Assembly: GCA_949292335.1 (NCBI GenBank)
Contig: CASEYY010000015.1
Coordinates: forward strand, 11,981 to 75,980
Source of the DNA: an uncultured Pseudomonadota bacterium
Lineage (GTDB): Bacteria > Pseudomonadota > Alphaproteobacteria > RF32 > CAG-239
DNA: 64,000 bases
Reading direction: 5' to 3'
Shown here: piece by piece, positions 1 through 64,000 of the stretch
Numbering within the stretch: the stretch's first letter is position 1
Layout of the letters: the number at the start of each line of letters is the position of its first letter
Made by a program: the position numbers and the translations under genes
Notes under the pieces: generated by a model
What the model was told of the DNA's origin: nothing
The model's database searches: none
The model's input: only the letters and a program-made list of their open reading frames with translations

Positions 1-744
1 AGCAGTTTCGAAGTTTTCTGCTTCTCCTTTATCAAGGTCTTTGGGCTTAATTTCTTTAAGGTTTGAATCAACAACACCAAGCAAGCCTTCGTGAACCACG
101 GCGGAAGAATTTTTCTGCGGAGAGTAGACTTTGTTGATTAAGCCATAAGGGAAAAGAGTAACCGACTTGCCGGAATTATTTTCGACAATCTGCTCAACAT
201 TAAACATATAGTTTTTATCAAGCGAGATTCGCCGCACGAATTTCAATCCTTGTCCGTTGTTCCATTCCAGAGTAATCGGAGTTTCTGGTGTTAATTTTGA
301 GCCGACGAGCTTCCAGTTGGTTTGTGCATCCGGAAGTTTTATATTCGGATTGTTACTGAGCCAGCCAAATTCGGCATAATAAGGATTTGCGGTTTTTGCC
401 GGAGTTAAAAGACGCACATCCGGACTGTCGTGGGCTATGGTTTCTTTATATTTATTAAGGAGCAAATCATCAAATCTGGCACCTTTAAGTCTGATAGAGC
501 CAACGATACTGGCATTGGCAATATCAACGCGTTTGTCTTCATGTAGAGCCTTATCGGCAGATAAAACGGCGTCTTTTTCGGCTTCTGCAGTTTTAGCTTC
601 CGCAATTTTGGGCTGGGTTTCGGTAACCGCTTCCGGCACATCCACGGTCGGCTGTTTGCTTTCCGGCCACAACCAATTAACTGCCAAGATGGCAATGGTA
701 GAAAGAATGATAGCGGTATAAAGTCCTTTAATTTCGTCTTTCAT
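1..744 (-). CDS. yidC: Membrane protein insertase YidC, N-terminal part (gene continues past window start)
   Basis: Minus-strand frame is open to the window edge, with ATG at 742-744. It reads MKDEIKGLYTAIILSTIAILAVNWLW (TM), then ...IVGSIRLKGARFDDLLLNKYKETI...PYYAEFGW..., a typical YidC periplasmic N-domain. It sits in the conserved rpmH-rnpA-yidD-yidC order. It is absent from the ORF track because it is truncated. Confidence 0.85.
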   Translation of the reverse strand, partial: MKDEIKGLYTAIILSTIAILAVNWLWPESKQPTVDVPEAVTETQPKIAEAKTAEAEKDAVLSADKALHEDKRVDIANASIVGSIRLKGARFDDLLLNKYKETIAHDSPDVRLLTPAKTANPYYAEFGWLSNNPNIKLPDAQTNWKLVGSKLTPETPITLEWNNGQGLKFVRRISLDKNYMFNVEQIVENNSGKSVTLFPYGLINKVYSPQKNSSAVVHEGLLGVVDSNLKEIKPKDLDKGEAENFETA

Positions 745-828
745 CTTATTCACAAAACCTTAATTGAAATTAGCAAATTTGGTAAAATTTATTACAAAAT
801 AGGTATTTAAGCAAGGATATATAAACAA

Positions 829-1059
829 TTATCCGTTTTTATTTTTCGGCGGTACCGGATCATAACCGCTTCCGCCCCAAGGGTGACAACGCAAGATTCG
901 TTTTATGCCCAATATAGAACCTTTAATTACGCCGTGCACCTGCAAAGCTTCAATAAAATATTCCGAGCAAGAAGGTTTATAACGGCAAACATTCGGCAAC
1001 AGCGGCGAGATGATTTTTTGATAAAATTTTATGGCGGCGATCATAAGTTTTTTAATCAT
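829..1059 (-). CDS. yidD: Membrane protein insertion efficiency factor YidD
   Basis: 76 aa with [15 protein letters not shown]...[17 protein letters not shown], the YidD signature. It overlaps the rnpA stop by 4 nt. Confidence 0.9.
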
Positions 1060-1424
1060 TTTGCCTCATTTTTCGTAGCGATTTGGTTGTTTATGTCTTT
1101 GATTGCCTCGGTTAATTTTTTTGTCAGGTAGGCAAAATTCAAATCTGCGGTATTATGTCTGCCGATAAGGACATATTTGGTACCGGCTACGGCATAAACG
1201 GGTAATACGGCACGGGCGGCGGCACGCAACCTGCGTTTTACGCGGTTACGGATATGAGCCTTACCGAGCTTTTTGGTTGCGGTATATCCGACATAACAGA
1301 TATTTTGGTTATTATCGCCGGGCAAAGAAGAAGCCGCCTGAACGACAACACCGTTAACAACGGCTTTTAGTTCACTGGCGGCTTTAAGAAAATCTCTACG
1401 TTTCTTTATTGTAAAAACCTTCAT
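1056..1424 (-). CDS. rnpA: Ribonuclease P protein component
   Basis: Basic ~122-aa protein ([15 protein letters not shown]...[17 protein letters not shown]) directly downstream of rpmH. I chose the internal ATG at 1422-1424, because the 155-aa ORF in the track would overlap rpmH. Confidence 0.85.
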
Positions 1425-1434
1425 TTTGCACTTA

Positions 1435-1569
1435 TTAAGCAGAAAGTTTTTTACGATTATGAGCACGACGAGCAGCCAACACTTTGCGACCGCCGGCGGT
1501 AGCCATGCGAGCACGAAAACCATGACGGCGAGCTCTGACCAATTTAGAAGGTTGATATGTGCGTTTCAT
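1435..1569 (-). CDS. rpmH: 50S ribosomal protein L34
   Basis: Hand translation of the minus strand gives [44 protein letters not shown], 44 aa. This is too short for the ORF track. Confidence 0.95.
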
Positions 1570-1670
1570 ATTTTTTCTCCGGTTAATTATAGTTATTTAA
1601 AGCTCCGGTAAAACGAGCCGGAGTCCTCGGACAAGAGCTTTATAAAGCCAAAAGGCCATTCTGTCAACAC

Positions 1671-2411
1671 CTAAATTGTCTCGCCGTTACGCAAGATTTT
1701 TTCGGCATAATCGGAGTAAGAACCGTCATCATTGTGAACCGGAATCGCCGGATGAATCAAAAGCGGAGCTTTAGAATCTTTTTGAGCCCGAATAATAATC
1801 CTTTTGGCGTTTTGCTCTGGTTTTGAATAAAGCGGAAAAATCTCGATTCCGCCGAGTTTTCCGCTGATTGCGGTTATTATATCTTCCAAAGCTTCGGTTC
1901 GATTGATGATGTAGAAATAACCCTTTGGTTTAATCATTTTAATGCAAAACTCAATCCATTTTTTTAATGATGTATTGGCAAAATTATGAGCGGTTGCTTT
2001 GCTTTGGTTAGGAGAGGGCATATCATCTTCGGCATAAGGCGGGTTGGTAATAACATGAGCAAATGAGCAGGGAGTAAGGGAAGATTTGAAAATGTTGTCG
2101 TTTATGATATTGACAAAGTCAAAATTATTGGCGGCAATGCTCATCTGTGCGGCCTCGGCCAAAAGCGGTTGAATTTCAATTCCGGTTATTTTAATTTCCT
2201 GTGATTTAAATCTATGTGCCACACACAAAGTTATTGCACCGGTGCCGCAGCCGACATCAAGAATATTATCGCCTTTTCTGACTTTAGCCAAAGCCGCCGC
2301 CAACCATACGGCATCAGAGGATGCCCGATACCCGTCGTCAGGTTGAAAGATAGTAACTTTGTGGTCAAGCAGATAATTTTGGCTGAAGTTTCCCATTATA
2401 GCTACTTCCAT
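1671..2411 (-). CDS. SAM-dependent methyltransferase, TrmN6/YfiC-like (N6-adenine, NPPY type)
   Basis: SAM motif I is ILDVGCGTGAI and the catalytic motif is ITNPPYAED. Size is ~240 aa. The start may be the internal MGNFSQ. Confidence 0.65.
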   Translation of the reverse strand: MEVAIMGNFSQNYLLDHKVTIFQPDDGYRASSDAVWLAAALAKVRKGDNILDVGCGTGAITLCVAHRFKSQEIKITGIEIQPLLAEAAQMSIAANNFDFVNIINDNIFKSSLTPCSFAHVITNPPYAEDDMPSPNQSKATAHNFANTSLKKWIEFCIKMIKPKGYFYIINRTEALEDIITAISGKLGGIEIFPLYSKPEQNAKRIIIRAQKDSKAPLLIHPAIPVHNDDGSYSDYAEKILRNGETI

Positions 2412-3139
2412 TCGATAACGGCACGGGCGAGCTCGCGTTCGTTGTCTGAATCATAGGTACGAATGCTGTGGTAAGATTTAAGGCCGTCCATTTTCGTGGT
2501 TACCATTATTTTTTCGCCCATATAACCTTCTTTACGGAAATTAATTTCAATTTTGGCGGGGTTGTGAGCCAAGCGAAATTCCGATTCCACAGCCTCACAA
2601 GCCCATAAGATATATACGGCATTATTGATATGTTTATTTAAGTCGATATCATCAAATCTGACCCGAAATTTGAATTGGCTGTTACCCTCGACCACTTCGG
2701 CAATTTTGGGGAAGTCAGTATTGACGGCTCTTTCGCTGATAGGCATATGCAGGGGCATATTTTCTTCAACCGAAATCGGCCGCCATCTTTTGAGGTCAAT
2801 CAACACCCACTGGCTCGAAGCTTTAATTATGGATTCTCCGTTTTCGCCGAACACTTCAAAATCACGATAAGCGGAAAGCTTATTTTTGGCGGAAGGCCAA
2901 GTTTCTATGGTGATGTTTTCGTGAATTTTCGGCAATCTGGAAATTTCCAAAGCATAACTTGAGCCGACCCAAGTCATGCCGTTATCAATGCAAAACTGTA
3001 GGCCGAAACCTCTTTGTGCGGCGTCCACATCGGCCATATCCTGTAAGATATTCATAAGGGTAAGGATTCGCAGGTTATTGTTGCGGTCGCACTCATAAGA
3101 GCGAATATTATATTGTTTTGAATATTTACCTTCTTGCAT
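2402..3139 (-). CDS. Acyl-ACP thioesterase family protein
   Basis: 245 aa with two hot-dog-like halves. DIDLNKHINNAVYILW resembles the D-x-N-x-H-V-N-N motif of acyl-ACP thioesterases. Confidence 0.6.
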   Translation of the reverse strand: MQEGKYSKQYNIRSYECDRNNNLRILTLMNILQDMADVDAAQRGFGLQFCIDNGMTWVGSSYALEISRLPKIHENITIETWPSAKNKLSAYRDFEVFGENGESIIKASSQWVLIDLKRWRPISVEENMPLHMPISERAVNTDFPKIAEVVEGNSQFKFRVRFDDIDLNKHINNAVYILWACEAVESEFRLAHNPAKIEINFRKEGYMGEKIMVTTKMDGLKSYHSIRTYDSDNERELARAVIEWK

Positions 3140-4618
3140 TTACTTTCTCCGTTTACAGAGCATCATTTCAAATTTTTGTACGGTACGGCGGCGACTAAAA
3201 GTTCGTTTAAGAAAGCCGATTCCCGAAGTGGCTTTTTGCCAAACTTCTGCCAGAGCCAAATCATCTTTTGCCACCATCCACACTGCCGGTTGTTTTGATA
3301 GCAGAGTATATTGATTCTTGTCAAGTTTGTAGAGGTAATTATTTTTCGGTATTGGGTTAATCATGTTTATTTTTAGGAGCTCGGCCAACGGGCGAAAACT
3401 CTCTGCCACAAAGCAAGGACAATGGGTCGGAATAAAGACGGCGTTTGGTAAAAGCTTGGCGATATGATTCCAGTCTTCGACAAAACCGTGGCCTGCACCT
3501 TGCAGGATGGGGAACTCTTTAACGGTAATAAATTTAATATTACGGGCGTTCATTTGCCCTTTAAGCGGATTAAAGAAAGTTTTTGCGGTAATCAAAGCAA
3601 AAGAATCCTTGTTCCGAGCCTCAAAGATATTGCCGATATCATTAAAGACGCCGATTACCATATAATTATCGTCGAGCTCATCCATTTCCGGCGACGGGGC
3701 ATAGAGAAGTTTTATTTTTCCTTTAGCCATTTTGGCAAAATCAACACCGTATTTGTTCATTTGTTTAAGGTAGTCATAAAAATCTTCATTACCGAAGAAT
3801 ATGATATTTTTTCGGAGCTTAAGAGCGGTTAAAAAGGCCAAAATATACATATCGGCGTGGGTTGGATAAACCGGAAAGAAGATTTTATTTTTTTGCGATT
3901 TTTTGATGATTTTGACCAAGCTCTTCAAGACATCGGACTCGCGAAAAGCAAAACCGTCATTATCGATTCCGCAAAAATCGGCCACCACATAATCAATATC
4001 ATCGGCCAGCTCGGCGATTCTTTTTAAGTTTGTAGGTTTGCGGAAATATGTTGTTTGGTCGATTTTCATATCGCCGGAGTGATATACGGTGGTAACACCG
4101 TCGGAGATAATAAAGCCAAAACAGTCAAAACTGGTATGAGAGGCAGCTAATACTTCAATTTTCATTTTACCGAATTTGAAGCAATCCCCGTCGTTTATAA
4201 TAACGAAGGTAGGCCGCAAGATTTTGCCGATTTGGTAATATTCGTAGAGGTTATCCAAAATCATTTTGGTATATTTACCACCATAAACGGTGGGCAATTT
4301 ATATCCGGCTCTGATGTAGTGGATGATACCGTTTAGGTGATCGGGGTGGGAATGAGTGATGAATATTGCTTTAAGGTTTAAGGATTCGTCGGTTAAGAGG
4401 TTTCTTATATCCGGCACGGCGGCGACGGAGTTTTTAATCCCCAAGGCCTGATGGTTATCAAATTTTCCCAAATCGACGATTACGGAAGTTTTTTTAAGGT
4501 CTTGTTTAATATTTTGGTGAACGCAGGTATATTGATAGCAGTGTCCGCTAATCTGGTCTATATTGTTGCCGCCCAAGGGACGCCAATACAGACCAGAATT
4601 AAACAAAGACGCATTCAT
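3140..4618 (-). CDS. MBL-fold metallo-hydrolase, RNase J-like
   Basis: Contains FITHSHPDHLNGI (HxHxDH), ...VYGG..., ASHTSFD and HSGDMKID, matching the RNase J pattern HTGDFKFD. The C-terminus has a GAGHG motif. Confidence 0.55.
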   Translation of the reverse strand: MNASLFNSGLYWRPLGGNNIDQISGHCYQYTCVHQNIKQDLKKTSVIVDLGKFDNHQALGIKNSVAAVPDIRNLLTDESLNLKAIFITHSHPDHLNGIIHYIRAGYKLPTVYGGKYTKMILDNLYEYYQIGKILRPTFVIINDGDCFKFGKMKIEVLAASHTSFDCFGFIISDGVTTVYHSGDMKIDQTTYFRKPTNLKRIAELADDIDYVVADFCGIDNDGFAFRESDVLKSLVKIIKKSQKNKIFFPVYPTHADMYILAFLTALKLRKNIIFFGNEDFYDYLKQMNKYGVDFAKMAKGKIKLLYAPSPEMDELDDNYMVIGVFNDIGNIFEARNKDSFALITAKTFFNPLKGQMNARNIKFITVKEFPILQGAGHGFVEDWNHIAKLLPNAVFIPTHCPCFVAESFRPLAELLKINMINPIPKNNYLYKLDKNQYTLLSKQPAVWMVAKDDLALAEVWQKATSGIGFLKRTFSRRRTVQKFEMMLCKRRK

Positions 4619-4634
4619 GAATCAACCTGTAAAG

Positions 4635-5369
4635 TTAGAGTTGACGAGCCTTTTTCAAATGATACTCGGCCAATTTGGCTTCCCGCCAGGCGTTAGCTTT
4701 AGCGGCGGTGTTCGCCTCGATTTTATTTTTTCCGAGATTAATGACTTTATTTTTATCAAGTTTTCTCGGAGCGGTCAGTTTTACGGTATTGTTTTCGAGC
4801 GAAGCCTGAACGATACCTTTATATGCTTTAGATAATTTCTGGGCATATTTTTTAGCTTTTTTAGGTAAGCTTGAATGGTAAGCCGTAGCGGCTTTATTCC
4901 AGTCATTATCTTTTTGTTTATAGAGTTTTTTCAGGAACTTTGCACCATATTCGACATTCCGGTACGGATTAAAGGCCTGATCCAAATTTTCGAAAGCATC
5001 GGGGTGGTAGGCCAAATTGATTTGCATACATCCGACATCGATACTTTTAACGCCTTTTGCCTGCAATTCTTTGACTGCGGCAATAGCCTCCTGCTTAGTT
5101 TCAAAGAAACGCCCTTTACCTTGAGCGTTAACGGTCCACGGCCAAGCCGTATTGCGTTGCTTTTGCTGATTCCATCTACCGGATTCAACATTGGTAATAG
5201 TAGAGAGCAGGTGTTTTTTAATTTGGTATTTTTCTTCAAACTGCTGAGCCGCTACTGTGCAAACTTCCGTATCATCAACGAATTTAGGGTACTCGGAAGC
5301 TTCCACCGGCTGAATAAACATCAGCAAGAATAACAAAAACATCAAAAATTTTGATACGAAAAGTCGCAT
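4635..5369 (-). CDS. Secreted lytic transglycosylase (SLT domain)
   Basis: Signal peptide (MRLFVSKFLMFLLFLLMFIQPVEA), then TNVESGRW...AWPWTVNAQGKG...GCMQINL..H and AYHS, which are typical SLT family motifs. Confidence 0.7.
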   Translation of the reverse strand: MRLFVSKFLMFLLFLLMFIQPVEASEYPKFVDDTEVCTVAAQQFEEKYQIKKHLLSTITNVESGRWNQQKQRNTAWPWTVNAQGKGRFFETKQEAIAAVKELQAKGVKSIDVGCMQINLAYHPDAFENLDQAFNPYRNVEYGAKFLKKLYKQKDNDWNKAATAYHSSLPKKAKKYAQKLSKAYKGIVQASLENNTVKLTAPRKLDKNKVINLGKNKIEANTAAKANAWREAKLAEYHLKKARQL

Positions 5370-5595
5370 CCCTCTGTTCCCTTAAGTTTGCCACAAATAT
5401 CCCTTATGCAACAACTGTGCCAATTTCAATTTGCTTAACGGCGATAGATGTTAACTTAAAAAAACATCAAAACTTAAGGTTAAGTTAGCCAAAACTTTCA
5501 AGGGTGGCAAAGGCCGCAACAAAAACCTCAAAAGCCATAATTCGCTTATCAAAAGTTAACGAATTATTAACACACAAGGGTAATTTATACCATAA

Positions 5596-6480
5596 TTAAA
5601 TTTTAAAATCCAGTAAAAAATTAGCCAAACTGGTGACAGAATTGCTGACATGGGAGCTAACAGATTGAAAATTAGCATTTTTTTGGTAAGAAGCCTCGTC
5701 CATATACAAGCTACGATTTATTTCGAGCTGCAAGGTGAATATTTTTTTTCGCGGTTGGCAATAATTAAAGGTTATAAAGGCACCGGCGTACGGACGGTTA
5801 AACTCGGCACGGAAGTTATCCTCAGATAGTGATTGGAAAATTTTCTGCGATATTTCATCGGGACAACTTTCGCCGAAGAGGTTGCATACGCAAAAGTCCA
5901 AAGCATTGGATTCGTTCATGATGTTGCAGATCATTGACGGCATGGAATGGCAGTCAATAAGTAAGCAAAATCCAAACTTTCTGACGCATTTATCCACCAG
6001 TTGTTTAAGTTTTTTGTGATATGGTTCATAGACATTTTTGATTCGCTCACCGGCTTCGTTGTAATCGAGTTTACCGTCATAAATATTTTTGTTGGGATAG
6101 ACAATGCGGTGCAAGACGCCGAGCCCTACGCGGCAACGTCGAGAATTTATATCCGAGGTTTGCGGAGGATTAAAGAACATTGTATCGTCAATTTCGATTT
6201 TATCGCGATTAACATCAACAAAAGTTCTGGGAATATTAAGGCTAAGCATGGGGATACCGGTATTTGAGGCCGGCATAAACAGTTCGGTAACGAAAGCATC
6301 TTCGGAAATTCTGAGTTCATGTTCGGTCAAGACGGAATTATCCAAAAACTCCTTAGGGAAGGAGCGACCGGCATGGGGCGAAGACAAGACAATCGGGAAC
6401 TTTGGATCTTTGGTATTATATTCGTCAAAGATCTTAAGTTTGCCGTAATCCACCGAAAAGCTCAAATTTTTATCACTCAT
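5596..6480 (-). CDS. N-formylglutamate amidohydrolase family protein
   Basis: LSSPHAGRSFP, DVNRD and LIDCHSMP motifs match the FGase (HutG-like) family. Confidence 0.7.
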   Translation of the reverse strand: MSDKNLSFSVDYGKLKIFDEYNTKDPKFPIVLSSPHAGRSFPKEFLDNSVLTEHELRISEDAFVTELFMPASNTGIPMLSLNIPRTFVDVNRDKIEIDDTMFFNPPQTSDINSRRCRVGLGVLHRIVYPNKNIYDGKLDYNEAGERIKNVYEPYHKKLKQLVDKCVRKFGFCLLIDCHSMPSMICNIMNESNALDFCVCNLFGESCPDEISQKIFQSLSEDNFRAEFNRPYAGAFITFNYCQPRKKIFTLQLEINRSLYMDEASYQKNANFQSVSSHVSNSVTSLANFLLDFKI

Positions 6481-6687
6481 ACAAACATCTCACAATAAGC
6501 TGATCAGATATAGTAAGATAATCCAAAAACCTTAAATATTCGCTAATGATAATAAAAAAGTTCTTGCAATTAGATTTGATATATATTATCAAATCTAGAC
6601 ATCACGGGTGGTTAATACAAAGCGTCAGAGCTTATGAGCCAGAACAGGCTTGCCTGCGACCGAATTATTAAGGTTTTTCATTTATAT

Positions 6688-6735
6688 GGGTGTGTAGCTC
6701 AGGTGGCCAGTCGCGTTACGTTGACATCGTAGAGG
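6688..6735 (+). pseudogene. Truncated 5' fragment of tRNA-Val (part of a 250-nt-offset tandem duplication)
   Basis: GGGTGTGTAGCTCAGGTGG...TTACGTTGACATCGTAGAGG matches the 5' two-thirds of the downstream tRNA. The D-arm is corrupted (CCAGTCGCG vs TTAGAGCG) and there is no T-arm or acceptor 3' strand. Confidence 0.6.
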
Positions 6736-6937
6736 CTTGAGGCGGAAAACAGCTCCGGTGGAGCGGTTTTCAACGAAAGGCGAGAGTTTGTTGGTTTATG
6801 AGCCAGCTTTAGTGCCGCGAAATAAACGCTACAAACCGAGTGACCGCAGCGAGTTAGCTTTTGACGCATAAGCGTCAAAGCTTATGAGCCAGAACAGGCT
6901 TGCCTGCGACCGAATTATTAAGGTTTTTCATTTATAT

Positions 6938-7014
6938 GGGTGTGTAGCTCAGGTGGTTAGAGCGTTACGTTGACATCGTAGAGGTCGCAGGTTCGAGTCC
7001 TGCCACTCCCACCA
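6938..7014 (+). tRNA. tRNA-Val (anticodon GAC), CCA encoded
   Basis: Hand-folded cloverleaf: acceptor GGGTGTG/CACTCCC (one T-T mismatch), D-arm GCTC/GAGC, anticodon stem TTACG/CGTAG with loop TTGACAT, T-arm GCAGG-TTCGAGT-CCTGC, then ACCA. Confidence 0.9.
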
Positions 7015-7024
7015 ATTTCATAAA

Positions 7025-7051
7025 AGCCGGAACTAAGTTTCCGGCTTTTTT
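7025..7051 (+). terminator. Rho-independent terminator after tRNA-Val
   Basis: AGCCGGAA-CTAAGT-TTCCGGCT hairpin followed by TTTTTT. Confidence 0.7.
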
Positions 7052-7145
7052 ACATTCTGTTATATCAAAACATTAAATATGAGCTTGCCAACCAAAGCAA
7101 AAGTTTTTAGTATAAGCGGCGGTCTGAAACAAACGAGGAAAATGG

Positions 7146-7937
7146 ATGAAAATAGGGGTTTTTGATTCCGGTTTGGGCGGCTTGGTTATCACCAAGTCGT
7201 TTGTAGAAGCCATGCCCGAATATGATTATGTATACTATGGCGACACGGCTCATTTACCTTATGGCGAGAAGACTTCCGGACAAATTTTATCCTATAGCAT
7301 AGAGGCGATAAAATATCTGATTTCGCAAAAATGCGGCATTATCATAATTGCCTGTAACACGGCGACATCCATAGCCTTAAGATATTTGCAACAGCGGTTT
7401 ATTCCCGAATATGCTCCCGATATCAAAGTATTAGGTGTGGTGATTCCGACAGTTGAAGAAGCCTTGAGTGACAATGCCCGCAGAGTTGGTGTTTTAGCCA
7501 CTCAAGCCACGGTTCGTTCGCACATTTACCAAACCGAATTAAAGAAGATAAGGTCAGATTTAGAAGTTTTTGAAACTGCGGCACCCGAGCTGGTTCCGGC
7601 GATTGAGGGCAATGATTTTGCTTTAGCCGCAAGCAAGGCACAAGAGTATGCCCAAAGCTTTTCCGAGATAGATTCGTTAATATTGGGTTGTACGCATTAT
7701 CCGCTGTTAAAGCAGGCGATTCGTCAAGCTTTACCGGAGCGGGTTAAAGTGGTTTCACAAGATGAGTTGATGGGAGCAAAGTTAAAAGACTATCTGTCTC
7801 GGCACTTAGAGATTGATATATGTTTAAGTCGGGGTGGCAGTTTGCGAATTTTGGTGAGCAAATTAGACGAGCATTATAAGCAAACGGCGATAAAGTTATT
7901 TCCTGAGGTTGAGGTAGAAGAGAGGTCAAATGCGTAA
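7146..7937 (+). CDS. murI: Glutamate racemase
   Basis: GVFDSGLGGL, ACNTA and GCTHYP motifs; 263 aa. Confidence 0.9.
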   Translation: MKIGVFDSGLGGLVITKSFVEAMPEYDYVYYGDTAHLPYGEKTSGQILSYSIEAIKYLISQKCGIIIIACNTATSIALRYLQQRFIPEYAPDIKVLGVVIPTVEEALSDNARRVGVLATQATVRSHIYQTELKKIRSDLEVFETAAPELVPAIEGNDFALAASKAQEYAQSFSEIDSLILGCTHYPLLKQAIRQALPERVKVVSQDELMGAKLKDYLSRHLEIDICLSRGGSLRILVSKLDEHYKQTAIKLFPEVEVEERSNA

Positions 7938-8505
7938 AGATTTTTACATATTTCGCCATGGTGAGACCGACTATAATAAGGAAGGTCGGTGGCAAGGTTG
8001 CGGAGTAGATTTACCATTGAATGCGACCGGAGTTAATCAGGCCGAAGTTTTAGCCGAGAAGTTAAAGCCTCTGGGACTGGAGGTAATATATTCGTCGCCG
8101 TTGCAGAGGGCTTTGGAAACCGCACAGATAGCGGCGGCACCGCAAAATCTAAAAGTAATACCTCTGCCGGAGCTACGCGAGGGTTGTTTAGGTGTTTGCG
8201 AGGGGATGTTGAGAGTAGATATTGCCGCCCGCTATCCAAAGTTGTGGCAAGAATGGTATGGAGATGAGAATAAGCTTGACACCAGATGGCCGGGAGGCGA
8301 GAGCAAGCTTGAGATGCAACAGCGGATGTTTAAGGGTTTTGAGAAGATGGTTCAAGGCAAAGGAAATGTAATTGGGGTAGCTTCTCACAGTGGGTCGATG
8401 CGATATTTTTTACTAGCTTTTGGCTATGGTCCGCACAAGATGCCCAACACTTCGTTATTTCACATTGTGTGGGAAGACGGCAAGTGGAGTCTTAATCAGG
8501 GTTAG
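7930..8505 (+). CDS. Histidine phosphatase family protein (GpmB/CobC-like)
   Basis: N-terminal FRHGETDYN (RHG motif) and a later SH motif (ASHSG). It overlaps the murI stop by 8 nt. Confidence 0.75.
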   Translation: MRKDFYIFRHGETDYNKEGRWQGCGVDLPLNATGVNQAEVLAEKLKPLGLEVIYSSPLQRALETAQIAAAPQNLKVIPLPELREGCLGVCEGMLRVDIAARYPKLWQEWYGDENKLDTRWPGGESKLEMQQRMFKGFEKMVQGKGNVIGVASHSGSMRYFLLAFGYGPHKMPNTSLFHIVWEDGKWSLNQG

Positions 8506-8548
8506 AGTGATTATGGGATTTTGTCATCCTTGTGGGGTATTTTTTTAG

Positions 8549-8995
8549 TGTCATTCTCGGGCGGTGTTTTTTTATGTCATTCTCGGGCTTGACCCGAGAA
8601 TCTAATAAGTTTTAGGCACTGTCATTCTCGGGCTTGACCCGAGAATCTCTTGAGTTTTAAGCACCGTCATTCTCGGGCTTGTCCCGAGAATCTCTTGAGT
8701 TTTAGGCACTGTCATTCTCGGGCTTGTCCCGAGAATCTAGTAAACAATATGAGACCCTCGGAACAAGTCCGAGGGTGACGAGTTGTGGTGTCCGAGGGTG
8801 ACGGTAAAAACAAATGTCATTCTCGGGCTTGTCCCGAGAATCTAATTAAGGAGTCATTTTTTATGAGACCCTCGGAACAAGTCCGAGGGTGACAACATAG
8901 AATAGACCCTCGGAACAAGTCCGAGGGTGACGAGTTGTGGTGTCCGAGGGTGACGGTAAAAGCAAATGTCATTCTCGGGCTTGACCCGAGAATCT
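8549..8995. repeat. Cluster of REP-like palindromic elements (two related unit types)
   Basis: Unit A is GTCATTCTCGGGCTTG(A/T)CCCGAGAATCT (9-bp stem, 5-nt loop), at about 8576, 8621, 8666, 8711, 8816 and 8968. Unit B is GA(G/-)ACCCTCGGAACAAGTCCGAGGGTGAC, at about 8751, 8865 and 8903, and resembles the reverse complement of A. Half-units are also present. Confidence 0.85.
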
Positions 8996-9863
8996 AATTT
9001 TGCTCTATAAATTTTTTGATTCGTTCAAGATTATTTAATGCGTCAGCACGACCGAGGTCATACATCTGCTTGACAATATCCAAGTTACGCTCCATTTTGC
9101 CGATTTTTATCTTTTTTGACGGCCGCAAGACTAAAGTGTTACCGCTTTTTTCCGCCGCGGTAACATAATCAAGCTCTTGATTATACATAATATGCCTTTG
9201 GGTAATGGCTTTGGCAAATAAAGGATATTTACGATACACCAAGTTAGCTAACCAGCCGTTGTGAGCCGGAGGCTTGCGATAACCATTTGGTCTGGTTAAA
9301 ATCACGATATTGCGGTTATATCCCATATTTTGAGCGGCCTCAAGCGGAATACTGTCGCAAATGCCGCCGTCCAATAATTTTAGTCCGCCAACCTCAACAA
9401 TTTGTGAAAAAAACGGCAGAGAGGCCGAGGCTCTGAGATAATTGATATTGTCACCTCTTAATGAGGGACAATGGATGTATTCGGCTTTTCCGGTTTCGAT
9501 ATTGGAGCAAACGGCAAAAAATTTACATTTACTGTTTTCAAAAGTATCATGGTCAAATGGGTCGAGGATATCGGGCAATTCATGATAACAAAATTCGGTA
9601 TCGACCACATTTCCGGTTTTTAGCCAATTTTTAAGGCTCATAAATCTGGGGTCATTGCCATATTTGAGGTTATAACGGATTGAACGACCGTTTTGTTTGG
9701 CCACATAAGTACAGCCATGTATGGCTCCGGCCGACACGCCGAACACGGCGTCGGTCAGGATATTATTCTCAAGCAACACATCCAACACACCGGCGGTATA
9801 GATACCGCGTTTAGCTCCGCCTTCCAAAACCAATGCTGTCGTCATAACCAATTTATCCTTCAT
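8994..9863 (-). CDS. Patatin-like phospholipase
   Basis: Glycine-rich LEGGAKRG, lipase serine GVSAGA (GxSxG) and the DGG aspartate motif; 289 aa. Confidence 0.8.
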   Translation of the reverse strand: MKDKLVMTTALVLEGGAKRGIYTAGVLDVLLENNILTDAVFGVSAGAIHGCTYVAKQNGRSIRYNLKYGNDPRFMSLKNWLKTGNVVDTEFCYHELPDILDPFDHDTFENSKCKFFAVCSNIETGKAEYIHCPSLRGDNINYLRASASLPFFSQIVEVGGLKLLDGGICDSIPLEAAQNMGYNRNIVILTRPNGYRKPPAHNGWLANLVYRKYPLFAKAITQRHIMYNQELDYVTAAEKSGNTLVLRPSKKIKIGKMERNLDIVKQMYDLGRADALNNLERIKKFIEQN

Positions 9864-9864
9864 A

Positions 9865-9896
9865 CTAAAAGAGCCTCGTCAGGTGCAACGAGGCTC
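9865..9896 (-). terminator. Stem-loop / probable terminator downstream of the pilin gene
   Basis: GAGCCTCGT-CAGGTGCA-ACGAGGCTC hairpin flanked by an A-run on one side and a T-run on the other, so it could act in both directions. Confidence 0.45.
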
Positions 9897-9919
9897 ATAT
9901 TTTTCATTAAGCTATATTG

Positions 9920-10519
9920 TTAGTAATATATCCAGGTAATTGTAACATTGTCAGCGCACACATCATTACCTTCAACTACCAGTTTAGAGAAATCCAAAGG
10001 TAATTCAGAAGATTCATACGGCGTGTTATTAACAATCATGCCAATCAAGCCATCAGCACCCCAATCAGATGTAGCCAAAGAAGAACAAGCATCTTTTGTC
10101 AGATTCGCCATGGATATACAAAAATAACCAGCCTCACTACCTTGAGGAACCATATCATTACCACAACTACAACCAGCAGCATCTTTGCAAGAAGAAATAT
10201 TAACAGATCCTCCGAATGCACCGGTTAAGGTATCATTATCTACAATCATATCTGAAGAAACCAGGTGATAAGTTGCAGCAGCTTCATTGTTAAGTCCACT
10301 ATAAGTCGGACTGGAAGCAAAGGCCGTACGCACATTCATTAGAGTCATTGTTATCTGGTCTTGAGCCTTAGTAAGTTTAAATTTACTCATTGCCTTAGAA
10401 TAACCGGCAATACCACCGACCGACAAAACGCCGATAATCGCTAACACACCGAGCATCTCAACCATCGAACGACCGGATTCATTTACTCTAGCACCTGATA
10501 ACATTTCTTTATTCTCCAT
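9920..10519 (-). CDS. Type IV (IVb-like) prepilin
   Basis: ...ARVNESG|RSMVEMLGVLAIIGVLSVGGIAGY has Gly at -1, Glu at +5 and a hydrophobic alpha1-N helix. The C-terminal globular part has 6 Cys. The likely true start is M6 (ATG at 10502-10504), which has GGAG 8 nt upstream. Confidence 0.7.
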   Translation of the reverse strand: MENKEMLSGARVNESGRSMVEMLGVLAIIGVLSVGGIAGYSKAMSKFKLTKAQDQITMTLMNVRTAFASSPTYSGLNNEAAATYHLVSSDMIVDNDTLTGAFGGSVNISSCKDAAGCSCGNDMVPQGSEAGYFCISMANLTKDACSSLATSDWGADGLIGMIVNNTPYESSELPLDFSKLVVEGNDVCADNVTITWIYY

Positions 10520-10630
10520 AAAATTAAATAACCCTTTTATTTATTCTATATCCATAATTGCTTTAATACAATAAAAAACTCAATTTACAAGTATTGTATA
10601 CGCAAATAACTTAAAATAAAGTAAACAACC

Positions 10631-11227
10631 TTACTGTTCAAACCTAAAAATTACTTTATTTATGTCATTGCAGATTTTAGTGACGATTTTCCTCTCTGCA
10701 GGTAAAGCAGAGTCTTCACTGCTCCAGCTGAAAACCTGCTCCGATTTATTGCTTTTTATCGCCAATTCGCTCACCGAAAGCCAAAACTCATGCTCAAACT
10801 TATGTGCCGCCAAGGCTACGCACTGCTTTCTATTTAATCCGTTATAGGCAATCACAAAGCTTCGCATTGAGGGCATAACCGCCATACCGTTCTCATCGGC
10901 TCCAATCTCCACATCATTGGCAAAATATCCCTTCAACTTGCCGTTTTCTACCCGCATATCGGCCGGATAAAGTTTTTGCTTTATAACCTCTTGGGTGTTC
11001 AAGCCCCAAAAATCCGGTCGCATTTTATAGGCGGCACAAATATTTTTGGATAAAGCGGTTATCTGATTACCGGCCTCAAAAGCCCCGACATTTTGCTGTC
11101 CGCGGACAATCACCAACAACGACAAAGCCAGAGCAAACACAATAACCGCCGAAATTATGGCAACTTTCCACTGGCAAATCATTACCCACAAAATTGTGAA
11201 AAAGGCTTTAATTTTTCCCATAGTCAT
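10631..11227 (-). CDS. Membrane-anchored protein of unknown function within the pilus operon
   Basis: 198 aa with an N-terminal TM (AIISAVIVFALALSLLVIV) and a Cys-containing C-terminal domain. There is no G/xxxxE prepilin site. It is tightly packed between the platform gene and the pilin gene. Confidence 0.5.
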   Translation of the reverse strand: MTMGKIKAFFTILWVMICQWKVAIISAVIVFALALSLLVIVRGQQNVGAFEAGNQITALSKNICAAYKMRPDFWGLNTQEVIKQKLYPADMRVENGKLKGYFANDVEIGADENGMAVMPSMRSFVIAYNGLNRKQCVALAAHKFEHEFWLSVSELAIKSNKSEQVFSWSSEDSALPAERKIVTKICNDINKVIFRFEQ

Positions 11228-11230
11228 TCC

Positions 11231-12367
11231 CTAAGTTCCCATATTGCTTGTAATTTGGTCTTGCATATCAAAGGTTCCCATAACCGCCCAAGCAATAACA
11301 CCACCAATAGCTAGCAAGGCCACCATGTTTAATAATCCGGCTTTTTCTTCAATGGTATAAACCGATTCTTCCAACCATTCGTTAGCCAAATTGTCCAGAG
11401 CTTCTTCAAAGTTGTCCAATTCGGAATAAATCTTCAAGTCGTCAATAATCTCTTTATCCGGAAACATCAAGCCGGTTTTTCCCAGAGCCTGACCTAAGTT
11501 ATCACCGTTATTGACATAAACCAAAGTTTTATCAATTCGCTCTTTCAAATATCTGGTAGCATCGCGACGCAATGCACGCAATGCCGTAGAAACCGGAGTT
11601 CCTCCCTTAACCAATGCCGCCATAGCCAATAACCAGCTAATTCCGACAAAGGTTTTATACAGTGACCATGGCGGAATATTGTCAAATACGGCTCTTATTT
11701 TTCCGGTCCATATACTAATTGTAAAGTATATGGTTGCCATTATTATCGGCAAAGAAGAAAAAGCAATCAACCAGTTATCCTTAATCCAAGCCGACAAATC
11801 AACCAAATCTTTAGCCAATCCTCGCCATCTGACATTCGGAGCCGCATCAATCATCGGCGGCACCATATATACACCAATGGCATAAATAATCAAAATTGCC
11901 ATCATCATCAAAAAGCTCGGGTAGGTAATTGCACCGATAATCGGGCGGATCATTTTGGTCGAACCTTCGGTAACTTTAATCAAGTTCAACAAAGCACCTT
12001 CCAAGTCCGACACATCGCCCACCGAAAGCATCAGTCTTTCTCTGTCGGGAGCCCAGCCTTTCAAAGCATCGGAAAAAGTATTACCGTTGTTTAGGCTTCT
12101 GCCCCAAGCCGCAATGGCAATCGCCAACGGTTCGCCGGGGTTTTTGCCGCCGTTGGAAGCTCCGTCGTGTAACATATCCAAAGCATCCATCAACGAAAAA
12201 CGGTTTTTCATCAGCGAGGCAATTTTACGATAAAGCTTCAATCTGGTTTTGTTGGCAAACATAATCATCAAGCGGGCATATACTTCCTCGGCTTTGTTAA
12301 GATTACGCATTGCCTTTTGCAAAGATTTTGAGTTCTTTTTCTTACTTAACAGTTCTTCATCAACCAT
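11231..12367 (-). CDS. Type IV pilus inner-membrane platform protein (GspF/PilC family; R64 PilR-like)
   Basis: 378 aa with three TM segments separated by cytoplasmic helical domains, immediately downstream of the GspE-type ATPase. Confidence 0.75.
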   Translation of the reverse strand: MVDEELLSKKKNSKSLQKAMRNLNKAEEVYARLMIMFANKTRLKLYRKIASLMKNRFSLMDALDMLHDGASNGGKNPGEPLAIAIAAWGRSLNNGNTFSDALKGWAPDRERLMLSVGDVSDLEGALLNLIKVTEGSTKMIRPIIGAITYPSFLMMMAILIIYAIGVYMVPPMIDAAPNVRWRGLAKDLVDLSAWIKDNWLIAFSSLPIIMATIYFTISIWTGKIRAVFDNIPPWSLYKTFVGISWLLAMAALVKGGTPVSTALRALRRDATRYLKERIDKTLVYVNNGDNLGQALGKTGLMFPDKEIIDDLKIYSELDNFEEALDNLANEWLEESVYTIEEKAGLLNMVALLAIGGVIAWAVMGTFDMQDQITSNMGT

Positions 12368-12382
12368 TTTATCGCCCTCAAA

Positions 12383-14053
12383 CTAGTATACCGGACGCTG
12401 ATCAAGCAATCCGCACCATCTCTCAACTTCATCCAAATCAATAAGTCCTTTAAGCATTCGCTCCATGGCCGCTTCTTTTAAGGTTCTGCCGTTCAAATCC
12501 GATGTCCAATAATCAATGGCTCGTCTGGTTTCGCCCTTAATCATCAATTCCAAGAATGTCGCATCGGGCAAAATAATCTCCGGCACACACATACGACCTT
12601 TAACTCCGGTACCGTTACAGAATTTACATCCCGGACCGCGTACAAAAGTGTTTTCTACGCCAAAGTCGCCCAAAGCGGTACGCAAACGATTAAACGATGG
12701 GTCATTTTGCCGTTCTTTAACCGACATTCGGCAATGCGGGCATAATTTACGGAACAGACGTTGCGAAATCAGTCCCTTAATCAATTCCGGGTCAAGTAGC
12801 TTAAATGTTTCAACCCCCATATCTCTAAAACGGTTAATAATTGCCGGAGCAGAGTTGGCGTGCAGGGTAGACCACATTCCGTGACCCGACAAGGCACCTT
12901 GGAAAGTAAGTTGTGCCGCCGCTAACGCTCTAATCTCGCCCACCATAATAACATCAGGGTCAGAACGCAACGCAGCCGACAAAGCTTTGGTAAATTGTTC
13001 GGCTTTTTCTTCTTCGGTATTGGCATTGGTCACCGGCATTTGTCTTGCCCCCGGAATTGGGTACTCCGGAGGATCTTCCACCGTCAGCAAATTGAGCTCA
13101 TAATTCTTTTCTTGCAAAAGCTTAATCATATTTCTTTGCAAAGTGGTAGATTTGCCCGAACCGGTAGGGCCTGCCACAATGCTCATTCCGACCGGAACCG
13201 CTCTCAAGCGATAAAACAAATCTTCTTCAAATTGCCCAAAACCAAGTGAGGCCAAATCACCGGAACCGTCCGGATTATCATCGGCATAAAGCAAACGCAT
13301 AACCAAATATTGCGAACCGAAAGCAATCGGGTTAAATTGCAAACGAATAGCCAATACATTGTGCGGCAGCATCAATTTACCCTTAGACCCTCTCAGCGGG
13401 GTAGAACCTAGCTTTTGAGCACCTTGGAATTCGTTTTGAGCATAGTTGGAATCGGAAATATCGGCCGAAGCAAATGCCGCACGAACAAACGATTCGCCCC
13501 ATTCTTTATTATATTCCATCTCAACTTGCATCATACCGTTGACCCTAAACATAATAACGGTATTGTCCGCTACCACGACATGAATATCCGACACTTTTTT
13601 ACTTGCCGCTCTTGCTACCACATTAACAAAATCTTTTTGCATTTGCAGTTGGTCAAGTTCGGCATCGCCCGACACTTCTTCGGCGGCTTGAGCTCGCTCA
13701 CCGATGGCATAAATGGCGTTTAACTCGTTTTGTGAAACATAGGTCGGTTTGGCGATGGCAACTTTTTTCTTGCGGGCCAAAACTTCAAAGCTCAAGACGC
13801 GGCCGTCAAATTTGTGAGCTTCCACGACCAAAAATCTGCCGTCAGAAAATAGTGCCAACAATCTTCTGGTGTCGTCATTAACCGCCAACGGCGAACCTGG
13901 CAGAGTGAGAAGTTTGTTGTTGTTTGAGAAATAAACTTCGGCTATTGAACCTTTTTCGGCGTCGTTGGATTTGTTCTCCTCAGAAACAGGAGCAGCCGAG
14001 GCATTTGCCTCGGCCTGAGATACGGTCTTTTCCTGCTCTTCAGAATTTTCCAT
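12383..14053 (-). CDS. Type IV pilus assembly ATPase (GspE/PilB family; R64 PilQ-like)
   Basis: Walker A GPTGSGKST, Walker B/Asp box DPDVIMVGEIR, His box GHGMWSTLHAN, and tetracysteine CPHC...CKFC. Confidence 0.9.
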   Translation of the reverse strand: MENSEEQEKTVSQAEANASAAPVSEENKSNDAEKGSIAEVYFSNNNKLLTLPGSPLAVNDDTRRLLALFSDGRFLVVEAHKFDGRVLSFEVLARKKKVAIAKPTYVSQNELNAIYAIGERAQAAEEVSGDAELDQLQMQKDFVNVVARAASKKVSDIHVVVADNTVIMFRVNGMMQVEMEYNKEWGESFVRAAFASADISDSNYAQNEFQGAQKLGSTPLRGSKGKLMLPHNVLAIRLQFNPIAFGSQYLVMRLLYADDNPDGSGDLASLGFGQFEEDLFYRLRAVPVGMSIVAGPTGSGKSTTLQRNMIKLLQEKNYELNLLTVEDPPEYPIPGARQMPVTNANTEEEKAEQFTKALSAALRSDPDVIMVGEIRALAAAQLTFQGALSGHGMWSTLHANSAPAIINRFRDMGVETFKLLDPELIKGLISQRLFRKLCPHCRMSVKERQNDPSFNRLRTALGDFGVENTFVRGPGCKFCNGTGVKGRMCVPEIILPDATFLELMIKGETRRAIDYWTSDLNGRTLKEAAMERMLKGLIDLDEVERWCGLLDQRPVY

Positions 14054-14080
14054 TTTGCACCTAAACTAATTCAACCAAAA

Positions 14081-15412
14081 TTACAAAGGAGTAGATATCA
14101 AACCAGCTCTTGATCCGCCGCTATTTGCCGTTGCGGGCTGACCTGATGAGTTCTGAGAGGTCTGAAGTCTTGCCGCTACATCAGGATCAAGCTGGAAGCC
14201 TGATGTTTCCATCGGAACTATACCACCTGCAGAGAAGTAAAGGTAGCTCTTGTTGTTTCCTTTGCTCGCCGCCACATAAGTAGTGGTAATCTCATCGACG
14301 ATATGACCAGATTGCAATGCCGTTCCTTTCTTAACATAGAAAGAAACACCTCCGGTATTTAACAATTTCGCAACCAACTCTCCGCCCTGACCTCTAATTT
14401 CGGTTACGGCATAGAGTTGCGACAACTCAGTTTCAACAGGCTCGTTTGCCGAATCGCTCGTTGAACTTTCCGCACTATCGGTTGCAGCTGCAGTACCGTT
14501 GGCAAACGGATTGCTCTTCATCTGTGCGTTTTCTCTTTCCAAGGCCTCGGTTCTTTTACGCAAAATCTCGATTTGCGTTCTTAAGTTTTCGGCATCTTTT
14601 TCATAGGCATCAACTTTAGCCATAAAAGATTTTTTTGCCTCTATGGCAGCGGAATTCAAGTCTTTTACTTTGGTTTTCATATCTTCCAACAGAGCCATTT
14701 TAGAATTTCTTAAATCATCGATTTGTTTATAGAACTTGGCATTGTTGGCAATCCAGAGCTGATTTTCCTCAAGCATTTTGTTTTTATATGCCCCCAATAT
14801 TCTTTCTTGACGCAGAGTTTCAAATTTTATATCCAAATCACGAAGCTTCTGTTGCTCAACCAAAACTTTTTGTTCTTGTTCTTTTTCAAAAGCCAAATTC
14901 TTAAGTTTTTGTTGCTCGATTCTCTCTTTTTCTTGTTGCAAAGCTTGTCTTCGCTGATTTTTCACCGCCTCGATTTCGTTTTTGAGCTTTTCTCTTTTCA
15001 ATTCCAAATTCAACAGAGCTGTTCTTTTTTCAATATCTGACATCTGCGAAAATAAATCAGTACCCTCCGCAGTGGCATCCGGCTGTTCGGCAAGTAGAGT
15101 CATCTCTTCTGCGACCGTAGCCCCAGCTTCTGGCAACTCTTCGCTTACGGCAAGAGTATCAACTCCAATCGTCGGAGCAGAGGGTGTCGTCTCCGGCAGA
15201 TTGATTGCCGGTAACTCCGGTGAGCCTTGAGAATTTGGCGATGCAATGTCCGGCACCTCGGGAGATGGAATATCCATTTCGGTATCCAACCCGTCATCAA
15301 ACATGGCTTCTTCCGATAAAGAAACCAAGCCTTGAGCATTTGCTTGTCCCGCCCCAAACGCTAAAGAACAAAAGATTGCCGCCAATAATAAATTTAAACT
15401 CTTACAAGACAT
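14081..15412 (-). CDS. PilP-like pilus biogenesis protein with long coiled-coil extension
   Basis: Signal peptide, Pro/Glu-rich spacer, and ~250 aa of heptad-like K/E/Q-rich sequence. The C-terminal LYAVTEIRGQGGELVAKLLNTGGVSFYVKKGTALQSGHIVDEI resembles the PilP/GspC-HR beta domain. Start taken at ATG 15410-15412, which has AAGGAG 6 nt upstream. Confidence 0.5.
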   Translation of the reverse strand: MSCKSLNLLLAAIFCSLAFGAGQANAQGLVSLSEEAMFDDGLDTEMDIPSPEVPDIASPNSQGSPELPAINLPETTPSAPTIGVDTLAVSEELPEAGATVAEEMTLLAEQPDATAEGTDLFSQMSDIEKRTALLNLELKREKLKNEIEAVKNQRRQALQQEKERIEQQKLKNLAFEKEQEQKVLVEQQKLRDLDIKFETLRQERILGAYKNKMLEENQLWIANNAKFYKQIDDLRNSKMALLEDMKTKVKDLNSAAIEAKKSFMAKVDAYEKDAENLRTQIEILRKRTEALERENAQMKSNPFANGTAAATDSAESSTSDSANEPVETELSQLYAVTEIRGQGGELVAKLLNTGGVSFYVKKGTALQSGHIVDEITTTYVAASKGNNKSYLYFSAGGIVPMETSGFQLDPDVAARLQTSQNSSGQPATANSGGSRAGLISTPL

Positions 15413-16751
15413 ATATAGCTCCTTCATAATGCCAAACATTGGTGTCCGGTGAATAGGTCATCAGTCTAAACTCAAGACCTGAATATTTTGTTAACAACTT
15501 TGTCCAAACCGTCGGATCATGCGGCGAACTAAAAGAAAATTTAAGTACTCTGAAAACTGCTGGCTGCTGGGCAGGCACTTTAGCTGCCGGTCCCTTGGCC
15601 GCCGGTCCTTTTCCCGCTGTTGCCGCGGCTTTTGGAGCCGCAGTCTTAACAGTTTCTTCGGACAGAGTAATTTGCAAACCCAAAGACTGGAATTGATTAT
15701 TTATTATATTGCGTAAATCGACCATATTATACTCCGGCGGAGATAGCAACTGCGGTGCCGGCTCCAAGTTAACGGAGGCCGTCAGATTGTTTCCGGTGTT
15801 ATCAAACTGGTATCCGGCAAATTTAATTCCGGATTGCTCCAAAGCATCTTCCATCCAATCCATAATACCGAATTCTCTTCGCCATGAGGTTGCCACCGAA
15901 TTTTTCGAGCAAGTAATCAATCCGATTTTCCAACCCGGAGGCATTATCTGAGCCAACTGGTTAATACCTTCAAAGCAATTATCCATAATTGCTGTTGGAT
16001 CTTCGATCTTTTCCCAAGGTTTAGGAACTTTTTTAACTTCAACCGGTTGAATAACCTTAGGTCTTACCGGTACCGAAACCGGTCGTTTTACCGGAGTAAA
16101 AAATATTTTATCGACCAGTGTCGAAACCAACCACAAACCCACAACTGCCGAAACGACAACAACCGCAATCAGCTTAGAACCGCGAAGGCCTTTTATCTTC
16201 TGTAATTTAGCTTTGGCACCGCGAGAAAGCAGCTCACCCAAATCGGCATCTTCGGTATCATCAAGTCCCCATTCTGCCGGAGCTATCTTTTTGCCCCAAT
16301 CAGGAACCGCCAACATTGATAAGAACTGATTTTTAGCTTCTTCTTCGTTTAAGAAGAGCATATCACCATCAGAAAGGATAATATCATTACGAACGCAAGT
16401 ATACCACCAACCTTCTTTTGTTTTGAATACCGCAACAAAAGATGAAATATCGGACAAAGCGGTAACCAAAGCCACCATAGCCGAAGATTGTCCTTTTTTG
16501 AAGCCTTCATGCGAAACGCAAATACCAAATTGCGGTGCTTTTCCGCCCTTGATGCAGAATAAATCGGCACCCTCTAAAATGCTGTTTGACGCATCTTCCA
16601 CTTCTTGCAGGTAGTCTTTGGCATTCTGTAAAGGCTGCCAGAACAGACTGGTAGCATAATTAATGCCGTCGACATTAATTGATGTGCCCCAGGTTTTACG
16701 AGAGTTACCTCCCTCAAAATCGTCATCTAACAGCTTTGCTTCATCAAGCAC
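15402..16751 (-). CDS. PilO-like (type IVb pilin accessory) bitopic membrane protein
   Basis: 449 aa with a cytoplasmic N-domain, a single central TM (LIAVVVVSAVVGLWLVSTLV) and a periplasmic C-domain. The call rests on position between the secretin and PilP-like genes, as in R64-type clusters, and on topology only. Confidence 0.4.
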   Translation of the reverse strand: MLDEAKLLDDDFEGGNSRKTWGTSINVDGINYATSLFWQPLQNAKDYLQEVEDASNSILEGADLFCIKGGKAPQFGICVSHEGFKKGQSSAMVALVTALSDISSFVAVFKTKEGWWYTCVRNDIILSDGDMLFLNEEEAKNQFLSMLAVPDWGKKIAPAEWGLDDTEDADLGELLSRGAKAKLQKIKGLRGSKLIAVVVVSAVVGLWLVSTLVDKIFFTPVKRPVSVPVRPKVIQPVEVKKVPKPWEKIEDPTAIMDNCFEGINQLAQIMPPGWKIGLITCSKNSVATSWRREFGIMDWMEDALEQSGIKFAGYQFDNTGNNLTASVNLEPAPQLLSPPEYNMVDLRNIINNQFQSLGLQITLSEETVKTAAPKAAATAGKGPAAKGPAAKVPAQQPAVFRVLKFSFSSPHDPTVWTKLLTKYSGLEFRLMTYSPDTNVWHYEGAIYVL

Positions 16752-16773
16752 TTTTTTATCTCCTGCAAAGACG

Positions 16774-18399
16774 CTAGTTCATGGTCATTCTGGTTTCCGG
16801 AGACAACGGAGTTTCCAAAACCACAGGTGTTAAGACAATAACCAAGATATTGCGTTCTCTTGAAGCATCGGCATTTCCGCCCAAAATAGAAGATTCTGCC
16901 GATCCTGCACCTGTTTTTGTTGTTTCGTCCGAAGTTTTTTCATATCCGGTCAAGATAAGTGACTCACCCGAGCTCAGAGCGACTTCTTGCGTAAAGGCCC
17001 GAGACTCAACTTTCGGGTTTTGAATGTATTGGTTTTCATCTTCGTTGCCGAAGCTTACCTTTTCAAGAGAAATCAAGTCGGACAAAGTCATGTTAAACAT
17101 AACCAACATTCTGCCGTGTTCCAAAATTCTCGGCAATACATCCAAGGTAAAACCGGTTTCGATTTCTTCGGTAGTAACCGAAATATCATAATTATCTCCG
17201 TCGGTACCGTTGTTGGTTTTGGTCATCTCGGAAATATAATTCTGTTTTTGGGTTACTTGAATCGGAGCAGGTTTATTATTCAAAGTTGTAACCGTACCGC
17301 TGGTAATCAAAGTTGTGCGGTTTTTCTGAGAGATAGCCTGCATAATGGCATCGGCAGACCAGTTATCTTTTAAGATACCCCACGATATGGCACTCGACAA
17401 ATCATCGGAGGTCGCAATTCCTTGGGTTCCCGTAATGCCGACGGAAGTAACGCCGTCCTCAAAAGTAGCCTTGAGATCCAAGCCGTAAGAATCCGTATCT
17501 TTAAGAGTAACTTGCATGATTTTAACCGAGATTGCAACTTGTCTGGCCAGACGGGCATTTTGTTCATTAACATACTTTGCCACCAGTTTAATATCATTTG
17601 GGGTCGCGGTCAAAGTGATGGTTCCGTCCGAAGGAGAAACGGTTAATTTGGCATCGGAGCCGATCATTGAAGAAATAGTTTTTTCAAACTGGGTCCACAT
17701 TTCGACATCGATAGATGATGTTAAGCTTATGGAAGATGAACCGCCGCTTCCCGAAGCCGACCCTCCGATATTAACATTCATGTTCGGTTTGGTAGGCAAG
17801 GAGTACATAACAAAAGTTTTGGTGATAAAGCGGTAGAAATAAATATCTTTGTTGTCATATTTCCACCAAACGCCGAAACGCGACGACACCTCGTCCAAGA
17901 ACCCGCTCAGAGGTCCCTGATAAGAAACCACCATGGTGTCCGGAGAAGCCCATTCGCTGCCGGTAGGCAGCACGGAGGCCGGTTTGTTGCTTTCACCTTT
18001 AGCTCTGACATCCGCTTCCAAATCGTACGAATATCTAATACCAAGTCCGGTTGTGCGGTTAAGCATATCACCGATTTCATATAGACTTATGGGGCGATTT
18101 GAAACCAGGGTAATACCGTCGTTTGCTTCCAAATAAGAGGGTAAAGGCTCACCTTCATACTCAATTTTACTGGTGTTACCGAGCCAGATATCGTCATTTA
18201 CCTTAACCAAATCTTGGTTGGCTATTTTAGTGGGAGCCTTAGCTTCTTCACGCAAAGTCGAAGCTGCTTCAATATTTTTTTCGACCACATCGTCCATCGT
18301 GGTAGAGATGGAGCAGGAGGCAACGATGGCAACGGCACAAAGGCTGACGCCTACCTTTTTCAAATTAGTTATACGCATTTTCATCCTCCCTCGTTTCAA
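16774..18399 (-). CDS. Lipoprotein secretin (R64 PilN / BfpB-type)
   Basis: Lipobox AIVASC. C-terminal secretin-like region: TLITSGTVTTLNNKPAPIQV...GFTLDVLPRI...ESLILTGYE...RNILVIVLTPVVLE. Confidence 0.8.
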   Translation of the reverse strand: MKRGRMKMRITNLKKVGVSLCAVAIVASCSISTTMDDVVEKNIEAASTLREEAKAPTKIANQDLVKVNDDIWLGNTSKIEYEGEPLPSYLEANDGITLVSNRPISLYEIGDMLNRTTGLGIRYSYDLEADVRAKGESNKPASVLPTGSEWASPDTMVVSYQGPLSGFLDEVSSRFGVWWKYDNKDIYFYRFITKTFVMYSLPTKPNMNVNIGGSASGSGGSSSISLTSSIDVEMWTQFEKTISSMIGSDAKLTVSPSDGTITLTATPNDIKLVAKYVNEQNARLARQVAISVKIMQVTLKDTDSYGLDLKATFEDGVTSVGITGTQGIATSDDLSSAISWGILKDNWSADAIMQAISQKNRTTLITSGTVTTLNNKPAPIQVTQKQNYISEMTKTNNGTDGDNYDISVTTEEIETGFTLDVLPRILEHGRMLVMFNMTLSDLISLEKVSFGNEDENQYIQNPKVESRAFTQEVALSSGESLILTGYEKTSDETTKTGAGSAESSILGGNADASRERNILVIVLTPVVLETPLSPETRMTMN

Positions 18400-19087
18400 C
18401 CACTAAGACACGGTTTCCTTTATAAAAAGTAGCCATCGGAGCCGGCTTTGCTCGAGCAAAATTTCTGATTAGAGCCGAAGACACATCGGCAAAACGTCCT
18501 CTGAACATAGCACCGGCGGCCAAAGTATAATTCCTGTTAGAATTCCAGACCAATCTCCATCCTGATCTCTCGCACCAGTCGGAGAGTAAACCTTTCAAGG
18601 TGCTGCCTTCTTCGGCCAGCCAATCTTCTACGGCATCGTCTCCGCTGTTATAAGCACTGTCGGTCGAGTTTGCCGCAGCAACCTCGTCAACGGCCTCATT
18701 AACCGCTTCTTCATAGTCCATAACTTCTTCCTCTATCGTCGGAGGAATTGCAGCGGCCATATTGCTGCCGACACCGTTGGCCAAGATGTACTGATCGGTA
18801 ACTTCTCGTTCTCCGAATTCGCGATAATTAGCGTCGGTCATTCTATAATCGACGAAACGATCGCTAACGCGTTCTTCCATTGCCGGAACGATTGCGGGTG
18901 CGGGTTGAGTTCCGTCTTGAGTATAGATAACGACCTCTTCGACCTGAGTTTCGTCATCACTCCAAGGCAAGCTCCACAAAGTGTAGGTGTTGCTGCATCC
19001 GGTAAGAGCAAAGACGGCCAATACCGATAACAGACAATTCTTTTTTAAGTACATCTCAGCAATCCTTTGAATAGATTTTCCCATCAT
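18365..19087 (-). CDS. PilL-like lipoprotein with TcpQ-type C-terminal domain
   Basis: Lipobox ALTGCS and an acidic linker. The C-terminal LKGLLSDWCERSGWRLVWNSNRNYTLAAGAMFRGRFADVSSALIRNF resembles the PilL/TcpQ domain. Confidence 0.6.
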   Translation of the reverse strand: MMGKSIQRIAEMYLKKNCLLSVLAVFALTGCSNTYTLWSLPWSDDETQVEEVVIYTQDGTQPAPAIVPAMEERVSDRFVDYRMTDANYREFGEREVTDQYILANGVGSNMAAAIPPTIEEEVMDYEEAVNEAVDEVAAANSTDSAYNSGDDAVEDWLAEEGSTLKGLLSDWCERSGWRLVWNSNRNYTLAAGAMFRGRFADVSSALIRNFARAKPAPMATFYKGNRVLVVETREDENAYN

Positions 19088-19141
19088 ATTTTCCTTATCA
19101 TACTATTGAAAAATAAATAATCAAGCATCGTCAAACAGTTA

Positions 19142-20821
19142 TTACCATTGTATATACTGTTGCGAATTTCTCGTATTTGTTTTTCCGTTTATTCCTCCTC
19201 CGTTTTTGCTTTTTATGGTTCGCAAAACAAAACTATTTGGCTCGCGTGATGTAAACACGGTACTTATTTTTGAGTAGTCGAGCCCTTTATTGGTTAAAAT
19301 GTTGTACAAAAGGTTGAGTCTCTTTTGTTGCAGTGCTGTTGAGCTGGTTCCGTCAATTCTTATTTCCAGTGCCGCACTTGGCGTTTCGGCAATCTTTCCG
19401 GCAAAGGCCTGAACCCAACGCAAAGTTTGTCCGGAAATTTCGGCTTTGTTTGGTTGAAACGAAAGCCTTATTTCCGTAGGCATTATGGAAAGCCTTTTTG
19501 TTTGCTTCCCTTTTTGTGAGATGGAGCGCTTGATTTTGGCTTTTGCCAAAGCTCTTTCTCTAGCCTGATTTATTTCCTCTTCTGAGCTCTGTTTGCCGAA
19601 GACGGAATTTAGAGCTCGCAAAATTGTCGGTTTTTCCGAAGTTTGTTCGGCGGTTTCCTCCGGTGGCGAAACGGTCAGCGGAGTTTCTTCTTCCGAGGGA
19701 ATATCCTCGGAAGGAGGTGTCAGTGATTGCTCGATGTCATCATCCTCAATCGCCGACAGCAACGGCAAAGCATTTTTTTCTGATTCTTCTTTTATTTTCT
19801 TAATTTTTTCTTGTTTTTGGATTTTAGCTTCAATAATTTTTTCTTTTTTTGCGTCTTCCGATGCCGCCGGATAAGCAAGTTGAGGGGTTAGATTTTCATC
19901 TTTAATAATTTCTTCCGGTATTGGTATTATGAGGTTTTTTACCGTTTCGGCGGCTATTTTGACCCCATTGTTTTTCAACTCCGGATTAAGGTGCTTTTTA
20001 ATCTCGTCATTTGCAACTTTGGCATTTAGCCTGTTTTTTGATTTTCCGCCGATTTGTGCAATCTCCCAAGGTGAATCTTTCAAAGGTTTCCACTCTTTTT
20101 GTTCGTCACCGCTTGCAGAAGTGGTTTGCGAAGACTTTGCTAGCTCTTTTTCCATGCTTTCTATGGGAATATCTTTTTCGCTCAAAGCTACATGGTTAAG
20201 CAGTTTAGGGTCGCCGATTTTCACCTGTCGTTCATTTGAGGGGGCAGGAATATCGTTTTTACCGGCGAGAGGTATCGTAATGTCATCATAAACCACCGGA
20301 TTTGCAGGAGTTTTCGCCGCTAATGGTTTACTATCTTTACTGCCGTTATATATTTCGGCGGCGGCAATTTGAGAGATACTATTATTTTTAGTTTTTGTAT
20401 TTTGCGGAGAATATATTTTCTCGGCCTTAATTACCGGTTCCGGCAACGGCTTTTCCGGAGAGTATAATACATCGGCCAGCACCAAAGGCTCCGCCTGTTC
20501 TTTAGTTTCTGTAGGCTTTTCCTCATAAACAATTTCCAACGGAAAATCAAAATGTTCCAAATTGTCAGCCAGTATCACCTCGTGTGAGTTATCATCTGAG
20601 GGGTTTTTGGTGATTTCCGGTAACACATTAAGAGCAATTTTTTTCACGGGATAAGAAGTTGCCGATGTATCTTTCAAAAAAAGAACGATATTTTTATCTT
20701 TAATGTTAAGGGGTTGGATTTCAATAGGTTTTTCATACCAAAAGGCTCTGTTTGCCGTCATAATGGCAAGCAGAGATACCGAAAAACTGCAAGCAAAAGC
20801 TTTAAGAACTGTTTTTGGCAT
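19142..20821 (-). CDS. Large K/E/P-rich membrane-anchored protein, first gene of the pilus operon; weak OmpA/MotB-like C-terminus
   Basis: Start taken at MPKTVLKAF (ATG 20819-20821, with GAGGGG upstream). N-terminal hydrophobic anchor, a long low-complexity middle, and C-terminal LSFQPNKAEISGQTLRWVQAFAGKI...LEIRIDGTSS...RLNLLYNILTNKGLDYSKI, which has the OmpA_C-like pattern. Confidence 0.45.
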   Translation of the reverse strand: MPKTVLKAFACSFSVSLLAIMTANRAFWYEKPIEIQPLNIKDKNIVLFLKDTSATSYPVKKIALNVLPEITKNPSDDNSHEVILADNLEHFDFPLEIVYEEKPTETKEQAEPLVLADVLYSPEKPLPEPVIKAEKIYSPQNTKTKNNSISQIAAAEIYNGSKDSKPLAAKTPANPVVYDDITIPLAGKNDIPAPSNERQVKIGDPKLLNHVALSEKDIPIESMEKELAKSSQTTSASGDEQKEWKPLKDSPWEIAQIGGKSKNRLNAKVANDEIKKHLNPELKNNGVKIAAETVKNLIIPIPEEIIKDENLTPQLAYPAASEDAKKEKIIEAKIQKQEKIKKIKEESEKNALPLLSAIEDDDIEQSLTPPSEDIPSEEETPLTVSPPEETAEQTSEKPTILRALNSVFGKQSSEEEINQARERALAKAKIKRSISQKGKQTKRLSIMPTEIRLSFQPNKAEISGQTLRWVQAFAGKIAETPSAALEIRIDGTSSTALQQKRLNLLYNILTNKGLDYSKISTVFTSREPNSFVLRTIKSKNGGGINGKTNTRNSQQYIQW

Positions 20822-20842
20822 ACGACAAACCCCTCTAAAGTC

Positions 20843-20871
20843 TAGATAAATCAAAATGCGACTCTTGGCAA
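20843..20871 (-). promoter_or_regulatory. Candidate sigma70 promoter of the pilus operon
   Basis: The minus strand reads TTGCCA-17 nt-TATCTA, about 20 nt upstream of the ATG at 20821. Confidence 0.3.
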
Positions 20872-20928
20872 GAGCGGCAAAAAAAAATCCACAAATTTTT
20901 AGAAAAAAGTAAAAAATTTTGTTGAAAT

Positions 20929-20978
20929 AAAAAAATCAAAAAATTGTAACACTTTTTAAGTAATTTATGTGTTATAAT
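20929..20978 (+). promoter_or_regulatory. Conserved 50-nt promoter/operator block (copy 1) upstream of the VirB6-like gene
   Basis: Extended -10 TGTTATAAT (20970-20978) overlaps an inverted repeat TAACAC-N16-GTGTTA. The block matches 63498-63547 at 46 of 50 positions (manual alignment). Confidence 0.45.
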
Positions 20979-21022
20979 TTTTTTATTGAAGCGAAATTGT
21001 CTCAAATTTTTGGCAAAAAGCG

Positions 21023-23065
21023 ATGAAAAAGAGCAGACAGAACATACTAAACAAAGCCTCAGCGGTATTGTTTTTTAGCATAGCAATACCGGCGATTGCG
21101 TCTGCTCAAATTCTTGAAGCCCAGTCTGCAGCTGAATTTGCTGAGAGTCTCGGAGGGGAAGGTGCGAGAATAAGTAAATTGCTTAACAAGCAAGCAAGTG
21201 AAGAAAGCGGAATTATATGCGGAAGCTTAAAAACTATTTGTGACCGAGAGACGGAATATTGCTTAAAATGTTCATATTCATATGAGATGACGGGTGATTC
21301 ATACGAGACTGGCACCACGGTGCTTGGTGTTTGCGTTTCTAAAAATAGTGTGAATTTAAACGATTTGAAATCAAGTTTTCCAGGTGGTTGCGGAAAAACA
21401 GAAAAAAAAGGTTTAGATGCAATTCTTAGCTTTCAGAATAAGCAATCTGAAGGAGAGGTGACAATAGAAACCGCAGATTGGATTGATCACGGAGAACACG
21501 AACAATTTGGTTATAAAAGTAAAAACAGAGAACCTTTTAAAGCCGCAGATGGGAAGAGCTACACACTCCTTTTGTCATCGAATAACCCATCAATAGCATA
21601 TGGTGAAAACAGTGAAAACTCATCTACATCTTTCACGGGTTGTGAAGTTCTGCCGATTAAGCTTTACAATATGCAAAACTGCTTTTTCTGTCCTTTGGCG
21701 GCGGTTGTTTTCGGAGCTTCAAATAACATCACGGTAAAAGCGTTTTCGATTTTTGCCAAGCCGTTTGCTGTAATAGTCGGTATCCTTTTTGCTTTATGGT
21801 TAGCACTGTTGGCTCTTAAGCAGGTGTTTTCCATGACCAAACAAGATGCTCCGAAATTCCTGACGACTATCCTCAAACAAGGATTTAAGGTCGCTTTGGC
21901 AATTTTGCTTCTTACGCATTCGGCAGATTTGTTTCGCTATTTCATAATTCCGGTTTTAGACGGCGGACTGCAAATGGGAACACAGATACTTACCGTTAAG
22001 CTTCCGGCGAGGAATGGAAATGAAGAAGCGGCTTCCACAAGCACCACTGACAGAAGCTATTTTAATATGCCGATAGCAAGAAATGCTGCCGGCGAGGACA
22101 TAACACTTTATAGCAAACTGGAAACATATTTGCGTTCCATCCAATATCAGTTGTCATATATGCAGGCCATCGGTACATCTTTATTTTGCGTCGGCGGGCA
22201 CGAAATATTCACAACCAATAAAGACGATTTCATGGCCGGTTTGGGAATGATGGGACTGGGCACGATTTTTGTAGTTTTTGGTTTTCTGCTGACCATAACA
22301 TTTGCATTCTATTTTCTGGATGCATTATTGCAGCTTTCGGTAATTGGGGCGATGATGCCGCTGATGATTGCCGGTTGGCCGTTCAGAGCCACTGCTCAAT
22401 ATGCCTCCACCGGATTTAAATTATTGCTCAATACTTTCTTTGTGATGTTTTTCACCGGTTTTGTCATCAGTGTTAATATTGAGCTGATTAACCAATCAAT
22501 GTCTTATTCACAGGTTGCGAATCAGGCAAATACCAACCAAGTTCAGATGGTGAATAACGATAATTTTAACAAAATAGCTCTGGCCATTAACGAACAAAAT
22601 ATTGATAATCTCAAAAAGGCAACCGACATCGGAGGGGTGGGATTTTTATTAATAATTTTCTCTTGTTTGTTTGGCTATAAATTTGTAGCCCAAGTTAATC
22701 CGTTAGCTGCCAAGTTGGCAGACGGCGGAGTATTTGCCGGTATGACAGGCAAGATAGGCTCCATGGCGGCATCAACCATCAAAGGAGCTGCCGGCAAGGT
22801 AGCCCAGCCTTTTGGAGCGGCATTTACCGCTGCTACAGGCGGAGTAGCAGGTATAGCAGCCGGAGCTGCCGGAGCAATAACCTCTACTGCCGGAAGCTTA
22901 GTCTCTACGGTAGGTAAGGGTGTTTCCAAGGCCGGAAATAAGATTGGCGGCAATGTCGGCAAGGCGGTCTCCGGTGTTGGAAAAGCTGTTTCCGGAACCG
23001 GTAAGGCTGTTTCTGCGGTCGGTGGTGTCGGCAAAAAAGTACAAGATATTTACCGCCGCAAGTAA
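21023..23065 (+). CDS. virB6: VirB6/TrbL-like polytopic membrane protein with Cys-rich N-domain and Gly/Ala/Lys repeat tail
   Basis: Signal peptide, a ~200-aa Cys-rich domain, at least 5 TM segments including ...FYFLDALLQLSVIGAMMPLMIAGWPF..., and a C-terminal (GKAVSG)-like repeat tail. Confidence 0.55.
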   Translation: MKKSRQNILNKASAVLFFSIAIPAIASAQILEAQSAAEFAESLGGEGARISKLLNKQASEESGIICGSLKTICDRETEYCLKCSYSYEMTGDSYETGTTVLGVCVSKNSVNLNDLKSSFPGGCGKTEKKGLDAILSFQNKQSEGEVTIETADWIDHGEHEQFGYKSKNREPFKAADGKSYTLLLSSNNPSIAYGENSENSSTSFTGCEVLPIKLYNMQNCFFCPLAAVVFGASNNITVKAFSIFAKPFAVIVGILFALWLALLALKQVFSMTKQDAPKFLTTILKQGFKVALAILLLTHSADLFRYFIIPVLDGGLQMGTQILTVKLPARNGNEEAASTSTTDRSYFNMPIARNAAGEDITLYSKLETYLRSIQYQLSYMQAIGTSLFCVGGHEIFTTNKDDFMAGLGMMGLGTIFVVFGFLLTITFAFYFLDALLQLSVIGAMMPLMIAGWPFRATAQYASTGFKLLLNTFFVMFFTGFVISVNIELINQSMSYSQVANQANTNQVQMVNNDNFNKIALAINEQNIDNLKKATDIGGVGFLLIIFSCLFGYKFVAQVNPLAAKLADGGVFAGMTGKIGSMAASTIKGAAGKVAQPFGAAFTAATGGVAGIAAGAAGAITSTAGSLVSTVGKGVSKAGNKIGGNVGKAVSGVGKAVSGTGKAVSAVGGVGKKVQDIYRRK

Positions 23066-23952
23066 TTTTTAGCCAACGGATGTTTGCTTTTTACTTCCTC
23101 AATCAATTTTTCGGTTATTATATGGGTATAAATTTCGGTTGTGGTAATATCTTTATGTCCCAGCATCATTTGCACCGAACGCAAATCGACATTACTGTTT
23201 AATAAATGCGTGGCAAAAGAATGTCTCAACACATGAGGTGACACCTTTTCTGGTGAGATTCCGGCCAAGACGGCGAGATTTTTAATTGCTTTAAAGAAGG
23301 CATCACGGGTCAGATGTCCTTCTTTGGATTTAGAAGGAAACAAAAAAGGCTTTTCTGTCCCTTTTAATAATCTTTTTCTGATTTCAAAATATTGCAATAT
23401 TTCCTTTAGGACGACATCGGCTACCGGAATTAGTCTCTCTTTGGAGCCTTTGCCTTTGACCAAAATTTGTTTTTTATCAAAATTTATGCAATTAAGGGGC
23501 AGTGAGACCAGTTCCGAAACTCGCAAGCCGCAGACATACATTAACTTGAGCATAACGGCGGTTCTTTTATGCACATCATCCGGGTTATGCTCGGCGGCTT
23601 CAAGCAAGAGATTAATTTCGTCTTTAGTCAAAAACTTAGGTAAGCTGCGATTTTTTTTGGGAGCCGAGATATTGAGCATCGGGTTTTTGGCAATTTCGTT
23701 TTCGGACAATAGAAACTTGCAGAAATCGTTCAAAGCGGAAATTTTTCTGGCAATAGAACGAGCGGCATAACCTTGTGACTTAAGAAAGGCGATTAATTCT
23801 TTAATATCTTTCTCGTCGATTTTGTGATAATCTTTGTTGCAAGAGATAAAGAACTGTTCCAAATCTCTTTCATAAGAGCGTAAAGTATTTTCGGCCAAAC
23901 CATGTTCGGCGGCCATCATATCCAAAAAATCGGCAATAATATCGCGGTTCAT
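23050..23952 (-). CDS. xerD: Tyrosine recombinase XerD
   Basis: N-terminal FLDMMAAEHGLAENTLRSYERDL (XerD-type SAM-like domain). Catalytic region GLRVSEL...HVLRHSFATHLL...LGHKDITTTEIYTH. Confidence 0.85.
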   Translation of the reverse strand: MNRDIIADFLDMMAAEHGLAENTLRSYERDLEQFFISCNKDYHKIDEKDIKELIAFLKSQGYAARSIARKISALNDFCKFLLSENEIAKNPMLNISAPKKNRSLPKFLTKDEINLLLEAAEHNPDDVHKRTAVMLKLMYVCGLRVSELVSLPLNCINFDKKQILVKGKGSKERLIPVADVVLKEILQYFEIRKRLLKGTEKPFLFPSKSKEGHLTRDAFFKAIKNLAVLAGISPEKVSPHVLRHSFATHLLNSNVDLRSVQMMLGHKDITTTEIYTHIITEKLIEEVKSKHPLAKNYLRR

Positions 23953-23958
23953 TTAAGC

Positions 23959-24084
23959 CTATTTCAAAACTTCTTCTACATGTTCCTGATTCAAGGGGAC
24001 TTCGTGAACCAAAGCTACTCCGGCGGCGATAATGATTGCAACGGCAATTACATAATACAAGGTATATGACTTTTCTCTACGCAT
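23959..24084 (-). CDS. Small single-TM protein (41 aa), unannotated
   Basis: Hand translation gives MRREKSYTLYYVIAVAIIIAAGVALVHEVPLNQEHVEEVLK*. A strong SD (TAAGGAG) lies 7 nt upstream, and the ORF ends 6 nt before the xerD start. Confidence 0.35.
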   Translation of the reverse strand: MRREKSYTLYYVIAVAIIIAAGVALVHEVPLNQEHVEEVLK

Positions 24085-24169
24085 AAAGAACTCCTTAACA
24101 AAAAAGATGTTGCGAAAAAAATATGTTATTTATATATTTAGCAAAATAATTTTGAAAGATAAACGAAAA

Positions 24170-24712
24170 ATGAATATACAAACAGATAAAATAATATTGC
24201 TGGTCGGATTGATGGGCAGCGGCAAGACCTCGGTCGGCAAAAGGTTGGCACAACGGCTTGCTTTACCGTTTATCGACGGAGACATGGAAATAGAAAAAGC
24301 GGCAGGGCTTAGCCTGGTTGATGTGCTAAAGTGTTTTGGAGCCGAGGAGTATAGAGCCGGCGAAGCCAGAGTAATGAAAAGGTTATTGTCCGGAGGCAGT
24401 TGTGTTTTGGCTTCCGGAGGAGGTTCGTTTGTCTGCGAGCAAACTCGCAGATTAGCCAAAGAGAGGGCAATAACCGTTTGGCTCAAAGCCGATGTTGATG
24501 TGTTGTGCAACCGCACGGCCGGACGCCAACATCGTCCTTTTCTAAATGGCGATGATGAGAAATTGCGAGATAAGATAAGCAACTACATTAATGAAGAATA
24601 TCCATATTACTCGCAAGCCGACATAGTTGTCGAGAGCAAGGACGAAAAGATAAACGACACGGTATTAAGGGTATTAGCGGCCATAGATAGCTATTTACAG
24701 CAAATCCAATAG
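24170..24712 (+). CDS. aroK: Shikimate kinase
   Basis: P-loop LVGLMGSGKTSVGKRLA. Size is ~180 aa from the internal ATG at 24170; the track ORF starts upstream at 24107. Confidence 0.85.
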   Translation: MNIQTDKIILLVGLMGSGKTSVGKRLAQRLALPFIDGDMEIEKAAGLSLVDVLKCFGAEEYRAGEARVMKRLLSGGSCVLASGGGSFVCEQTRRLAKERAITVWLKADVDVLCNRTAGRQHRPFLNGDDEKLRDKISNYINEEYPYYSQADIVVESKDEKINDTVLRVLAAIDSYLQQIQ

Positions 24713-25378
24713 CTTTTCCACCATATCAACCGATTTTTTGGGCGCATCATTCCAGAAATCAAGATATTGCTGGTTATGATTTTCGATTCCCGGTGTATCG
24801 CTGATAATTCGCATTGATAAAAACGGTTTGTTATAAATAAAGCAAGTTTGTGCTATTGCGGCCGATTCCATATCCACGGCAACGGCTTCGGGGAAATTTG
24901 CTTTTATTTTTCTAAGTTCATCAATATCAGAAATAAATTGATCACCCGACACAATATCGGCACAAACAATTTTTACATCAGACTTTATGGATTCAAACAG
25001 CTTAACCAATTTTTCGTCGGAGGCAAATTTAGCCGGCAGACCTTGTACCTGTCCTTTTTCATTACCTGTTCCGCACCAAACATCGTGGTAAGCAATATTT
25101 TTGGCTGCGACAATATCCATAACTCCGATTACTTTATCGATTCCTCCGGCAACACCAAGGTTGATAATACAATCGGGATTAAAGTTTTTTATCATTTCTA
25201 TGCAGGCTATTGCCGCACATACTTTCCCTATACCGCTTTGTACCAAATAAATTTGGTGACTGCCGAGATTACCGCAGTAAAACTCCAGGTGATTAACATT
25301 TGTTTTTTTGCAATTCACCAATTTATCGGCAAAAAGCTTTAGTTCTTTTTGCATGGCAACAATAAGGCCTATTTTCAT
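24695..25378 (-). CDS. mtnN: 5'-methylthioadenosine/S-adenosylhomocysteine nucleosidase
   Basis: MKIGLIVAMQKE..., SGDQFI and VDMESAAIAQ motifs; 227 aa. Confidence 0.85.
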   Translation of the reverse strand: MKIGLIVAMQKELKLFADKLVNCKKTNVNHLEFYCGNLGSHQIYLVQSGIGKVCAAIACIEMIKNFNPDCIINLGVAGGIDKVIGVMDIVAAKNIAYHDVWCGTGNEKGQVQGLPAKFASDEKLVKLFESIKSDVKIVCADIVSGDQFISDIDELRKIKANFPEAVAVDMESAAIAQTCFIYNKPFLSMRIISDTPGIENHNQQYLDFWNDAPKKSVDMVEKLLDLL

Positions 25379-25393
25379 CAGATTTTCCTTTAT

Positions 25394-25915
25394 TTAATAT
25401 TTAAGTACAGAAATGACGGGAGCATATTTTTCAACTTTTTTAGAGCCGTTCAAGTCAGTAAGCTCAATCAAGAATGCCGTTGCAACAATATTTCCCTCAA
25501 GTCGATTTACCAATTTACAAGCAGCCTCGACCGTACCGCCGGTGGCTAAAAGATCGTCAATAATCAGGATACTTTCTCCTTTTTCAATGGAGTCAGTATG
25601 AATTTCAAGTTGTGCCTGACCATATTCCAAATCATAACTTTCGCTTATGGTTTGAGCGGGTAGTTTCCCCGGTTTTCTCATCAAGATCAATCCGCAGCCA
25701 AGTTTATAGGCCAAAGGAGCGCCAAAGATATATCCTCGAGATTCAATAGCGGCAATTTTATCGATTTTTTTATCTTTGAACAGGTTGTAAAACTCATCAA
25801 TAATAGCCTTGAAACAAGCCGGATCTTTGATCGCTGTGGTAATATCCTTAAACAGAATACCTTTTTTAGGAAAATCAGGTACATCGCGAATAAATTGTTT
25901 AATAAAATCAGACAT
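25394..25915 (-). CDS. apt: Adenine phosphoribosyltransferase
   Basis: PRPP-binding loop ILIIDDLLATGGT and an N-terminal FPKKGILFKDIT motif. Confidence 0.9.
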   Translation of the reverse strand: MSDFIKQFIRDVPDFPKKGILFKDITTAIKDPACFKAIIDEFYNLFKDKKIDKIAAIESRGYIFGAPLAYKLGCGLILMRKPGKLPAQTISESYDLEYGQAQLEIHTDSIEKGESILIIDDLLATGGTVEAACKLVNRLEGNIVATAFLIELTDLNGSKKVEKYAPVISVLKY

Positions 25916-25930
25916 AATCGGTTCTTTCTG

Positions 25931-26410
25931 TTATTTAGGGTAAATAAGGTTTTCATCAGTTGCAACAAGAAGTGTTTCATTTAGGTAGCGGTTAGCCAGG
26001 AACTTGGCCATTGGCAAGTTCATATCCAAATAATTTCCGCAATCTTTGGCGGCAGCTCCCGGTACTTCGCCCTCAAAATCGCGAATAAAAGCAAACATTT
26101 CAATAACCAAGGGTAGTATTTGCCTAGAAGAGTATTCCCCGCTTATGAGCATATAAAATCCGGTGCGGCATCCCATAGGGCCGAAATATACGGTCTTTTT
26201 TGCAAATTCGGGATGATTTCGTAAAAAAGTAGCTCCTAGGTGCTCAATAGTATGAATTTCTGCGGTGTTCATTACCGGTTCAAAATTAGGTTTGGTCATT
26301 CTTAAATCAAAAGATGTGATTGTTTGTCCCTCAAAATTATCGATTCTTGAAACATAGACCCCGCGGTTTAGGCGCAGATGATCAACGGTAAAGCTGGCAA
26401 TTTTTTCCAT
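25931..26410 (-). CDS. luxS: S-ribosylhomocysteine lyase
   Basis: Metal-binding HTIEHL plus GPMGCRTGFY and a C-terminal CGNY motif; 159 aa. Confidence 0.9.
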   Translation of the reverse strand: MEKIASFTVDHLRLNRGVYVSRIDNFEGQTITSFDLRMTKPNFEPVMNTAEIHTIEHLGATFLRNHPEFAKKTVYFGPMGCRTGFYMLISGEYSSRQILPLVIEMFAFIRDFEGEVPGAAAKDCGNYLDMNLPMAKFLANRYLNETLLVATDENLIYPK

Positions 26411-26552
26411 AGAAACCTCTTTTCATAACAATTAATCTGAGGCGATTATATATAAAGTGCAAAAATAGACAACAACGGATTTAAAAAAACACCAAAAATT
26501 AACAATTAGCGATTATAACAAGCAATATATATGTGTATAAGGAGGAGTATTT

Positions 26553-27449
26553 ATGAGTAAAGTACTATCTTTTGATATCGGAGGCACCAAGATAGCTTAT
26601 TCGATAATTAATGAACACGGTGAGTTTTTAAACGAAATCATAAAAGTCTCAACCCCAAAAACCCCACAAGGTATTTATGAGCTGTTAAAAACAACGGTTA
26701 AGGGTTTGGAGGAAGAAATTGACGGTGTTGCCATTGCCACAGCCGGAGCCATAAATCGCGATGGAACGGCCATCACCTCAAATGTCGGCAATTTGCCGGA
26801 AGGCTATAACAAGACAGACTTTATGAGCTTGACCGACAAACCGGTATTGCTTGAAAACGATGCCAACTCAGCCGGTTGGGCCGAATATTCAATCGGAGCG
26901 GCGCAAGGTTGTAGAGATGTTGTTGTCCTGACGCTGGGAACCGGTGTCGGAGCCGGCATAATTGTAGACGGTAAATTGTTAAAAGGCAAATCAGGTGCCG
27001 CCGGAGAGATGCATTTTCCGGTAGATTCAGGTCATAAGAGAATATGCGGTGGTTGTGGAATGTACGATTGTTTTGAATCTTTTGCATCCGGTACCGGATT
27101 AAATGTCAATGCCCGAGAGAGTATGGGACCTGAGGCCACCAGTTATGATGTAATAAGAGGCCTAAAAGAGGGTAATCATCAAGCTAAGGTAGCATTTGAC
27201 CGCTGGCAAGATTACCTAAAACGAGGTCTGACCATGCTTGCCAATATATTTGATCCTGAGATGATAGTATTATCCGGTTCTATGGCCAAATTTGTTGAGT
27301 ATGAGAAGCTTAATCAAGATGTAAATTCGCAAATTTTGACCCAGCCGTTTGAACTAAAAGAGGCCAAATTTGAGAATAATGCAGGTATGATAGGAGCAGC
27401 ACTTTTGCTGATTAGTAAATTAAATTCTTCAGCTGAAAGAGGTCAATAA
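26553..27449 (+). CDS. ROK-family sugar kinase (glucokinase-like)
   Basis: FDIGGTKIAY, ENDANSAGWAE, LGTGVGAGII, and the ROK zinc motif CGGCGMYDCFESFASG. Confidence 0.75.
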   Translation: MSKVLSFDIGGTKIAYSIINEHGEFLNEIIKVSTPKTPQGIYELLKTTVKGLEEEIDGVAIATAGAINRDGTAITSNVGNLPEGYNKTDFMSLTDKPVLLENDANSAGWAEYSIGAAQGCRDVVVLTLGTGVGAGIIVDGKLLKGKSGAAGEMHFPVDSGHKRICGGCGMYDCFESFASGTGLNVNARESMGPEATSYDVIRGLKEGNHQAKVAFDRWQDYLKRGLTMLANIFDPEMIVLSGSMAKFVEYEKLNQDVNSQILTQPFELKEAKFENNAGMIGAALLLISKLNSSAERGQ

Positions 27450-27665
27450 AAAACGATTCTTTTTATATTCACGAGGCAAAGACTGCTAAAAATGCCGTTT
27501 AGAAATTTTTAAGGTCTGTGAATTTTTTGTTACAGCAAAAATAATTAAGTGTAAACAATATGTTAACCATTTTTTGTTAAGAGTGTTTTTGCTGGCAAAA
27601 TTTGCCAAAATTATGTATTCTAAAAGAGTAAATTAAGTTTTGCAAAATTTAAAAGGAGAAAGACA

Positions 27666-28007
27666 ATGCAATTTATAAAGAACAATATTTGGACCTTGTG
27701 TCTTGTAGTTTTGGCAGGTTTGTTTGCCTTTACTGGTGATGCAGCCGCTCAGGGTTCAGTAATGGAACTTGGTAAACAAAAAGCATTGAATGTGTTTACC
27801 TCAGTTAAAACAATTATTTTCATCGTTGGTGGTTTTGGTCTTGTAGGTATTGCCTTTGCCGCTATTTTCGGAAAAGTAAACTGGAAATGGTTTGCAGCTT
27901 TGGCTGTAGGTTTGGCAATTTTGGCTGCTGCCGGATCAATTGTTAACTACGCAACCGGTGATAGCATTAGTGGCTTTAACGATACCTTCTCGTCAGCTAC
28001 TAACTAA
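27666..28007 (+). CDS. virB2: VirB2/TrbC-like T4SS pilin
   Basis: 113 aa with a signal peptide ending AAA|QG, then two hydrophobic helices joined by GKVNWKW. Size and topology fit VirB2, and it is the first gene of the T4SS block. Confidence 0.6.
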   Translation: MQFIKNNIWTLCLVVLAGLFAFTGDAAAQGSVMELGKQKALNVFTSVKTIIFIVGGFGLVGIAFAAIFGKVNWKWFAALAVGLAILAAAGSIVNYATGDSISGFNDTFSSATN

Positions 28008-28020
28008 GGTTTTAGGTCAA

Positions 28021-28052
28021 GGCTTCGAGGCTTATGCAAAAGCCTCGGGGCC
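28021..28052 (+). terminator. Strong stem-loop after the small pilin gene (possible partial terminator or mRNA stabiliser)
   Basis: GGCTTCGAGGCTT-ATGCAA-AAGCCTCGGGGCC forms a 13-bp stem with two G-U pairs. No U-tract follows. Confidence 0.3.
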
Positions 28053-28155
28053 TAAGGCCTAAATAAAAGAAGGCTGGATTTATTTTTATACAAGTAACGG
28101 TGTGCAAAAACAAACTCAGTCAATAAAAGCGAACTAAGGCAAATAGGAGGATAAG

Positions 28156-28833
28156 ATGTATAAGTTAAAAGACATATTAAAAGTGCTTCTTATAGCCTTG
28201 TTTGTTTGTGTTTACAGCGCCGGAGATGTTTACGCCCAGACTGATATGTGCGGAGGCCCGTGTCCAGAAGGAAGTGTATGTACTAAAACAATGTCAAATG
28301 TAAATGGTGCAGACGAATGGAGATGCGTGCTCAAAGCAAAACCGACAGGAGATGTTAATACGGAAGGCCAAGGAGGTGCGACACAAAATGCCAACTTCTG
28401 CGGTACTGACGGCGGAGCGTTTTCTCAACTTGTAACTACCGGAGTTCTGATTTTCAAAAGATTACGCGATTTGATATATGTTGTAGCCGGTTTTGGTATT
28501 ATAGCGGTGGCTGTCGGAGGATTCTTTGGTAACCTCAACTGGAAGTGGCTGGGCGCGATAATCATTTCGCTGGTGGTTATAGCTTCTGCCGGAGAAATTG
28601 TTGCCATGATAACAGGATGTAGCAGTTTTGATGGAGGTCTCATTACCAACACACTAACACATCCCACCGGCATGAGTACACAAGAATTTAATGATACCTA
28701 TACCGAAAGAGTAAAGTTAAACAAGACCATAGACTGGAACGACAGTATGGATGTTTATACTCCACCTAACAGTTCTAGTGCTGCCGAAGCAGCCATTGAA
28801 GAGACTGGTTTAGAAGAAAACACTGCAGAATAA
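28156..28833 (+). CDS. VirB2-hairpin paralog with Cys-rich N- and extended C-terminal domains
   Basis: Signal peptide, then CGGPCPEGSVC...C region. The hairpin LIYVVAGFGIIAVAVGGFFGNLNWKWLGAIIISLVVIASAGEIVAMITG aligns with the 27666 product. About 75 additional C-terminal residues follow. Confidence 0.55.
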   Translation: MYKLKDILKVLLIALFVCVYSAGDVYAQTDMCGGPCPEGSVCTKTMSNVNGADEWRCVLKAKPTGDVNTEGQGGATQNANFCGTDGGAFSQLVTTGVLIFKRLRDLIYVVAGFGIIAVAVGGFFGNLNWKWLGAIIISLVVIASAGEIVAMITGCSSFDGGLITNTLTHPTGMSTQEFNDTYTERVKLNKTIDWNDSMDVYTPPNSSSAAEAAIEETGLEENTAE

Positions 28834-28868
28834 GATTATAAGGACGGATAAGGATACAGGAGGGAGCC

Positions 28869-31800
28869 ATGATGAAATTATCTAAAATAAGCAAGGTAAT
28901 AATGCTGATTGGCATAATTATGGCCTTCTCAACTGGTAATGTTTTTGCAGCCAGTGACTGCGAAAAGCAATGTAGCGAAACATACAAAGGTAATCGCTCG
29001 CAAATATCTGCTTGTAAAGCTCAGTGTAAAGCCGACGAGGCTAACCAAAAAGCAACAAATACACAGGCGGCACAAGATACTGCGATAAATGATAGATGGA
29101 AGCAAGCGCAGTCAACAAAAGAAATGACGCAGAACACCTATACAGATGCTTCGGTAAAATATAATACATGTGTCGCAACTAAAGGTGCAAATGCTTGTCA
29201 GGCTGAAAAGAAAGCAATGGAAGATGCCAAGTTTGACTTTGACGCTGCCAATGAATCTTATAACGATGCTCAAAAAGATGCTTCAAAGGCCTACTGGGAA
29301 AATAAAAAAATGCAAGAGAAGGCTGATGCGGCAGCCGCCAAGGCTGAGCAGAAGCAGATAAAAGCCGATCAAAAAGCATTAAAAGATGCCGAAAAAGCTC
29401 TCAAAAAATGTGAAAAAGAAAACGGAGAAGGTAATTGTGCTGCAGAAGAATCCGCTGTTGCCGAGGCTCAGCAAAAGGTTGATTCTCATAATCAAGCCGT
29501 TGAAGGTACATCAGGAGAAGATGCGCAACTAAACGCATTACAAAATGAATTTACCAGCGCTGGTTCAGATTATGGTAAACAATCTGATGCTCTCAACTCG
29601 ATGAAAAATTATAGCAATGAACTTACGGTCGCAGCCGCAGCCGCCTCTGCGGAATGTACAAGATACAGTGCAATGACATCTCAAGATGCCAGAGCAAAGG
29701 CAAAAGATGCCTGTGCTCAGGCAGAGGCATTAAAAGCTCAAGCAGAAGCCGCTCAATCAGCATATGAAGAAGCAAAAAATGCTATGGCCGACAGACCGTT
29801 ATCAGAAAGTGTATTGGCTGCTCAGGGTCGTGTAAAACAAGGAACAAAAAACGACAATAGCTACGGAATAGTAGACATAGATGAAGCTCGCCAAATATCA
29901 ATGAGTGGCAGCGATGCAAACAGTTTTGCCGGCTATAGGTCTGAAAAATTTAATTATGACTCCGGAGGAGATGTTCTAGAAAAGATAACTCGTCGTGCAG
30001 CCAGAGTTGTCGTTGGTCTCAAACCCTTAGTGTATATATTTGCCGGTTTTGGCTTAATCGGCTTTGCGTGGGCTGCAATTTTCAATAAATTAAGCTGGAA
30101 GTGGTTTGCTAATATTGCAATGGGTTTGTTCTTGGTCGCTAATATGGGACGACTGATTGAATATATGGTTGCCGGAGATGGTGGTACCCACTATTATATA
30201 GGGGTGTGGGACGATGGCGCGACACCAACCGGAACTAAAACCGATGGCGCTAACCAACTAGCCAATGCCTTCAAAGATAGCTATTATGTATATGGTGATA
30301 ATGTAGATAGACAAACAGGTTTAAGAATGTTTGAGCTTAGCGCGCAGGGTACAGATACGGAAAAAGTCGCAGAAGAATTCACGGCATCTGCAGCAGGGTT
30401 CTGCCAAGGTACCAGCGGTTCTGGTTGGGCTAACTTCACCAGCTGTGTCAAAGATGTTATTTCAACGGCTAAAAAAGCTGCCGATACTGTAAAGACAACG
30501 GTTGCCGTTGCTCAAGATATGAAGGCTCGTGTCGATACCGTAAAAGATACTGTTTCCAATATCACGCAGGCTGCTAAAAATATGAAAGGGGCAAGCTTAA
30601 CTGAAATTGTAACCAATACAGGTATAATTTTAAGCAATGTTAACACAGCTGTCTCTACCACCACTGGAGCTATTGGTTCGGTTACCAATGCTATGTCTAC
30701 AATATCTAACAACGTCCAAGATATGGGCAAGAGTGTAGAACAACAAAAAGAATTGCAAGACCGCCGCAACAGCGGAGAAGCCACCAATGCCTTTGACGCT
30801 ATGTTGAAAGGTCAGGAGTGGGATGCTTCAACCGGAGGTGTAGAAAATGTTGATGGCGAATGGGCCGGCCAGAGTAATTTCATAACAACGACCAATGACT
30901 TAGCTTCAGATATCAGCGACAAGTCATCACAACTTAACGGTTTAGCTCAAGACGGTTTGATGCAGGTAGGTGTGGTTACCAACGCTATAGAAAGTGCACC
31001 AATCCTTCCGGGAGGTAAGAGCCTGTATGATAAATATGCAGATAATAAAGAGCAAAAGGTACAACAAAATCGTGCTCAAGCACAGGCTGCCGCCGATCAA
31101 GCTTATCGCGAAAGCAATGCCGGCAAAAATGAGGATTATCGAGCCAAGAGCGAACAAGTAAGCAATATGTATAACGATATGCAGAAGCAAGAACAAGAAG
31201 TTAAGCAGTTGCAAAATCAAAAAGCCAGTGCCGAAAAGGCAGTTGAGCAGAATTGTAACGGCGATAACGATACCTCTCCTTTGTGTCAAGCTTCGCGCAA
31301 TAGCTTGAAGGCAGTTGAGGATTCTCTACAGGCCAAAGAAGAGCAATTAAATAAGACCAAAGATGAGTATGATGAGGCCAAGAGGTCAATGGAACACGCC
31401 TATAACGAGGCTCTAGATAGTAACATATCTAAGGCTGAGGAAGATTACGAAAAGGCAGCTAAGGATGCAGATGATATTTGTAGCAAAAATCCTGGAAGTT
31501 CTGAATGCGCAAATGCTCGTCAAAAAGCTCTTGATGCCGCCAATACTCTGACCTCTTATGTAAATGAGAAAGAAAATGCAACCGGCGATAGTCGCTATGA
31601 GACCTCAGAGGATACGGCCAATAAGCTGGTAAGCAATGAAGATGAACAAAAACTCAAAGAAATGGAAAAACAACTTGCCTATGAGCAAGAGCAAGAAGCC
31701 AATAGATTGAAACACGAGGCCGAGATTGCTAACAGCCAGTATGAGCAAGCAATGTCTGAAGCAGACGCCCTCTATTCTGCGGTCAACAGTCAAGAACAAC

Positions 31801-33143
31801 AGGTAAAACAACTTGAGCAAGAAGCCGCAAGCAAACAGCAGAGTGCCGACAGAGCCTGTGCAACCGATCCTAACAGCTCGTTGTGTACAACCGCCAGAGA
31901 GGCTTCGTCTGCCGCCAATGCTGCTCTTAATAATAAAAAAGACCAGCTCGAGCAGACCAAAAATGATTATGATGCAGCCAAAAACAAAGCCGAAGACGCA
32001 TATCAAAATGCTCTGACTGCCAACCAAAATCAGGCTCAAAGAGATTTGGAAAACGCTAAAGAAAAATCTGAAAATGCCAAAGCAACTCTTGATGAGGTTA
32101 ATAGCAAGATTGATGGTGCCAAAGATGATATGAATACGGCCAAAGATGAGTACAATCAAGCCATGAAAGACGCTCAGGCTGCGCAAGATGCATACAATCA
32201 AGCTGTTTCAAGCGGTGCAAATCAGTCCGAAATCAATAGATTGAAGCGCGAATACGAAAATAAGCTTGCTGAGATGAGTGACAAAAAGGACAATTACGAA
32301 GAAAAGAATAAAGAATACAATGATTTATCCAAACAAAAAGAACAAGCTCAACGCGATTATAACAGCGCGTACTCAGAGGCTAACGATGCTGCTGAAAGAC
32401 TGGATTCTTACACCAATGAGGATGTCAACAAAACCGGTGATAGTCGTTTAACCTCAAGTGAAGATGTTGCAAATCAAATATTGGTTAACCAATATGAGAG
32501 CGAAACTAATCCCAATGCAGTAGCTCAGGCTTCTAAAAACAGCTATGTCGAGCAAAAAAATAAGACCGATGTAGCCGAATATACCAAAAATGAGAAAGAG
32601 GCAGCCGCCGCCAACACCTATAATGAATACCAAAAGGCTCTGCAACGGTGTCAACAAAGCGGAAATACAAGCGATTGCCAGTTAGCCGATCGTCTTGCAA
32701 GTCAGTACAGCCTAGCAGCCAGCGAAGCCGCTGCTGCCAAGCAAGAGTACGAAGCCTTGAACAGTGAGCTTCAGAGCTACGAAAGTGACTATCAACGCAA
32801 GGCCTTGGAGTCCGAAAAATATAAGCAACGCGAATATCAAGCCGATATGCAGGAAGCGTCATCTGATATCAACAAATATGAAAGATTGGTATCGCAGCAA
32901 AGAAATGTAGTGGACGACGCCGCACTTAGGTACACTCAAGCCAAAAACAGCTTGCAGGAGGGTGATGAAGCAGGCTTAAGAAGAGCGGCTCAACTCTATG
33001 ATGAATACAAAGAAGCCAAGGCTCTGTATGATGAATACCAAAGCAAGTTAAATCAGGCCAGAAACAAGTTGAGTACGGCTCAAAGCAACTACGATAAATC
33101 GGTTGCTGAGGTGAGACGGCTTGAAAAAGAGTTGTACGGCTAA
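28869..33143 (+). CDS. Giant (1424 aa) coiled-coil protein with embedded VirB2-like membrane hairpin
   Basis: Signal peptide, ~350 aa A/K/Q/E-rich helical region with paired Cys, the hairpin LVYIFAGFGLIGFAWAAIFNKLSWKWFANIAMGLFLVANMG (nt ~30001-30180), then ~980 aa of mostly coiled-coil-like sequence. Confidence 0.6.
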   Translation: MMKLSKISKVIMLIGIIMAFSTGNVFAASDCEKQCSETYKGNRSQISACKAQCKADEANQKATNTQAAQDTAINDRWKQAQSTKEMTQNTYTDASVKYNTCVATKGANACQAEKKAMEDAKFDFDAANESYNDAQKDASKAYWENKKMQEKADAAAAKAEQKQIKADQKALKDAEKALKKCEKENGEGNCAAEESAVAEAQQKVDSHNQAVEGTSGEDAQLNALQNEFTSAGSDYGKQSDALNSMKNYSNELTVAAAAASAECTRYSAMTSQDARAKAKDACAQAEALKAQAEAAQSAYEEAKNAMADRPLSESVLAAQGRVKQGTKNDNSYGIVDIDEARQISMSGSDANSFAGYRSEKFNYDSGGDVLEKITRRAARVVVGLKPLVYIFAGFGLIGFAWAAIFNKLSWKWFANIAMGLFLVANMGRLIEYMVAGDGGTHYYIGVWDDGATPTGTKTDGANQLANAFKDSYYVYGDNVDRQTGLRMFELSAQGTDTEKVAEEFTASAAGFCQGTSGSGWANFTSCVKDVISTAKKAADTVKTTVAVAQDMKARVDTVKDTVSNITQAAKNMKGASLTEIVTNTGIILSNVNTAVSTTTGAIGSVTNAMSTISNNVQDMGKSVEQQKELQDRRNSGEATNAFDAMLKGQEWDASTGGVENVDGEWAGQSNFITTTNDLASDISDKSSQLNGLAQDGLMQVGVVTNAIESAPILPGGKSLYDKYADNKEQKVQQNRAQAQAAADQAYRESNAGKNEDYRAKSEQVSNMYNDMQKQEQEVKQLQNQKASAEKAVEQNCNGDNDTSPLCQASRNSLKAVEDSLQAKEEQLNKTKDEYDEAKRSMEHAYNEALDSNISKAEEDYEKAAKDADDICSKNPGSSECANARQKALDAANTLTSYVNEKENATGDSRYETSEDTANKLVSNEDEQKLKEMEKQLAYEQEQEANRLKHEAEIANSQYEQAMSEADALYSAVNSQEQQVKQLEQEAASKQQSADRACATDPNSSLCTTAREASSAANAALNNKKDQLEQTKNDYDAAKNKAEDAYQNALTANQNQAQRDLENAKEKSENAKATLDEVNSKIDGAKDDMNTAKDEYNQAMKDAQAAQDAYNQAVSSGANQSEINRLKREYENKLAEMSDKKDNYEEKNKEYNDLSKQKEQAQRDYNSAYSEANDAAERLDSYTNEDVNKTGDSRLTSSEDVANQILVNQYESETNPNAVAQASKNSYVEQKNKTDVAEYTKNEKEAAAANTYNEYQKALQRCQQSGNTSDCQLADRLASQYSLAASEAAAAKQEYEALNSELQSYESDYQRKALESEKYKQREYQADMQEASSDINKYERLVSQQRNVVDDAALRYTQAKNSLQEGDEAGLRRAAQLYDEYKEAKALYDEYQSKLNQARNKLSTAQSNYDKSVAEVRRLEKELYG

Positions 33144-33166
33144 AACAAGTTAACTCATTATTCATA

Positions 33167-33216
33167 AAACGGAAGTATGCTCTTAACATAAAGTTATGTA
33201 ATACTTCCGTTTTTTA
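33167..33216 (+). terminator. Rho-independent terminator closing the pilin-paralog operon
   Basis: AAAACGGAAGTA...TACTTCCGTTTT is a 12-bp stem followed by TTTTT. Confidence 0.75.
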
Positions 33217-33253
33217 TGTGTCAAATAGATGTAGGATAAAATTATTTGTATTG

Positions 33254-33282
33254 TTGCGAAAAAATAACGGATGTTTTATCAT
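33254..33282 (+). promoter_or_regulatory. Candidate sigma70 promoter for the virB3-virB4 operon
   Basis: TTGCGA-17 nt-TATCAT, 32 nt upstream of the virB3-like ATG. Confidence 0.3.
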
Positions 33283-33313
33283 AACCTCGGCTGTAGTTTA
33301 AAAGAGAATTGAT

Positions 33314-33604
33314 ATGCGAGAAGTGATATTAAAAGCAGTTGCCAATCCGCCCAAGATTTTGTGGGGGCCGTTTCTGCCGGTTCTGCTCAATCTCGGGGTA
33401 CAATTTCCGATAATGTTTATGTTTATGGGAACATTCAATGTAAACCCTTTGTGGTTTATGGTGTCTTTGGTCTTGGGGCATGTTTTTAGCGTTTTTATGG
33501 GTATCAAAGAACCTCACATCTCGGCAATGATTCAAGCCTATGGTCAAAGTGCCAAAAAAACAACTAACCTCTATAAAGTAAAGGGGAACAAATTTGCACC
33601 CTGA
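33314..33604 (+). CDS. virB3: VirB3-like protein
   Basis: 96 aa with two hydrophobic segments (WGPFLPVLLNLGVQFPIMFMFMG / LWFMVSLVLGHVFSVFMG). It overlaps the start of virB4 by 11 nt, as is usual for virB3-virB4. Confidence 0.6.
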   Translation: MREVILKAVANPPKILWGPFLPVLLNLGVQFPIMFMFMGTFNVNPLWFMVSLVLGHVFSVFMGIKEPHISAMIQAYGQSAKKTTNLYKVKGNKFAP

Positions 33605-36023
33605 TTATGATTTTTTCTCGATCTTCGTTGAAGGTCTGTCAAGTTTTGAAATATTGGTTGCCGTTATAGGTTTTATTTCGGCAGCGGCTTTTGCCGGTTT
33701 TTGGGCAACCAAATTCGGTCATTTGGTCTTGCCGCACCCTAGAGAGTCCCGAGTTTCGGATTTTATGCCGTTTGAAAAACTTCTTTCCGACGGTATGACG
33801 ATTCGTTGCTATAACGGCTCTTTGGCTCGCGTGTTCAGAGTTACCGGAGCTGATCTTGCATTTGCTACCGATGAAAAAGTTCTATCAATGTTTGAAGCCA
33901 GAAAGTCATGGATTGACGGTATGTCCGACTTGCAGGTTACTTGTAGGGTTATTACCATAAGAGAGAGAGTCCCGCTGGAAGATAATGTAAACAACTTTAA
34001 CAATGCTCTTTTGGAAAAGATATCGGAAGTATGGCAAGAAAACATTGACAATGTATTTTTCAATACACACTACATAGTTTTGTCGGTTGCCGACCGCGAT
34101 GAAAATCTCAAAGATTTGAACTATGCTTCACAATCCCTCATCGCGACCCTTAACGACTACGGTGTTAAACCTCTCATTGAGGAAGAAGGCAGCCCCGCAG
34201 AGGATAGTCCGTTTATAGTTTATTCCAAACTTTGCTCACCGATATCTCGTCCCATGCCAAAGGTCAGAGGAGCCGTCGGAGCACAGTTAAACCAGCTTTT
34301 GACGGCTGACCATATTCATTTTACCGGCGAAGAAGGACTTATCAAGTTTTTCTCCGGAGAGAAAGAGCTTTATGAAGCGGTAATGGGAATTCGTTCATCC
34401 GGTGACTATATGGACGAAGCGATGGTCTCCTCACTTTTGGCCATTGACTGCGAGCTGGTTTTGTTGCACAACATTCGCCCGATATTTAAGCCACAAGCCC
34501 GAGCATTACTGTTGCAGCAACAAAGAATGGCGGCCATGACCAGCTTTTCTGGAGATGTTATCGGACAATACAGCGAAGTGCTGTCGGCTATTGAAGAAAG
34601 CGACAGCGATCACCAGGCGTTAACCGAATATGCCATGGCGATATTGCTCAGAGGAAAGACCAAAGAAGAAATAGACAATGCCGAGAGCGAGGTTCAAAGA
34701 ATATGCCGTCTTTTCAGCGTTACGCCGGTGAGAGAAGGTTGGGTTGCTCAGGCCACATTCTTTAACCAGTTTCCGACCTATGAAACCTTACCGAGAACCT
34801 ATCGTTATTTGTCCAGGGTCGTTGCGACGGCGGTTTCGTTCGACAAGCCTTCGGAAGGCTTCTCCAAGTCCGACTGGGGTCCGGGAGCAATCACCGTTTT
34901 CCGTACCACTTCCGGTTCGGCTTATCGGTTTCAGTTCCATGTTTCATCAGAAGATTCTGCGGTTGCACACTGTTGTATTATCGGTCCTACCGGTCAAGGT
35001 AAAACTACATTGTTGACCTTTTTGGCCGGACAGGCAATGCGACATGGCGATTTAAAGGTGTTTTTCTTTGATCGTCACCGCGGTGCCGAAATATTTACTC
35101 GTGCGGTTAAGGGTGCGTATATCGGTTTTGAAGGTGATGAAAAGAATGTTTCGCTTAATCCTTTTGCCTGTGCCAATACGCCCAATAACAGAGCATTTTT
35201 GCGTCGTTGGATGCGAGCCATAACACTGGTTGATGATGCGGTTTCGGAAAAGGAAATTGCTCGAGCTGTTACCACGGCATTTGATTATCTGCGTCCGGAA
35301 GAAAGAATGATGAGTAACCTGTATAAGAGTTGCTTTTCGCCGACCGGTAATATGCGTCGAGAATTGTTTAAATGGGTAAATCCCGATCAATACGGCAGTA
35401 TTTTTAATTCTCAAGACGATAGCTTGGACCTAAAGAGTAAAAGGTTTATGGCTTTTGACTTTACACATATATTTGAAGACGAAACCTTGGCTCCGGCGGT
35501 AATCAGTTACATTATGCACCGCATACAGTCCGAAACCGGGGATACCGGAGTTCCGTCTCTGATTATGATAGATGAAACGGCACCTATGTTGAAGCACCCA
35601 ATGTTCCGAGACTATTTCACTATCGGACTACAGGAAGGTCGTAAAAAACGGCAGGCATATTTATGTGCATTTCAGCAGCCCAATATTATTGATAAACTCG
35701 GGGTCGGCGAAGTAATTCGCGGTCAGTGCCAAACCGTAATCTTTTTCCGCAACCCGCAGGCCATGCCGGAAGATTACTTAAACTGGAATTTAACCGAAGC
35801 CGAAACTGATTTTATTTTTGGTAAAAGCTACCGTGATTTCCCGTATGCCATTCTTTTGTCGCGTCCGGCAACCGGAGAATCGGTGATTTTGGATGTAGAT
35901 TTGAGCGGATTAGGTCCATATCTTAAGATATACAATTCCGGCCGAAAGAATGTTTTGTTAGTTGAAGAGCTAATAAAAGAATATGGCGAAGACAACTTTG
36001 TTACAAAATATTTAAATCTTTAG
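33594..36023 (+). CDS. virB4: VirB4 ATPase
   Basis: 809 aa with Walker A IIGPTGQGKTTLL, Walker B LIMIDETAPML, and a typical VirB4 N-domain (...RCYNGSLARVFRVTGADLAF...). It uses a TTG start with AAGGGG 6 nt upstream. Confidence 0.9.
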   Translation: MHPDYDFFSIFVEGLSSFEILVAVIGFISAAAFAGFWATKFGHLVLPHPRESRVSDFMPFEKLLSDGMTIRCYNGSLARVFRVTGADLAFATDEKVLSMFEARKSWIDGMSDLQVTCRVITIRERVPLEDNVNNFNNALLEKISEVWQENIDNVFFNTHYIVLSVADRDENLKDLNYASQSLIATLNDYGVKPLIEEEGSPAEDSPFIVYSKLCSPISRPMPKVRGAVGAQLNQLLTADHIHFTGEEGLIKFFSGEKELYEAVMGIRSSGDYMDEAMVSSLLAIDCELVLLHNIRPIFKPQARALLLQQQRMAAMTSFSGDVIGQYSEVLSAIEESDSDHQALTEYAMAILLRGKTKEEIDNAESEVQRICRLFSVTPVREGWVAQATFFNQFPTYETLPRTYRYLSRVVATAVSFDKPSEGFSKSDWGPGAITVFRTTSGSAYRFQFHVSSEDSAVAHCCIIGPTGQGKTTLLTFLAGQAMRHGDLKVFFFDRHRGAEIFTRAVKGAYIGFEGDEKNVSLNPFACANTPNNRAFLRRWMRAITLVDDAVSEKEIARAVTTAFDYLRPEERMMSNLYKSCFSPTGNMRRELFKWVNPDQYGSIFNSQDDSLDLKSKRFMAFDFTHIFEDETLAPAVISYIMHRIQSETGDTGVPSLIMIDETAPMLKHPMFRDYFTIGLQEGRKKRQAYLCAFQQPNIIDKLGVGEVIRGQCQTVIFFRNPQAMPEDYLNWNLTEAETDFIFGKSYRDFPYAILLSRPATGESVILDVDLSGLGPYLKIYNSGRKNVLLVEELIKEYGEDNFVTKYLNL

Positions 36024-36102
36024 CAAAAGGCGGTTAAGTTATTTAATCTGTGCCGTAAATATGATAGAATGTAGGTAGGTTGACCGATAGGGGAGAACAG
36101 AG

Positions 36103-37263
36103 ATGAACAAGCATATAAAAACACTCGCAATACTGGCTTGCATAATTTATTCGCACTCATCCTATGCCGTTATCCCTACGGCAGATATTCCCGGCACCAT
36201 TCAGGCGGCCACCGAGGTTAGCAACACCATTAACAATGTAAAGGAGAGTATTGCACAAGTAACGCAATACCAAAAGACCATGGCGGCCATAGGGACAGCC
36301 AAAAAAAGTGTTTCGGAATTTATAAGCAACCAAAAAGAAAAATTGCAAAAGAAACTTGGTAAAATAGCGGAGTATAAGAAAAAAGCCGAGGAATACAAAG
36401 CTATTGCTCTTTCCTATAAGGAGGAAGCGGAAGAGCGAGTTGCATACTACAAAGGCTTGGCCGAAGATACGATAGAAACGGCCAAAGAATATAAGGCAAT
36501 GGCCGAAGAGGGTATTGAAACGGTTAAAGATGTAAGCAATACGGTTGTTGATACGGTTGAAAATGCCGATGAAATAGTATCCGGAGTAAGTTCCAATATT
36601 GAAAATCAGGTTAACGGAGCCGTTGATTCCATGCAAAGTAACTTTGCCGTAGATGATGATCTACTCGGTACGGGCAACAATGCTCAAGAAGCCACCCCCT
36701 CTCCGACCCGCACCGGTTTCCAGAGCTCATTTTTAACTCCGCAAAGCATTAAAACAAGCTATCCTTTAGCCTTTGCCAGTATATTAAAGATTGATGCATT
36801 TAAGGGTGGCACCACGCCAGACAAAGTATTGATAGTTCCCGACAGCATATCTGCCTACTGTAACTTAAATTATGAGAATGCAACGGAAGAAGGAGAGTTT
36901 GATAAATGTTTAACCCAAATCAACCAAAAACTTAATACGGAAGTAGCCGATGAGGTCGACAGACAAGAAAAATCAACTTTACAAACAGACCTGATGAACA
37001 GTTATGTCGAATATGTTACGGCTTCCTTTCTGGAGGCTTTTGCCATATACAACGAAAGCCTGACTTTCAAAAACAACATGGTAGATCCGGTAACCACTTC
37101 CAATATGGAGACCGTTGATGCAGTTTGGTCATACACCAAGGAAATGAACCGCATTATCGGTACGCGATACAATGCCTTGCGTCGCCTGTGGGCTCGTCAA
37201 CTTGGTGTAAAATCCTACAACTCATATCTCTACGCCGATTTATCGCCAGAAAATGAAAAATAG
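36103..37263 (+). CDS. Secreted coiled-coil protein, tentatively VirB5-like
   Basis: Signal peptide, then VIPTADIPGTIQAATEVSNTINNVKESIAQVTQYQKTMAAIG, which resembles the VirB5/TraC N-terminal pattern (IPV.D....Q...Q). It sits right after virB4. Confidence 0.4.
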   Translation: MNKHIKTLAILACIIYSHSSYAVIPTADIPGTIQAATEVSNTINNVKESIAQVTQYQKTMAAIGTAKKSVSEFISNQKEKLQKKLGKIAEYKKKAEEYKAIALSYKEEAEERVAYYKGLAEDTIETAKEYKAMAEEGIETVKDVSNTVVDTVENADEIVSGVSSNIENQVNGAVDSMQSNFAVDDDLLGTGNNAQEATPSPTRTGFQSSFLTPQSIKTSYPLAFASILKIDAFKGGTTPDKVLIVPDSISAYCNLNYENATEEGEFDKCLTQINQKLNTEVADEVDRQEKSTLQTDLMNSYVEYVTASFLEAFAIYNESLTFKNNMVDPVTTSNMETVDAVWSYTKEMNRIIGTRYNALRRLWARQLGVKSYNSYLYADLSPENEK

Positions 37264-37272
37264 GAGGAATAA

Positions 37273-37836
37273 ATGCTAAAACATCTGAAATACCTGCTTT
37301 TTTTCGGCTTTCTTTTAGGTTCTTTTGCCGCCGCCGCGGCAATATCCGATAATGGTCGCGATGCCAACGGCAATTTGATAGTATCAGAGGTTTTGGCCAA
37401 AAGATGCGGCCTAAGCTCGAGTAATCCGATTATTACCACCGACTGTATTACGAGGCTTGCATATGACTATAAGACAGGTATCATAACCGATTATGCTTCG
37501 TACGCCAAAGAACGTTCGGCCATATTGCACGATTATGTCGGAGAGTATATATATAAATCCGTCAGATCCATGGTTTCATCGGGAGAATATGAAGACCACA
37601 TAGATGAGCTGATAGGGGAAAATCCTCTCGAAACGGTAAGTCTGGACAATGACAGCCGTGAAAAGATGGAAGCAAACAACAAGATATCATCGGATAATTC
37701 GTCAGTATTTTTGGAAGCAATAGATTTGCGAGCCTCCGGTATAAATTTTAACAATATAAACAATGTATTGAATATATTGGTTCCGTTGGTTGATGTTAAT
37801 ACCGATAACACGGATTTGGCCATGCCGCCGTCATAA
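37273..37836 (+). CDS. Small secreted protein, unknown function
   Basis: 187 aa with a signal peptide (LLFFGFLLGSFAAAAA). Its stop overlaps the next start (TAATG). Confidence 0.5.
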   Translation: MLKHLKYLLFFGFLLGSFAAAAAISDNGRDANGNLIVSEVLAKRCGLSSSNPIITTDCITRLAYDYKTGIITDYASYAKERSAILHDYVGEYIYKSVRSMVSSGEYEDHIDELIGENPLETVSLDNDSREKMEANNKISSDNSSVFLEAIDLRASGINFNNINNVLNILVPLVDVNTDNTDLAMPPS

Positions 37837-39044
37837 TGTCAAGAGAGGATGCTATGAGAATTTTGTTGACATTGCTGGTATCAATAATTTTGCTCCTGTC
37901 GGGGCGGCCAAGTTTTGCCGGAACCGATTTGCTTTCGAACGCTTTGACGCAGAGCAACAGTTTTCTCAAACAAGCAGGATTGGTTCAAAAAAAGTATTCC
38001 GGTATAGCACGTAAAATTTTAACGACCAAAGTAAGCCTAAGTCTTGATAACATTAATCTCGGGCGTTTGGAGAAATATAAGGAAAAAGCAGAGGTTGCAC
38101 GAGAAAAAGCCGCCAGAGTTGAAGATTATCTGGAAACAGCCAAAGAACGCAAAGAAGAATTAGTGGAGAAGTATAATCGTTTAAATGCCAAAGCATTGGA
38201 ATATAAGGCTATGGCAGACGCGGCAATAGCGGAAGGCAACGAGATAAGAGATATGTACCGCAGTTATAAATCTGAGGTTGAGGACATAATAGACACCGGT
38301 AAAGAAGTCGCGGATACCGTAAAAGAAGCGATAGGCGAAGATGAAAATGAAATCAAAAGAGCCGAACCGGCCGGAGGAGATACGGCGGTTGCGGAGCCGG
38401 CAGAAACAGAAGCGGATGCTGTCGGAACGGAAGAATCGGAAGCCATTGGGGCTGATGAGGCGGAGGCACAAGTGGCCATAGGAGCAGAGACCTCAATAGT
38501 TTCGCGAGCGGCAGCTATGCAAAAGGTAAACAATGAGAGCAAAGCAACCTTTATGCCGGCTCAAAGAGTCGAGAGGATAAACACCGTCACGCGAATGAAT
38601 GAAGCAACAGCGGCAAGCTCGCAAGCCGCAGCAGCGGTTGCAGATGATGTTTCGGCAATCAGTACCGTCCGACCGATTATCGGGAATAAAGCCGAGGCGA
38701 TAACTTCAGCGGCGGTTTTGGCACAAGATACTACACGAACCGAACAAATTGCGGTACCCACGCAATTTAAAAGTATTGAGCAAGGGGCATCACTGGTTTC
38801 GCTGACAGATGTCATGAAAGCCGCGGCCGAGAATAAAGCAACACCGAAGAAAGCAGTTGAGGCTAAAAGCCAGGTCAGCATTCAACAGCAACTAAGCCGC
38901 AACAGCGGGGCAAAATCAGGAGCTGCCAATGGTCAAATAACTTCTGAGGGGCTCGTTTTGACGCCATCTGTTAAAGCCAAAAAAATACCGGAAAATAATA
39001 TTGTTGGGCCGGCACAACGGTTGGAGAAAGCAAATGTTAGGTAA
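37836..39044 (+). CDS. Secreted coiled-coil/Ala-rich protein, paralog of the 36103 product
   Basis: Signal peptide. ALEYKAMADAAIAEGNE...VADTVKEAIGEDENE parallels AKEYKAMAEEGIE...VVDTVENADE in the 36103 protein. Confidence 0.5.
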   Translation: MSREDAMRILLTLLVSIILLLSGRPSFAGTDLLSNALTQSNSFLKQAGLVQKKYSGIARKILTTKVSLSLDNINLGRLEKYKEKAEVAREKAARVEDYLETAKERKEELVEKYNRLNAKALEYKAMADAAIAEGNEIRDMYRSYKSEVEDIIDTGKEVADTVKEAIGEDENEIKRAEPAGGDTAVAEPAETEADAVGTEESEAIGADEAEAQVAIGAETSIVSRAAAMQKVNNESKATFMPAQRVERINTVTRMNEATAASSQAAAAVADDVSAISTVRPIIGNKAEAITSAAVLAQDTTRTEQIAVPTQFKSIEQGASLVSLTDVMKAAAENKATPKKAVEAKSQVSIQQQLSRNSGAKSGAANGQITSEGLVLTPSVKAKKIPENNIVGPAQRLEKANVR

Positions 39045-39576
39045 AATAATTAACATTATGGTGATTATGACAGCTATGCTTATAAGTAGTTCTGTGGCGA
39101 GCTACGCAAAATCTCAGGTAAAAGGGGATCCTGAGCTTTTGTGGCTGTCGCCGCTCGGAGATTCTGATATTGAAGACAACAGCTACTATCGTTGCCGACT
39201 TGCCAGATTGATAAATCCCGGTAGTGGTCAATCAACCACGGCCACGCAAAACAAGTATGATGTGATGTCCAATTATGTTTCCAACCTCTATGCTCAATCC
39301 ATAAAAATTTCGGCATACATAGAGAAAGAAGAAAAAAAAGCATCTTCTTCATCTACCGGTACCGACAATGAAATAGCAATTCTTGAAAAAGAAATAGTCC
39401 AAAGGATGGCCGACATATCTCGTCGTTTGAACATAATTAATTCATTTGAAGCCGGCATAGTCATGCTTGATGCTTTGGATGAGTTAGACAGTCTGCCTGC
39501 CGGTACATATTCATCATTTCGGGCCTTATCAGATGGAAGATATGAATATGTCACAGATTGTGAAGTGCTAAAGTAA
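39034..39576 (+). CDS. Small secreted protein, unknown function
   Basis: Start taken at ATG 39034, with GGAGAAAG upstream. Signal peptide MLGKIINIMVIMTAMLISSSVASYA. About 180 aa. Weak resemblance to the 37273 product. Confidence 0.5.
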   Translation: MLGKIINIMVIMTAMLISSSVASYAKSQVKGDPELLWLSPLGDSDIEDNSYYRCRLARLINPGSGQSTTATQNKYDVMSNYVSNLYAQSIKISAYIEKEEKKASSSSTGTDNEIAILEKEIVQRMADISRRLNIINSFEAGIVMLDALDELDSLPAGTYSSFRALSDGRYEYVTDCEVLK

Positions 39577-39589
39577 TGGAGTAAAAAAT

Positions 39590-40963
39590 ATGAAAATGCA
39601 AATAAGAAACATTATTTTATCGCTTGCACTCCTGATAGTTTGTATCAGCGGAGATGCTTACGCACAAGACATATTCAAGCTGGATATAAGTAAGACCGGT
39701 GGCAAATTTGCCGATTGGGTGCAAAAACAGCAAGAAAACTACCAAACGGTAATGGAGCAAATAAGTGAATCACAGTTTGCCACTTTTATCGGCGATGGGA
39801 TAAAGGCCGCTAAAGAAGGAATCAAATATGCACAAGACACCTATAACAAGGCACTCAATACCTATAATAAAGTCAAAGGGGCGGTTGTAAATTCTCCGGA
39901 ATACAAGATTGCGATGTTATCCAAAGAAATTGCCCAAGAGGGGATTAATTTAAAAGATATAGAAAAACAGAAAGAGCAGGCTCTTTCAGATTTAAAATCT
40001 AATGCTGAGCTGGAACGCAAAGTTCTGGAAGAAAAGATAAAGCAAGCCCAAGATAATTTTGAAACCAGTGTTGCCATCTACGAACAGGAACTGGCAAATG
40101 CGGCAGATGAAGATAAAAAGGCTTCGATACAGTTGGAGATTGTTGCATTTAGGCAAGATAATGAAGAGGCAATAAGTGCCTTCAATTCAGAGCGGGCAGA
40201 TATAGAAGACAATCTGACAGCCGAAATGCAAATGATAGAAGAAGAATATAAAGCAAAGATAGAAAATCAAAGGCAAAAGATTACCGACTTAACGATGTCT
40301 CTTGCCAAATTGACAACAGATAGCTATGTTGATGTCGAAATGATGTCGCCAGCAGAAGAAATATCCAAGTCCATGGAGGAATTTTCTTTTAAGAAAGGAT
40401 CAGATATTAGCGAAAATGATCGTTTCAAGAAGCAAGAGGCCAAAGAAAAATCCCGCTATGATGCGGTTTTGGAAGCGGCATCGGCATCCACCACGGCGAT
40501 AAGTGCCACAACCGATACGCAAGAAGAACAAGAAAATATATCAGCCACCTCGGAAACGGTTAATGGAAAATCCGAGACGGTACAATTTGCCATCAAAGAA
40601 ATTGTCAACCAAATGAAAACTCTGCAAACTTACCTGCTTTTGGAGCTTAAGGCAATCGAAGCCGAAACCATTGTTATTATTGCGAGCAATAATACACCGG
40701 TTGATGAGACAATATCATCGGTTGATGTTTGTGCCTACGACACCAGTGAGGATGAAAGTGAAGCAGAAGCAGAAACAGAAACAGAAACAGAAACAGTAGA
40801 AGATACAGTTGCCAAAATAAAAAGTACTACCGAAGATGTTCAAGATAAAGTTGAAGGAGCTCAAAACAAAATTGAGGAAGGAAAAGAGATAGTCGAGCAG
40901 GTTCAAGATGTAGGTTCTGATTTGGGCGGATCTCTTGGTGTTTCCGGTAGAATGATGTTATAG
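39590..40963 (+). CDS. Secreted acidic coiled-coil protein, unknown function
   Basis: 457 aa with a signal peptide (ISGDAYA|Q), K/E/Q-rich heptad-like sequence, and an (EA)(ET) microsatellite tract near the C-terminus. Confidence 0.5.
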   Translation: MKMQIRNIILSLALLIVCISGDAYAQDIFKLDISKTGGKFADWVQKQQENYQTVMEQISESQFATFIGDGIKAAKEGIKYAQDTYNKALNTYNKVKGAVVNSPEYKIAMLSKEIAQEGINLKDIEKQKEQALSDLKSNAELERKVLEEKIKQAQDNFETSVAIYEQELANAADEDKKASIQLEIVAFRQDNEEAISAFNSERADIEDNLTAEMQMIEEEYKAKIENQRQKITDLTMSLAKLTTDSYVDVEMMSPAEEISKSMEEFSFKKGSDISENDRFKKQEAKEKSRYDAVLEAASASTTAISATTDTQEEQENISATSETVNGKSETVQFAIKEIVNQMKTLQTYLLLELKAIEAETIVIIASNNTPVDETISSVDVCAYDTSEDESEAEAETETETETVEDTVAKIKSTTEDVQDKVEGAQNKIEEGKEIVEQVQDVGSDLGGSLGVSGRMML

Positions 40964-40973
40964 GAGAAAAGAG

Positions 40974-43900
40974 ATGAGAAAGCTGTTCGCATATTTACTG
41001 ATAATATTATTCTCTCTTGCTCCGAGAGGTGTTTATTCCCAAATGCCGTGGGATTTTGTATATCACGCGGCTCCGGTATCTATTACCCTTGATATACCGG
41101 AAGAAGTAACGCAAGTAGCCGGAAATTTGCAAAGCACCGTTAATCAAAGTCAGCAAATAATTTTGCAAGGTAAAGCAGATATCAGCAATTTGCAATCGGC
41201 TGCCACAACAACCTTTGATAATATAAAGAGCGGAGCCATATTAGAGGTTGACGGTGTCCCCGGACTGAGTAAGTCGACTTATTGCAACCGAGATATTAAT
41301 TATATGACCGTAAGAAAAATGGCCAGAGATATGAGAAAAGCTCTGATGACATATAAAAGCAAACAGGTAAATGATGTAAATGAAAAAATAGAACAACGCA
41401 ACAGTTTTTACATCAACAATATTTATGCAATATATGTTGCCTCAAAAATAATGCAACAAGATGTAGAAAAAGAGATAAAAGCCAGCATAGAATTGGCCAC
41501 ATCCTGTGCTGAAGGAGATGGGGAGTTATGCAAATATCCCAGTAGTAATAACGGTGGTAACAACGAGGTTTTGTTTACATACGGCAAGACTTTGGAAGCC
41601 TATGACAGCGTAGTCAGGATTTGGGAAAGTGTTGCCGCACTTAAAGCCAGACTAAAAGCCGTTCAGATGATGATGAAAATAGAACCGCAGGTTTTAGAAG
41701 ATAAGACTGATACAACCTCCGCCAATTATGATCGTAGAGGCAAGAGCAGAGATTATGCGTACTTAATCAGCCAAAGCTTCCCTCTGGCATTTGCACAAGT
41801 TTCTTACAATTCGGTTTCCGGCAGTTTGTCGGACATTGAAGCCGCGTCTGTGATGCAAAACAATGAATCTATGAGATTGGTAAAACAAACGGTTGAGTTT
41901 GTAGCTCCGGAGGAGGCAGATAATGAGCATCCTTTGGTCGCAGCAGAAGACAAGCTGGCTGCACTTGATGGTTTAAGTGCGGCCGAAACGGATGTTACCA
42001 CGGCAATGAATGTTCACAATATGGTCAGACAGGTAAAAGAGTATCGCAAAGCGGCAGAAGAACTGATAAAAATGCAGGATGACTATAATGAAAGCCTTCA
42101 AAGACTCAAACTTTCGGAACAATGTGCCATAAAATATCTCGGACATTATTTCAGTAATCCGGTAACCGTATGGTCAGGAGTTTCTTTGGGCGACAATGTC
42201 AATCGTCATGATTTACGCAAGGGGATATCGGCTTGGGCAATAGATGCATATGACACGGCCAAAGCCGCTGAAACCACCATGGTTGAGGCGGAAGATGTTC
42301 CGCAGATTTCATTAGACAGCGAAGAATTAACGGCGTTATCTGACGATCCGGATATGCAACAATCCGAAGAAGCCGGTCAAAATATAGATGTTTCGCTAAG
42401 TAAGAGTCAGCAAGAAACCTCGCAGGATGAAGGCCGCAAAAGCGATATGATGTCCTGGCAAATCGGAGCGGAAGCGGCTAAGATGTTGGCACAAGAGCCT
42501 AAAAAATGGGGAAATCCCAACAATAATAAGATGATATGGACCGATACCAAAAGCTTTTATGGACAATACCTGCAACGCAAATATGAAAATATTAAAGAAT
42601 ATTTGAAACAATATACCAAAGAGGATGTATTGGCAATAGTGGTATCTCGTTTGCAAGGTAAGAATCAAGATATCTCCGATACCAAATATCAGCAAAATAT
42701 ACGAAGCATTCAGCAAGAAGCGGCGGCCAAGGTTGCACAAAATCAAAAAGACAGTTCTGCCGCATTATCCCAATATAGCGGTTCGATGAAGTCGACGCTC
42801 GACTCTTTGGAAAAACAAAGAGAGGCTTTGGTTGCCAAAATGGACAGCGTCAATGCCAAAATATCAGCTTCCAGCAATGAGATTTCCGACATGAGAGCGG
42901 TGACCCAAGATACGGCGCTACAAGAGCTGGACAGCAAAGTTAATGCAAAGGTCGTATATCCTGATGCTGGTTCGACGGTAATTCCGACCTCCAATGAAAA
43001 AATAATCGGAACCGACGCCCTCAATAAGGCCGCTAAATCTAATATAACGGATAATACCGATGACAGTAAAATAAAGACCTTAAACAGCAGCATATCATCT
43101 AACAAAAAGATATTGTCCAAATACGAAGACGAGCTCGCTTCATTAGATGACAAGATAGCCGAAGCCAAATTGGCCATGCAGGAAAGTGCGGCCAACAGTA
43201 TGGATAAAAAAGCCGATGAGGTAGAAAAAATAAAGGCAAATGTTGCAACGGCAGTTGCAGAAAGCTCGGAGGATTATGCCAAAGATGTAAAAAAGAATTT
43301 AAAAGCAACACTAAAAGAAAAAGCCGAAGATAATCCGGCCATAGATCCTCTGATAACCCTGATGTCTGCCGAAGCAGCGGCCAAGCGATCGCTAAATGCT
43401 CTTTACGAACAGGTCGATATTGTAGTCGACGACAGCTACAACAAACTTATGGCTATGGGTGACAGTCTGTATTTGCCGTCATCGCATTCAAAAGTTGTAG
43501 CAATTCACAACGAAATGATTTCCAAGCTTAAAGCATTGACGCTTGCTTACAGTCTTTCTGGCATAATAGAGATAAAAAATGTTGCCGTTTATGCCAAGTT
43601 GTTGGCAACTGACAGCGGTACCGAAAGTGAAGGTTTCTTCGTAGGTGCAACGCCAAAGGCCAGAGATATGAAAGCTCCGTATGCCATTCCGGACTATTCA
43701 TTACCGCCGGTAAGAGAGGTTTTCCATTTTGACAGTACGGATTTTGGCGGAATTAAGCCAACCGGCAAAGGTCTTGAAAAAAGAAGTATCACCGCAGCCG
43801 AATTTTTGAACTATGGCGGGGAAGTACCGCAGATTTGGCAGGATATGTTAAAACAAAATGCCTTTATTGAAACCGATTTTAAGTTAAAAGATGCATTAGA

Positions 43901-44813
43901 CATAGGTTGCCACGACGAAGCATTTTCTCGCGGTGGTATAATGCCTTGTGTAGTTGATGGCTATCGCGAAGTATTAGATATCAATACCAGCGGCAACTAC
44001 CGATCTCGCAAAGATTTATCCAAGAGTTCATTGCCGCGTTGCATACAGGTTAAAGCAAAGAATGGCAAACTGTACCATAGTATGTACGATTCCAAAGTCG
44101 ATTTAGGGTTAAACACCAGCGGGGTAGAAAAACCCGGATGCGAATACAGCGAGCTTGGGATGATATTAGAAGCCGATAAAAAAAATAATCTTAAAATCAG
44201 AAAACGGCTGTATAATACCTATTCTGATTTGCTAGCCAACGAGGATAGTGCCAAACTGACCAATGCCAAGAAAAATAAGATATCGCTTGGTAACCATGCC
44301 TCTATTTCGCGTAACCAAATCGGAGACTTTTTGCGGCATGTTGAAAATGAAAAGCTTCAAAAAGAGAATTTGGAAGAATATCAGCAAAGATATGACAAGG
44401 ATATGGAAAATCTGGTTGCATCGCTTGAAGAATATGGGTTTTCTCCCACCAAAGATTTTGATTTAAGAAACGAAAGCGACTATAATCTTGCGGTAAATAA
44501 ACTAAAGGAGATTGAAAAACAAAAAATAGCCTCGGCGGCAGAGGTTATTTCGGCAACAGAAGAAGAAACGGAAGACAACGCTCCAGTTGAAGAGAAAATA
44601 AATAACTTAAAAACATTGATATATGTAATGGAGCAAGATAAAAATTATGTAATGAAAGTGTCTTCGGTAACGGCAGATATTGAAGACATAAATGCCGAGA
44701 TTAAGAAGGCCGAAGCAGATAACGCAGCTGTAGATAAGTATAAAAACAGTTTAAAAGAACAAGAGGGCGATTATACTGATCCTACCGAGCCCTACTGTGC
44801 AAATTATTGGTAA
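40974..44813 (+). CDS. Giant (1279 aa) secreted protein, unknown function
   Basis: Signal peptide (LIILFSLAPRGVYS|Q) and no further TM segments. It mixes helical and globular regions, and the C-terminus ends ...PYCANYW. Confidence 0.5.
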   Translation: MRKLFAYLLIILFSLAPRGVYSQMPWDFVYHAAPVSITLDIPEEVTQVAGNLQSTVNQSQQIILQGKADISNLQSAATTTFDNIKSGAILEVDGVPGLSKSTYCNRDINYMTVRKMARDMRKALMTYKSKQVNDVNEKIEQRNSFYINNIYAIYVASKIMQQDVEKEIKASIELATSCAEGDGELCKYPSSNNGGNNEVLFTYGKTLEAYDSVVRIWESVAALKARLKAVQMMMKIEPQVLEDKTDTTSANYDRRGKSRDYAYLISQSFPLAFAQVSYNSVSGSLSDIEAASVMQNNESMRLVKQTVEFVAPEEADNEHPLVAAEDKLAALDGLSAAETDVTTAMNVHNMVRQVKEYRKAAEELIKMQDDYNESLQRLKLSEQCAIKYLGHYFSNPVTVWSGVSLGDNVNRHDLRKGISAWAIDAYDTAKAAETTMVEAEDVPQISLDSEELTALSDDPDMQQSEEAGQNIDVSLSKSQQETSQDEGRKSDMMSWQIGAEAAKMLAQEPKKWGNPNNNKMIWTDTKSFYGQYLQRKYENIKEYLKQYTKEDVLAIVVSRLQGKNQDISDTKYQQNIRSIQQEAAAKVAQNQKDSSAALSQYSGSMKSTLDSLEKQREALVAKMDSVNAKISASSNEISDMRAVTQDTALQELDSKVNAKVVYPDAGSTVIPTSNEKIIGTDALNKAAKSNITDNTDDSKIKTLNSSISSNKKILSKYEDELASLDDKIAEAKLAMQESAANSMDKKADEVEKIKANVATAVAESSEDYAKDVKKNLKATLKEKAEDNPAIDPLITLMSAEAAAKRSLNALYEQVDIVVDDSYNKLMAMGDSLYLPSSHSKVVAIHNEMISKLKALTLAYSLSGIIEIKNVAVYAKLLATDSGTESEGFFVGATPKARDMKAPYAIPDYSLPPVREVFHFDSTDFGGIKPTGKGLEKRSITAAEFLNYGGEVPQIWQDMLKQNAFIETDFKLKDALDIGCHDEAFSRGGIMPCVVDGYREVLDINTSGNYRSRKDLSKSSLPRCIQVKAKNGKLYHSMYDSKVDLGLNTSGVEKPGCEYSELGMILEADKKNNLKIRKRLYNTYSDLLANEDSAKLTNAKKNKISLGNHASISRNQIGDFLRHVENEKLQKENLEEYQQRYDKDMENLVASLEEYGFSPTKDFDLRNESDYNLAVNKLKEIEKQKIASAAEVISATEEETEDNAPVEEKINNLKTLIYVMEQDKNYVMKVSSVTADIEDINAEIKKAEADNAAVDKYKNSLKEQEGDYTDPTEPYCANYW

Positions 44814-44828
44814 AAAGAGAGTAGATAG

Positions 44829-45584
44829 ATGGAAACCAGACAGCTTTCGGGCGGTACCAAGACCCTAGCAATAGAAGGCAACGCCAAAGCTCCGCAATAT
44901 ATAAATGAATTGGAAGAAGAGCAAAGTACTTTTCGCCAAGTGTATTACTTGTGGGTTTCGCGTTTTTTTATAGTTATAGCAACCATATCAATGATGTTTT
45001 TTGTTATGGCGTCACTAGCGTTATTCAGACTTGCTCCGATGGTTGAGGTTGAGCCTTTTTTACTGATAAACCAGAGTGAATCGGAAAATATTGTCAGGAA
45101 TGAGGCCGTTTCGCAAGATATGACCTCAAAAGACAAACTTCTTGAAATGTTTATCCGGCAATATGTAATTCTCCGCAACACCATAATTAACGATCCGGTT
45201 GAGATGCGTAGTCGCTGGATGGGAGGCGGAATGTTGAACTATCTTTCATCTCCAGAGGTCTATAATGAATTTGGTAATTCGACCAAGCAAGTTTGGGAGA
45301 ATATATTTAAGCAAACATTAGTAAGAGAAGTCGAAATTATTTCCGTTACCCGCCAAGGCGGAAAGAGATCGGCGGTGTGGAAGGTTGATTTTAAGACATA
45401 CGACCTTTACAATGAGCAAGGTAAAACACAAGCACAACAAGAGACTACCTTGCGTGTAAGATATTGGACCTCATCCATCACGGCGTATTTTATTCCCGAA
45501 AGAGCATTTGTGGCAACCCGTTTGATAAATCCGCTCGGCTTTACGGTAACCCGTTACTCTCAGACCGAAGTCGAAATATTCTAA
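44829..45584 (+). CDS. virB8: VirB8-like protein (copy a)
   Basis: Bitopic. The TM is followed by LAPMVEVEPFLL, then FIRQYVILRNT, and the C-terminus is INPLGFTVTRYSQTEVE. All three are typical VirB8 landmarks. Confidence 0.8.
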   Translation: METRQLSGGTKTLAIEGNAKAPQYINELEEEQSTFRQVYYLWVSRFFIVIATISMMFFVMASLALFRLAPMVEVEPFLLINQSESENIVRNEAVSQDMTSKDKLLEMFIRQYVILRNTIINDPVEMRSRWMGGGMLNYLSSPEVYNEFGNSTKQVWENIFKQTLVREVEIISVTRQGGKRSAVWKVDFKTYDLYNEQGKTQAQQETTLRVRYWTSSITAYFIPERAFVATRLINPLGFTVTRYSQTEVEIF

Positions 45585-45688
45585 TTTGTTGATAAGTATA
45601 CCTAAGCTGTTAGACATTTAAAATAAAACAGTATAACTTTATACTGTCTGCAGGACTAAATTGGTCCTGCCAAAAGGAAGGTGTATCT

Positions 45689-45877
45689 ATGAATAATCGA
45701 ATTAAGCTGTTGATATTGTTTGGTTTGCTAGCTCTCTCCGGCTGCTACGGGTCATACTATGAGCCGGAGCCGGTAGGTATCGGTACCGGTGCCGATGAAT
45801 TGAAATTATCGCCCTGTGCCTGTATGGAGATAGAACTGCCTAAAAACCTGCCGGATTGGTTTGTTGCAACAATTTAG
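45689..45877 (+). CDS. Small lipoprotein, VirB7-like by position
   Basis: 62 aa with lipobox LALSGC, located between two virB8 genes and upstream of virB9. Confidence 0.45.
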   Translation: MNNRIKLLILFGLLALSGCYGSYYEPEPVGIGTGADELKLSPCACMEIELPKNLPDWFVATI

Positions 45878-45894
45878 TTTAAGGGAGTTCCGAA

Positions 45895-46629
45895 GTGGAC
45901 GGAATAGAAGGAAACAGACCGCAACCTAGACTTATCGGCAATCAAAACGCCCCCAGACGCCCTGCGTCCAAGAAATCGGTACGCGATGAAGTGTTTGTGG
46001 CTAATATTGCCGAAAAGAGATATTTGTGGACGGCACGTGCATTTGCCGTAATTACAGCGTTTAGTCTGTGCTGCAACATCGTTTTGATACTGGCAATTCT
46101 GCAGGTTGTTCCGCTATACCGCATTGAGCCGTTCTTGCTTACTTTTCAAAATCGTTCCGAACAAGTTTATAATATTCAGCCGATAACCACTGAGCTTAGA
46201 AATCGTAAGGCGATTACCGAAGTCTTTGTTCGAGAGTATGTTTTGTTGAGAAGTACTTTCAGCAGTGATGTCGCCGAGGTTGAGGCCAGATGGATGCCGG
46301 GAGGTCCGATACAGGAGATGTCGGATAATCGAGTTTATCAAGATTTTTTGGATAATGTAGCCAAGCGAGCGGTAGATATCATAAAAAATCAAGGTATGGA
46401 GCGAAGTGTAAAAATACTTTCGGTTAATGAGCTCACGGACGGAGTATGGCAAGTTGAATATGAGACCAGAGATATGTATCCGTCTTCGGCAGAGCCGGAG
46501 ATAGGTTATTGGACGGCCTCTCTTAATGTCGGATATCGTCGCAAGAGTGTTAAATATGGCGACAGGTTGAAAAATCCGGTTGGGTTTACGGTTTATAGAT
46601 ATGCGTTGAGCCGCAATAAAGTAGGGTAG
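45895..46629 (+). CDS. virB8: VirB8-like protein (copy b)
   Basis: GTG start with AAGGGAG upstream. The TM is followed by VVPLYRIEPFLL, then FVREYVLLRST, and the C-terminus contains NPVGFTVYRYALS. Confidence 0.8.
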   Translation: MDGIEGNRPQPRLIGNQNAPRRPASKKSVRDEVFVANIAEKRYLWTARAFAVITAFSLCCNIVLILAILQVVPLYRIEPFLLTFQNRSEQVYNIQPITTELRNRKAITEVFVREYVLLRSTFSSDVAEVEARWMPGGPIQEMSDNRVYQDFLDNVAKRAVDIIKNQGMERSVKILSVNELTDGVWQVEYETRDMYPSSAEPEIGYWTASLNVGYRRKSVKYGDRLKNPVGFTVYRYALSRNKVG

Positions 46630-46636
46630 AAATAAA

Positions 46637-48211
46637 GTGTCGAAAAATATAAAAATAAAATTTTTGTTGTCAGTATTGTCGTTGTTGGTTGCTTTCGAAG
46701 CTAAATCTCAGGTAGACCAACAGATGATGGATGCCAGTGCCGAACAGGCTCAGGGCAATTATACGCCGATGAACCTAAATTATGCCGGCTTTAATTCTTT
46801 GGGTATGACACAAGCGGCGTGGCTTGATCCTTTGCAAAATCTCGGAGAGGGGCAAAGCAAGCCGGCATATTCGAAATATTACTGGACTCCGGATCTGGTT
46901 TTGCCGATAAGAGTACGCGAAGGAATGATTACCATGATTAACTTTCCTTCATGGGAGTTGATCGAAGATATTTTTATTGGCGACAGTGCAACTTTTGACG
47001 GCCAGATATCCGGTCCGTCCACCCTTTTACTTTATCCCAGAAAAGGTTCCAATGTCGGCGTTGATACCAACATAATTGTTTTCGGCCGTTCCGGCAACAG
47101 ATATGTGTTTTATGTGAAATCGGAGGCGGTTAATACCGAAAGGCTCACCAATGCAATAATTGATATAGAGGTTGTTGACGGGCAGGGAAATGGTGCAAAC
47201 GGAAATCTTCCGTCCGGCGGTGTCATGGGTTCGGCCAATGGTGGCTTGGCGGCATCAGGTAATAAATCCTTAGCCTCGACCTATACCCGAAGGAATCAAG
47301 ACAGTGATTGGATTAAGAGTATTCCGGTTGATCCAAGCGATTTCAGATTTGACTTGGAAGTCTATGTTCCCAATCCAGATGATGTGGTTATTGCCCCCGA
47401 GAGAGTATGGAGAGATAATATCTTTACATATATTGACTTAGGTAAAAAGGCTTTGAATATGACGCAAAGACCGGTTGTCAGTATGATCGTTGAGAGAGTT
47501 GAGGTTCCGGTAGGTTTCCGCACCAAAGGCCCGGACAACAGACTGATTATTGTAGAGGGCATTGGCGATATGGTTTTGCGCAATGGTAAAAGACTTATTT
47601 GCATAAAGATGCGTCGCTCCGATGAAAGCGGACTGGAGTACGCTATTAATTCTGCAGATTATCTGCCGCCGAAATGGGAAGTTTCACCGGCAATACCCAA
47701 TTCACAGACCATGGGTTATGGCAACAATATTAATTCGACTCCGCTGCAAGTCGGCGGCCAGCTTGATATTCAAGCCGGACAGAGCCAGATTATCGTTCCC
47801 GAATATACCAGATCCGGTCAAAACGGGATGAACGGCGGTAATATAGCAGACAGCTTTGATTATTCAAAAATGCAGAGGATAAGTAACAGTGGAGCATCAT
47901 CAGTACCGCAGCCAAACTACACTTACGGTACCGGCATAGTTTCGGGCGATAACTCCAATATCTCCATTGAGCTCGGAGCAAACTCAAATGTTAACGATCT
48001 TGAAACATTATGGGATAAGTTGTCCTCTCAATACAGCGACATTTTGGGTGGTTTTTCGCCGTTTTTCTCAGTTGATGCTCCGGCAGATGGTCAAGGTAAG
48101 GAACTGTTCCATCTTCGTGTAGGACCGGTTAAAGACTTAAATGCCGGCGATAAAATATGCGGGGAGCTAGGTCGCAACGGAGTATTCTGCAGCGTAGTAA
48201 GGACCCAATAA
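46637..48211 (+). CDS. virB9: VirB9-like protein with C-terminal SPOR-like domain
   Basis: GTG start and a signal peptide. VirB9 N-domain: IRVREGMITMINFPSWELIEDIFIGDSATFDG...TNIIVFGRSGNRYVFYVKSE. C-terminal domain: VEVPVGFRTKG. Tail: ...LFHLRVGPVKDLNAGDKICGELGRNGVFCSVV, which resembles the FtsN-type SPOR. Confidence 0.8.
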   Translation: MSKNIKIKFLLSVLSLLVAFEAKSQVDQQMMDASAEQAQGNYTPMNLNYAGFNSLGMTQAAWLDPLQNLGEGQSKPAYSKYYWTPDLVLPIRVREGMITMINFPSWELIEDIFIGDSATFDGQISGPSTLLLYPRKGSNVGVDTNIIVFGRSGNRYVFYVKSEAVNTERLTNAIIDIEVVDGQGNGANGNLPSGGVMGSANGGLAASGNKSLASTYTRRNQDSDWIKSIPVDPSDFRFDLEVYVPNPDDVVIAPERVWRDNIFTYIDLGKKALNMTQRPVVSMIVERVEVPVGFRTKGPDNRLIIVEGIGDMVLRNGKRLICIKMRRSDESGLEYAINSADYLPPKWEVSPAIPNSQTMGYGNNINSTPLQVGGQLDIQAGQSQIIVPEYTRSGQNGMNGGNIADSFDYSKMQRISNSGASSVPQPNYTYGTGIVSGDNSNISIELGANSNVNDLETLWDKLSSQYSDILGGFSPFFSVDAPADGQGKELFHLRVGPVKDLNAGDKICGELGRNGVFCSVVRTQ

Positions 48212-48218
48212 GACAATT

Positions 48219-51200
48219 ATGAGCAAAGAGCCGTTAACACATTCCGAAAAGTATGTCAAAAAGACCAATACCATAATTTTGATGATAGGTATTGCCTCCC
48301 TGCTGATATTCATTTTTGGGTTGTTACTTTTGTTAAACAGCGGTGAGAGCATAGATACATACGAAGAGCCCGTATTTACGGATAATGCGGATGTATTCGG
48401 GGCGATTCCCACAACGACGCCTACGCAGAGTATAGAGTTTTCCACCATGGAAGGAGAAACTCCGCTTACCACCACCCCCGATCCGGTTCCGATTGGAGAA
48501 GTAGTATTGGGTACCGAGGCTAAAAATGTTTTAACACTCGGAACCAACGGTAAGGCCGCAATCAAAATAGATTCCGTATCTTTGGCCGATCCACCGGCAG
48601 CAGGTTTTACCTTTACCGATCGTTGCACCGGAATGACTTTGGAAGGAGATAAGACCTGCCATATAACGATGAGTTGGGTGCCTGTAGTTGCCGGCAATGT
48701 ACAAAATAATTTTATTATTTCATGGCACGAGGTTAACCTCGGAAACTCCAGTATAAAAGCGGCCAAAGTTCCGGTCACCGGTAATGCCGTGACCAAAGAA
48801 GATTGTACCTATTGCGAGACCGCTCCCGGCAGTGTGAGTGCCACGGATAAAAACGCCAAGGGAGTTCGCTATGCCATAGGTCCTGATGGCAAGATTATAG
48901 GAATTATAGACGAAGACGGTTTTGTCAGAGATGCCAACGGCAACATAATCGGAAAGGTAGGTCCTGATGGTCTGATTGTTGACAAGGACGGCAATGTGAT
49001 AGGTGTAGCGGAAAACCGCCGAGCCGTGTACGACGAGTTTGGTAATTTAATCGGCTATGTCAATCCGGATGGCTCGGTTGTCGATTTGGAAGGAAATGTC
49101 ATCGGCCGCGTTCTACCGGATGGTACGGTAGTTGACAAAGACGGTAAAGTTATAGGTCGAGCCGTTGAAACAGGTTATGTCTACGATGAAAACGGCAACA
49201 TAATCGGCCGCGTTCTGCCAGACGGAACGGTTGTCGACGAGAATGGCAATGTCATTGGCCGTGTGATGCCAGATGGAACGGTTGTTGATTTGAATGGTAA
49301 TGTTATTGGTCGCGTGACACAACCTGGACGCGTAGCCTTGGATGAAAACGGTAATGTTTTGGGCGTAGTATTGCCCGACGGGACGGTTGTTGACGCTAAC
49401 GGCAATGCAATAGGTTATGTCGATGCCAACGGCAACATAATCAAAAAGTCTTCGCCCCTTGACGGCAAAAAAGTAAGAGTTGCCTACGATGCCAACGGCA
49501 ATATTATAGGCTATGTTGATGAAAACGGCAATCTTTTGGATGCCAACGGCAATGTTATCGGCAAGATGCTTCCCGACGGTACAATAGTTAATCTTGACGG
49601 AGAGGTAATCGGCTATGCCGGAGAGGAAATTATTTTTGATTCGGCGACCAATGTTTTGGGGCGGTTGGTCATGTTTGACAAGATAGCTATTACACCGCAG
49701 GGGACATTACTCGGGACATTGCAAAACGACGGCAGCATAAAAAATGATAAAGATCAGGTTGTCGGCAGGTCTTTGCCTAACGGACTGGTCAAGGATCCTA
49801 ACGGAGCCAAAGTCATTGCCAAGATGGTTCGTGCCGGAATGATAATAGGATATGGTTGCAATCAAATTGGTTATTTGGATAAAGATGGCAAGATAAAAAA
49901 AGGCAACGAAGAAACTAATTACAAAATCACTCCCGAGGGTGTAGTTTTAAGTTCAGAGGGTCGCTATATCGGAGAAACTTTGAAAATTGGCCGCGTTTTT
50001 GACAACAACTGCAATCTGCTTGGAACCGTTGATAATTCTGGAATTGTAAAGGATTTAAACAACCGATATGTTGGTTGCGTCAATCCTGACGGCAGTGTGC
50101 TTAACGAACGCGGTGAATTTATCGGAGCCGTAGGAAAGAGCGGAGCGGCGGTTGACTTGGATGGCAGGTATATGGGTAAAGTCAGCATGGATAATATGGT
50201 AGTAAACGATGCCAAACTTCCGGTCGGATGCGTAGGTCTTTTAGGAGATGTATTCAATACCAAAGGAATATATATCGGCCGGGTTTTAGGAGAAAACTAC
50301 GTTTATACTCCTACCGGAGAATACATTAACAGAGTTGATGATAAAGCACAGGTTCGCATATATGGTAAACCTTCGGCGAGGTTGACTGCCGGAAATTTTG
50401 TTTTGGACGAGAATGGCAAGATACTGGGAACAGCGGTAGCGGCCAAGGCTTCGGTTTCAAATTCCGGCGGCAATCTAATCGGACGATTGTTTCCTGATGG
50501 ACAAGTCTATGACAATAAAGGCGTTGCACAGGGAAATATTAGAAACGGAGGCTTAAACAGCTACAATAATGTTAACGGAGCACTTTTGCCACGAGGAGAA
50601 GTTGTTGACATCAAAGGTGATATTGTCGGTACGGCTACAGACGACGGAACTGTTTTTAGTCGATATGGCGATACCCTGGGTAAGGTTAATGCCAAAGGTG
50701 AGTTTTTTAATATGAAAGGAGAGTATCAAGGCGGAATAGTAAGGAGGGGTGCCGCGATAGGTTATGACGGTTCATATATCGGCTATGCAGTTTCTGACGG
50801 CAAAGTAATAAGCCTTGAGGGAAAAAATGTTGCTCAGGTGACTCATGATAAAAAAGTCGTAAATTCGGAGGGGGAAGTCATAGGAGAAGTAATACCCGAA
50901 GGTATAATGTTGGATGCTCTGGGAAATTACAAGGGGTATTTGAATTCTCTCGGTGATGTTTTGGATCCGTCCGGCAAAATAATAACAGCCATATTACCCG
51001 GTGGCGGTACGGATAAAAATCTCCATATACTTCATTCCGGATTTGCGGTTGATTTTGGAGGTAATGTTATCGGGTCGGTATCTCCCGACGGCTCGGTTAC
51101 CGATTTTGCAGGCGTCATATTGGGCAAGGTTTTGTCTGATAATAATATTATCGGGGTCTCCGGAAAGATTATCGGAGAGGTAGTAAGCGGAGATATAGTA

Positions 51201-51524
51201 ATATCAAATGATGACAAAGTTGTGGGTTATGTAAATTTTGATGGAACAATTACCGGTAAAGATGCTAGTATAATCGGCAGGATGTTGTCGGGGGGACTTG
51301 CTATTGATTTGAACGACAGGATATTGGGAAAAATCTACAAGATCGGAGCAACAATACTGGGCAACGACGGCAAGTATAAAGGTCGGTTGTCTTATGACGG
51401 AACGGTAGTCGATAATAAAGGAGAAAATATTGGCTACATAAAGAGCAACGGGTCGTTTATAGACTTAGATAAAAATGTTTCCGGTTATGTTTTGGGCGAA
51501 GTTGCCAAAAACCAGAGGAATTAA
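48219..51524 (+). CDS. 1101-aa membrane-anchored protein of ~17-aa PDGxVVDxxGNVIGxV repeats
   Basis: N-terminal TM (IILMIGIASLLIFIFGLLLLL), then a ~130-aa beta-sandwich-like segment (VVLGTEAKNVLTLGTNG...CTGMTLEGDKTCHITMSWVPVVAG), then ~870 aa of degenerate repeats. Confidence 0.6.
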   Translation: MSKEPLTHSEKYVKKTNTIILMIGIASLLIFIFGLLLLLNSGESIDTYEEPVFTDNADVFGAIPTTTPTQSIEFSTMEGETPLTTTPDPVPIGEVVLGTEAKNVLTLGTNGKAAIKIDSVSLADPPAAGFTFTDRCTGMTLEGDKTCHITMSWVPVVAGNVQNNFIISWHEVNLGNSSIKAAKVPVTGNAVTKEDCTYCETAPGSVSATDKNAKGVRYAIGPDGKIIGIIDEDGFVRDANGNIIGKVGPDGLIVDKDGNVIGVAENRRAVYDEFGNLIGYVNPDGSVVDLEGNVIGRVLPDGTVVDKDGKVIGRAVETGYVYDENGNIIGRVLPDGTVVDENGNVIGRVMPDGTVVDLNGNVIGRVTQPGRVALDENGNVLGVVLPDGTVVDANGNAIGYVDANGNIIKKSSPLDGKKVRVAYDANGNIIGYVDENGNLLDANGNVIGKMLPDGTIVNLDGEVIGYAGEEIIFDSATNVLGRLVMFDKIAITPQGTLLGTLQNDGSIKNDKDQVVGRSLPNGLVKDPNGAKVIAKMVRAGMIIGYGCNQIGYLDKDGKIKKGNEETNYKITPEGVVLSSEGRYIGETLKIGRVFDNNCNLLGTVDNSGIVKDLNNRYVGCVNPDGSVLNERGEFIGAVGKSGAAVDLDGRYMGKVSMDNMVVNDAKLPVGCVGLLGDVFNTKGIYIGRVLGENYVYTPTGEYINRVDDKAQVRIYGKPSARLTAGNFVLDENGKILGTAVAAKASVSNSGGNLIGRLFPDGQVYDNKGVAQGNIRNGGLNSYNNVNGALLPRGEVVDIKGDIVGTATDDGTVFSRYGDTLGKVNAKGEFFNMKGEYQGGIVRRGAAIGYDGSYIGYAVSDGKVISLEGKNVAQVTHDKKVVNSEGEVIGEVIPEGIMLDALGNYKGYLNSLGDVLDPSGKIITAILPGGGTDKNLHILHSGFAVDFGGNVIGSVSPDGSVTDFAGVILGKVLSDNNIIGVSGKIIGEVVSGDIVISNDDKVVGYVNFDGTITGKDASIIGRMLSGGLAIDLNDRILGKIYKIGATILGNDGKYKGRLSYDGTVVDNKGENIGYIKSNGSFIDLDKNVSGYVLGEVAKNQRN

Positions 51525-51526
51525 AT

Positions 51527-54500
51527 ATGGGATTAATGCAAACGAAAGGATTACGAAATTTATTTTTCAGTATTGCAGCCGGTGTGTTGTCGGCGGCGAT
51601 TCTGGTTTTTCCGGCATTTTCCCAAGAAATAACGGCGATAGATTTTAATGGCGTCGTATTAGGTAAAGTAATTCCCGATGGTAAAGTAGTTAGCCTTGAC
51701 AATAAGTTGTTGGGTAACATCACCGCGGACAGCTTGATACTCGATTCTGACGGAAAGATTATCGGCGGTGTTGTTCCTCAGGGTGTTGCCATAGGTAATG
51801 ACGCCAGATTTTTAGGCAAAGTAAACAGTGACGGCAGTGTCAGAAGTTCCTCGGGACAGGTTGTCGGCAAAACTCTTCCCAACGGTCTGGTTGTTAACGA
51901 ATATTTTGATATTTTGGGACAAGTAGTATTTCCCGGCTTGGTATATAATGATGCCGGCCAAATATCCGGTCGTATAACCGGTGACGGACTGTATGCCAAT
52001 TTAAGCGGTCAACAAATCGGTATAGTTACGCCCGATGGCTACGCCTATCGCAAAGTCGGAAATGACTACTTGCTTGATGGTCGTTTAATATCCTCTCGTA
52101 TGGTTATATCACTAAACGGAGATTTTATCGGCAGTGTTGTTCCCGGGGGCGAGGTTACGGATTTCAATTCTGCCGTAATAGGTCATTTGCGGGCCAATGG
52201 TTTTGTATACAACAATGAAGGGGTGGTTATCGGTCGTATAGTTAACAGCGGCTACGCTTTTGACGATAAGGGATTTTATATTGGTTTTGTCAGCTATAAC
52301 GGAGATATTATAGACAATAATAAGTCCGTAGGGAAAATACGAGCAGACGGCTATGTAACCGACAGCAAAGGTAATATCAGCGGTCGAGCGGAAAGTTTTT
52401 CGGCAACCGCGACCGATCTTAACGGCAGGTATTTAGGGCGTTTGCTGCCGCAAGGCAATATAGCCAGAGGAGACAAATTCAGCGGATTGGTTGCGGCCAG
52501 AGGCATAGTAACCGATGGTTCCGGAGCAGTTGTCGGAAAGATTATATCCACCGGTCCGGTTTTTGATTTTAAGGGAGCTCTGGTTGGTCATGCCCTAAGT
52601 AACGGCGGGGTTATTTCTTTAAGCGGGACATCAATCGGCTATGTGGTAGGTAGGTATGCATATAATTTGTCCGGTCGGATGATAGGTGCCGTTTCTGATC
52701 CGCAAATGGTTTATTCGGGGGATGGAAAATTTCTGGGTGTCAGCGGAATATCCTCTAAAATAAAAAGCAACGAGAGCTCGTTTTCGGTTTCACCGCAAGG
52801 TTATGTATTTTCCGAGGACGGCAGTTTGGTCGGCCAAGCACTGCCCTCACGAGCATTTTATACCCCGTTCGGAAGTGTCTCGTCATACCTTGGTTTTGAC
52901 GGAAAGGCTTATAGTTCTAAGGGAGCAGAACTCGGCAAGGTCATAGGCACTGGCTATGTTCTAAACCCGCAAAATCAACTGATAGCCTCAGCCATCAAAG
53001 ACGATGTTGCCGTTGATGGCAAAGGCGATATGTTGGGAAGCATAAGCTATCATAATTACATTTTGGATCGTTCTTTCAGCGAAATAGGCAAAATATTACC
53101 CGACATGAGTGTTGCAAAAACTCAATCCGGCAATTTTAATTATATGCCGAAGACGGGATTTGCCTACAATACCGGTACGGTTCTGGATTTCAGCGGTAAT
53201 TTTATAGGATACACCGATATTGCCGGTAATGTCAGGAATTCTGCCGGTTCTAAGGTTGGTAAGGTCGTTGACGGAATGCTGAGTACGGATAACAACGGAA
53301 TAGTCACCGGCTATTTATCCGCTAAAGGTGTTTCCGTAAACGATAAATGCGAAACTTTGGGAGCCGTTTCATTTAACGGCAATATCTACAACTACAGGGA
53401 TGTATATGTCGGAAAACTTTTAGCCAATGATTTTGTAATAAGTGACAGCGGAGCAGTTGTCGGATATAAGGTCGCTCAGTCACCGGTCGTTGATTTTAAC
53501 GGCCGCACGATAGGCTTTGTGTCCAATGACGGCAAGGTCTATAACGAAACCGGCGGTCAGATAGGTTGTTTGGACTATAACAAACAACTTTACAATGAAA
53601 ATAAGGCACTTATAGGTAAAGCGGTAGAATTTGATTCGGTAATTGACTTTGCCGGTAACATAATCGGGTACAGCACCGTAAATGGTTTGATAGTTGATGA
53701 AGACGATGAGCTGATAGGCTACCAGCAACCAAATGATAATATTAATTCCAATGCCGGACTTCCTTTGGGTAATTTATTTAAATACAAAATTGCCTTTGAT
53801 ATGGATAATAAATATATCGGCAGGGTTTCCACGCAAGGCGAGGTTATCTCGGCATCGGGAGATATTTTGGGTCGAGTAGACTTTGACGGTTATGTTGTTT
53901 CCGCTGACAAAAAAATTGGTTACGCACTTTATGATTTTTACATCTACGATAATTCCGGCAAGGTTATAGGCCTTATCAACCGCAGCGGAGAAGCCTTTGG
54001 TTTTAACAATCAAAGTTTGGGCAGATACGATTTAGGCTTTGTCATAAAAGGGGAAGAAGTTGTAGGCCGCGGCAGTCGCAACTACAATATCCGAGATAAT
54101 ACCAACTTGGTTTTGGGGAGATTGTCTTTATCTGGTGAGGTCTTTGATAATTTAGGTAATGTAATCGGAACCCTCAATAGCAACGGCAATATTGTAAACG
54201 CGGACGGAAATTTCATAGTCAAAGCCGGTCCTTTACAGTATTATGATTTCAACAAAGACAAGTTGTTAGTACCGGTAGATGAGGCAGAGGCCAAAGCAAA
54301 AGCCGAAGCGGAAGCCCGAGCCCGAGCAGAGGCAGAGGCCAAAGCCAAAGCCGAGGCGGAAGCCCGAGCCAAGGCCGAAGCGGAAGCCAATAGGAGTTGG
54401 TTTGACAAATCTTCGATACTCGATTCACTTAAGCAGCCCAAAGAGGAAGAAGTATCACCGGCACTTAAAATGCTGGAAGATTCCAAATATTACAAATCTT

Positions 54501-55873
54501 TGGGAATAGCCCTGACTCCCGATGGAGATTATTTAGGTGAAATTTTGGAAAACGATACGGTAATTGATGATAAAGGTAACATTATCGGCTATCGTACGCC
54601 TGACGGATTGATAATAGATAGTGAAGGTAATCTGATAGGTACCGAAGATTTCGGAGACAAAGAAGATGACGGCAAAGTATTTGTACCGGCCGGCAGTTTT
54701 GGTCCTGGCGGAGCCTATGGCGTAGGCGAAGGCAGTGCCGCCAACTTAGGTCCCGGAGGAGGCTACGGTCCCGGAGAGCGATATGATCCTACCCGCAAAG
54801 CAGCATTGGACGCGGCCATGCAAGAGAGAAGACAAAACATAAGTGTCGGGCATATAGGGTCAAATGTCAGAAAAGAAGCTTTTGACGGTTATCAAAAAGA
54901 TTGGTCGGAGCAAGGAATTCCGAAATCCATCTCTTCTTGGCGTGTAGATATGAGCGAGATGATATTCTCAGACAAGCCCATACCGGCAGTAATAGCACGT
55001 GCAATAGATACCAATAATCCGGCTCCGATTACGGCATATGTGGAGAGAAATGTTTACGCGGAAGAAGGAAGAAACATAATAATTCCGGCCGGCTCGCGAA
55101 TGATAGGAAGTTTTGGTAGTATCACGGCTGCCGCGGAAGCCACCTCGGAATCCGCTCGTGTTCAAATTAGTTGGGAGAGGCTTATCAGACCGGACGGTTC
55201 AATCTTTGTATTCAGCGGACAAACTGCGGATGCACAAGGTAGAGCAGGAGCGTTAGGTTATGTAGACCAGCAATTATTCAAGAAATATACCTTGCCGGTA
55301 GTTACGACGGTACTGTCATCCGGAGCATCGTATTTTATAGCGTCGGCAGACGATGCCGCTGGCGAGATAGAGACATCTAAGCAGCAGGCGGCCAACGATG
55401 CCAGACAAAACTTTTTGGACGACATGGAAGAGTTGTTTGACGATATCTTGGCCGACAAGACCGATGTAAAAGCCATGACATATATTCCGGCCGGAACGCG
55501 TATAATTGTCTACCCGAACACCGATTTATGGTTGCGGAGTGTAGAGCGAGATGAAGAAGAATCGCAGAAATATCAGAAACCCGAAATTTTGATTGATGAT
55601 GTCAAGACCGACCAAGCCAGTCGCCAGAGACAACGTGAGGATGTAGCCAAAGCCTCGAGCACCCAAGTTGTTTACGATCCTGATGATGCAAATGTAGAAG
55701 CAACCGGAGCGGATACACAGCCGCTGTTGATAGATGATGCCCCCAAGAAGAACAAGACATTAGTACCACCCCCGCCGCCGAGTTCTTCCGGCAACATAGC
55801 GACGACATCGCAAGCAACGGCTGGTAGCCAGGCGGCAGAAGGTGAAGGCGGCAGCGTTCCGGCACTGTTTTAG
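51527..55873 (+). CDS. virB10: Giant VirB10 homolog (1448 aa) with N-terminal repeat array
   Basis: N-terminal anchor, ~850 aa of the same repeat family, and an (AEAKAK/AEAEAR) helix. The C-terminal VirB10/TrbI domain reads IIPAGSRMIGSFG...ARVQISWERLIRPDGSIFVFSGQTADAQGRAGALGYVDQQ...YIPAGTRIIVYPNTDL. A Pro/Ser-rich tail follows. Confidence 0.8.
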   Translation: MGLMQTKGLRNLFFSIAAGVLSAAILVFPAFSQEITAIDFNGVVLGKVIPDGKVVSLDNKLLGNITADSLILDSDGKIIGGVVPQGVAIGNDARFLGKVNSDGSVRSSSGQVVGKTLPNGLVVNEYFDILGQVVFPGLVYNDAGQISGRITGDGLYANLSGQQIGIVTPDGYAYRKVGNDYLLDGRLISSRMVISLNGDFIGSVVPGGEVTDFNSAVIGHLRANGFVYNNEGVVIGRIVNSGYAFDDKGFYIGFVSYNGDIIDNNKSVGKIRADGYVTDSKGNISGRAESFSATATDLNGRYLGRLLPQGNIARGDKFSGLVAARGIVTDGSGAVVGKIISTGPVFDFKGALVGHALSNGGVISLSGTSIGYVVGRYAYNLSGRMIGAVSDPQMVYSGDGKFLGVSGISSKIKSNESSFSVSPQGYVFSEDGSLVGQALPSRAFYTPFGSVSSYLGFDGKAYSSKGAELGKVIGTGYVLNPQNQLIASAIKDDVAVDGKGDMLGSISYHNYILDRSFSEIGKILPDMSVAKTQSGNFNYMPKTGFAYNTGTVLDFSGNFIGYTDIAGNVRNSAGSKVGKVVDGMLSTDNNGIVTGYLSAKGVSVNDKCETLGAVSFNGNIYNYRDVYVGKLLANDFVISDSGAVVGYKVAQSPVVDFNGRTIGFVSNDGKVYNETGGQIGCLDYNKQLYNENKALIGKAVEFDSVIDFAGNIIGYSTVNGLIVDEDDELIGYQQPNDNINSNAGLPLGNLFKYKIAFDMDNKYIGRVSTQGEVISASGDILGRVDFDGYVVSADKKIGYALYDFYIYDNSGKVIGLINRSGEAFGFNNQSLGRYDLGFVIKGEEVVGRGSRNYNIRDNTNLVLGRLSLSGEVFDNLGNVIGTLNSNGNIVNADGNFIVKAGPLQYYDFNKDKLLVPVDEAEAKAKAEAEARARAEAEAKAKAEAEARAKAEAEANRSWFDKSSILDSLKQPKEEEVSPALKMLEDSKYYKSLGIALTPDGDYLGEILENDTVIDDKGNIIGYRTPDGLIIDSEGNLIGTEDFGDKEDDGKVFVPAGSFGPGGAYGVGEGSAANLGPGGGYGPGERYDPTRKAALDAAMQERRQNISVGHIGSNVRKEAFDGYQKDWSEQGIPKSISSWRVDMSEMIFSDKPIPAVIARAIDTNNPAPITAYVERNVYAEEGRNIIIPAGSRMIGSFGSITAAAEATSESARVQISWERLIRPDGSIFVFSGQTADAQGRAGALGYVDQQLFKKYTLPVVTTVLSSGASYFIASADDAAGEIETSKQQAANDARQNFLDDMEELFDDILADKTDVKAMTYIPAGTRIIVYPNTDLWLRSVERDEEESQKYQKPEILIDDVKTDQASRQRQREDVAKASSTQVVYDPDDANVEATGADTQPLLIDDAPKKNKTLVPPPPPSSSGNIATTSQATAGSQAAEGEGGSVPALF

Positions 55874-55885
55874 AGGAGTAAGATT

Positions 55886-56854
55886 ATGAGTTTTACTGTT
55901 TTGGAATCAATCTTGAGACCGCTGTCATATTGGTATGAACAAGATGGTATAGAAGAGTTGGCAATAAATCATGCCGGAGAGGTTTGGTTAAGACTTCGCG
56001 GCAAGAGAGCACATCCGTGGGCCTGTTACAAAGATGAAAAGCTAAGCAAGGAATACTTGACCGATTTGCTTTATATTATTGCCAATACTTACGAGCTGCC
56101 GTTTGATCCGATACAAGGAAACCCGGTTGTATATGCTACCATTCCTGGGGAGCATCGTTTTTCGGCAATATGCGGCAAAAATGTGATGTACGACAATGAT
56201 GATTTGACCGGAGGCATTGCATTGACCATCCGTATTCACGCCGATGATGTGTCTTTCGGGTTAGGCGATTACGGCTTAACGCAAGGAGGTCATTTACATA
56301 AAATAAATCCGCTTAAAGACATCAAAGAGCCGGAGGATCCGTACGAAAGGCTTTTGCTCAGCATCAGACGCGGAGACCACATATTGGTATCTGGTGCGAC
56401 TGCAACCGGAAAGACGACATTTTTAAACAATTTATTGAAGATATTAGACATCAACAAACGAATATTAACCATTGAAGATACACGAGAGCTGATAGTTCCC
56501 CACAAAAACAGAGTGCATATAACATTATCAAGAACGGAGCAAACCAATGCTCTTACATATGCCAAGGTGATTGACCTGGTAGTTCGTTTTACTCCAGATG
56601 CTATTATCGGAGGCGAGATATCCACGAGCAATGCCGGAGCAATATGGGAGTTGATGGGTTCCGGCCACGATAACTGTCTTGCCACCATTCACGCTGAGAG
56701 TTCGGAAGCAGCATATCAAGCGTTTACCGACAGAATTTTGCATACCTATCCAACGATAGATCGCAATAAAACCATAGAAGAAATGCGTCACAAATTAAGG
56801 GTAATTCAGATAAACCGAGACGGTAACCTTCGTGCGGTCACCGAAATAACCTAA
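55886..56854 (+). CDS. virB11: VirB11 ATPase
   Basis: Walker A VSGATATGKTTF, plus RILTIEDTRELI and GHDNCLATIHA (His box); 322 aa. Confidence 0.9.
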   Translation: MSFTVLESILRPLSYWYEQDGIEELAINHAGEVWLRLRGKRAHPWACYKDEKLSKEYLTDLLYIIANTYELPFDPIQGNPVVYATIPGEHRFSAICGKNVMYDNDDLTGGIALTIRIHADDVSFGLGDYGLTQGGHLHKINPLKDIKEPEDPYERLLLSIRRGDHILVSGATATGKTTFLNNLLKILDINKRILTIEDTRELIVPHKNRVHITLSRTEQTNALTYAKVIDLVVRFTPDAIIGGEISTSNAGAIWELMGSGHDNCLATIHAESSEAAYQAFTDRILHTYPTIDRNKTIEEMRHKLRVIQINRDGNLRAVTEIT

Positions 56855-56967
56855 AATATAAAAAATGTGCAAAAACGGCAGATTTTGAGCTGTTTGTTAA
56901 CCCTAAATTTACAAGATTGGAATAAAATATCGCATTATGTGTATATTGCGAGGATATTGGTGCAGTA

Positions 56968-59535
56968 ATGGTGACGGAAACCAACAGAACAACAGAGGCA
57001 AGAAGGAAGGCGTTGCGTAAGGGCGACGAAGATCCTGTTGTTGTAGCTCAAAGGTACCTCAACATATACCGCCAGATGCATATATTGAGCGGGGAAAGAC
57101 GCGAAGCATTCAACAAAATGCTGGTAGCCTTGTCGCCCGATGTAAAGAGCATATTCTCTACTCTTCCCGGCGGAGCGATGCTGCAAGATTATATAGATGA
57201 GCTTACCGGCACCAAGAGCGGGGAAGATGCGGATGATTTTACTCAGTCTCCCTCTCCCGGGGTTGAAACATATGTTCAGCCGCAAGCAACGGCAGGCACA
57301 CCGACGGCACCGATTGCGGCAGTAAGCGGGAAGATAAGCTTTGATAAAGAATTTTCGGCCGAATTCACCAAGATAATAGCCGGACTTTTGCAACAACAAG
57401 CCATCACTCAAAAAGAGAGTTTAGAGAAGGTTATCAAAGATCTTGGGGGCAGCGGAGGGACTTCGAGCGGAGAAAAAGCCGACATAAGTTTAGGTGAAAA
57501 TTTTGCCGCGGATCTCGCCAAGAGCCTTCATCCACTGATGCAATATCAGAGCCAACTCCAAAAAGAAAGTTTGGCTAAGTTGGTGCAGGATATAAGCAAA
57601 ACACAATTATATATAGCCAAAAACATTAAAGAAGGTTATAGCGAGCACCAGCAGGAATTTAAGGAGCTATGCAAAGTAATTGCGGCCAAAAGCTCTTCTG
57701 TTTCATCACCTGCCGGCGGAGAAAATATCAGCGGAATAGATATAAAAGAGCTTTTGCAGACGATATCCGATAATTATCTGAGCATAAGAGAAGACCAAAA
57801 CAAAGAAATAAAAGAGATATGCAATGCAATAACCGAAGGCTTGAAGTCTGGTCGGGATAATAGCTCGTCACCTTCGGAAATTAAAGAGCTTTGCAATGCG
57901 ATTATACAAAGCCAAAAGAGCTTGGGTCAATCGTTAAGCGGAATTAAATTAGCCGACGGAGCGGTCGCTGCCCCGATGCCCGTATATGATGACGGTACTA
58001 CGCAAAAACTTATAGAGGCGGTTATAGAAGGGCAAAAGCAAATAAATTTGCGGCTTGATAAAGTCGAAGAAATGTCTCTAAACAAAGCCAATGACAATAT
58101 CAATCTGATAGAAGCGTTTAAGGCCACGCAAGAAGAACTTTTTAAGAAGTTCGGCAACAATCGGCCAGATTTTACGGAAGGTTCGCAGGCAAGAGAAGAT
58201 AACAGCGAGAAACTGCTTAAGCTAATCAATGATTCACAGGAAAAATTAATTAAAGCGGTTATGTCCTCGGTTTCCGCCAATGGAAGCAATAAAACAGGAA
58301 ACGGCAACGAAACGGTAGCTTCGGTTATGGTTTCGGACAACCAAGAAGCCATTGAGAAATTAATAAATAAAATATCTTCACTTCAAGCCTCCAATGAAAA
58401 AAATCTTGAAAAGGCCATCACCAAAGCGATTGAAGCACAGGGAGAAATTTTCGGCAAATTAAGTAATCGCAAGAACGAGGAGTTGATAGAAACGTTTACC
58501 AGAGGGGTTAAAGAGATATTAACACCCATGCTGGTAACGCAGATTAAGCAAGAAGCAGTTGCCGACATATCAAGGAGTGATCGATTTGCCAGTCCGGCAG
58601 TTGAAAAGAACATATACGAGCCCGCGGCAACGGAAACGGAGCTTAACGGTGATGTGTATGCACAAGAACCGTATGTTCCTGCCGATAATGCTGGTTTAGC
58701 TTCGGATACTACGGCAACAAAGAAAAAGAAGAAAAGTATAGCCGCGGCGGATAGCACAGCAGAGCCACCGGCATCGGCAGTCGAGCCTTTATCTCCTGAC
58801 GATGATTTCACTTTGCCGGCAGAAGATATCGAATATGATGATTTGCCGGAGGTTCCGGCGGCAACGGACTTTGCTGACTATGAAGAACCCCAGACTACTG
58901 AGGGCGACGATTTTAGATACTCCGGGAACACGGATGAATTTGATGTTACTCCTGATGACGCAGTATCTGACGATAATACACCGCTTTCAAATGAGGCGGA
59001 GACAACATCGGAAGCAGCCGATTACTCCTTGTCACAGGCAGACAGTGTGACAGGTAATGATGAAACGGCAGACAGCACCGAGATTGCCCAAGCAGAGGCG
59101 GAGGATGTCAGTGATGATTCCGCAAATACCGGTTTTGATTGGGGCTTTAACACCCAAGATGAAAACAATTCCGATATTGCTGGTTCCAATATATTGATAT
59201 CCGATGATTCAACAGGTGAAGAGGCAAATGATTGGGGCTTCGGCTCTACAGACGAAACAGAGGATATTCAAGCAGATTCCGCCGATTACCCGCAAGCACA
59301 AGAAGATGAAATCTACTCTCCTGCGGATACGGCGGGTAACGATAATTCCGATCAGGATTGGGAATGGGTTTATGTTGAAGACGACGAAGCTGCGGCAGAT
59401 GAATATTCTACTGAGGAAGTAGCGGGGAGCGACATAGGTTTAAATCGGCAGGAAAACATTCCGCAAAAGCTCAAATTACAACAATTTGAAGAAGAAGATT
59501 TCGATCCGTACCAAAATAGTGTTCTAAAAGATTAA
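56968..59535 (+). CDS. 855-aa cytoplasmic-type protein with hyper-acidic C-terminal third, unknown function
   Basis: No signal peptide or TM segment. Internal EIKE(I/L)CNAI repeats. The last ~300 aa are dominated by D/E/T/S (…DDFTLPAEDIEYDDLPEVP…DWEWVYVEDDEAAADEYS…). Confidence 0.5.
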   Translation: MVTETNRTTEARRKALRKGDEDPVVVAQRYLNIYRQMHILSGERREAFNKMLVALSPDVKSIFSTLPGGAMLQDYIDELTGTKSGEDADDFTQSPSPGVETYVQPQATAGTPTAPIAAVSGKISFDKEFSAEFTKIIAGLLQQQAITQKESLEKVIKDLGGSGGTSSGEKADISLGENFAADLAKSLHPLMQYQSQLQKESLAKLVQDISKTQLYIAKNIKEGYSEHQQEFKELCKVIAAKSSSVSSPAGGENISGIDIKELLQTISDNYLSIREDQNKEIKEICNAITEGLKSGRDNSSSPSEIKELCNAIIQSQKSLGQSLSGIKLADGAVAAPMPVYDDGTTQKLIEAVIEGQKQINLRLDKVEEMSLNKANDNINLIEAFKATQEELFKKFGNNRPDFTEGSQAREDNSEKLLKLINDSQEKLIKAVMSSVSANGSNKTGNGNETVASVMVSDNQEAIEKLINKISSLQASNEKNLEKAITKAIEAQGEIFGKLSNRKNEELIETFTRGVKEILTPMLVTQIKQEAVADISRSDRFASPAVEKNIYEPAATETELNGDVYAQEPYVPADNAGLASDTTATKKKKKSIAAADSTAEPPASAVEPLSPDDDFTLPAEDIEYDDLPEVPAATDFADYEEPQTTEGDDFRYSGNTDEFDVTPDDAVSDDNTPLSNEAETTSEAADYSLSQADSVTGNDETADSTEIAQAEAEDVSDDSANTGFDWGFNTQDENNSDIAGSNILISDDSTGEEANDWGFGSTDETEDIQADSADYPQAQEDEIYSPADTAGNDNSDQDWEWVYVEDDEAAADEYSTEEVAGSDIGLNRQENIPQKLKLQQFEEEDFDPYQNSVLKD

Positions 59536-59611
59536 AATAGTGATTTACAAAGCCAAAATGCTCAACTAAATTAATAGAGAGTATTTAAGGAGTTTTGCGA
59601 GGGGTTTTGCT

Positions 59612-60301
59612 ATGGAACCAAACAAAGAGTTTAGCTCTGGCCAGGGTGTCGGCGGTGATACCTGGTATGTTGACAACTATATTTTGCTAAAAGAATATTA
59701 CGATATGACAATTTCTCGTATTGCGGCTCGCTGTGTGCGTCAAGGGAATATTGCCATGGAAGAATATAAATACTATCCGTACATCTTAGATGTTTTGGAG
59801 GAAATAAGCGAAACCGGAGAATATATTTTATCACATCCCGATCTTTTCGGCTATGTCGAAAAAAAGATTGCCGGAGGAGTTAACAGCTTAAAAAAGAATC
59901 TAAAAGAATTCAAATCCGAGCTTGAGCAAAATGCTTCTCCGGATATGATAAAGCAAGACGGCAACGAACTAAATAAAATGAAAGAGGCTTTGGGTGAAAT
60001 AGACAAGTCCGATGATCCGACTTCGGGGGCCGGAATGTCAATGGATGAGGTTATAAATAAGCTAATGAAACAAAATAACATTGAACAAACTCAATATGAG
60101 GATGAGACACCGGCTCCTCAGCCTCGTCCGCAACCGCAAGGGCAGCAGCCTCGTCCGCAACCGCAAGGGCAGCAGCCTCGTCCGCAACCACAGGGGCAGC
60201 AGCCTCGTCCGCAACCACAGGGGCAGCAGCCTCGTCCGCAACCACAGGGGCAGCAACCTCGTCCGCAACCGCAGGGGCAGCAGCCTCGTCCGCAACAATA
60301 A
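59612..60301 (+). CDS. Protein with C-terminal (PRPQPQGQQ)n tandem repeat, unknown function
   Basis: 229 aa with no signal peptide. The C-terminal 60 aa are encoded by the 27-bp tandem repeat. Confidence 0.5.
   Translation: MEPNKEFSSGQGVGGDTWYVDNYILLKEYYDMTISRIAARCVRQGNIAMEEYKYYPYILDVLEEISETGEYILSHPDLFGYVEKKIAGGVNSLKKNLKEFKSELEQNASPDMIKQDGNELNKMKEALGEIDKSDDPTSGAGMSMDEVINKLMKQNNIEQTQYEDETPAPQPRPQPQGQQPRPQPQGQQPRPQPQGQQPRPQPQGQQPRPQPQGQQPRPQPQGQQPRPQQ
60122..60298 (+). repeat. 27-bp tandem repeat, ~6.5 copies
   Basis: CCTCGTCCGCAACC(G/A)CA(A/G)GGGCAGCA(G/A) repeated head-to-tail, with units starting at 60122, 60149, 60176, 60203, 60230 and 60257, plus a partial unit at 60284. Confidence 0.9.
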
Positions 60302-60309
60302 AACCGATT

Positions 60310-61578
60310 TTGATTATGACAATGAGACGCAGTTTTTATATATTAATGATGGCCATGCTTCTGCTTTCCGGTTGTGATTTATCCAAATATTACCATCCGC
60401 AACCGAAAGTCGAACCCCAAGCTCCGAGCTATAATGCTCAAGAGGTTAAAAAAACACCATATCCGACAATTAGGACTCCTAAAGGCGCTAATCGCCTTGA
60501 TTTGGAGACGCCGTACCGTTGTTTTGTCAACTGGAACACCCAAGAAATGATATCAACCATTCCCTATAATTCACAAGCCTTTAGGTTGGTCAGGAATGGC
60601 GAAAACGATGCCCTGCCGAAATTTGAAGTCAATGGTTTTTCTTTTGAAACAATGTCGGCCGAAAAGGCTTTGTTGAAACTAACCAAAGAGGCCGGCATAA
60701 AACTGATTGCTAAGGACGCCCCGTATGCCAGCATTTCTGCCGAAAATCTTAGAGGAAGTCTCACCGATGTTGTTAATATGCTTTGTGATGCCGCCGAAAT
60801 ATATTACACCTATAATTCGGCTAACCAAACCATGCGTATATCTCGCAAAGCCAACTACAGCCTTTATATCCCGCAATCACGAACAATTCTGCTTGCCATA
60901 CTTGATGTTTTACGAGGAGCCGGAATTACGGACTTTACCACAAATTTTGATGACTACAGCATAACTTTTGATGCCGACTTCGAATTGAAAAATCAAATCT
61001 TAAATTTGATAAACTATTTTGAGGAAAATCCGGTACTGTTGGCATATGATGTTAAAGTATTTAACCTATACCCCTACACTCCGGACGGCATAGAATGGCA
61101 ACAAATAATCAAAGCCTTTGAATTCGGGTCAATCAAAAGCAGTCGTAATGGGGTCTTGGGGCGGTTGCTGACCACCTCAAATGATATAAATGTATCGTCG
61201 TTGACAGCCTTTTTAAGCAGACAGGCACGAGTTGAAAGTGTCGGTGAAGGTAAGTTCGTAGTACCCAACTTATGGTTTTCGCGTTTTGATATCGGAAAAT
61301 GTATGAATCAATCCTCGATTTTGGCCAATATGACTTTGCTTGCCAAGGCATCTTTTGAAGAAAACAGTAAGATATATTCAGACATCACCATTGAGGTATC
61401 AAATGGCGAAATAGCCAATTATTCGATACGCAGTAAGCTTGGTGAAAATTTCCTAATCATAGGTCTTCCCAACACGGTATTTAACCCCAAATCGCCACAA
61501 TCGGAAACCATAATAATGGTAGTTCCGCGGGTAATAAAGACTATGAAGACCGATAAAACTCTAAAGAATAATTTGTAA
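60310..61578 (+). CDS. Lipoprotein (422 aa), possibly with secretin-N-like domain
   Basis: Lipobox LLLSGC. The segment FSFETMSAEKALLKLTKEAGIKLIAKD...LRGSLTDVVNMLCDAAEIYYTY is reminiscent of STN/secretin N-terminal modules. No secretin C-domain is present. Confidence 0.35.
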   Translation: MIMTMRRSFYILMMAMLLLSGCDLSKYYHPQPKVEPQAPSYNAQEVKKTPYPTIRTPKGANRLDLETPYRCFVNWNTQEMISTIPYNSQAFRLVRNGENDALPKFEVNGFSFETMSAEKALLKLTKEAGIKLIAKDAPYASISAENLRGSLTDVVNMLCDAAEIYYTYNSANQTMRISRKANYSLYIPQSRTILLAILDVLRGAGITDFTTNFDDYSITFDADFELKNQILNLINYFEENPVLLAYDVKVFNLYPYTPDGIEWQQIIKAFEFGSIKSSRNGVLGRLLTTSNDINVSSLTAFLSRQARVESVGEGKFVVPNLWFSRFDIGKCMNQSSILANMTLLAKASFEENSKIYSDITIEVSNGEIANYSIRSKLGENFLIIGLPNTVFNPKSPQSETIIMVVPRVIKTMKTDKTLKNNL

Positions 61579-61579
61579 G

Positions 61580-62353
61580 ATGGATGGTGTTATTATGGAT
61601 AATCCGCACAACATGGGGCAACCCCGTCTTAAAAAAATAAAAAGACCGATAAACCGCAGTTTGCCGCAGACATCGGCACAACCGATGCCATTGACGCCGC
61701 CGGCAGCACCCGCGGTTTCTCCTCAAGAGGCACCGACCAATCCTTTTAGGGCGGCATCGCCTCAGAGTAATGTCGGTTCGGCGTCTCCGCAAAATCCTAG
61801 GGCTTCCGTGGATTCGTACAATGTTGACAAAGAAATAGAAACCTCAGCCGAGCTCAATGACTATCTTGACGGTAGCAATGTCCCGTCGAGAGATGTTAAT
61901 TCTGGTAATATGTATGATTCTCCGCAATATATTGATGAGGATACATATGAGAGTGAGGTGTATGGTCGCAGCAAGGTAGGAGTTGGTTTGCCGGAGTGGT
62001 TAACGGTCAAGACGCTTTCCTTAATAATGGTTGTTACCCTATTTATCGGAGTTATTATCGGAAAGTTGGTTTTTGCCGAATCAAAAATAGTTCGCAACGG
62101 ATTACAGGGAGTAGTTGTCAATGCCGAAGTTCCCCGCGGGCGAGCACGGTGCGGAATTGCCGAAAGAGCCCAAGGTTGCGTTCTCTACATAATGAATCCG
62201 CAGAGACAGGATATGCGTGCCAAAGATTTTTACGATTTAGCGGCTCAAATGACAGGTCGGCAGCGATTTATGATAGAGACCGGCAATATGCGTTATGCCA
62301 ACAGCAAAATAAGTCCCGGCAACATTGTACAGCTAAACATTCCTCCGCTATAG
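61580..62353 (+). CDS. Bitopic membrane protein with Pro-rich N-terminus, unknown function
   Basis: 257 aa with a Pro/Ala/Ser-rich cytoplasmic N-region, a TM (LSLIMVVTLFIGVIIGKLVF), and a ~85-aa C-domain. It is the last gene before the terminator. Confidence 0.45.
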   Translation: MDGVIMDNPHNMGQPRLKKIKRPINRSLPQTSAQPMPLTPPAAPAVSPQEAPTNPFRAASPQSNVGSASPQNPRASVDSYNVDKEIETSAELNDYLDGSNVPSRDVNSGNMYDSPQYIDEDTYESEVYGRSKVGVGLPEWLTVKTLSLIMVVTLFIGVIIGKLVFAESKIVRNGLQGVVVNAEVPRGRARCGIAERAQGCVLYIMNPQRQDMRAKDFYDLAAQMTGRQRFMIETGNMRYANSKISPGNIVQLNIPPL

Positions 62354-62357
62354 CAAT

Positions 62358-62387
62358 AAAAAAACCGCTCGTCTGAGCGGTTTTTTG
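62358..62387. terminator. Bidirectional rho-independent terminator
   Basis: AAAAAA-CCGCTC-GTCT-GAGCGG-TTTTTT between the convergent T4SS operon and the XRE gene. Confidence 0.8.
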
Positions 62388-62396
62388 AGTTGGTAC

Positions 62397-63368
62397 TTAC
62401 AAACTTATAAAGATAACTTTATGCATTTTGGTAACATCGTCGTTTGAGAGTTTAATTTTCTCATCCGGATTCCATTGCATGCCAAACATATTGCCATTTT
62501 CATCTTCTCTGACGGATATAACTTTTGCTTCATTTTCGCTAATATAGTACACTGCGATATCCCCGACGCTGACCGGCTCCTGAGAATTGACAAACAATAT
62601 GGAGCGAGCAGGCAACAGGTTGCCCAACCTTCTGGTGCAAAGATTCAAGACGTAGCAATCTTTAGCACTTTGTGCATTAAGCGGTGAAGATATTTTTTTG
62701 ACTTCTTCATTAAAGTTAATCAGCAAGTCACCGTTTTTGCCAGCCGTACCGAAGACGGGGATTTTGGGTAATTCCTGTGTTGATGAAACGAAAGAAGCGA
62801 TAGCACCTCTTGGTGTAGAGAGCAATTTATATTTAGCATCGTTTCTTTGGATAATCTCCTCCAAGAAGCCTTTTTCATCCAATTCTTTAATTTGAGCTTT
62901 TAGATCGTCGACGGATACTTTCAAGGCCTTGGCGATATTTTTCATTTCTTTTTCCGAGACTTCTCTTTGTCCCATTTCGATGCGGTGATAAACCGACAAA
63001 GTCATATCGGCATTTTCCGCCACTTCAATCAAGGTAAGATTCTTTTCATTTCGGATTTGTCGTAATCCGGCACCGAGGGTTTTCAAGCCGCTTTTTTCAT
63101 TTATTTTGTTGCGTCTTTCTTGTTCGCGTTTCCATGCGAGCACGATTTCCTGCTGAGAATTTTGCTCATTCACGAAGAGATCCTGTAAGGGGCAATCAAG
63201 AAATTCGGAGACTTTCACCAACTGCTCTTGGTCGACTCTGCGATATCCTTTTTCGATTTTAGAGATAGCTGACAACGACACATTAAGATGGTCAGCCAGC
63301 TCTTGCATTGAGCGACCTCTCAAGCGGCGATACATTCTGATTTGGTTGGGGAAAATAATTTCTTCCAT
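62397..63368 (-). CDS. Dual-HTH XRE-family regulator with CI/LexA-like C-terminal domain
   Basis: Two HTH_XRE units (IRMYRRLRGRSMQELADHLNVSLSAISKIEKG; LRQIRNEKNLTLIEVAENADMTLSVYHRIEMG). The C-terminal ~120 aa have an S24-like pattern (...VSVGDIAVYY...AKVISV...) but no obvious Ser nucleophile. Confidence 0.7.
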   Translation of the reverse strand: MEEIIFPNQIRMYRRLRGRSMQELADHLNVSLSAISKIEKGYRRVDQEQLVKVSEFLDCPLQDLFVNEQNSQQEIVLAWKREQERRNKINEKSGLKTLGAGLRQIRNEKNLTLIEVAENADMTLSVYHRIEMGQREVSEKEMKNIAKALKVSVDDLKAQIKELDEKGFLEEIIQRNDAKYKLLSTPRGAIASFVSSTQELPKIPVFGTAGKNGDLLINFNEEVKKISSPLNAQSAKDCYVLNLCTRRLGNLLPARSILFVNSQEPVSVGDIAVYYISENEAKVISVREDENGNMFGMQWNPDEKIKLSNDDVTKMHKVIFISL

Positions 63369-63497
63369 GATATCTTACCTCATAACAAAGTTGAAATATT
63401 TATCCCAATATTAATACAAGTCATATATTAATCAAGAAAATAGTACAAAAAGGGACAATATGTGTACAAAAAGTCTGTAAAAAAAGTTTTTATTCTG

Positions 63498-63547
63498 AAA
63501 AAAATCAAAAAACTGTAACACTTTATAAGTAATTTATATGTTATGAT
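63498..63547 (+). promoter_or_regulatory. Conserved 50-nt promoter/operator block (copy 2)
   Basis: AAAAAAATCAAAAAACTGTAACACTTTATAAGTAATTTATATGTTATGAT matches 20929-20978 at 46 of 50 positions. It lies between the divergent XRE gene and the 63578 ORF, which has AAGGAGA 7 nt upstream of its ATG. Confidence 0.45.
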
Positions 63548-63577
63548 GATATAAGATTGGGATAAGGAGATAAACAA

Positions 63578-63778
63578 ATGCTGAAAGCATGGGGCTGGAC
63601 AATACTGACACTTTTGCTGTTATTATTTGCGTACAGCATTGATTTATTTGGATTTTTGTCGAGCAATCTATTTATGTGGATGTCCATAGTGGTATTGGTT
63701 GTATCGATTCTGGCAGCATTTTTTATTCTTGGCAATCCTTTTGCAGGGGCTGAAGAAGATGGTGAAAAAAAGGAATAA
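63578..63778 (+). CDS. Small two-TM membrane protein
   Basis: 66 aa with a strong SD and two hydrophobic helices (WGWTILTLLLLLFAYSIDLFGFL / MWMSIVVLVVSILAAFFILG). Confidence 0.5.
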   Translation: MLKAWGWTILTLLLLLFAYSIDLFGFLSSNLFMWMSIVVLVVSILAAFFILGNPFAGAEEDGEKKE

Positions 63779-64000
63779 AATACTGCAAATTATGATAATA
63801 GCGGCCGCGATAGTGATACAGCCGCTGTTTAGCAGTGTTTGTTCGGCGGAAGAACAAGCCACGAAACCCGAAATAAATACGATTAAACCGCAAGATGCTT
63901 GGACGTTTATGAAGGACAACAGTACCGAGTATGAGAGATTTGCCAAGGTTTTTGGGGAAAGCGAAAATGAACTCCCCTCCAATATCATTGAATGCGGTAA
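63759..64000 (+). CDS. Secreted protein, N-terminal fragment (runs off window)
   Basis: Hand translation gives MVKKRNKILQIMIIAAAIVIQPLFSSVCSAEEQATKPEINTIKPQDAWTFMKDN.... It has a signal peptide, overlaps the previous ORF by 20 nt, and is open to the window end. Confidence 0.4.
   Translation, partial: MVKKRNKILQIMIIAAAIVIQPLFSSVCSAEEQATKPEINTIKPQDAWTFMKDNSTEYERFAKVFGESENELPSNIIECG

Follow-up and report, generated by a model that had tools for sequence, protein, structure and literature searches.

What kind of secretion system is encoded by a train of genes in which recognizable VirB domains are outweighed by other sequence, and where does this other sequence come from? Between positions 27666 and 62353 of the window (the whole analysed stretch of 64,000 nucleotides), ORF calling placed 22 ORFs, all on the + strand, in the order reported by the initial annotation: three virB2 genes, virB3, virB4, six genes for secreted proteins, virB8, a lipoprotein gene, a second virB8, virB9, a repeat-protein gene, virB10, virB11 and four further genes (Table 1). 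Domain searches agreed with this order, and the motif-based calls of VirB4, VirB8, VirB9, VirB10 and VirB11 were all matched by the corresponding protein families.

Table 1. Features of the window, with the basis of each assignment.
Feature	Positions	Strand	aa	Basis and description
SLT-domain lytic transglycosylase	4635–5369			SLT domain
Type IVb pilus cluster	9920–20854	−		Pfam matches
VirB6/TrbL-like paralog I	21023–23065	+	680	Weak TrbL Pfam match, E 0.0046
VirB2a pilin	27666–28007	+	113	PF04956 (VirB2/TrbC), E 4e-9; canonical size
VirB2b pilin	28156–28833	+	225	PF04956 (VirB2/TrbC), E 4e-6, C-terminal half only
VirB2c giant pilin	28869–33143	+	1424	Core 44% identical to VirB2a, E 1e-18
VirB3	33314–33604	+	96	Annotated Microvirga plasmid VirB3, E 1.7e-8
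VirB4 ATPase	33594–36023	+	809	TIGR00929, E 7e-114; PF03135; GPTGQGKT
A1, secreted, probable derived VirB5	36103–37263	+	386	Directly after virB4; VirB5-like N-terminus
A2, secreted	37273–37836	+	187	Free-standing paralog of A1 C-terminal domain (hhalign)
A3, secreted	37836–39044	+	402	A1 coiled-coil segment in common
A4, secreted	39001–39576	+	191	ORF with N-terminal hydrophobic segment
A5, secreted, acidic	39590–40963	+	457	N-terminus paralogous to that of A1
A6, secreted, large, conserved	40974–44813	+	1279	Two conserved globular regions, central coiled coil
VirB8 paralog a, more divergent	44829–45584	+		PF04335, E 1e-17
VirB7-type lipoprotein	45689–45877	+	62	LSGC lipobox, GIG...LK.SPCAC motif; between the virB8 genes
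VirB8 paralog b, more canonical	45895–46629	+		PF04335, E 8e-24
VirB9/CagX with C-terminal SPOR domain	46637–48211	+		PF03524, E 1e-12; PF05036, E 7e-5
BF, bitopic inner-membrane protein	48219–51524	+	1101	PF21785, 212 bits, 8 stretches
VirB10, giant	51527–55873	+	1448	PF21785, 185 bits; PF03743, E 2e-34
VirB11 ATPase	55886–56854	+		TIGR02788, E 8e-39; GATATGKTT
C1, cytoplasmic, acidic	56968–59535	+	855	No signal peptide or membrane segment
C2, cytoplasmic	59612–60301	+	229	Conserved N-domain, PQPQGQQPR tandem repeat tail
C2 repeat	60119–60296			27 bp, 6.6 copies
C3, lipoprotein, compact secretin homolog	60310–61578	+	422	N-domains and shortened secretin domain
C4, bitopic membrane protein	61580–62353	+	257	Hydrophobic segment 140–171; always 3' of C3
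Double-HTH (XRE-type) regulator	62397–63368	−		PF01381 twice, E 8e-29
VirB6/TrbL-like paralog II, 5' part	63759–64000	+		Weak PF04610, E 0.009; runs past window end

An intact but heavily enlarged VirB system

Canonical VirB domains account for approximately 2,640 of the 11,284 residues (23%), in agreement with the earlier estimate of well under a third. The accompanying statement that most of the locus is not canonical machinery is correct as to this low share, but it is overstated, because VirB2 is present in three copies, the VirB5-like N-terminus of A1 has paralogs, and BF is a paralog of the VirB10 repeats; much of the extra sequence is made of duplicated or extended canonical parts. The scores of the core proteins fall far short of the NCBIfam equivalog cut-offs, and none of the accessory proteins matched a Pfam, NCBIfam or PDB family, including the accessory families of the Cag and Dot/Icm systems. 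No description of the expanded system was found in a literature search. The locus is a real, intact, heavily enlarged VirB-type (P-type, type IVA) T4SS of an undescribed variant, set apart by oversized pilins, a repeat-laden VirB10, a linked secretin and a linked type IVb pilus. Thus, the distinct, elaborated lineage proposed initially was borne out, while the placement of VirB6, the assignment of the last four genes and the origin of the extra sequence had to be revised.

VirB4 matches TrwK of R388 in the PDB (E 1e-44), and both VirB4 and VirB11 have counterparts in a Microvirga plasmid system (39% and 41% identity, respectively). The VirB3 ORF has no Pfam match; its product contains two hydrophobic segments and is 57–97% identical among related loci. 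The two VirB8 paralogs share 30% identity, and Bartonella VirB8 is both the nearest PDB match of paralog a and a match of paralog b (E 1e-9 to 2e-10). The VirB7-type protein resembles small lipoproteins encoded at the same position in the plasmid systems of Erythrobacter (35%, E 1e-10) and Microvirga (30%, E 7e-8). In VirB9, the match to the peptidoglycan-binding SPOR domain exceeds the Pfam cut-off, and this domain was found in nine of ten orthologs.

VirB6-like genes are present but lie beyond the 27666–62353 span considered by the initial annotation, which missed both copies. In paralog I, a Cys-rich periplasmic N-terminal part precedes a polytopic core with a tail rich in Gly/Ala, and a precomputed PF04610 match is recorded for approximately 18 of the 120 homologs listed. 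Paralog II, of which 676 aa are visible in locus L069 (the same sequence, 99.7% identity), shares 30% identity with paralog I (E 2e-83). The reported absence of VirB1 holds for the locus only, since the window contains a lytic transglycosylase gene 22 kb upstream.

Pilins, secreted proteins and beta-flower repeats

VirB2a, 41% identical to a Microvirga plasmid VirB2, is the best conserved of the three pilin paralogs (54–100% identity among related loci). VirB2b (31% identity to VirB2a, E 3e-16) has a pilin core at approximately residues 99–158, preceded by a Cys-rich N-terminal extension and followed by a C-terminal one. VirB2c consists of a signal peptide, a coiled-coil N-extension of ~350 aa, a pilin core (~367–432) with its hydrophobic hairpin at residues 379–406, and a coiled-coil C-extension of ~980 aa. 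Of 59 loci, 56 have all three VirB2 paralogs, and the length of the third in these 56 spans 128–2058 aa (median, 1266). Conserved pilin cores extended at both ends fit the decorated pilus suggested initially, though the steric bulk of the 1,424-aa VirB2c may bar its polymerisation.

Each of the six ORFs at positions 36103–44813 has a signal-like hydrophobic segment at the N-terminus of its product, and none matched a Pfam or NCBIfam family. A1 has a VirB5-like N-terminus and, beyond a coiled coil, a C-terminal domain that is helical and contains two conserved Cys residues. Alignment of 46 orthologous A1 N-termini with a VirB5 of Erythrobacter, itself a match to PF07996 (E 7e-7), gave 94.8% in hhalign (E 5e-8) over ~65 N-terminal residues, signal peptide included, and the N-terminus also aligned in register with TrwJ (E 0.04). 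The AF2 model of A1 is poor (pLDDT 51) and confident over residues 234–383 only; Foldseek returned no significant match to it, VirB5 included. As judged from the sequence comparisons, A1 is probably a derived VirB5.

Related segments recur in three neighbours of A1, namely in A2, which aligned locally with the A1 C-terminal domain over 144 columns (hhalign, 98.9%, E 4e-17), in the coiled coil of A3 (97%, E 5e-11; the remainder without a Pfam or NCBIfam match), and in the N-terminus of A5, which aligned in register (93.6%, E 2e-7; no family match by profile search). A4 showed no family match, and hhalign found no kinship between it and the remaining accessory proteins. A6 was found in 47 loci, and its identity among loci is 24–85%; its PDB search yielded coiled-coil noise only, and no family matched.

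The two products with beta-flower repeats are encoded side by side. VirB10 comprises a membrane anchor, ~900 aa of beta-flower repeats, an Ala/Glu/Lys helix, a Pro-rich linker, a TrbI domain (residues 1146–1336) and a C-terminal tail; residues 1141–1343 match the ComB10/VirB10 NCBIfam models. In BF, a hydrophobic segment (residues 13–46) precedes a predicted periplasmic array of beta-flower-type repeats, and its BLASTP match to VirB10 (E 8e-57) identifies it, on sequence similarity, as a paralog of the VirB10 N-terminal repeat region. This architecture is conserved: VirB10 orthologs are 1541–1828 aa long, and BF adjoins VirB10 in metagenome loci as well.

Conservation, descent and neighbouring modules

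The gene order recurs in 80 metagenome contigs and, among uncultured gut Alphaproteobacteria, in no fewer than 68 species-level genomes, for example that of 'Proteobacteria bacterium CAG:495' (GTDB places CAG:495 genomes in the order RF32); so repeated, it is no chance pattern. Housekeeping genes lie on both flanks, relatives keep the flank order, and GC content is alike within and beyond the locus. The T4SS locus is chromosomal, vertically inherited and clade-wide in these bacteria. The nearest relatives from cultured bacteria are found on plasmids of Microvirga and Erythrobacter; these are compact conjugative systems, 25–41% identical in all core parts and equipped with a MobA/MobL relaxase and VirD4. 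Sequence relationships thus point to descent from a compact conjugative lineage on plasmids of other Alphaproteobacteria; these plasmid systems are closer to the locus than the Cag and Dot/Icm systems cited initially as precedents.

No VirD4 or MobA/MobL homolog was detected in the window, as stated by the initial annotation, or in 151 related loci (2.5 Mb; ~10 kb either side of VirB4 or VirB11 per relative), while the same search gave 86 matches to VirB11 as a control. Over the stretches searched, the T4SS has lost its linkage to genes for a relaxase and a coupling protein, though VirD4 may be encoded elsewhere in these genomes.

The accessory genes evolve faster than the core genes. Accessory proteins are 21–86% identical between loci whose VirB4 proteins are 80–96% identical, and dN/dS is 0.04–0.29 for accessory against 0.01–0.03 for core genes; with dS at saturation and every dN/dS value under 0.3, these ratios give no direct sign of diversifying selection.

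The last four genes, initially counted as part of the T4SS locus, form a module separate from the T4SS train: the C1–C4 block is inverted in many lineages and includes a secretin homolog, secretins not being a T4SS family. C3 has 898 homologs, with 64–92% identity in the best 120; its remote profile matches are PF00263 secretins, and residues 101–421 align with a Pfam-confirmed secretin (hhalign, 98.8%, E 1e-16). Its AF2 model (pLDDT 66) best matches BfpB (9u5s_A; E 3.9e-9), followed by InvG, XcpQ, PilQ and GspD. C4, 43–46% identical among loci, has no Pfam or PDB match. Profile searches with C1 and C2 matched no family. C2 is 65–70% identical among loci, and C1, conserved at its N-terminus only, is ~24% identical in loci with 93% identical VirB11; it is possibly a substrate or adaptor. 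The XRE-type regulator adjoins the system in related loci (72–77% identity).

On the other side of the T4SS, the initial annotation overlooked a conserved type IVb pilus cluster. It encodes two PilS/bundlin-like pilins, a T2SSF platform protein, a T2SSE ATPase, PilO, a lipoprotein secretin, a TcpQ-like protein, a 452-aa coiled-coil protein and a 570-aa protein without assignment. Of the 53 related loci with full flank, 38 carry homologs in the 10 kb upstream of VirB4, and this linkage extends to the most divergent lineages.

Proposed working of the system

Taken as a whole, the locus may encode a domesticated, probably coupling-protein-less T4SS that builds a variable surface pilus, a reading that we judge evenly balanced between right and wrong. 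VirB3, VirB4, both VirB8 and both VirB6 paralogs and VirB11 would assemble into the inner-membrane motor, and VirB7, VirB9 and the VirB10 C-domain into the outer-membrane core, which the SPOR domain of VirB9 would anchor to peptidoglycan. The beta-flower arrays of VirB10 and BF would make the periplasmic section of the machine larger. The unusually long periplasm-spanning stalk suggested initially is conjectural. The motor is expected to polymerise VirB2a, the canonical pilin, with VirB2b and VirB2c entering the fibre as minor pilins whose N- and C-terminal extensions, reaching ~1,300 aa of coiled coil, would be exposed outside it. The fast-evolving secreted VirB5-derived family (A1, A2, A5 and perhaps A3), together with A6, could serve as tip or sheath adhesins.

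The Trw system of Bartonella lacks a coupling protein and has several variable VirB2 and VirB5 copies, and two-step secretion is described for the Ptl and Brucella systems (PMC12857230, PMC4676284). Trw is thought to act as a variable pilus or adhesin on the cell surface, and the machine described here would most likely work alike, independent of a coupling protein. Sec-dependent proteins may, in addition, be exported in two steps, as by the Ptl or Brucella systems. The C3/C4 secretin module, linked to the T4SS by gene position only, could form a second outer-membrane channel, and the adjacent type IVb pilus is probably an aid in establishing or tightening contact with the target.

Organization of the locus and its core components

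A total of 22 co-directional ORFs, separated by short gaps or overlapping one another, were called on the forward strand of the T4SS locus. Profile scans bore out the gene order that the initial annotation had read from the sequence, and the Walker motifs quoted there, such as GPTGQGKT of VirB4, were found in the translations. Its rough tally, which gave canonical domains well under one third of the locus, agrees with the residue count (about 2,640 out of 11,284 residues, or 23%). Of the components by which a VirB-type (type IVA or P-type) T4SS is recognized, VirB4, VirB2 together with VirB3, the outer-membrane core, and VirB8, VirB6 and VirB11 are encoded. VirB6 was not among the genes of the initial annotation; two paralogs were found outside the stretch delimited there, and VirB6-I is set apart from the locus by housekeeping genes. 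The two share 30% identity (E-value, 2e-83); the TrbL signal is weak in both of them, and is present in about 18 of the 120 homologs listed. The two VirB8 paralogs are likewise 30% identical to each other.

VirB1 had been reported as missing from the window. No such protein is encoded between positions 21023 and 64000, so the claim stands for the surroundings of the system but not for the window as a whole, as an SLT-domain lytic transglycosylase lies 22 kb upstream of the T4SS. This enzyme could serve the T4SS, the type IVb pilus encoded nearby, or neither; many T4SS can do without VirB1. All of the terminator-like sites on the forward strand are intragenic, and operon boundaries were not set by the promoter and terminator scans. 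The AT skew on the coding strand reaches 0.14–0.25 in the accessory genes (28000–46000 and 54000–60000) compared to about 0 in virB4 and the flanks, which is due to the Lys/Glu/Asn/Gln-rich coiled-coil composition of the accessory products.

Features of the T4SS locus and of its surroundings in the window
Feature	Position (strand)	Size	Assignment and remarks
SLT-domain protein	4635-5369 (-)		Lytic transglycosylase, E 2e-12
tRNA-Val gene	6938		
Patatin-like protein	8994-9863 (-)		Assigned by eye; adjoins the pilus cluster at its first pilin gene
Type IVb pilus cluster	9920-20854 (-)		PilS/bundlin-type pilins, platform protein, ATPase, PilO, lipoprotein secretin, TcpQ-like protein
Secretin of the pilus cluster	16774-18399		
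VirB6-I	21023-23065		
Tyrosine recombinase	23050-23952		
Tract shared with L001	24600-32600	~8 kb	mtnN, apt, luxS, ROK kinase, VirB2a, VirB2b, most of VirB2c
T4SS locus	27666-62353 (+)		
VirB2a		113 aa	VirB2/TrbC pilin, PF04956, E 4e-9
VirB2b		225 aa	VirB2/TrbC pilin, PF04956, E 4e-6
VirB2c		1424 aa	Pilin core at residues ~367-432; 44% identity to VirB2a, E 1e-18
VirB3		96 aa	No Pfam match; homologous to annotated VirB3 of the Microvirga plasmid, E 1.7e-8
VirB4			TIGR00929, E 7e-114; PF03135, E 2.5e-15; Walker A GPTGQGKT; TrwK, E 1e-44
A1-A6	36103-44813		Six ORFs after VirB4, each with N-terminal signal-like segment; no family match
VirB8, VirB7, second VirB8		VirB7, 62 aa	PF04335 twice; VirB7 a lipoprotein, lipobox and conserved motif as in plasmid relatives
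VirB9			PF03524, E 1e-12; followed by BF
BF	48219-51524	1101 aa	Repeat protein
VirB10		1448 aa	TrbI domain only at residues 1146-1336; PF03743, E 2e-34
VirB11			TIGR02788, E 8e-39; followed by C1-C4
C1	56968-59535	855 aa	Cytoplasmic
C2	59612-60301		Cytoplasmic
Tandem repeat in C2 gene	60119-60296	27 bp, 6.6 copies	96% matches; encodes the PQPQGQQPR tail
C3	60310-61578		Lipoprotein
C4	61580-62353		Bitopic membrane protein
Double-HTH regulator	62397-63368 (-)		Two XRE-type HTH domains; C-terminal domain without assignment
VirB6-II	from ~63759		Runs past the window end

Pilins, secreted proteins, repeat arrays and the C module

Three VirB2 paralogs are present in 56 out of 59 loci, with median lengths of 114 aa for the first (canonical in size), 186 aa for the second, and 1266 aa for the third, whose extremes are 128 aa, as seen in the most divergent lineages, and 2058 aa. 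A conserved two-helix pilin core is flanked by extensions on both sides. Since both pilin termini point outward in the known VirB2 and F-type pili, the extensions would, by analogy, decorate the fibre.

Pfam and NCBIfam searches with all of the accessory proteins and 67 + 33 of their orthologs returned coiled-coil noise only, and PDB sequence and profile searches with A6, C4 and BF (the repeat protein preceding VirB10) gave either nothing or noise of the same kind. In nearly all of the lineages, the protein in the position of A1, the first of the six secreted proteins, carries an A-Q-I-P-V-x-D-type motif after the signal peptide and an 'IG' about 40 residues further on; the same pattern is found in the VirB5-position proteins of Erythrobacter and Microvirga. 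The profile of 46 A1-position N-termini matched Erythrobacter VirB5 over 65 columns including the signal peptide (hhalign; 94.8%; E-value, 5e-8), and the Microvirga VirB5-position protein with a probability of 75%. Of the weak matches that the A1 N-terminus gave in the PDB, VirB5 of R388 (TrwJ) alone is a T4SS protein, and it aligned in the N-terminal register (E-value, 0.04). PF07996 (VirB5) was matched by none of the 67 accessory proteins, and no similarity was seen between the A1 C-terminal domain and the corresponding end of VirB5. With a mean pLDDT of 51, the AlphaFold2 model of A1 is confident only in the C-terminal helical domain, and its Foldseek comparison with the PDB, which yielded nothing below an E-value of 0.1, says nothing on the VirB5 relationship because of this lack of confidence.

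Iterative HMM searches grouped A2, A3, A5 and A6 with A1. This grouping was discarded, as such searches likely drift on coiled coils, and pairwise profile comparisons were relied on instead. According to these, A2 corresponds to the C-terminal domain of A1 on its own (98.9%; E-value, 4e-17), A3 has the A1 coiled coil (97%), A5 has the A1 N-terminus (93.6%), and A4 and A6 are unrelated to A1, A2, A3 and A5, so that both were rejected. On balance, it is rather probable that A1 is a derived VirB5 with A2, A3 and A5 in its family. In one related locus (L154, 1331–2572; P0175), a 413-aa protein combines a TIR domain (residues 47–164; E-value, 2e-24) with the A1 C-terminal domain (46% identity). Its gene, immediately preceded by an IS5-type transposase and followed by an A2-like gene, comes from one scaffold of 3.4 kb, and may represent either a real fusion or an assembly artefact.

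Beta-flower-type repeats make up some 900 residues in VirB10 and nearly the whole of BF. Against PF21785 (cut-off, 38 bits), BF scored 212 bits in eight stretches and VirB10 scored 185 bits in six, and on these profile matches both arrays are assigned to the beta-flower repeat family (PF21785/PF21784, with [DNEQ]xxG 'petal' hairpins). The fold, which has no known function, was established on the basis of predicted structures in 2023 (PMC10584680; Durairaj et al. 2023); the present arrays place it inside a defined machine. VirB10 and BF, each with a single N-terminal membrane segment, are paralogous over the repeat region (E-value, 8e-57), and the orthologs of VirB10 are 1541–1828 aa long. The best NCBIfam match of the VirB10 domain is ComB10 (E-value, 6e-32), followed by VirB10 (1e-27). 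The C-terminus of VirB9 is assigned to the SPOR domain (PF05036; 23.5 bits against a gathering cut-off of 21; E-value, 7e-5), a putative peptidoglycan binder that was also detected in 9 out of 10 orthologs.

The last four genes, C1–C4, are inverted behind virB11 in many lineages while still adjoining the system, with the double-HTH regulator and VirB6-II coming next; they are regarded as a different module from the VirB genes. The inversion was seen in L078, L088, L125, L132, L147 and L149. Extra ORFs lie between VirB11 and the module in L124, L125 and L132, one of which is, as judged by eye, IS200/IS605-type transposase-like. C1 and C2 are always linked to the system, and family searches with C1, C2 and C4 detected none.

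C3 has 898 detectable homologs, with 64–92% identity among the top 120. Exhaustive profile searches led beyond the clade's own sequences to Pfam-confirmed PF00263 secretins (E-values, 1e-14 to 1e-5), some of which carry TcpQ or STN domains. Direct comparison with the Pfam secretin model gave no match at E ≤ 0.01. When C3 was aligned to a Pfam-confirmed secretin by hhalign (98.8%; E-value, 1e-16), the match covered residues 101–421 and extended to the C-terminal 'SE..I...PR.IK' end. The Foldseek search with the AlphaFold2 model (pLDDT 66) returned secretins as 30 out of 30 matches at E ≤ 0.001, with BfpB as the best (3.9e-9), followed by InvG, XcpQ, PilQ and GspD. Based on the profile, Foldseek and hhalign evidence, C3 is a compact secretin homolog with predicted N0/N1-type and secretin domains. 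It resembles the type IVb pilus secretins (BfpB, TcpC and PilN of R64) in being a lipoprotein with BfpB as the closest structural match. In contrast to them, C3 on its own stays below the Pfam threshold, has a secretin domain that is about 55 residues shorter, and is accompanied by a T4SS, with no dedicated pilin, ATPase or platform gene. No similarity was detectable between C3 and the secretin of the type IVb pilus cluster in the window.

The tandem repeat encoding the tail of C2 has a high repeat identity, which suggests recent expansion or copy-number variation. C1 is a single ORF in the window and two genes (573 and 240 aa; 11083–13598) in L069, a locus whose DNA is 99.7% identical to the window with a length difference of about 50 bp over the C1 region; this difference is an indel or frameshift variation in the fastest-evolving gene.

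Distribution, chromosomal setting and plasmid relatives

The VirB4 scan of one genome per bacterial species recovered 68 loci, all from uncultured gut Alphaproteobacteria (VirB4 identity, 65–96%). Among the carriers are 'Proteobacteria bacterium CAG:495' as well as MAGs recovered from sheep, rabbit, roe and water deer, and humans, the latter with Hadza and Nepali samples; none of these bacteria is cultured. All of the loci share the order B2-B2-B2-B3-B4-[4 to 6 secreted ORFs]-B8-B7-B8-B9. The VirB11 scan of metagenomes provided 80 more loci with the B9-BF-B10-B11 part.

Where VirB4 is 80–96% identical, the identity of the accessory proteins ranges from 21% to 86%. For the downstream genes, the median identities across VirB11-identity bins were 84–93% for VirB11, 60–68% for VirB9, 58–66% for C3, 50–63% for BF, 42–53% for VirB10, and about 24% for C1. 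The dN/dS ratio is 0.01–0.03 in the core genes, and 0.04–0.29 in the second and third pilins and A1–A6. There was no evidence of positive selection, with no gene above a dN/dS of 0.3 and with dS saturated; the higher ratios thus show weaker constraint and do not prove diversifying selection.

The locus is flanked by housekeeping genes, the order of which is common to relatives. The tyrosine recombinase, the aroK next to it, and luxS, apt and mtnN have a chromosomal housekeeping look as well, as judged by eye from the translations. GC content is similar in the locus and the flanks. VirB4 is 85–92% identical where the neighbouring ROK kinase is 65–80% identical, and it is also more conserved than the recombinase. 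These findings speak for a resident chromosomal system and against a recent mobile element, and the conservation of the core of the locus above that of the flanking housekeeping proteins fits long vertical residence. Taken together with the ~35 kb that it occupies per genome, this conservation implies a machine central to how these bacteria live. The ~8-kb tract over the pilin genes is 99–100% identical between the window and L001 (CASFRM010000006.1), whereas the DNA on both sides is only 71–89% identical, which suggests that diverged lineages have recently exchanged the pilin cassette by homologous recombination.

The type IVb pilus cluster is situated on the other side of the locus from C1–C4. 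Its homologs were found at most 10 kb upstream of virB4 in 38 of the 53 loci with a full flank, and, as the most divergent lineages are among these 38, the pairing of the type IVb pilus with the T4SS is ancestral to the clade.

The best matches to VirB4 in PLSDB were those of Microvirga sp. VF16 (39% identity), Erythrobacter aureus (35%), Sphingosinicella, and Candidatus Paracaedimonas (30%), while Agrobacterium VirB4 was 25% identical. The loci of Microvirga plasmid pMVF16-3 (NZ_CP069357) and of the Erythrobacter plasmid (NZ_CP031358) are compact (~13 kb) and conjugative in type. Both run in the order MobA/MobL relaxase, VirB2-B3-B4, one or two secreted helical proteins, a lipoprotein of 58–68 aa, and VirB8-B9-B10-B11-VirD4, with a VirB10 of 530–590 aa; the secreted helical protein that follows VirB4 in Erythrobacter matches the Pfam VirB5 family (E-value, 7e-7). 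Every core protein of the window has a homolog in these systems, with identities from 25% to 41% (VirB2, 41%; VirB3, 26%; VirB4, 39%; VirB7, 30–35%; VirB8, 29–30%; VirB9, 34–36%; VirB10 C-domain, 33–35%; VirB11, 41%). The gene order B2-B3-B4-(B5-like)-...-B7-B8-B9-B10-B11 and the 'GIG...LK.SPCAC' motif of the small lipoprotein VirB7 are shared too. The nearest VirB8 structures in the PDB are those of Bartonella VirB8 proteins, and the nearest VirB4 structure is that of TrwK.

Unlike the window, the plasmid loci have one VirB2, one VirB8, a VirB10 without beta-flower repeats, and neither a BF paralog nor a secretin module, and VirB9 of Microvirga has no SPOR match. They also carry the MobA/MobL relaxase and VirD4, neither of which is linked to the ~35-kb chromosomal locus. 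When VirD4 and MobA/MobL of the two plasmid systems were used in tblastn searches of the window and 151 related loci (2.5 Mb, covering ~10 kb around the system per locus), none were found, while the VirB11 control gave 86 matches; VirD4 is thereby shown to be absent from the neighbourhood of the system only. The linked relaxase and VirD4-type coupling protein that mark a conjugative system are thus lacking. It is plausible that the plasmid loci give a picture of the unexpanded ancestor. As a compact relative of this kind can be identified, the steps of expansion can be traced, and would comprise pilin extension, growth of the VirB5 family, repeat insertion into VirB10 followed by duplication, the SPOR fusion, and loss of the linked DNA-transfer genes.

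Proposed role and comparison with other secretion systems

A domesticated T4SS that works independently of a coupling protein and builds a variable fibre or adhesin on the cell surface would best account for the parts list, the loss of linked DNA-transfer genes, the presence of several variable genes of the VirB2 and VirB5-like types, and the conserved association with an adhesive pilus. The same model has been put forward for Trw of Bartonella; its several sequence-variable copies of VirB2 and VirB5 are thought to build variable adhesive pili (PMC4676284, PMC12857230). Both systems are of conjugative ancestry; Trw has no coupling protein, and the counterparts in the window are the three VirB2 paralogs, the VirB5-like secreted family, and the absence of a linked VirD4. 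On the other hand, Trw is close to the R388 system, whereas TrwK is only a distant match of the window and its nearest relatives are alphaproteobacterial plasmids; Trw contains near-identical small genes in tandem, whereas the window contains ancient paralogs with huge extensions. To our knowledge, Trw has no beta-flower repeats, SPOR fusion or secretin. These bacteria probably use the locus to attach to a partner, be it a host, a protist or another bacterium. In addition, the Sec-dependent A-proteins may be exported in two steps, in the manner of Ptl or Brucella.

The main rival, which we hold to be unlikely, sees the locus as an effector-translocating T4SS whose cytoplasmic substrates are injected into the cells of a host epithelium, a protist or a bacterium. 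Their recruitment would fall to a VirD4 encoded elsewhere in the genome, the expansions would have arisen to help the system reach its target, and C1 would act as substrate or adaptor. The motor is complete, VirB11 included, but none of 151 loci revealed a VirD4 in the ~10 kb around the system. C1 and C2 are cytoplasmic and always system-linked, and C1, which is acidic, evolves very fast; however, none of the locus proteins has a eukaryote-like or toxin domain, and effector-immunity pairs and XVIPCD-type substrates were not seen. The TIR domain fused to the A1 C-terminal domain would suit an effector, yet this fusion, found on one short scaffold beside an IS element, may be artefactual.

Giant repeat-bearing VirB10 homologs, a further point in favor of effector translocation, are carried by the expanded effector systems Cag (CagY) and Dot/Icm (DotG). 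These systems also resemble the window in their many extra subunits and in extra outer-membrane lipoproteins with secretin-N0-like domains, such as DotD, which the N-domain of C3 matched weakly in Foldseek (E-value, about 8e-3). The repeats of the window differ from theirs in being of the beta-flower type (PF21785) and not CagY or pentapeptide repeats; in addition, C3 is a whole compact secretin and more than an N0 domain, and the core is VirB-type and not type IVB. No locus protein matched the Cag or Dot/Icm accessory families (CagM, Cag3, CagT; DotC, DotD, DotH, IcmX) in Pfam or NCBIfam.

The rvh system resembles the window in its alphaproteobacterial host, the duplicated VirB8 with VirB7 between the copies, the same B8-to-B11 order, several large VirB6 paralogs, and the lack of a clear VirB5. 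In Rickettsia typhi, a divergent B8 is followed by B7, canonical B8, B9, B10 and B11; in rvh, VirB4 and VirB9 are duplicated too, VirD4 is kept, and the system is split into several islets (PMC4676284). The VirB8 pair is 30% identical in the window and, as reported, 18% in rvh (PMC4676284). Of the components duplicated in rvh, only VirB8 and VirB6 are duplicated in the window, which has no VirB4 or VirB9 paralog. Neither of the VirB8 profiles matched Rickettsia VirB8 chains in the PDB at E ≤ 10, although 4O3V, which we take to be the RvhB8-II structure, was possibly absent from the searched copy. The link to rvh suggested by gene order found no support in the VirB8 profiles, and, with no sequence backing for it, the shared order looks convergent.

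Expanded VirB-type T4SS are known as a kind, and expanded systems have been reviewed (PMC12857230). Neither this lineage with its additions nor any T4SS in RF32, CAG-239 or CAG-495 was found in the literature searched. The additions new to that literature are the pilin with ~1,300 extra residues, the beta-flower arrays in VirB10 and in a duplicated array protein, the VirB9-SPOR fusion, the linked compact secretin, and a type IVb pilus conserved alongside the system. The locus appears to represent a route to an expanded T4SS separate from those of Cag, Dot/Icm and rvh.

DNA uptake or release resembling that of Helicobacter ComB or the Neisseria GGI, with the type IVb pilus capturing DNA, is very unlikely and was rejected as the primary explanation. 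ComB10 is the best NCBIfam match of the VirB10 domain, but its score lies far below the cut-off (111 vs. 300 bits), and conjugative plasmid systems, not ComB, are closest by every core protein. The absence of a linked coupling protein and relaxase and the linked type IV pilus cluster would agree with such a role; ComB systems, however, have no VirB11, giant pilins or secreted-protein arrays, and VirB11 of the window is conserved. The recombination tract over the pilin genes testifies to homologous exchange in these genomes, yet no ComEC-type, DprA-type or other DNA-processing gene was found among the scanned window proteins.

Still less credible is an integrative conjugative element to which the locus would contribute the mating-pair-formation module, with the relaxase, coupling protein and integrase further off; this, too, was considered and rejected as the primary explanation. 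Among cultured bacteria, the nearest relatives are plasmid loci of conjugative type that have MobA/MobL and VirD4, but 2.5 Mb of related loci contained neither a relaxase nor VirD4. A type IVb pilus and a T4SS occur together on IncI plasmids, R64 being an example, and a tyrosine recombinase and a tRNA-Val gene lie nearby; against this, the recombinase and its neighbours look like chromosomal housekeeping genes, the flank order is kept in relatives, GC content is not atypical, and the core is more conserved than the flanking proteins. A bacteria-killing T4SS of the Xanthomonas type was rejected as the primary explanation, as a linked VirD4, an N0-type VirB7 and effector-immunity pairs were not seen.

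The reading of the locus as a domesticated fibre builder might be extended, although this is distinctly doubtful, to one composite surface machine in which the T4SS and the type IVb pilus are joined by the secretin module (C3/C4, along with C1/C2). The fibre assembled by the VirB motor would bear megadalton-scale coiled-coil decorations (VirB2c and the A-proteins) and, being too bulky for the pore of VirB10, would leave the cell by way of the dedicated secretin in the outer membrane or next to it; the pilus would bring the target within reach. The question raised is whether a secretin can serve a T4SS; secretins are not mentioned in the 2025 unified-nomenclature review of T4SS (PMC12857230), and a T4SS with a recruited secretin would be an architecture not recognized so far.

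The double-HTH regulator between the C module and VirB6-II is kept beside the system at 72–77% identity, and is a candidate repressor of the locus.

What the first reader, a model, noticed from the sequence alone, without database searches (positions are those of the whole stretch)
27666..33143. Three paralogous VirB2-hairpin proteins of 113, 225 and 1424 aa in one operon
All three products share an alignable two-helix hydrophobic hairpin with a conserved basic/aromatic turn:
- ...IFIVGGFGLVGIAFAAIFGKVNWKWFAALAVGLAILAAAG
- ...IYVVAGFGIIAVAVGGFFGNLNWKWLGAIIISLVVIASAG
- ...VYIFAGFGLIGFAWAAIFNKLSWKWFANIAMGLFLVANMG
The first has canonical VirB2/TrbC size. The second adds a Cys-rich N-domain and a C-tail. 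The third embeds the hairpin between ~350 aa and ~980 aa of coiled coil. The operon is bounded by a strong terminator at 33167-33216. Inference: the larger paralogs could co-assemble into, or cap, the pilus polymer and display long fibrous domains. I do not know of a described VirB2 with megadalton-scale extensions.
Basis: partly seen in the sequence, partly recalled or inferred. Interest (0 to 1): 0.8.

Follow-up and report, generated by a model that had tools for sequence, protein, structure and literature searches.

The report
Giant modular VirB2 pilin paralogs
An uncultured gut alphaproteobacterium starts its type IV secretion gene cluster with three related pilin genes, and one of them has grown into a 156 kDa protein with the pilin hairpin in the middle, a form of this pilin I could not find described in the literature I searched.

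Summary
Three + strand genes (113, 225 and 1424 aa) share a two-helix hairpin. Pairwise BLASTP E-values are 4e-19 to 4e-11, and alignment scores lie 14-21 sd above shuffles. The hairpin is TrbC/VirB2 (PF04956). The small protein passes the Pfam cut-off, the 225-aa one misses it by 0.6 bit, and the giant passes only through its orthologues that lack the N-terminal insertion (30-40 bits).

The triplet A-B-C, followed by a VirB3-like gene and VirB4, is present in every related locus with enough flank, across 46 species-level gut Alphaproteobacteria MAGs. The third gene ranges from 153 to 2058 aa.

All three proteins have Sec-type leaders. The giant's 20 cysteines all sit in local pairs on both sides of the hairpin. 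AlphaFold2 predicts the C-terminal 700 aa as long helical hairpins, with four turns at Cys-x8-9-Cys loops. The extensions evolve fast, while the hairpin is held at 70-89% identity between species.

My best reading is one major pilin plus two modular minor pilins that display disulfide-stapled helical rods outside the cytoplasm. Whether they join the pilus, and where, is inferred and not shown. "Megadalton" is wrong: the protein is 156 kDa. I rate it a new variant of a known kind.

The parts
27666..28007 (+). Class A: canonical VirB2/TrbC pilin, 113 aa, with a Sec-type leader ending AAA|Q. Proposed major pilin.
   Evidence: PF04956 36.9 bits against a cut-off of 27.9. Orthologues of 111-135 aa occur in all related loci, with hairpin identity 0.79 overall and 0.89 within the giant clade.
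28011..28063 (+). Strong GC-rich RNA stem-loop directly after the class A gene. It may act as a transcript stabiliser or attenuator.
   Evidence: The intergenic fold is -47.2 kcal/mol, z -5.5. A hairpin of -21 to -42 kcal/mol sits in the A-B gap of every giant-clade locus and is absent where the gap is only 38 nt.
28156..28833 (+). Class B: 225 aa. It has a signal peptide, a variable Cys-rich N-domain (6 Cys), a VirB2 hairpin at residues 96-154 and a 71-aa C-tail with one Cys just after the hairpin.
   Evidence: PF04956 27.3 bits, E 4e-6. The search found 406 homologues; many carry precomputed PF04956 hits and at least one is named 'TrbC/VirB2 family protein'. Orthologues are 116-310 aa.
28869..28949 (+). 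Class C giant: Sec-type signal peptide, residues 1-27, ending VFA|AS.
   Evidence: This is read from the sequence. The leader is 53% conserved among homologues. No signal-peptide predictor was available.
28950..29948 (+). Class C giant: variable N-terminal extension, residues 28-360. It is helical and holds 10 Cys in 5 local pairs.
   Evidence: Cys pairs were mapped. Helices 235-267 and 272-308 are modelled at pLDDT 72-85. The region cannot be aligned to the closest species, where it is 772 aa instead of 373 aa.
29949..30188 (+). Class C giant: VirB2-type hairpin, residues 361-440, made of an amphipathic helix, TM1, the loop NKLSWKW and TM2.
   Evidence: It is 44% identical to class A, E 4e-19. 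Isolated, it scores 22.8 bits against TrbC, and 14 of 14 class C hairpins have TrbC as their top family. The motif search found it in 118 of 120 listed homologues; one of the other two, P0045, has a variant loop and P0046 was not checked.
30189..31028 (+). Class C giant: conserved core of unknown fold, residues 441-720. It includes the invariant motif FCxGxxGxxWxNFxSC and a Thr/Ser/Asn-rich helical region.
   Evidence: It is 50-66% conserved across homologues. A profile of it matches only giant-class proteins in the loci held. The AlphaFold2 model has mean pLDDT 47.5, and neither PDB sequence search nor Foldseek gave a significant match.
31029..33143 (+). Class C giant: variable C-terminal helical-hairpin rod, residues 721-1424, with 8 Cys in 4 Cys-x8-9-Cys loops.
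   Evidence: AlphaFold2 pLDDT is 80-95, with helices of up to 111 residues, and four of the helix breaks fall at the Cys loops. Of the 29 substitutions against a same-species variant, 26 lie here.
33163..33218 (+). Terminator-like hairpin with a U-run after the giant gene.
   Evidence: -18.6 kcal/mol, z -5.4, and no shuffle folded as well. The sequence is shown.
33314..33604 (+). VirB3-like 96-aa protein with two hydrophobic segments. It overlaps the VirB4 start by 11 nt.
   Evidence: The assignment rests on position, size and predicted membrane segments. A 96-aa gene follows the giant in L001, L003 and L051. It has no Pfam hit.
33594..36023 (+). VirB4 ATPase, 809 aa.
   Evidence: PF03135 E 2.5e-15. 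The best solved relative is TrwK of R388, E 1e-44.
44829..56854 (+). Remaining recognisable type IVA core: VirB8 twice, VirB9 with a SPOR domain, a 1101-aa beta-flower/RHS protein, a 1448-aa VirB10 with beta-flower repeats, and VirB11.
   Evidence: Pfam hits. The VirB10 C-terminus is closest to ComB10, E 7e-19.
21023..23065 (+). Candidate extended VirB6: 680 aa with about 8 hydrophobic segments.
   Evidence: The PF04610 TrbL/VirB6 hit is weak, 17.2 bits and E 0.0046, below the cut-off.

Best explanation
The three genes encode three old, separately conserved classes of VirB2/TrbC-type pilin proteins. They sit at the head of a chromosomal type IVA secretion system in a lineage of uncultured gut Alphaproteobacteria.

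Shown:
- All three have Sec-type leaders and a VirB2 hairpin.
- Class A is a canonical small pilin.
- Class B carries a variable Cys-rich N-domain.
- Class C carries the hairpin between a variable helical N-extension and a conserved core followed by a long helical C-extension.
- Each class has its own conserved hairpin sequence across 45 species.

Inferred:
- Topology. In canonical VirB2 both ends of the hairpin lie in the periplasm when the protein is in the inner membrane, and on the outer face of the pilus once assembled. The extensions on both sides carry paired cysteines. Both extensions are therefore extracytoplasmic.
- Roles. Class A is the abundant major pilin. B and C are minor 'modular' pilins. 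They use the hairpin as a membrane-anchor and polymerisation module and display fast-evolving, disulfide-stapled helical rods. For steric reasons the most likely place is the distal tip, as the first subunits laid down in a pilus that grows from its base.
- Function. The rods would act as adhesins or spacers for contact with a target cell or host surface.
For: Family membership:
- All 14 isolated class C hairpins have TrbC as their top family.
- Class C orthologues without the N-insertion pass the Pfam cut-off at 40.0, 37.5, 30.6 and 30.5 bits.

Paralogy:
-.

Conserved, non-redundant classes:
- The triplet A-B-C followed by a VirB3-like gene and VirB4 is present in every related locus with enough flank.
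- Hairpin identity among orthologues is 0.70-0.79. Between paralogues in the same genome it is 0.35-0.41.

Extracytoplasmic extensions:
- All three have Sec-type leaders.
- All 20 Cys of the giant are in local pairs on both sides of the hairpin.
- Four helix breaks in the AlphaFold2 model coincide with Cys-x8-9-Cys loops.
- In the T-pilus structure both VirB2 termini are on the outward side and the basic loop faces the lumen (bioRxiv 10.1101/2022.09.25.509369).

A as major, B and C as minor subunits:
- A strong stem-loop follows gene A in every giant-clade locus.
- A terminator-like hairpin follows gene C.

Signs of exposure and diversifying change:
- Class C length runs from 153 to 2058 aa.
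- A 16-aa tandem repeat varies in copy number between strains.
- The N-extension is replaced between species whose VirB4 is 96% identical.
- 26 of 29 within-species substitutions lie in the C-extension and none in residues 361-720.

Physical co-assembly of different hairpins:
- A natural fusion of a B hairpin and an A-like hairpin (P0121) was seen in three assemblies, in the B position of an otherwise normal locus.
Against: - No experiment and no multimer model shows B or C in a pilus.
- A subunit carrying about 1300 extra residues cannot pack along a shaft that passes the outer-membrane channel without large clearance. Only a tip or base position is plausible.
- The other secreted proteins of this cluster also evolve fast (25-48% identity at the same distances). 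Fast evolution alone therefore does not prove surface exposure.
- Paired cysteines fit a periplasmic location equally well.
- The hairpin and core were modelled only at low confidence.
- Signal peptides and topology were read from the sequence, not predicted with a dedicated tool.
- No adhesin-type domain was found in any extension.
Confidence: 0.5

Rival explanations
1. B and C stay in the inner membrane. The VirB2 hairpin serves only as an anchor or as a docking element for the VirB3/VirB4/VirB6 base. The helical extensions are periplasmic scaffolds of an unusually large machine. Alternatively C is the last subunit added and acts as a base anchor or terminator, as PapH does in P pili.
For: - The whole apparatus is enlarged: VirB10 is 1448 aa, there is a 1101-aa beta-flower protein, and six secreted proteins of unknown function follow VirB4.
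- No VirB5 was detected, and VirB6 has only a weak candidate.
- The class C hairpin is strongly constrained, as expected for a fixed machine contact.
- A bulky subunit would be hard to pass through the outer-membrane channel.
Against: - Class C length ranges from 153 to 2058 aa, repeat copy number varies within a species, and the N-domain has been replaced between near-identical relatives. This is hard to reconcile with a part that must span a fixed periplasmic distance.
- Within-species substitutions concentrate in the distal rod.
Confidence: 0.3
2. B and C are precursors. Proteases release a normal-sized pilin from the middle, and the N- and C-terminal pieces are propeptides or separately secreted proteins. 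This would parallel the N- and C-terminal trimming of RP4 TrbC.
For: - A short motif D-[ST]-[FLY] follows the hairpin in all three classes: GFNDTF in A, FNDTY or ITDTLK in B, AFKDSYYVYG in C. It could mark a processing site.
- Processing of VirB2/TrbC at both ends is established for canonical family members; this rests on my own knowledge and was not checked here.
Against: - No TraF-like or other peptidase was found in the cluster.
- The conserved core directly after the hairpin (residues 441-720), and its complete lack of within-species change together with the hairpin, suggest that hairpin and core work as one unit.
- Making a 1300-aa propeptide for a 70-aa product would be very costly.
Confidence: 0.12
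3. The giant ORF is an artefact, for example a misassembly, a fused gene call or a decaying pseudogene. Alternatively the hairpin is an unrelated membrane motif.
For: The giant itself has no Pfam hit above the cut-off, and public sources call it hypothetical.
Against: - There are 312 homologues. Of the 120 listed, 119 were shown to carry the embedded hairpin and the last, P0046, was not checked.
- The same architecture is found in 46 species-level genomes from independent studies.
- A 98% identical copy of equal length exists in other assemblies.
- Orthologues pass the TrbC cut-off.
Confidence: 0.02

Closest known systems
Canonical VirB2/TrbC pilins (PF04956), for example Agrobacterium VirB2, R388 TrwL, RP4 TrbC
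   Same: They share the family-level sequence match, a Sec leader, a two-helix hydrophobic hairpin with a basic loop, and a gene placed directly upstream of virB3-virB4.
   Different: Canonical pilins are about 70-120 aa when mature and have no other domain. Here class B adds 70-240 aa. Class C adds 60-1300 aa at the C-terminus and, in one subclade, 320-800 aa between the leader and the hairpin.
Multi-copy VirB2 arrays: Bartonella Trw (TrwL copies), Anaplasmataceae VirB2 paralogues, the six VirB2-like pilins of Patescibacteria
   Same: Several sequence-divergent VirB2 genes sit in tandem in one type IV secretion system. They have been proposed to build variable surface structures (PMC12857230; PMC3556328 is listed).
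   Different: I read those paralogues as small pilins of similar size, but their sizes were not checked here. In this lineage the three classes are fixed orthologous lineages with different architectures, and one is a giant.
Modular type IV pilins of type 4 filaments, for example Streptococcus sanguinis PilB
   Same: The design principle is the same: a pilin module for polymerisation fused to a functional module that the filament displays (PMC8179133).
   Different: The filament family, fold and machinery are unrelated. The proteins here have no class III signal peptide and no prepilin peptidase is involved. This is an analogy, not membership.
Extended subunits of enlarged type IV secretion systems: Rickettsiales VirB6 paralogues of up to about 4300 aa, and Helicobacter CagY (a VirB10 homologue)
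   Same: A conserved type IV secretion membrane subunit carries very large hydrophilic extensions (PMC7648143 abstract; PMC12857230). That these extensions are repetitive or variable is from my own knowledge.
   Different: The extended subunit there is VirB6 or VirB10, not the pilin.
VirB5/TraC pilus-tip protein
   Same: It is a possible functional counterpart. It is a helical, secreted minor pilus component that sits at the tip and mediates contact. No VirB5 was detected in this cluster.
   Different: There is no sequence match. The Foldseek hit of the core model to TrwJ/VirB5 (7o3v_I) is not significant: E 2.3, probability 0.07.

Membership tests
TrbC/VirB2 pilin (PF04956) | Sequence match to the family profile at or above the curated cut-off of 27.9 bits: class A, 113 aa | tested here: met
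   36.9 bits, E 4e-9, model positions 5-97 of 98.
TrbC/VirB2 pilin (PF04956) | Sequence match at or above the cut-off: class B, 225 aa | tested here: inconclusive
   27.3 bits, E 4e-6, which is 0.6 bit under the cut-off and matches only model positions 46-98. Many orthologues carry precomputed PF04956 hits and at least one is named TrbC/VirB2 family protein.
TrbC/VirB2 pilin (PF04956) | Sequence match at or above the cut-off: class C giant, 1424 aa | tested here: inconclusive
   The window protein scores 15.9 bits in full and 22.8 bits as an isolated hairpin, so it is below the cut-off. Class C orthologues whose leader directly precedes the hairpin pass at 40.0, 37.5, 30.6 and 30.5 bits. TrbC is the top family for 14 of 14 class C hairpins.
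TrbC/VirB2 pilin (PF04956) | N-terminal Sec-type leader, then two hydrophobic helices joined by a short loop with a basic residue | tested here: met
   This is read from the sequence and from hydropathy. The loops are GKVNWKW, GNLNWKW and NKLSWKW. No dedicated signal-peptide or topology predictor was available.
TrbC/VirB2 pilin (PF04956) | Small single-domain protein, mature size roughly 70-120 aa | tested here: not met
   Class A meets this. Class B (225 aa) and class C (1424 aa, 156 kDa) do not.
TrbC/VirB2 pilin (PF04956) | Gene lies in a type IV secretion cluster next to virB3 and virB4 | tested here: met
   A VirB3-like gene and VirB4 follow directly. VirB8 (twice), VirB9, VirB10 and VirB11 lie downstream. 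The same order is seen in L001, L003 and L051.
TrbC/VirB2 pilin (PF04956) | Polymerises with phospholipid into an extracellular pilus | not testable with these tools
   No multimer prediction is available, and the organism is uncultured.
VirB5/TraC pilus-tip family | Sequence or fold match of the giant's conserved core (residues 441-720) to VirB5 | tested here: not met
   There is no Pfam or PDB sequence hit. The Foldseek hit to 7o3v_I has E 2.3 and came from a low-confidence model.
Modular type IV pilins (type 4 filament superfamily) | Class III signal peptide and the N-terminal alpha-1 pilin helix | tested here: not met
   By my own reading, the leaders are ordinary Sec-type with an Ala-x-Ala-like site. 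The polymerisation module is a VirB2 hairpin, not a type IV pilin helix. The resemblance is in design only.

The most novel reading that the evidence does not exclude
In this gut lineage the type IV secretion pilus is a heteropolymer. Its first-assembled distal layer would be made of giant VirB2 subunits. Their conserved post-hairpin core would form the cap, taking the place of the undetected VirB5. Their disulfide-stapled helical rods, tens of nanometres long and exchanged like cassettes between strains, would be the adhesin that selects the target cell. That would be the first modular pilin in the VirB2 family, and a second, independent invention of the 'pilin module plus display module' design known from type 4 filaments.
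Probability: 0.3. Interest if true: 0.8.

Novelty: new variant of a known kind. Interest (0 to 1): 0.62.

Why it matters
VirB2 is regarded as a minimal lipid-bound pilin. How a type IV secretion pilus gains target specificity is usually put down to VirB5 or to accessory proteins. A conserved lineage in which the pilin itself carries up to about 2000 residues of variable extracytoplasmic rod would show that the VirB2 hairpin tolerates large cargo at both ends. It would also point to a new route to adhesin display.

It provides a natural size series for testing how pilins are extracted from the membrane and passed through the machine. The third gene alone runs from 153 to 2058 aa, and there are also tandem hairpin fusions.

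The carriers are uncultured Alphaproteobacteria, recovered repeatedly from human and animal gut metagenomes, whose lifestyle is unknown. A chromosomal, syntenic and enlarged secretion system with hypervariable surface parts suggests a contact-dependent way of life.

Tried and rejected
- PDB sequence searches with class A, with a class C hairpin profile and with the giant's residues 331-740 found nothing meaningful. The best E-values were 0.1-5, and the hits were spike heptad repeats and unrelated proteins.
- AlphaFold2 on residues 331-740 gave mean pLDDT 47.5. Foldseek on that model gave only generic helical bundles, best E 0.73. I reject the rank-5 hit to the R388 VirB5 stalk chain as chance.
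- Foldseek on the 1200-residue model gave only generic long-helix proteins, best E 0.32.
- NCBIfam gave no hits for the three proteins.
- Pfam found no adhesin or other known domain in the extensions of nine class B and C orthologues.
- Self-BLAST of the giant found no significant internal repeat.
- A profile of the conserved core found no free-standing version in other ORFs of the 50 loci, only weak hits at E about 1e-4.
- I first thought VirB6 was absent. A relaxed scan then showed a weak TrbL/VirB6 hit in a polytopic 680-aa protein upstream, so I dropped that claim.
- I first thought two homologues lacked the hairpin. One, P0045, has a variant loop, SWRHF. P0046 was not checked.
- Seven literature searches found no description of an extended VirB2.
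- The tail analysis in the terminator script was too crude to use.
Full report
**1. Observation**

The three + strand ORFs are exactly where the finding places them: 27666-28007 (113 aa), 28156-28833 (225 aa) and 28869-33143 (1424 aa). They contain the quoted hairpin strings.

The hairpins are clearly related.
- The 113-aa and 1424-aa proteins are 44% identical over 71 aa, E 4e-19.
- The 113-aa and 225-aa proteins are 31% identical over 86 aa, E 3e-16.
- The 225-aa and 1424-aa proteins are 31% identical over 89 aa, E 4e-11.

Local alignment scores lie 14-21 standard deviations above 2000 composition-preserving shuffles. So the similarity is not simply hydrophobic composition. A profile built from the three hairpins hits only these three ORFs among all six-frame ORFs of the window.

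**2. The hairpin is VirB2/TrbC**

Pfam PF04956 scores, against a curated cut-off of 27.9 bits, are:
- 36.9 bits for the 113-aa protein.
- 27.3 bits for the 225-aa protein.
- 15.9 bits for the 1424-aa protein.

The giant's hairpin scanned alone scores 22.8 bits (E 1e-4). TrbC is the top family for all 14 giant-class hairpins tested, best E 8e-7.

The giant's orthologues in related genomes settle the question. In those, the signal peptide directly precedes the hairpin, and they pass the cut-off over nearly the whole model: 40.0, 37.5, 30.6 and 30.5 bits. In the window protein, an insertion of about 330 residues separates leader and hairpin, which costs score.

Searches of solved structures by sequence found no pilin.

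**3. Context**

The three genes head a long + strand type IVA secretion cluster. In order it contains:
- a VirB3-like 96-aa gene and VirB4;
- six secreted proteins of unknown family;
- two VirB8 genes;
- VirB9 with a SPOR domain;
- a 1101-aa beta-flower/RHS protein;
- a 1448-aa VirB10 with beta-flower repeats;
- VirB11.

VirB4 is closest to TrwK of R388 (E 1e-44). The VirB10 C-terminus is closest to ComB10. No VirB5, VirD4, relaxase or pilin peptidase was detected in the window. A 680-aa polytopic protein 4.6 kb upstream has a weak VirB6 hit.

Upstream neighbours are housekeeping genes and a Tcp-like type IVb pilus cluster. The system is therefore chromosomal and shows no sign of being a conjugative element.

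A hairpin with a U-run follows the giant gene: 33163-33218, -18.6 kcal/mol, z -5.4.

**4. Distribution**

The window matches contig CASFRM010000006.1, a gut MAG labelled uncultured proteobacterium.

The giant has 312 homologues at E <= 1e-5. Where a source gives a name, it is 'hypothetical protein'. A motif search found the hairpin embedded, nearly invariant, in 118 of the 120 listed. One of the other two, P0045, carries it with a variant loop. The other, P0046, was not checked.

A scan of one genome per species found 46 loci. By their record titles all are uncultured Alphaproteobacteria or 'uncultured proteobacterium' MAGs. Several titles name gut sources: human gut and Hadza, deer rectum and caecum, a probable rabbit sample ('Lapin'), and a probable mouse gut catalogue record (MGBC).

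Every locus with enough flank has three hairpin genes in the same order; two loci (L031, L046) carry a fourth. In the loci where genes were called, a 96-aa gene and VirB4 follow.

An exhaustive profile search of 1.84 billion cluster representatives gave 672 hits at E <= 1e-3 and 407 at E <= 1e-10. The best 150 range from 82 to 2138 aa.

**5. Three fixed classes**

The hairpins sort into three orthologous classes, each with its own signature.
- Class A is 111-135 aa apart from two ORF calls of 174 and 182 aa that probably start too far upstream.
- Class B is 116-310 aa. Its N-domain is variable and often Cys-rich. In the giant clade a conserved Cys lies on each side of the hairpin.
- Class C forms a size series. 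It is 153-285 aa in one group, with only a leader at the N-terminus and a C-extension of 57-183 aa.
- It is 390-689 aa in a second group.
- It is 785-2058 aa in the group that includes the window. There an N-extension of 317-806 aa was added to a C-extension of 335-1301 aa.

Hairpin identity among orthologues from 45 species is 0.79 for A, 0.76 for B and 0.70 for C. Within the giant clade it is 0.89, 0.87 and 0.83. Between paralogues in a single genome it is only 0.35-0.41. The three classes therefore split before this radiation, and each is under its own purifying selection. That argues for distinct, non-redundant roles.

**6. Anatomy of the giant**

The protein divides into these regions:
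- Residues 1-27 are a Sec-type leader.
- Residues 28-360 are a variable helical region.
- Residues 361-440 are the hairpin.
- Residues 441-720 are a conserved core, 50-66% identical across homologues, with the invariant motif FCxGxxGxxWxNFxSC.
- Residues 721-1424 are a variable helical region.

All 20 cysteines fall in local pairs, ten on each side of the hairpin:
- two C-x3-C pairs;
- five C-x8-C pairs;
- one C-x9-C pair;
- one C-x13-C pair;
- one C-x18-C pair.

Orthologue extensions mostly contain even numbers of Cys as well, although odd counts also occur.

AlphaFold2 on residues 225-1424 gave mean pLDDT 68. Residues 734-1424 scored 80-95 and consist of helices of 46-111 residues, or 7-17 nm. 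Four of the helix breaks fall on the Cys loops at 796-806, 871-880, 997-1006 and 1261-1270. The C-terminal part is therefore predicted to be a set of long antiparallel helical hairpins with disulfide-closed turns, not one continuous coiled coil.

The hairpin and the core were modelled poorly. Foldseek gave no significant match for either model. The protein is 156 kDa, so 'megadalton' is wrong.

**7. Topology (inferred)**

A cleavable leader followed by a Cys-paired N-extension puts the N-side outside the cytoplasm. The hairpin then returns the chain to the same side, where the C-extension again carries paired cysteines.

This is the canonical VirB2 arrangement. [quoted passage not shown] The loop, with its basic residue, faces the lumen and binds phospholipid (bioRxiv 10.1101/2022.09.25.509369).

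The conserved loop G/N-K-x-x-W-K-W supplies the lysines. Extensions on either end of the hairpin would therefore project from the outer face of a pilus, or into the periplasm while the protein is in the membrane.

**8. Evidence on function**

(a) A strong stem-loop lies directly after gene A. The intergenic fold is -47 kcal/mol, z -5.5. A comparable hairpin of -21 to -42 kcal/mol occupies the A-B gap of every giant-clade locus. This fits high expression of A relative to B and C, but it has not been measured.

(b) The extensions change very fast compared with the machine. Against the closest species (L006):
- class A is 100% identical and VirB4 is 96% identical;
- the giant's C-extension is 94% identical;
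- the giant's N-extension cannot be aligned (373 aa against 772 aa);
- the class B N-domain is 44% identical.

Against a same-species variant, 26 of 29 substitutions lie in the C-extension and none in residues 361-720.

One abundant species shows a ladder of lengths from 1084 to 1228 aa, all differing by multiples of 16 aa. A 16-aa tandem repeat explains it.

(c) A natural fusion of a B hairpin with an A-like hairpin (P0121) occupies the B position of an otherwise normal locus and was seen in three assemblies. Proteins with two, three and six tandem hairpins also exist, though the latter two were seen on single contigs only. Covalent linkage of different hairpins suggests that they sit side by side in one assembly.

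**9. Explanation and rivals**

The best-supported reading is one major pilin (A) plus two modular minor pilins (B and C). The hairpin would be the anchor and polymerisation module, and the extensions would be displayed rods.

A subunit carrying 1300 extra residues could hardly travel along the shaft through the outer-membrane channel. A distal-tip position, as the first subunits laid down in a base-growing pilus, is the most plausible form of this reading.

I give this 0.5 overall. The identity and architecture part is close to certain. The co-assembly part is inference.

The main rival, at 0.3, keeps B and C in the inner membrane as periplasmic scaffolds or as a base anchor. The enlarged apparatus and the missing VirB5 favour it. 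The extreme variation in length and sequence counts against it.

A precursor-processing model gets 0.12. It is suggested by a shared D-[ST]-[FLY] motif after each hairpin. The co-conserved core and the lack of any peptidase count against it.

An artefact reading is excluded by the conservation data.

**10. Comparison with what is known, and novelty**

Class A is an ordinary family member. Tandem VirB2 paralogues are known from Bartonella Trw, the Anaplasmataceae and Patescibacteria. I read those as arrays of small pilins, though I did not check their sizes.

Large extensions are known for VirB6 and VirB10, not for the pilin. A December 2025 review of type IV secretion diversity discusses extended VirB6 and multi-copy VirB2. 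Its VirB2 and pilin passages do not mention an extended VirB2 (PMC12857230). Seven full-text searches found none either.

The closest design parallel is the modular type IV pilin of an unrelated filament family (PMC8179133).

I class the finding as a new variant of a known kind. The proteins are in public databases as hypothetical proteins, and no function has been tested.

Noticed in passing
window 21023-23065 (+): A 680-aa protein with about 8 hydrophobic segments has a weak TrbL/VirB6 hit (17.2 bits, E 0.0046, below the cut-off). It may be an extended VirB6. Housekeeping genes separate it from the rest of the secretion cluster. An orthologue of 714 aa is at L001 2151-4295.
   Followed up: partly
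window 11231-20854 (-): A Tcp-like type IVb pilus or type II secretion-like cluster (T2SSF, T2SSE ATPase, PilO, secretin, TcpQ) lies next to the type IV secretion locus. Part or all of the same cluster is seen upstream in L001, L003 and L051.
   Followed up: partly
window 46637-55873 (+): The outer parts of the machine are enlarged. VirB9 has a C-terminal SPOR domain. A 1101-aa membrane-anchored protein has 11 beta-flower repeats plus RHS repeats. VirB10 is 1448 aa, with 9 beta-flower repeats ahead of its TrbI domain. There are also two VirB8 paralogues at 44829-46629.
   Followed up: no
window 36103-44813 (+): Six consecutive proteins with signal peptides (386, 187, 402, 191, 457 and 1279 aa) match no family. 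The one in the usual virB5 position varies from 386 to 789 aa between species and is only 25-46% identical at distances where VirB4 is 86-93% identical.
   Followed up: partly
P0074 residues about 745-860; P0055-P0120: A 16-aa tandem repeat, GGTNQPLTGGDKPTDN, occurs about 8 times in the C-extension of the giant from an abundant species. Protein lengths among its variants run from 1084 to 1228 aa and all differ by multiples of 16 aa, so copy number varies between strains.
   Followed up: partly
L051 8001-8759 (P0121); P0122 in L055 4760-5959; P0123 in L054; P0124: Natural tandem fusions of VirB2 hairpins exist. A B hairpin plus an A-like hairpin in one 252-aa protein was seen in three assemblies. 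Proteins with two, three and six hairpins also occur; the three- and six-hairpin ones were seen on single contigs only.
   Followed up: partly
window 28950-29948 versus L006 7724-13285: Between two species whose class A pilin is identical and whose VirB4 is 96% identical, the giant's N-extension is replaced (373 aa with 10 Cys against 772 aa with 22 Cys). Its C-extension stays 94% identical. This looks like cassette exchange.
   Followed up: partly
class B orthologues, e.g. window 28156-28833 residues 82 and 155: In the giant clade, class B has one conserved Cys just before the hairpin (motif C-x-x-x-x-G-x-F-S) and one just after it (I-T-G-C). They could form a disulfide clamping the two ends of the hairpin. 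Both are absent from class B in the small-protein clade.
   Followed up: no
window 28090-28000, 28690-28710, 30260-30290 (protein level): A short motif D-[ST]-[FLY] follows the hairpin in all three classes: GFNDTF in A, FNDTY or terminal ITDTLK in B, AFKDSYYVYG in C. Its meaning is unknown.
   Followed up: no
window 62397-63368 (-): A protein with two helix-turn-helix (Cro/C1-type) domains is encoded convergently at the end of the secretion cluster. It may be a regulator.
   Followed up: no

Follow-up and report, generated by a model that had tools for sequence, protein, structure and literature searches.

It seems rather probable that the adjacent genes p1 and p2 together encode one giant VirB10, split in two, which forms the non-covalently docked periplasmic bridge of a chromosomal T4SS in gut Alphaproteobacteria. 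Coordinates refer to the window, that is, the whole 64,000-nt stretch of DNA that was analysed (Table 1). The preliminary description regarded the 1101-aa product as a separate membrane protein accompanying VirB10; fused relatives, collinearity and a tree point instead to the N-terminal half of VirB10 itself.

Table 1. Features of the operon and of the p1 and p2 products, in window coordinates
Feature	Position	Strand	Basis
VirB8a	44829-45584	+	Pfam
VirB7 candidate, 62-aa lipoprotein	45689-45877	+	lipobox LSGC, conserved in L083
VirB8b	45895-46629	+	Pfam
VirB9/CagX with C-terminal SPOR domain	46637-48211	+	Pfam
p1, VirB10 N-terminal half, 1101 aa	48219..51524	+	ORF
p1 residues 1-39, Lys-rich cytoplasmic tail and one transmembrane helix	48219..48335	+	
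p1 residues 83-191, ASH/PapD-like beta-sandwich domain	48465..48791	+	Foldseek
p1 residues ~217-490, canonical 17-aa units, length variable between species	48867..49688	+	
p1 residues 491-1101, fixed-length old block (~35 units) and constant tail from SNGSFID	49689..51521	+	
p2, VirB10 C-terminal half, 1448 aa	51527..55873	+	ORF; Bflower_2 and TrbI
p2 residues 1-32, Sec signal peptide, predicted cleavage between AFS and QE	51527..51622	+	
p2 residues 33-906, fixed-length array, ~51 hairpin units	51623..54244	+	
p2 residues 907-990, variable spacer, Ala/Glu/Lys coiled-coil-like here, without repeats	54245..54496	+	
p2 residues 991-1038, three conserved terminal hairpin units	54497..54640	+	
p2 residues 1039-1140, Gly/Pro-rich linker with conserved GERYDP	54641..54946	+	sequence; conserved (A2, A3)
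p2 residues 1146-1336, VirB10/TrbI domain	54962..55534	+	PF03743
p2 residues 1337-1448, acidic then Pro-rich C-terminal tail, ends in conserved SVPALF	55535..55870	+	
VirB11-type ATPase, directly downstream of p2	55886..56854	+	PF00437, E = 8.5e-22

Against P0258, a fused VirB10 of 2201 aa, the p1 product is collinear with residues 1-1090 (E = 1.7e-149) and p2 with residues 780-2102 (E = 6.8e-133). Fused relatives of 1498-2406 aa combine a p1-type N-terminus (anchor, ASH) with 17-aa arrays and TrbI. At the loci examined p1 always lies between virB9 and the TrbI gene, and in locus L083 of a sister lineage a single fused gene is found between virB9 and virB11. Given that one fused protein fills the same slot there, p1 and p2 can be understood as a split VirB10. 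In an NJ tree, built without support values and with fragments included, the repeat-bearing VirB10s form one clade in which the fused forms are basal and the split forms make up one nested clade. Ordinary-length relatives carry an ASH-like domain and TrbI without repeats. An example is the Microvirga tunisiensis TrbI/VirB10 (WP_152714064.1, 603 aa), a single polypeptide without a hairpin array whose ASH-like residues 71-181 are homologous to p1 83-191 and whose TrbI is related. Domains homologous to the ASH-like domain of p1 occur in the ordinary-length VirB10s P0302, P0315 and P0296, these N-terminal matches being scored against a 150-sequence database. An ordinary ASH-bearing VirB10 without an array is probably the ancestral state.

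The p2 start codon lies 2 nt past the p1 stop, a Shine-Dalgarno-like AGAGGA is present within the last codons of p1, and the two genes are probably translationally coupled. From the p1 stop to the first mature p2 codon the distance is 75-110 nt in all 71 loci having both genes, which leaves space for the p2 leader only. The fixed blocks of both products flank the fission point, and their ends nearest the junction rank with the best-conserved segments. The summed length of p1 and p2 is not constant (2514-3239 aa, SD 160), so that a strict length-ruler is unsupported; the two lengths are negatively correlated (rho = -0.51), a value confounded by phylogeny.

Synteny of the core-complex partner genes upstream of p1 (44829..48211, forward strand) is kept across loci, and the VirB11-type ATPase gene was found in 79 of 82. 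The operon order is kept in 74 of the 82; the remaining 8 are without upstream sequence. Loci derive mostly from gut and rumen Alphaproteobacteria MAGs, and a relative is present in at least 192 species-representative genomes; no paper was found that describes this VirB10 form. Within the window, neither VirD4 nor a relaxase nor a polytopic VirB6 was recognised. The gene order resembles that of the Rickettsiales rvh T4SS, in which virB8 is duplicated and a small VirB7-candidate lipoprotein directly precedes the second copy (PMC2653234). The L083 arrangement is chromosomal, another likeness to rvh, whereas rvh has five polytopic VirB6 paralogues, for which no counterpart was recognised here. 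RvhB10 is of ordinary size, and no report of hairpin arrays in it was found in the literature.

Both products contain the repeat of about 17 aa proposed earlier, at about 51 units per array (874/17 for p1, 866/17 for p2) against a previous estimate of 40-50. BLOSUM autocorrelation with 200 shuffles gave peaks at lags 17, 34 and 51 for p1 220-1093 (z = 19.7) and p2 35-900 (z = 12.8). Lag 17 is the peak in each third of either array, and the same analysis gave no lag-17 peak in the flanks (p1 1-219, p2 1040-1448). Three extra units lie beyond the main array of p2. Over six frames of the whole window, 42 of the 47 matches to [DN]xxGxx[VIL]G fall inside p1 and p2. The peptide given as an example in the preliminary description corresponds to p1 residues 297-364 (nt 49107-49310), and its two DNA examples (49101-49136 and 49203-49238) each encode IGRVLPDGTVVD.

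Among the 11 best units, 62% of the residues identical between units are written with different codons, and Tandem Repeats Finder (TRF) detected a sole 51-bp array at the DNA level (49206-49317, 2.2 copies, 80%). This codon divergence, together with the single DNA-level array, indicates that the repeats of the window are old and, judged by sequence, preserved at the protein level. The earlier suggestion to that effect holds for the window, but orthologues also possess young, length-variable blocks.

HMM searches assign the repeats to Pfam Bflower_2 (E = 1.2e-63 and 2.8e-55), DUF3659, RHS_repeat and the TIGR01643 YD repeat. The beta-flower/DUF3659 models are the strongest matches (212 and 185 bits, cut-off 38). 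p1 also exceeds the cut-offs of TIGR01643 (64.6 bits against 15.8) and PF05593 (72 bits against 22); for p2 the YD models were not reached at E < 0.01 in the Pfam and NCBIfam search. AF2 models of both arrays are all beta-hairpin, as had been supposed, with 98 strands in p1 and 99 in p2 by DSSP and, per 17-aa unit, a mean strand length of 4.4 residues. The p2 array (868 residues) is modelled at pLDDT 93.0 and pTM 0.90 and is therefore predicted to be one rigid body, even if AF2 may be over-confident with repeats and repeat alignments may be partly out of register. Foldseek matched it best to Rhs, teneurin and TcB/TcC shells (8qja, E = 8.9e-26, prob 0.97; 9ifo; 7pq5). Nonetheless, with TM 0.04-0.10 and rmsd ~28-32 A to every shell the global shape differs and the similarity is local. 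Overall, the hairpins belong to the YD/beta-flower/DUF3659 class with a [DN]xxG turn and are predicted to build rigid all-beta bodies. A MORN-like, LEA-like or other beta family had been envisaged; the catalogued hairpin classes come near those guesses but are not known as a T4SS VirB10 extension, and no description of this repeat class in any T4SS was found in the literature.

In p1 the hydropathy (Kyte-Doolittle) peaks at 3.03 over residues 19-37, AF2 places a helix at 9-39, and the 17-aa window of highest conservation covers residues 6-22. The ASH-like domain is matched by Foldseek to HYDIN 2e6j (prob 1.0, TMt 0.69) and CEP192 6fvi, and weakly by Pfam ASH and NCBIfam choice_anch_D. Invariant cysteines among p1 orthologues are found inside this domain (C136, C147) and just C-terminal to it (C196, C199). 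The variable block spans 295 aa here from CxxC to ITPxG and 295-761 aa overall (26 sequences including the p1 of the window). Its pLDDT is ~75 in the AF2 model, and it holds the DNA-level repeat at 49206-49317, the only one that TRF found in the arrays of the window. The fixed block measures 585-598 aa (ITPxG to SNGSFID; pLDDT ~85-92) and the tail 26 aa (SNGSFID to end), each in all 26 sequences; the C-terminal window 1085-1101 is among those of highest conservation.

A membrane anchor had been assigned to the start of both products. This is confirmed for p1 by its transmembrane helix, but the first 32 residues of p2 look like a Sec signal peptide that can be cleaved off. In each of the 68 p2 orthologues examined, the leader is variable, basic and hydrophobic, and the EITA(I/V)xF after it is invariant; most leaders finish in small-x-small before Q, typically as A-x-A preceding QEITAI. 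Between EITAI and PLQYY, 144 of 145 sequences (the p2 of the window included) have an array of 866-871 aa, exactly 870 in 118 of them, with conservation highest over the first ~190 mature residues. The spacer (PLQYY to SLGIALTPDG) ranges from 89 to 310 aa, the 89 aa seen here being the minimum. It carries a TolA-like NCBIfam match (919-955) and a TRF array (54281-54390); in other orthologues near-perfect young repeats are added, which in L050 show up as tandem repeats at the DNA level. Regex and HMM units mark the terminal hairpins at 1005-1038, whose columns are nearly invariant (A2, A3). SLGIALTPDG and GERYDP are 91 aa apart in 116 of 145 sequences. Since the Gly/Pro-rich linker is retained, the array is no simple replacement of the usual short VirB10 linker, as had been thought. 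The VirB10 barrel proposed C-terminal to the array is borne out: PF03743 scores 119.7 bits (E = 1.7e-34, cut-off 35), NCBIfam ComB10 and VirB10 domain models match the same region, and profiles match the solved structures of ComB10 (2bhv, 1.1e-25), CagY (8cb2, 8e-10), TrwE (7o3j), TraF (3jqo) and Xanthomonas VirB10 (6gyb). In the tail P1445, L1447 and F1448 are nearly invariant.

CagY and DotG were rightly named as precedents, both being VirB10s expanded by repeats of another type (PMC9371333, PMC6761968). CagY of the Helicobacter pylori Cag T4SS is a VirB10 homologue enlarged by repeats N-terminal to its VirB10-like C-terminal domain (PMC9371333). Its repeat number can change by recombination, comparable to the variable blocks of the orthologues. 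However, its repeat modules are alpha-helical (Delahay 2008, as cited in PMC9371333) and lie in one polypeptide, whereas here 17-aa beta-hairpins occur in a split protein and in an array of mostly fixed length. DotG/IcmE of the Legionella and Coxiella Dot/Icm systems (1000 to >1500 aa) likewise has a variable, repeat-containing middle before a C-terminal TrbI (PMC6761968), but with pentapeptide repeats, in a T4BSS and as a single anchored polypeptide; Pfam gave no pentapeptide match in p1 or p2. Beta-flowers (PF21784, PF21785; Durairaj et al. 2023) share with DUF3659 (PF12396) and our arrays a hairpin unit whose tip is [DNEQ]xxG, yet their 4-6 hairpins close into a small barrel (~96-116 aa; PMC10584680), whereas here 35 to at least 51 unbroken hairpins are predicted to form one rigid body. 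No T4SS link for beta-flowers is described in PMC10584680.

It might be argued that the arrays bind the cell wall and anchor or space the machine relative to peptidoglycan, rather than bridging the membranes through p1 and p2. SPOR domains are peptidoglycan-binding modules, the VirB9 of this operon has one, and the window encodes an SLT transglycosylase at 4635-5369. However, no peptidoglycan-binding family of Pfam or NCBIfam matched p1 or p2, and the blocks of 35 and 51 hairpins, invariant in length and conserved unit by unit, make a defined architecture likelier than a generic binding array. We consider this reading unlikely, and it would be compatible with the split bridge. Exposure of the repeats at the surface, touching a host or target cell, with the variable blocks providing antigenic or functional variation, appears quite improbable. 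The recombination-prone blocks of orthologues and the parallel to the repeat variation and proposed role of CagY and DotG (PMC6761968, PMC9371333) speak for it. Nevertheless, the arrays are N-terminal to TrbI, and in solved systems the periplasmic I-layer houses the N-terminal portions of VirB10, only the antenna helices reaching the outside (PMC9371333). Because of this topology the extension to the surface suggested earlier is unlikely. Moreover, p1 is held at the inner membrane (AF2 helix, Kyte-Doolittle), and the arrays are mostly conserved and length-fixed, unlike a surface antigen.

The Foldseek matches, the YD and RHS scores of p1 and the high pTM over 868 residues, which suggests a compact body, could also indicate closed Rhs-like shells enclosing effector or toxin cargo in the periplasmic part of the T4SS. 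T6SS Rhs, TcB/TcC and teneurin shells do share a hairpin repeat that bears a YD-like motif, but the global folds do not superpose and neither the DPxG[LWFIV] autoprotease motif nor a toxin domain was found. In addition, Rhs hairpins are longer than our 17-aa unit with its short strands, and we regard cargo shells as very unlikely. It is highly doubtful, finally, that p1 is an independent envelope or periplasmic protein which merely shares repeat type and operon, the fusions elsewhere being secondary and without functional meaning. Operon neighbours do at times fuse by chance, and contact between p1 and p2 is a proposal. Against this, related bacteria have VirB10s of ordinary length whose N-terminal module is that of p1 (tail, helix and ASH domain), the TrbI tree places the fused forms at its base, p2 lacks the anchor usual in a VirB10, and p1 is strictly adjacent to p2 in 71 of 71 loci.

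Under the split VirB10 reading, one helix would anchor p1 in the inner membrane, with a short conserved cytoplasmic tail and, in the periplasm, the ASH/PapD-like domain, the variable 17-residue hairpin block and the fixed block of ~35 units. p2 would be exported by Sec and lose its signal peptide, so that the mature protein would run from ~51 fixed hairpins through variable spacer, three hairpins and Gly/Pro linker to TrbI, the domain that would join VirB9 and the VirB7-like lipoprotein within the core complex of the outer membrane. From the split, adjacency and conservation we infer that the fixed blocks of p1 and p2 dock non-covalently, restoring the VirB10 bridge from inner to outer membrane. 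Core complexes have roughly 14-fold symmetry; multiplied accordingly, the docked blocks might build a very large periplasmic scaffold in the form of a ring, cage or stalk, and the variable blocks, each beside a membrane, may serve as tethers. A repeat-expanded VirB10 with beta-hairpin arrays, split in two genes, is as far as we found undescribed in the literature, and its arrays probably function as a periplasmic scaffold that would bridge the two membranes.

[quoted passage not shown] The sequences of p1 and p2, the two adjacent repeat proteins of the window, identify them as the putative halves of a single VirB10, a point missed in the preliminary description. The pore-side domain is easily recognized: TrbI (PF03743) matches p2 at residues 1146-1336 (E = 1.7e-34; 119.7 bits, cut-off 35), which places the array N-terminal to a VirB10 barrel as had been claimed, and the family profile matches the solved ComB10 (1.1e-25), CagY, TrwE, TraF and Xanthomonas VirB10. 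The first 32 residues of p2 form a basic and hydrophobic leader ending in AFS/QE (the slash marks the predicted cleavage site). Across 68 p2 orthologues this leader is variable and usually runs into a small-x-small pattern followed by Q (typically A-x-A/Q), before an invariant EITA(I/V)xF. The p2 N-terminus is predicted to be a cleavable signal peptide instead of the membrane anchor proposed earlier, so that p2 would lack the inner-membrane anchor usual in VirB10. In p1, a tail rich in Lys precedes a strong transmembrane helix (residues 19-37), and an ASH/PapD-like beta-sandwich (the ASH domain) occupies residues 83-191. Sequence models of ASH domains score under their cut-offs on p1; in Foldseek the domain matches HYDIN 2e6j (probability 1.0, TMt 0.69, rmsd 3.0 A) and 6fvi (TMt 0.63). 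The bitopic topology, with tail, helix and barrel in one polypeptide, is absent from p2 alone; it is present in p1 and p2 taken jointly and in fused relatives.

These fused relatives also bear on the alternative that p1 is an unrelated neighbour of p2. A search of 1.84 billion representatives with p2 residues 1040-1448 yielded fused proteins of 1498-2406 aa, all with a repeat signal at lag 17, and p1 residues 1-210 have homologous counterparts at their N-termini (5e-26 to 3e-4). One of them, P0258 (2201 aa, from a cluster of 141 members), is collinear with p1 over its residues 1-1090 and with p2 over its residues 780-2102. It is encoded at locus L083, on a chromosomal contig, in the order VirB8, 65-aa protein, VirB8, VirB9, P0258, VirB11. 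Three relatives of ordinary length, 577-611 aa (P0302, P0315 and P0296, the last being a TrbI/VirB10 protein of Microvirga tunisiensis) combine an ASH-like domain with TrbI and have no repeats. In a neighbour-joining tree of the TrbI domain, computed without support values, the repeat-bearing proteins form one clade in which the fused forms are basal and the split forms, including those of the window, make up a single nested clade. This branching points to a single fission of VirB10. Based on the relatives and the tree, the likely history starts from an anchor-ASH-linker-TrbI protein, continues with hairpin expansion between ASH and TrbI and ends with fission. At the junction, the start codon of p2 is located 2 nt past the p1 stop, with AGAGGA within the final p1 codons. 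The distance from the p1 stop to the first mature p2 codon is 75-110 nt, approximately the length of the leader, in 71 of 71 two-gene loci. With strict regular-expression landmarks, only 8 loci yielded both genes, and ORF lengths were anchored by tblastn matches instead.

The repeat arrays that the preliminary description noted in both proteins are real and exceed chance by far. An HMM of 17 columns, based on 11 clear units, recovered no more than 27 and 20 partial units and was too insensitive, so periodicity was assessed by BLOSUM62 autocorrelation against 200 shuffles. Both arrays peak sharply at lags 17, 34 and 51 (z = 19.7 for p1 residues 220-1093 and z = 12.8 for p2 residues 35-900), and the lag-17 behaviour is present in each third of both arrays and absent from the flanks. 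Each protein contains approximately 51 units, to which p2 adds three more at residues 991-1038. In six-frame translation of the window, 42 of the 47 matches to [DN]xxGxx[VIL]G fall within the p1 and p2 genes. Residues that are identical between the best units use differing codons in 62% of cases, and Tandem Repeats Finder reports just one short 51-bp array within the arrays of the window. Since the codons differ and almost no repeat is left at the DNA level, these arrays are old and are maintained as protein sequence, in agreement with the earlier proposal, and recent slippage is ruled out for them. Recent slippage is accepted for the length-varying blocks of orthologues.

The distribution of fixed and variable length was surveyed in 145 p2-type and 26 p1-type sequences, those of the window included. 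Between the landmarks EITAI and PLQYY, 144 of the 145 p2-type sequences measure 866-871 aa, with exactly 870 in 118. The segment past PLQYY ranges from 89 to 310 aa, the window having the shortest form. Here the spacer of the window is a coiled-coil-like Ala/Glu/Lys stretch; other p2 spacers add near-perfect repeats, visible as DNA tandem repeats in the related locus L050. Some orthologues (P0090 and P0112, for example) have a similar coiled coil plus hairpin repeats in this spacer, and others (P0013, P0059) have hairpin repeats only. In the p1-type sequences the block following the ASH domain is between 295 and 761 aa long, the next block measures 585-598 aa, and the distance from SNGSFID to the C-terminus is 26 aa in every case. 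Because many unit-specific residues are invariant, the individual hairpins are positionally orthologous. On either side of the fission point lies a fixed block (about 35 hairpins in p1 and 51 in p2), and the variable blocks adjoin the anchor in p1 and the barrel in p2. The most conserved stretches include the junction-proximal residues 1085-1101 of p1 and 33-220 of p2; the cytoplasmic tail of p1 is likewise highly conserved. The summed length of p1 and p2 spreads from 2514 to 3239 aa, which gives no support to a strict ruler of constant total length. The lengths of the two proteins are inversely related (rho = -0.51, p = 6e-6, for species that are not independent).

The beta-hairpin nature of the repeat had been guessed well in kind. 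Bflower_2 (PF21785, cut-off 38) matches p1 in eight stretches (1.2e-63, 212.3 bits) and p2 in six (2.8e-55, 185.4 bits), and both proteins also match DUF3659 and Bflower. RHS_repeat (PF05593) exceeds its cut-off on p1 (4.5e-20), as does the YD-repeat model TIGR01643 (6e-18, 64.6 bits against 15.8). YD-repeat models of Pfam and NCBIfam give no match to p2 at E < 0.01, and PF05593 is present in several p2 orthologues. Judged by these profiles, the unit is a member of a catalogued hairpin class and no unknown family. The beta-flower families (PF21785 and PF21784) were established by Durairaj et al. for small barrels made up of 4-6 hairpins whose tip reads [DNEQ]xxG, and these authors noted no similarity to solved structures (PMC10584680). 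The present arrays share this tip and run continuously over 35-51 hairpins, against 4, 5 or 6 in the closed barrel. The AlphaFold2 model of p1 (34 homologues, pLDDT 79.5, pTM 0.67) consists of the transmembrane helix, the beta-sandwich and then 98 short strands. In Foldseek this whole-p1 model gave results dominated by the ASH domain, and for that reason the p2 array (residues 33-900) was modelled alone. With 69 homologues it reached pLDDT 93.0 and pTM 0.90 and shows 99 strands with a mean of 4.4 residues. Given the pTM of 0.90, the array is predicted to be one rigid body rather than beads on a string.

A Rhs-like cargo shell would be another explanation of such arrays. Shells of Rhs, teneurin and TcB/TcC proteins are indeed the top PDB matches of the p2 array in Foldseek (8qja, E = 8.9e-26, probability 0.97), but the TMq/TMt values are 0.04-0.10 and the rmsd is approximately 28-32 A. 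According to these scores the local hairpin ribbon is YD-like, whereas its predicted global shape differs from the Rhs cocoon. The aspartyl autoprotease motif DPxG[LWFIV] (DPxGL) occurs in neither p1 nor p2, and membership among the Rhs shell proteins is ruled out by the fold scores together with the missing motif. No toxin family of Pfam or NCBIfam matches p1 or p2. Foldseek against viral models gave nothing above probability 0.16, and phmmer of p1 against PDB sequences gave nothing useful. The same scores constrain the predicted shape. The rmsd after superposition is at least the difference of the two radii of gyration, and with strands about 4.8 A apart a fully extended 99-strand ribbon would reach about 475 A. 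Because a ribbon of this length could not give an rmsd near 29 A against compact shells, the hairpin ribbon of the predicted p2 array would have to be coiled.

The operon runs VirB2-like, 1424-aa protein, VirB4, six secreted proteins, VirB8, 62-aa lipoprotein, VirB8, VirB9, p1, p2, VirB11. The order from the first VirB8 to VirB11 is kept in 74 of 82 loci; the remaining 8 lack upstream sequence. Two virB8 genes, the second immediately preceded by a VirB7 candidate, are also found in the rvh system of Rickettsia (PMC2653234). A counterpart of the 62-aa lipoprotein is conserved in the fused-type locus L083 (7491-7688). The six ORFs between VirB4 and VirB8 have signal-peptide-like N-termini and at most one hydrophobic segment each; they give no convincing family match, and no polytopic VirB6 was recognized among them. 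Many related loci show weak similarity or none to the 855-aa acidic protein. In the scanned parts of the window, neither a VirD4 coupling protein nor a relaxase was recognized. At L083, the VirB8-VirB11 islet (17599-26606) lies amid flagellar (FlaF, FliI-type ATPase, FliJ, FlgH, FlgA) and housekeeping genes and is separated from any VirB2 or VirB4 genes, in an islet-like layout similar to that of rvh systems.

Features of the secretion locus and its surroundings
Feature	Position	Strand	Length (aa)	Remarks
SLT lytic transglycosylase	4635-5369	-		upstream of secretion genes; possible VirB1 equivalent
Type IVb pilus cluster	9920-20854	-		7 kb upstream of T4SS operon; PilS/bundlin-like pilins, T2SSF, T2SSE ATPase, PilO, secretin, TcpQ
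Tyrosine recombinase, XerC/D type	23050-23952	-		upstream of secretion genes
Secreted protein	28869-33143	+	1424	directly after VirB2-like pilin gene; weak Borrelia P83/100 match only
Six consecutive ORFs	36103-44813	+	386, 187, 402, 191, 457, 1279	between VirB4 and VirB8
Lipoprotein, likely VirB7	45689-45877	+	62	between two virB8 genes; lipobox LSGC, conserved SPCACM
VirB9	46637-48211	+		CagX domain at residues 79-324, C-terminal SPOR domain at residues 440-522
p1	48219-51524	+	1101	ORF as in the preliminary description
DNA examples from the preliminary description	49101-49136 and 49203-49238			each coding for IGRVLPDGTVVD
p2	51527-55873	+	1448	ORF as in the preliminary description
Ala/Glu/Lys segment (EAKAKAEAEAR)	54281-54390	+		p2 residues 919-955; weak TolA-model match
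Very acidic protein	56968-59535	+	855	after VirB11; no family match
Protein with C-terminal tandem repeat	59612-60301	+	229	about 7 copies of QPRPQPQGQ; no family match

We infer that p1 would be inserted in the inner membrane and extend its arrays into the periplasm, and that mature p2 would be periplasmic, its TrbI domain joining VirB9 and VirB7 in an assembly at the outer membrane. Docking of the two fixed blocks would then restore the VirB10 bridge. Peptidoglycan anchoring and surface display of the arrays are rivals to this bridge. SPOR is a peptidoglycan-binding module, present here in VirB9; its combination with CagX is not known from other VirB9 proteins. Core complexes have approximately 14-fold symmetry (PMC9371333), and the docked bridge, multiplied accordingly, would form a very large periplasmic scaffold. 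We give only a small chance to a further proposal, in which p1, as the inner-membrane half, and p2, as the outer-membrane half, engage and disengage via their conserved hairpin blocks, coupling the T4SS bridge on demand, and the 35 + 51 blocks with the core symmetry build an unseen kind of megadalton periplasmic chamber from YD-like beta-ribbon.

This VirB10 form is widespread. Each half is matched by more than 1000 database proteins, and a relative is present in 192 GTDB species representatives. The best 80 of these 192 are for the most part Alphaproteobacteria MAGs of gut or rumen origin, with sources that include humans, mice, deer, cattle, chickens and rabbits, and with names such as 'Alphaproteobacteria bacterium', 'Proteobacteria bacterium CAG:495', 'uncultured Azospirillum sp.' and 'Candidatus Scatocola faecigallinarum'. 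Ca. Scatocola is placed in Rhodospirillales by NCBI; we take these genomes to belong to GTDB order RF32. This placement is consistent with the co-occurrence of the terms in PMC8035907. Source annotations read 'hypothetical protein', 'YD repeat-containing protein', 'DUF3659 domain-containing protein' or 'TrbI/VirB10 family protein'. In the searchable literature on RF32/CAG-239 secretion, DUF3659, and VirB10 with YD, Bflower or MORN, no description was found of a VirB10 with hairpin arrays, nor of this repeat as a known VirB10 extension. The hairpin class has been catalogued before, and its occurrence in a T4SS is apparently undescribed.

Just two repeat-expanded VirB10s are well known, CagY and DotG. 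As in the present case, both are VirB10 homologues enlarged by a repeat region N-terminal to TrbI, but the repeats are alpha-helical in CagY and pentapeptides in DotG (PMC9371333, PMC6761968), against beta-hairpins in p1 and p2. The split VirB10 carries roughly 1,700 residues of hairpin array, mostly of fixed length and conserved unit by unit, and would be a third, independent solution to VirB10 repeat expansion. It would also give the beta-flower, DUF3659 and YD hairpin class a clear cellular setting. One lineage would have its VirB10 divided into one half with the anchor and another at the pore and, if the halves re-associate, would offer a natural test of whether covalent continuity of VirB10 is needed for trans-envelope signalling.
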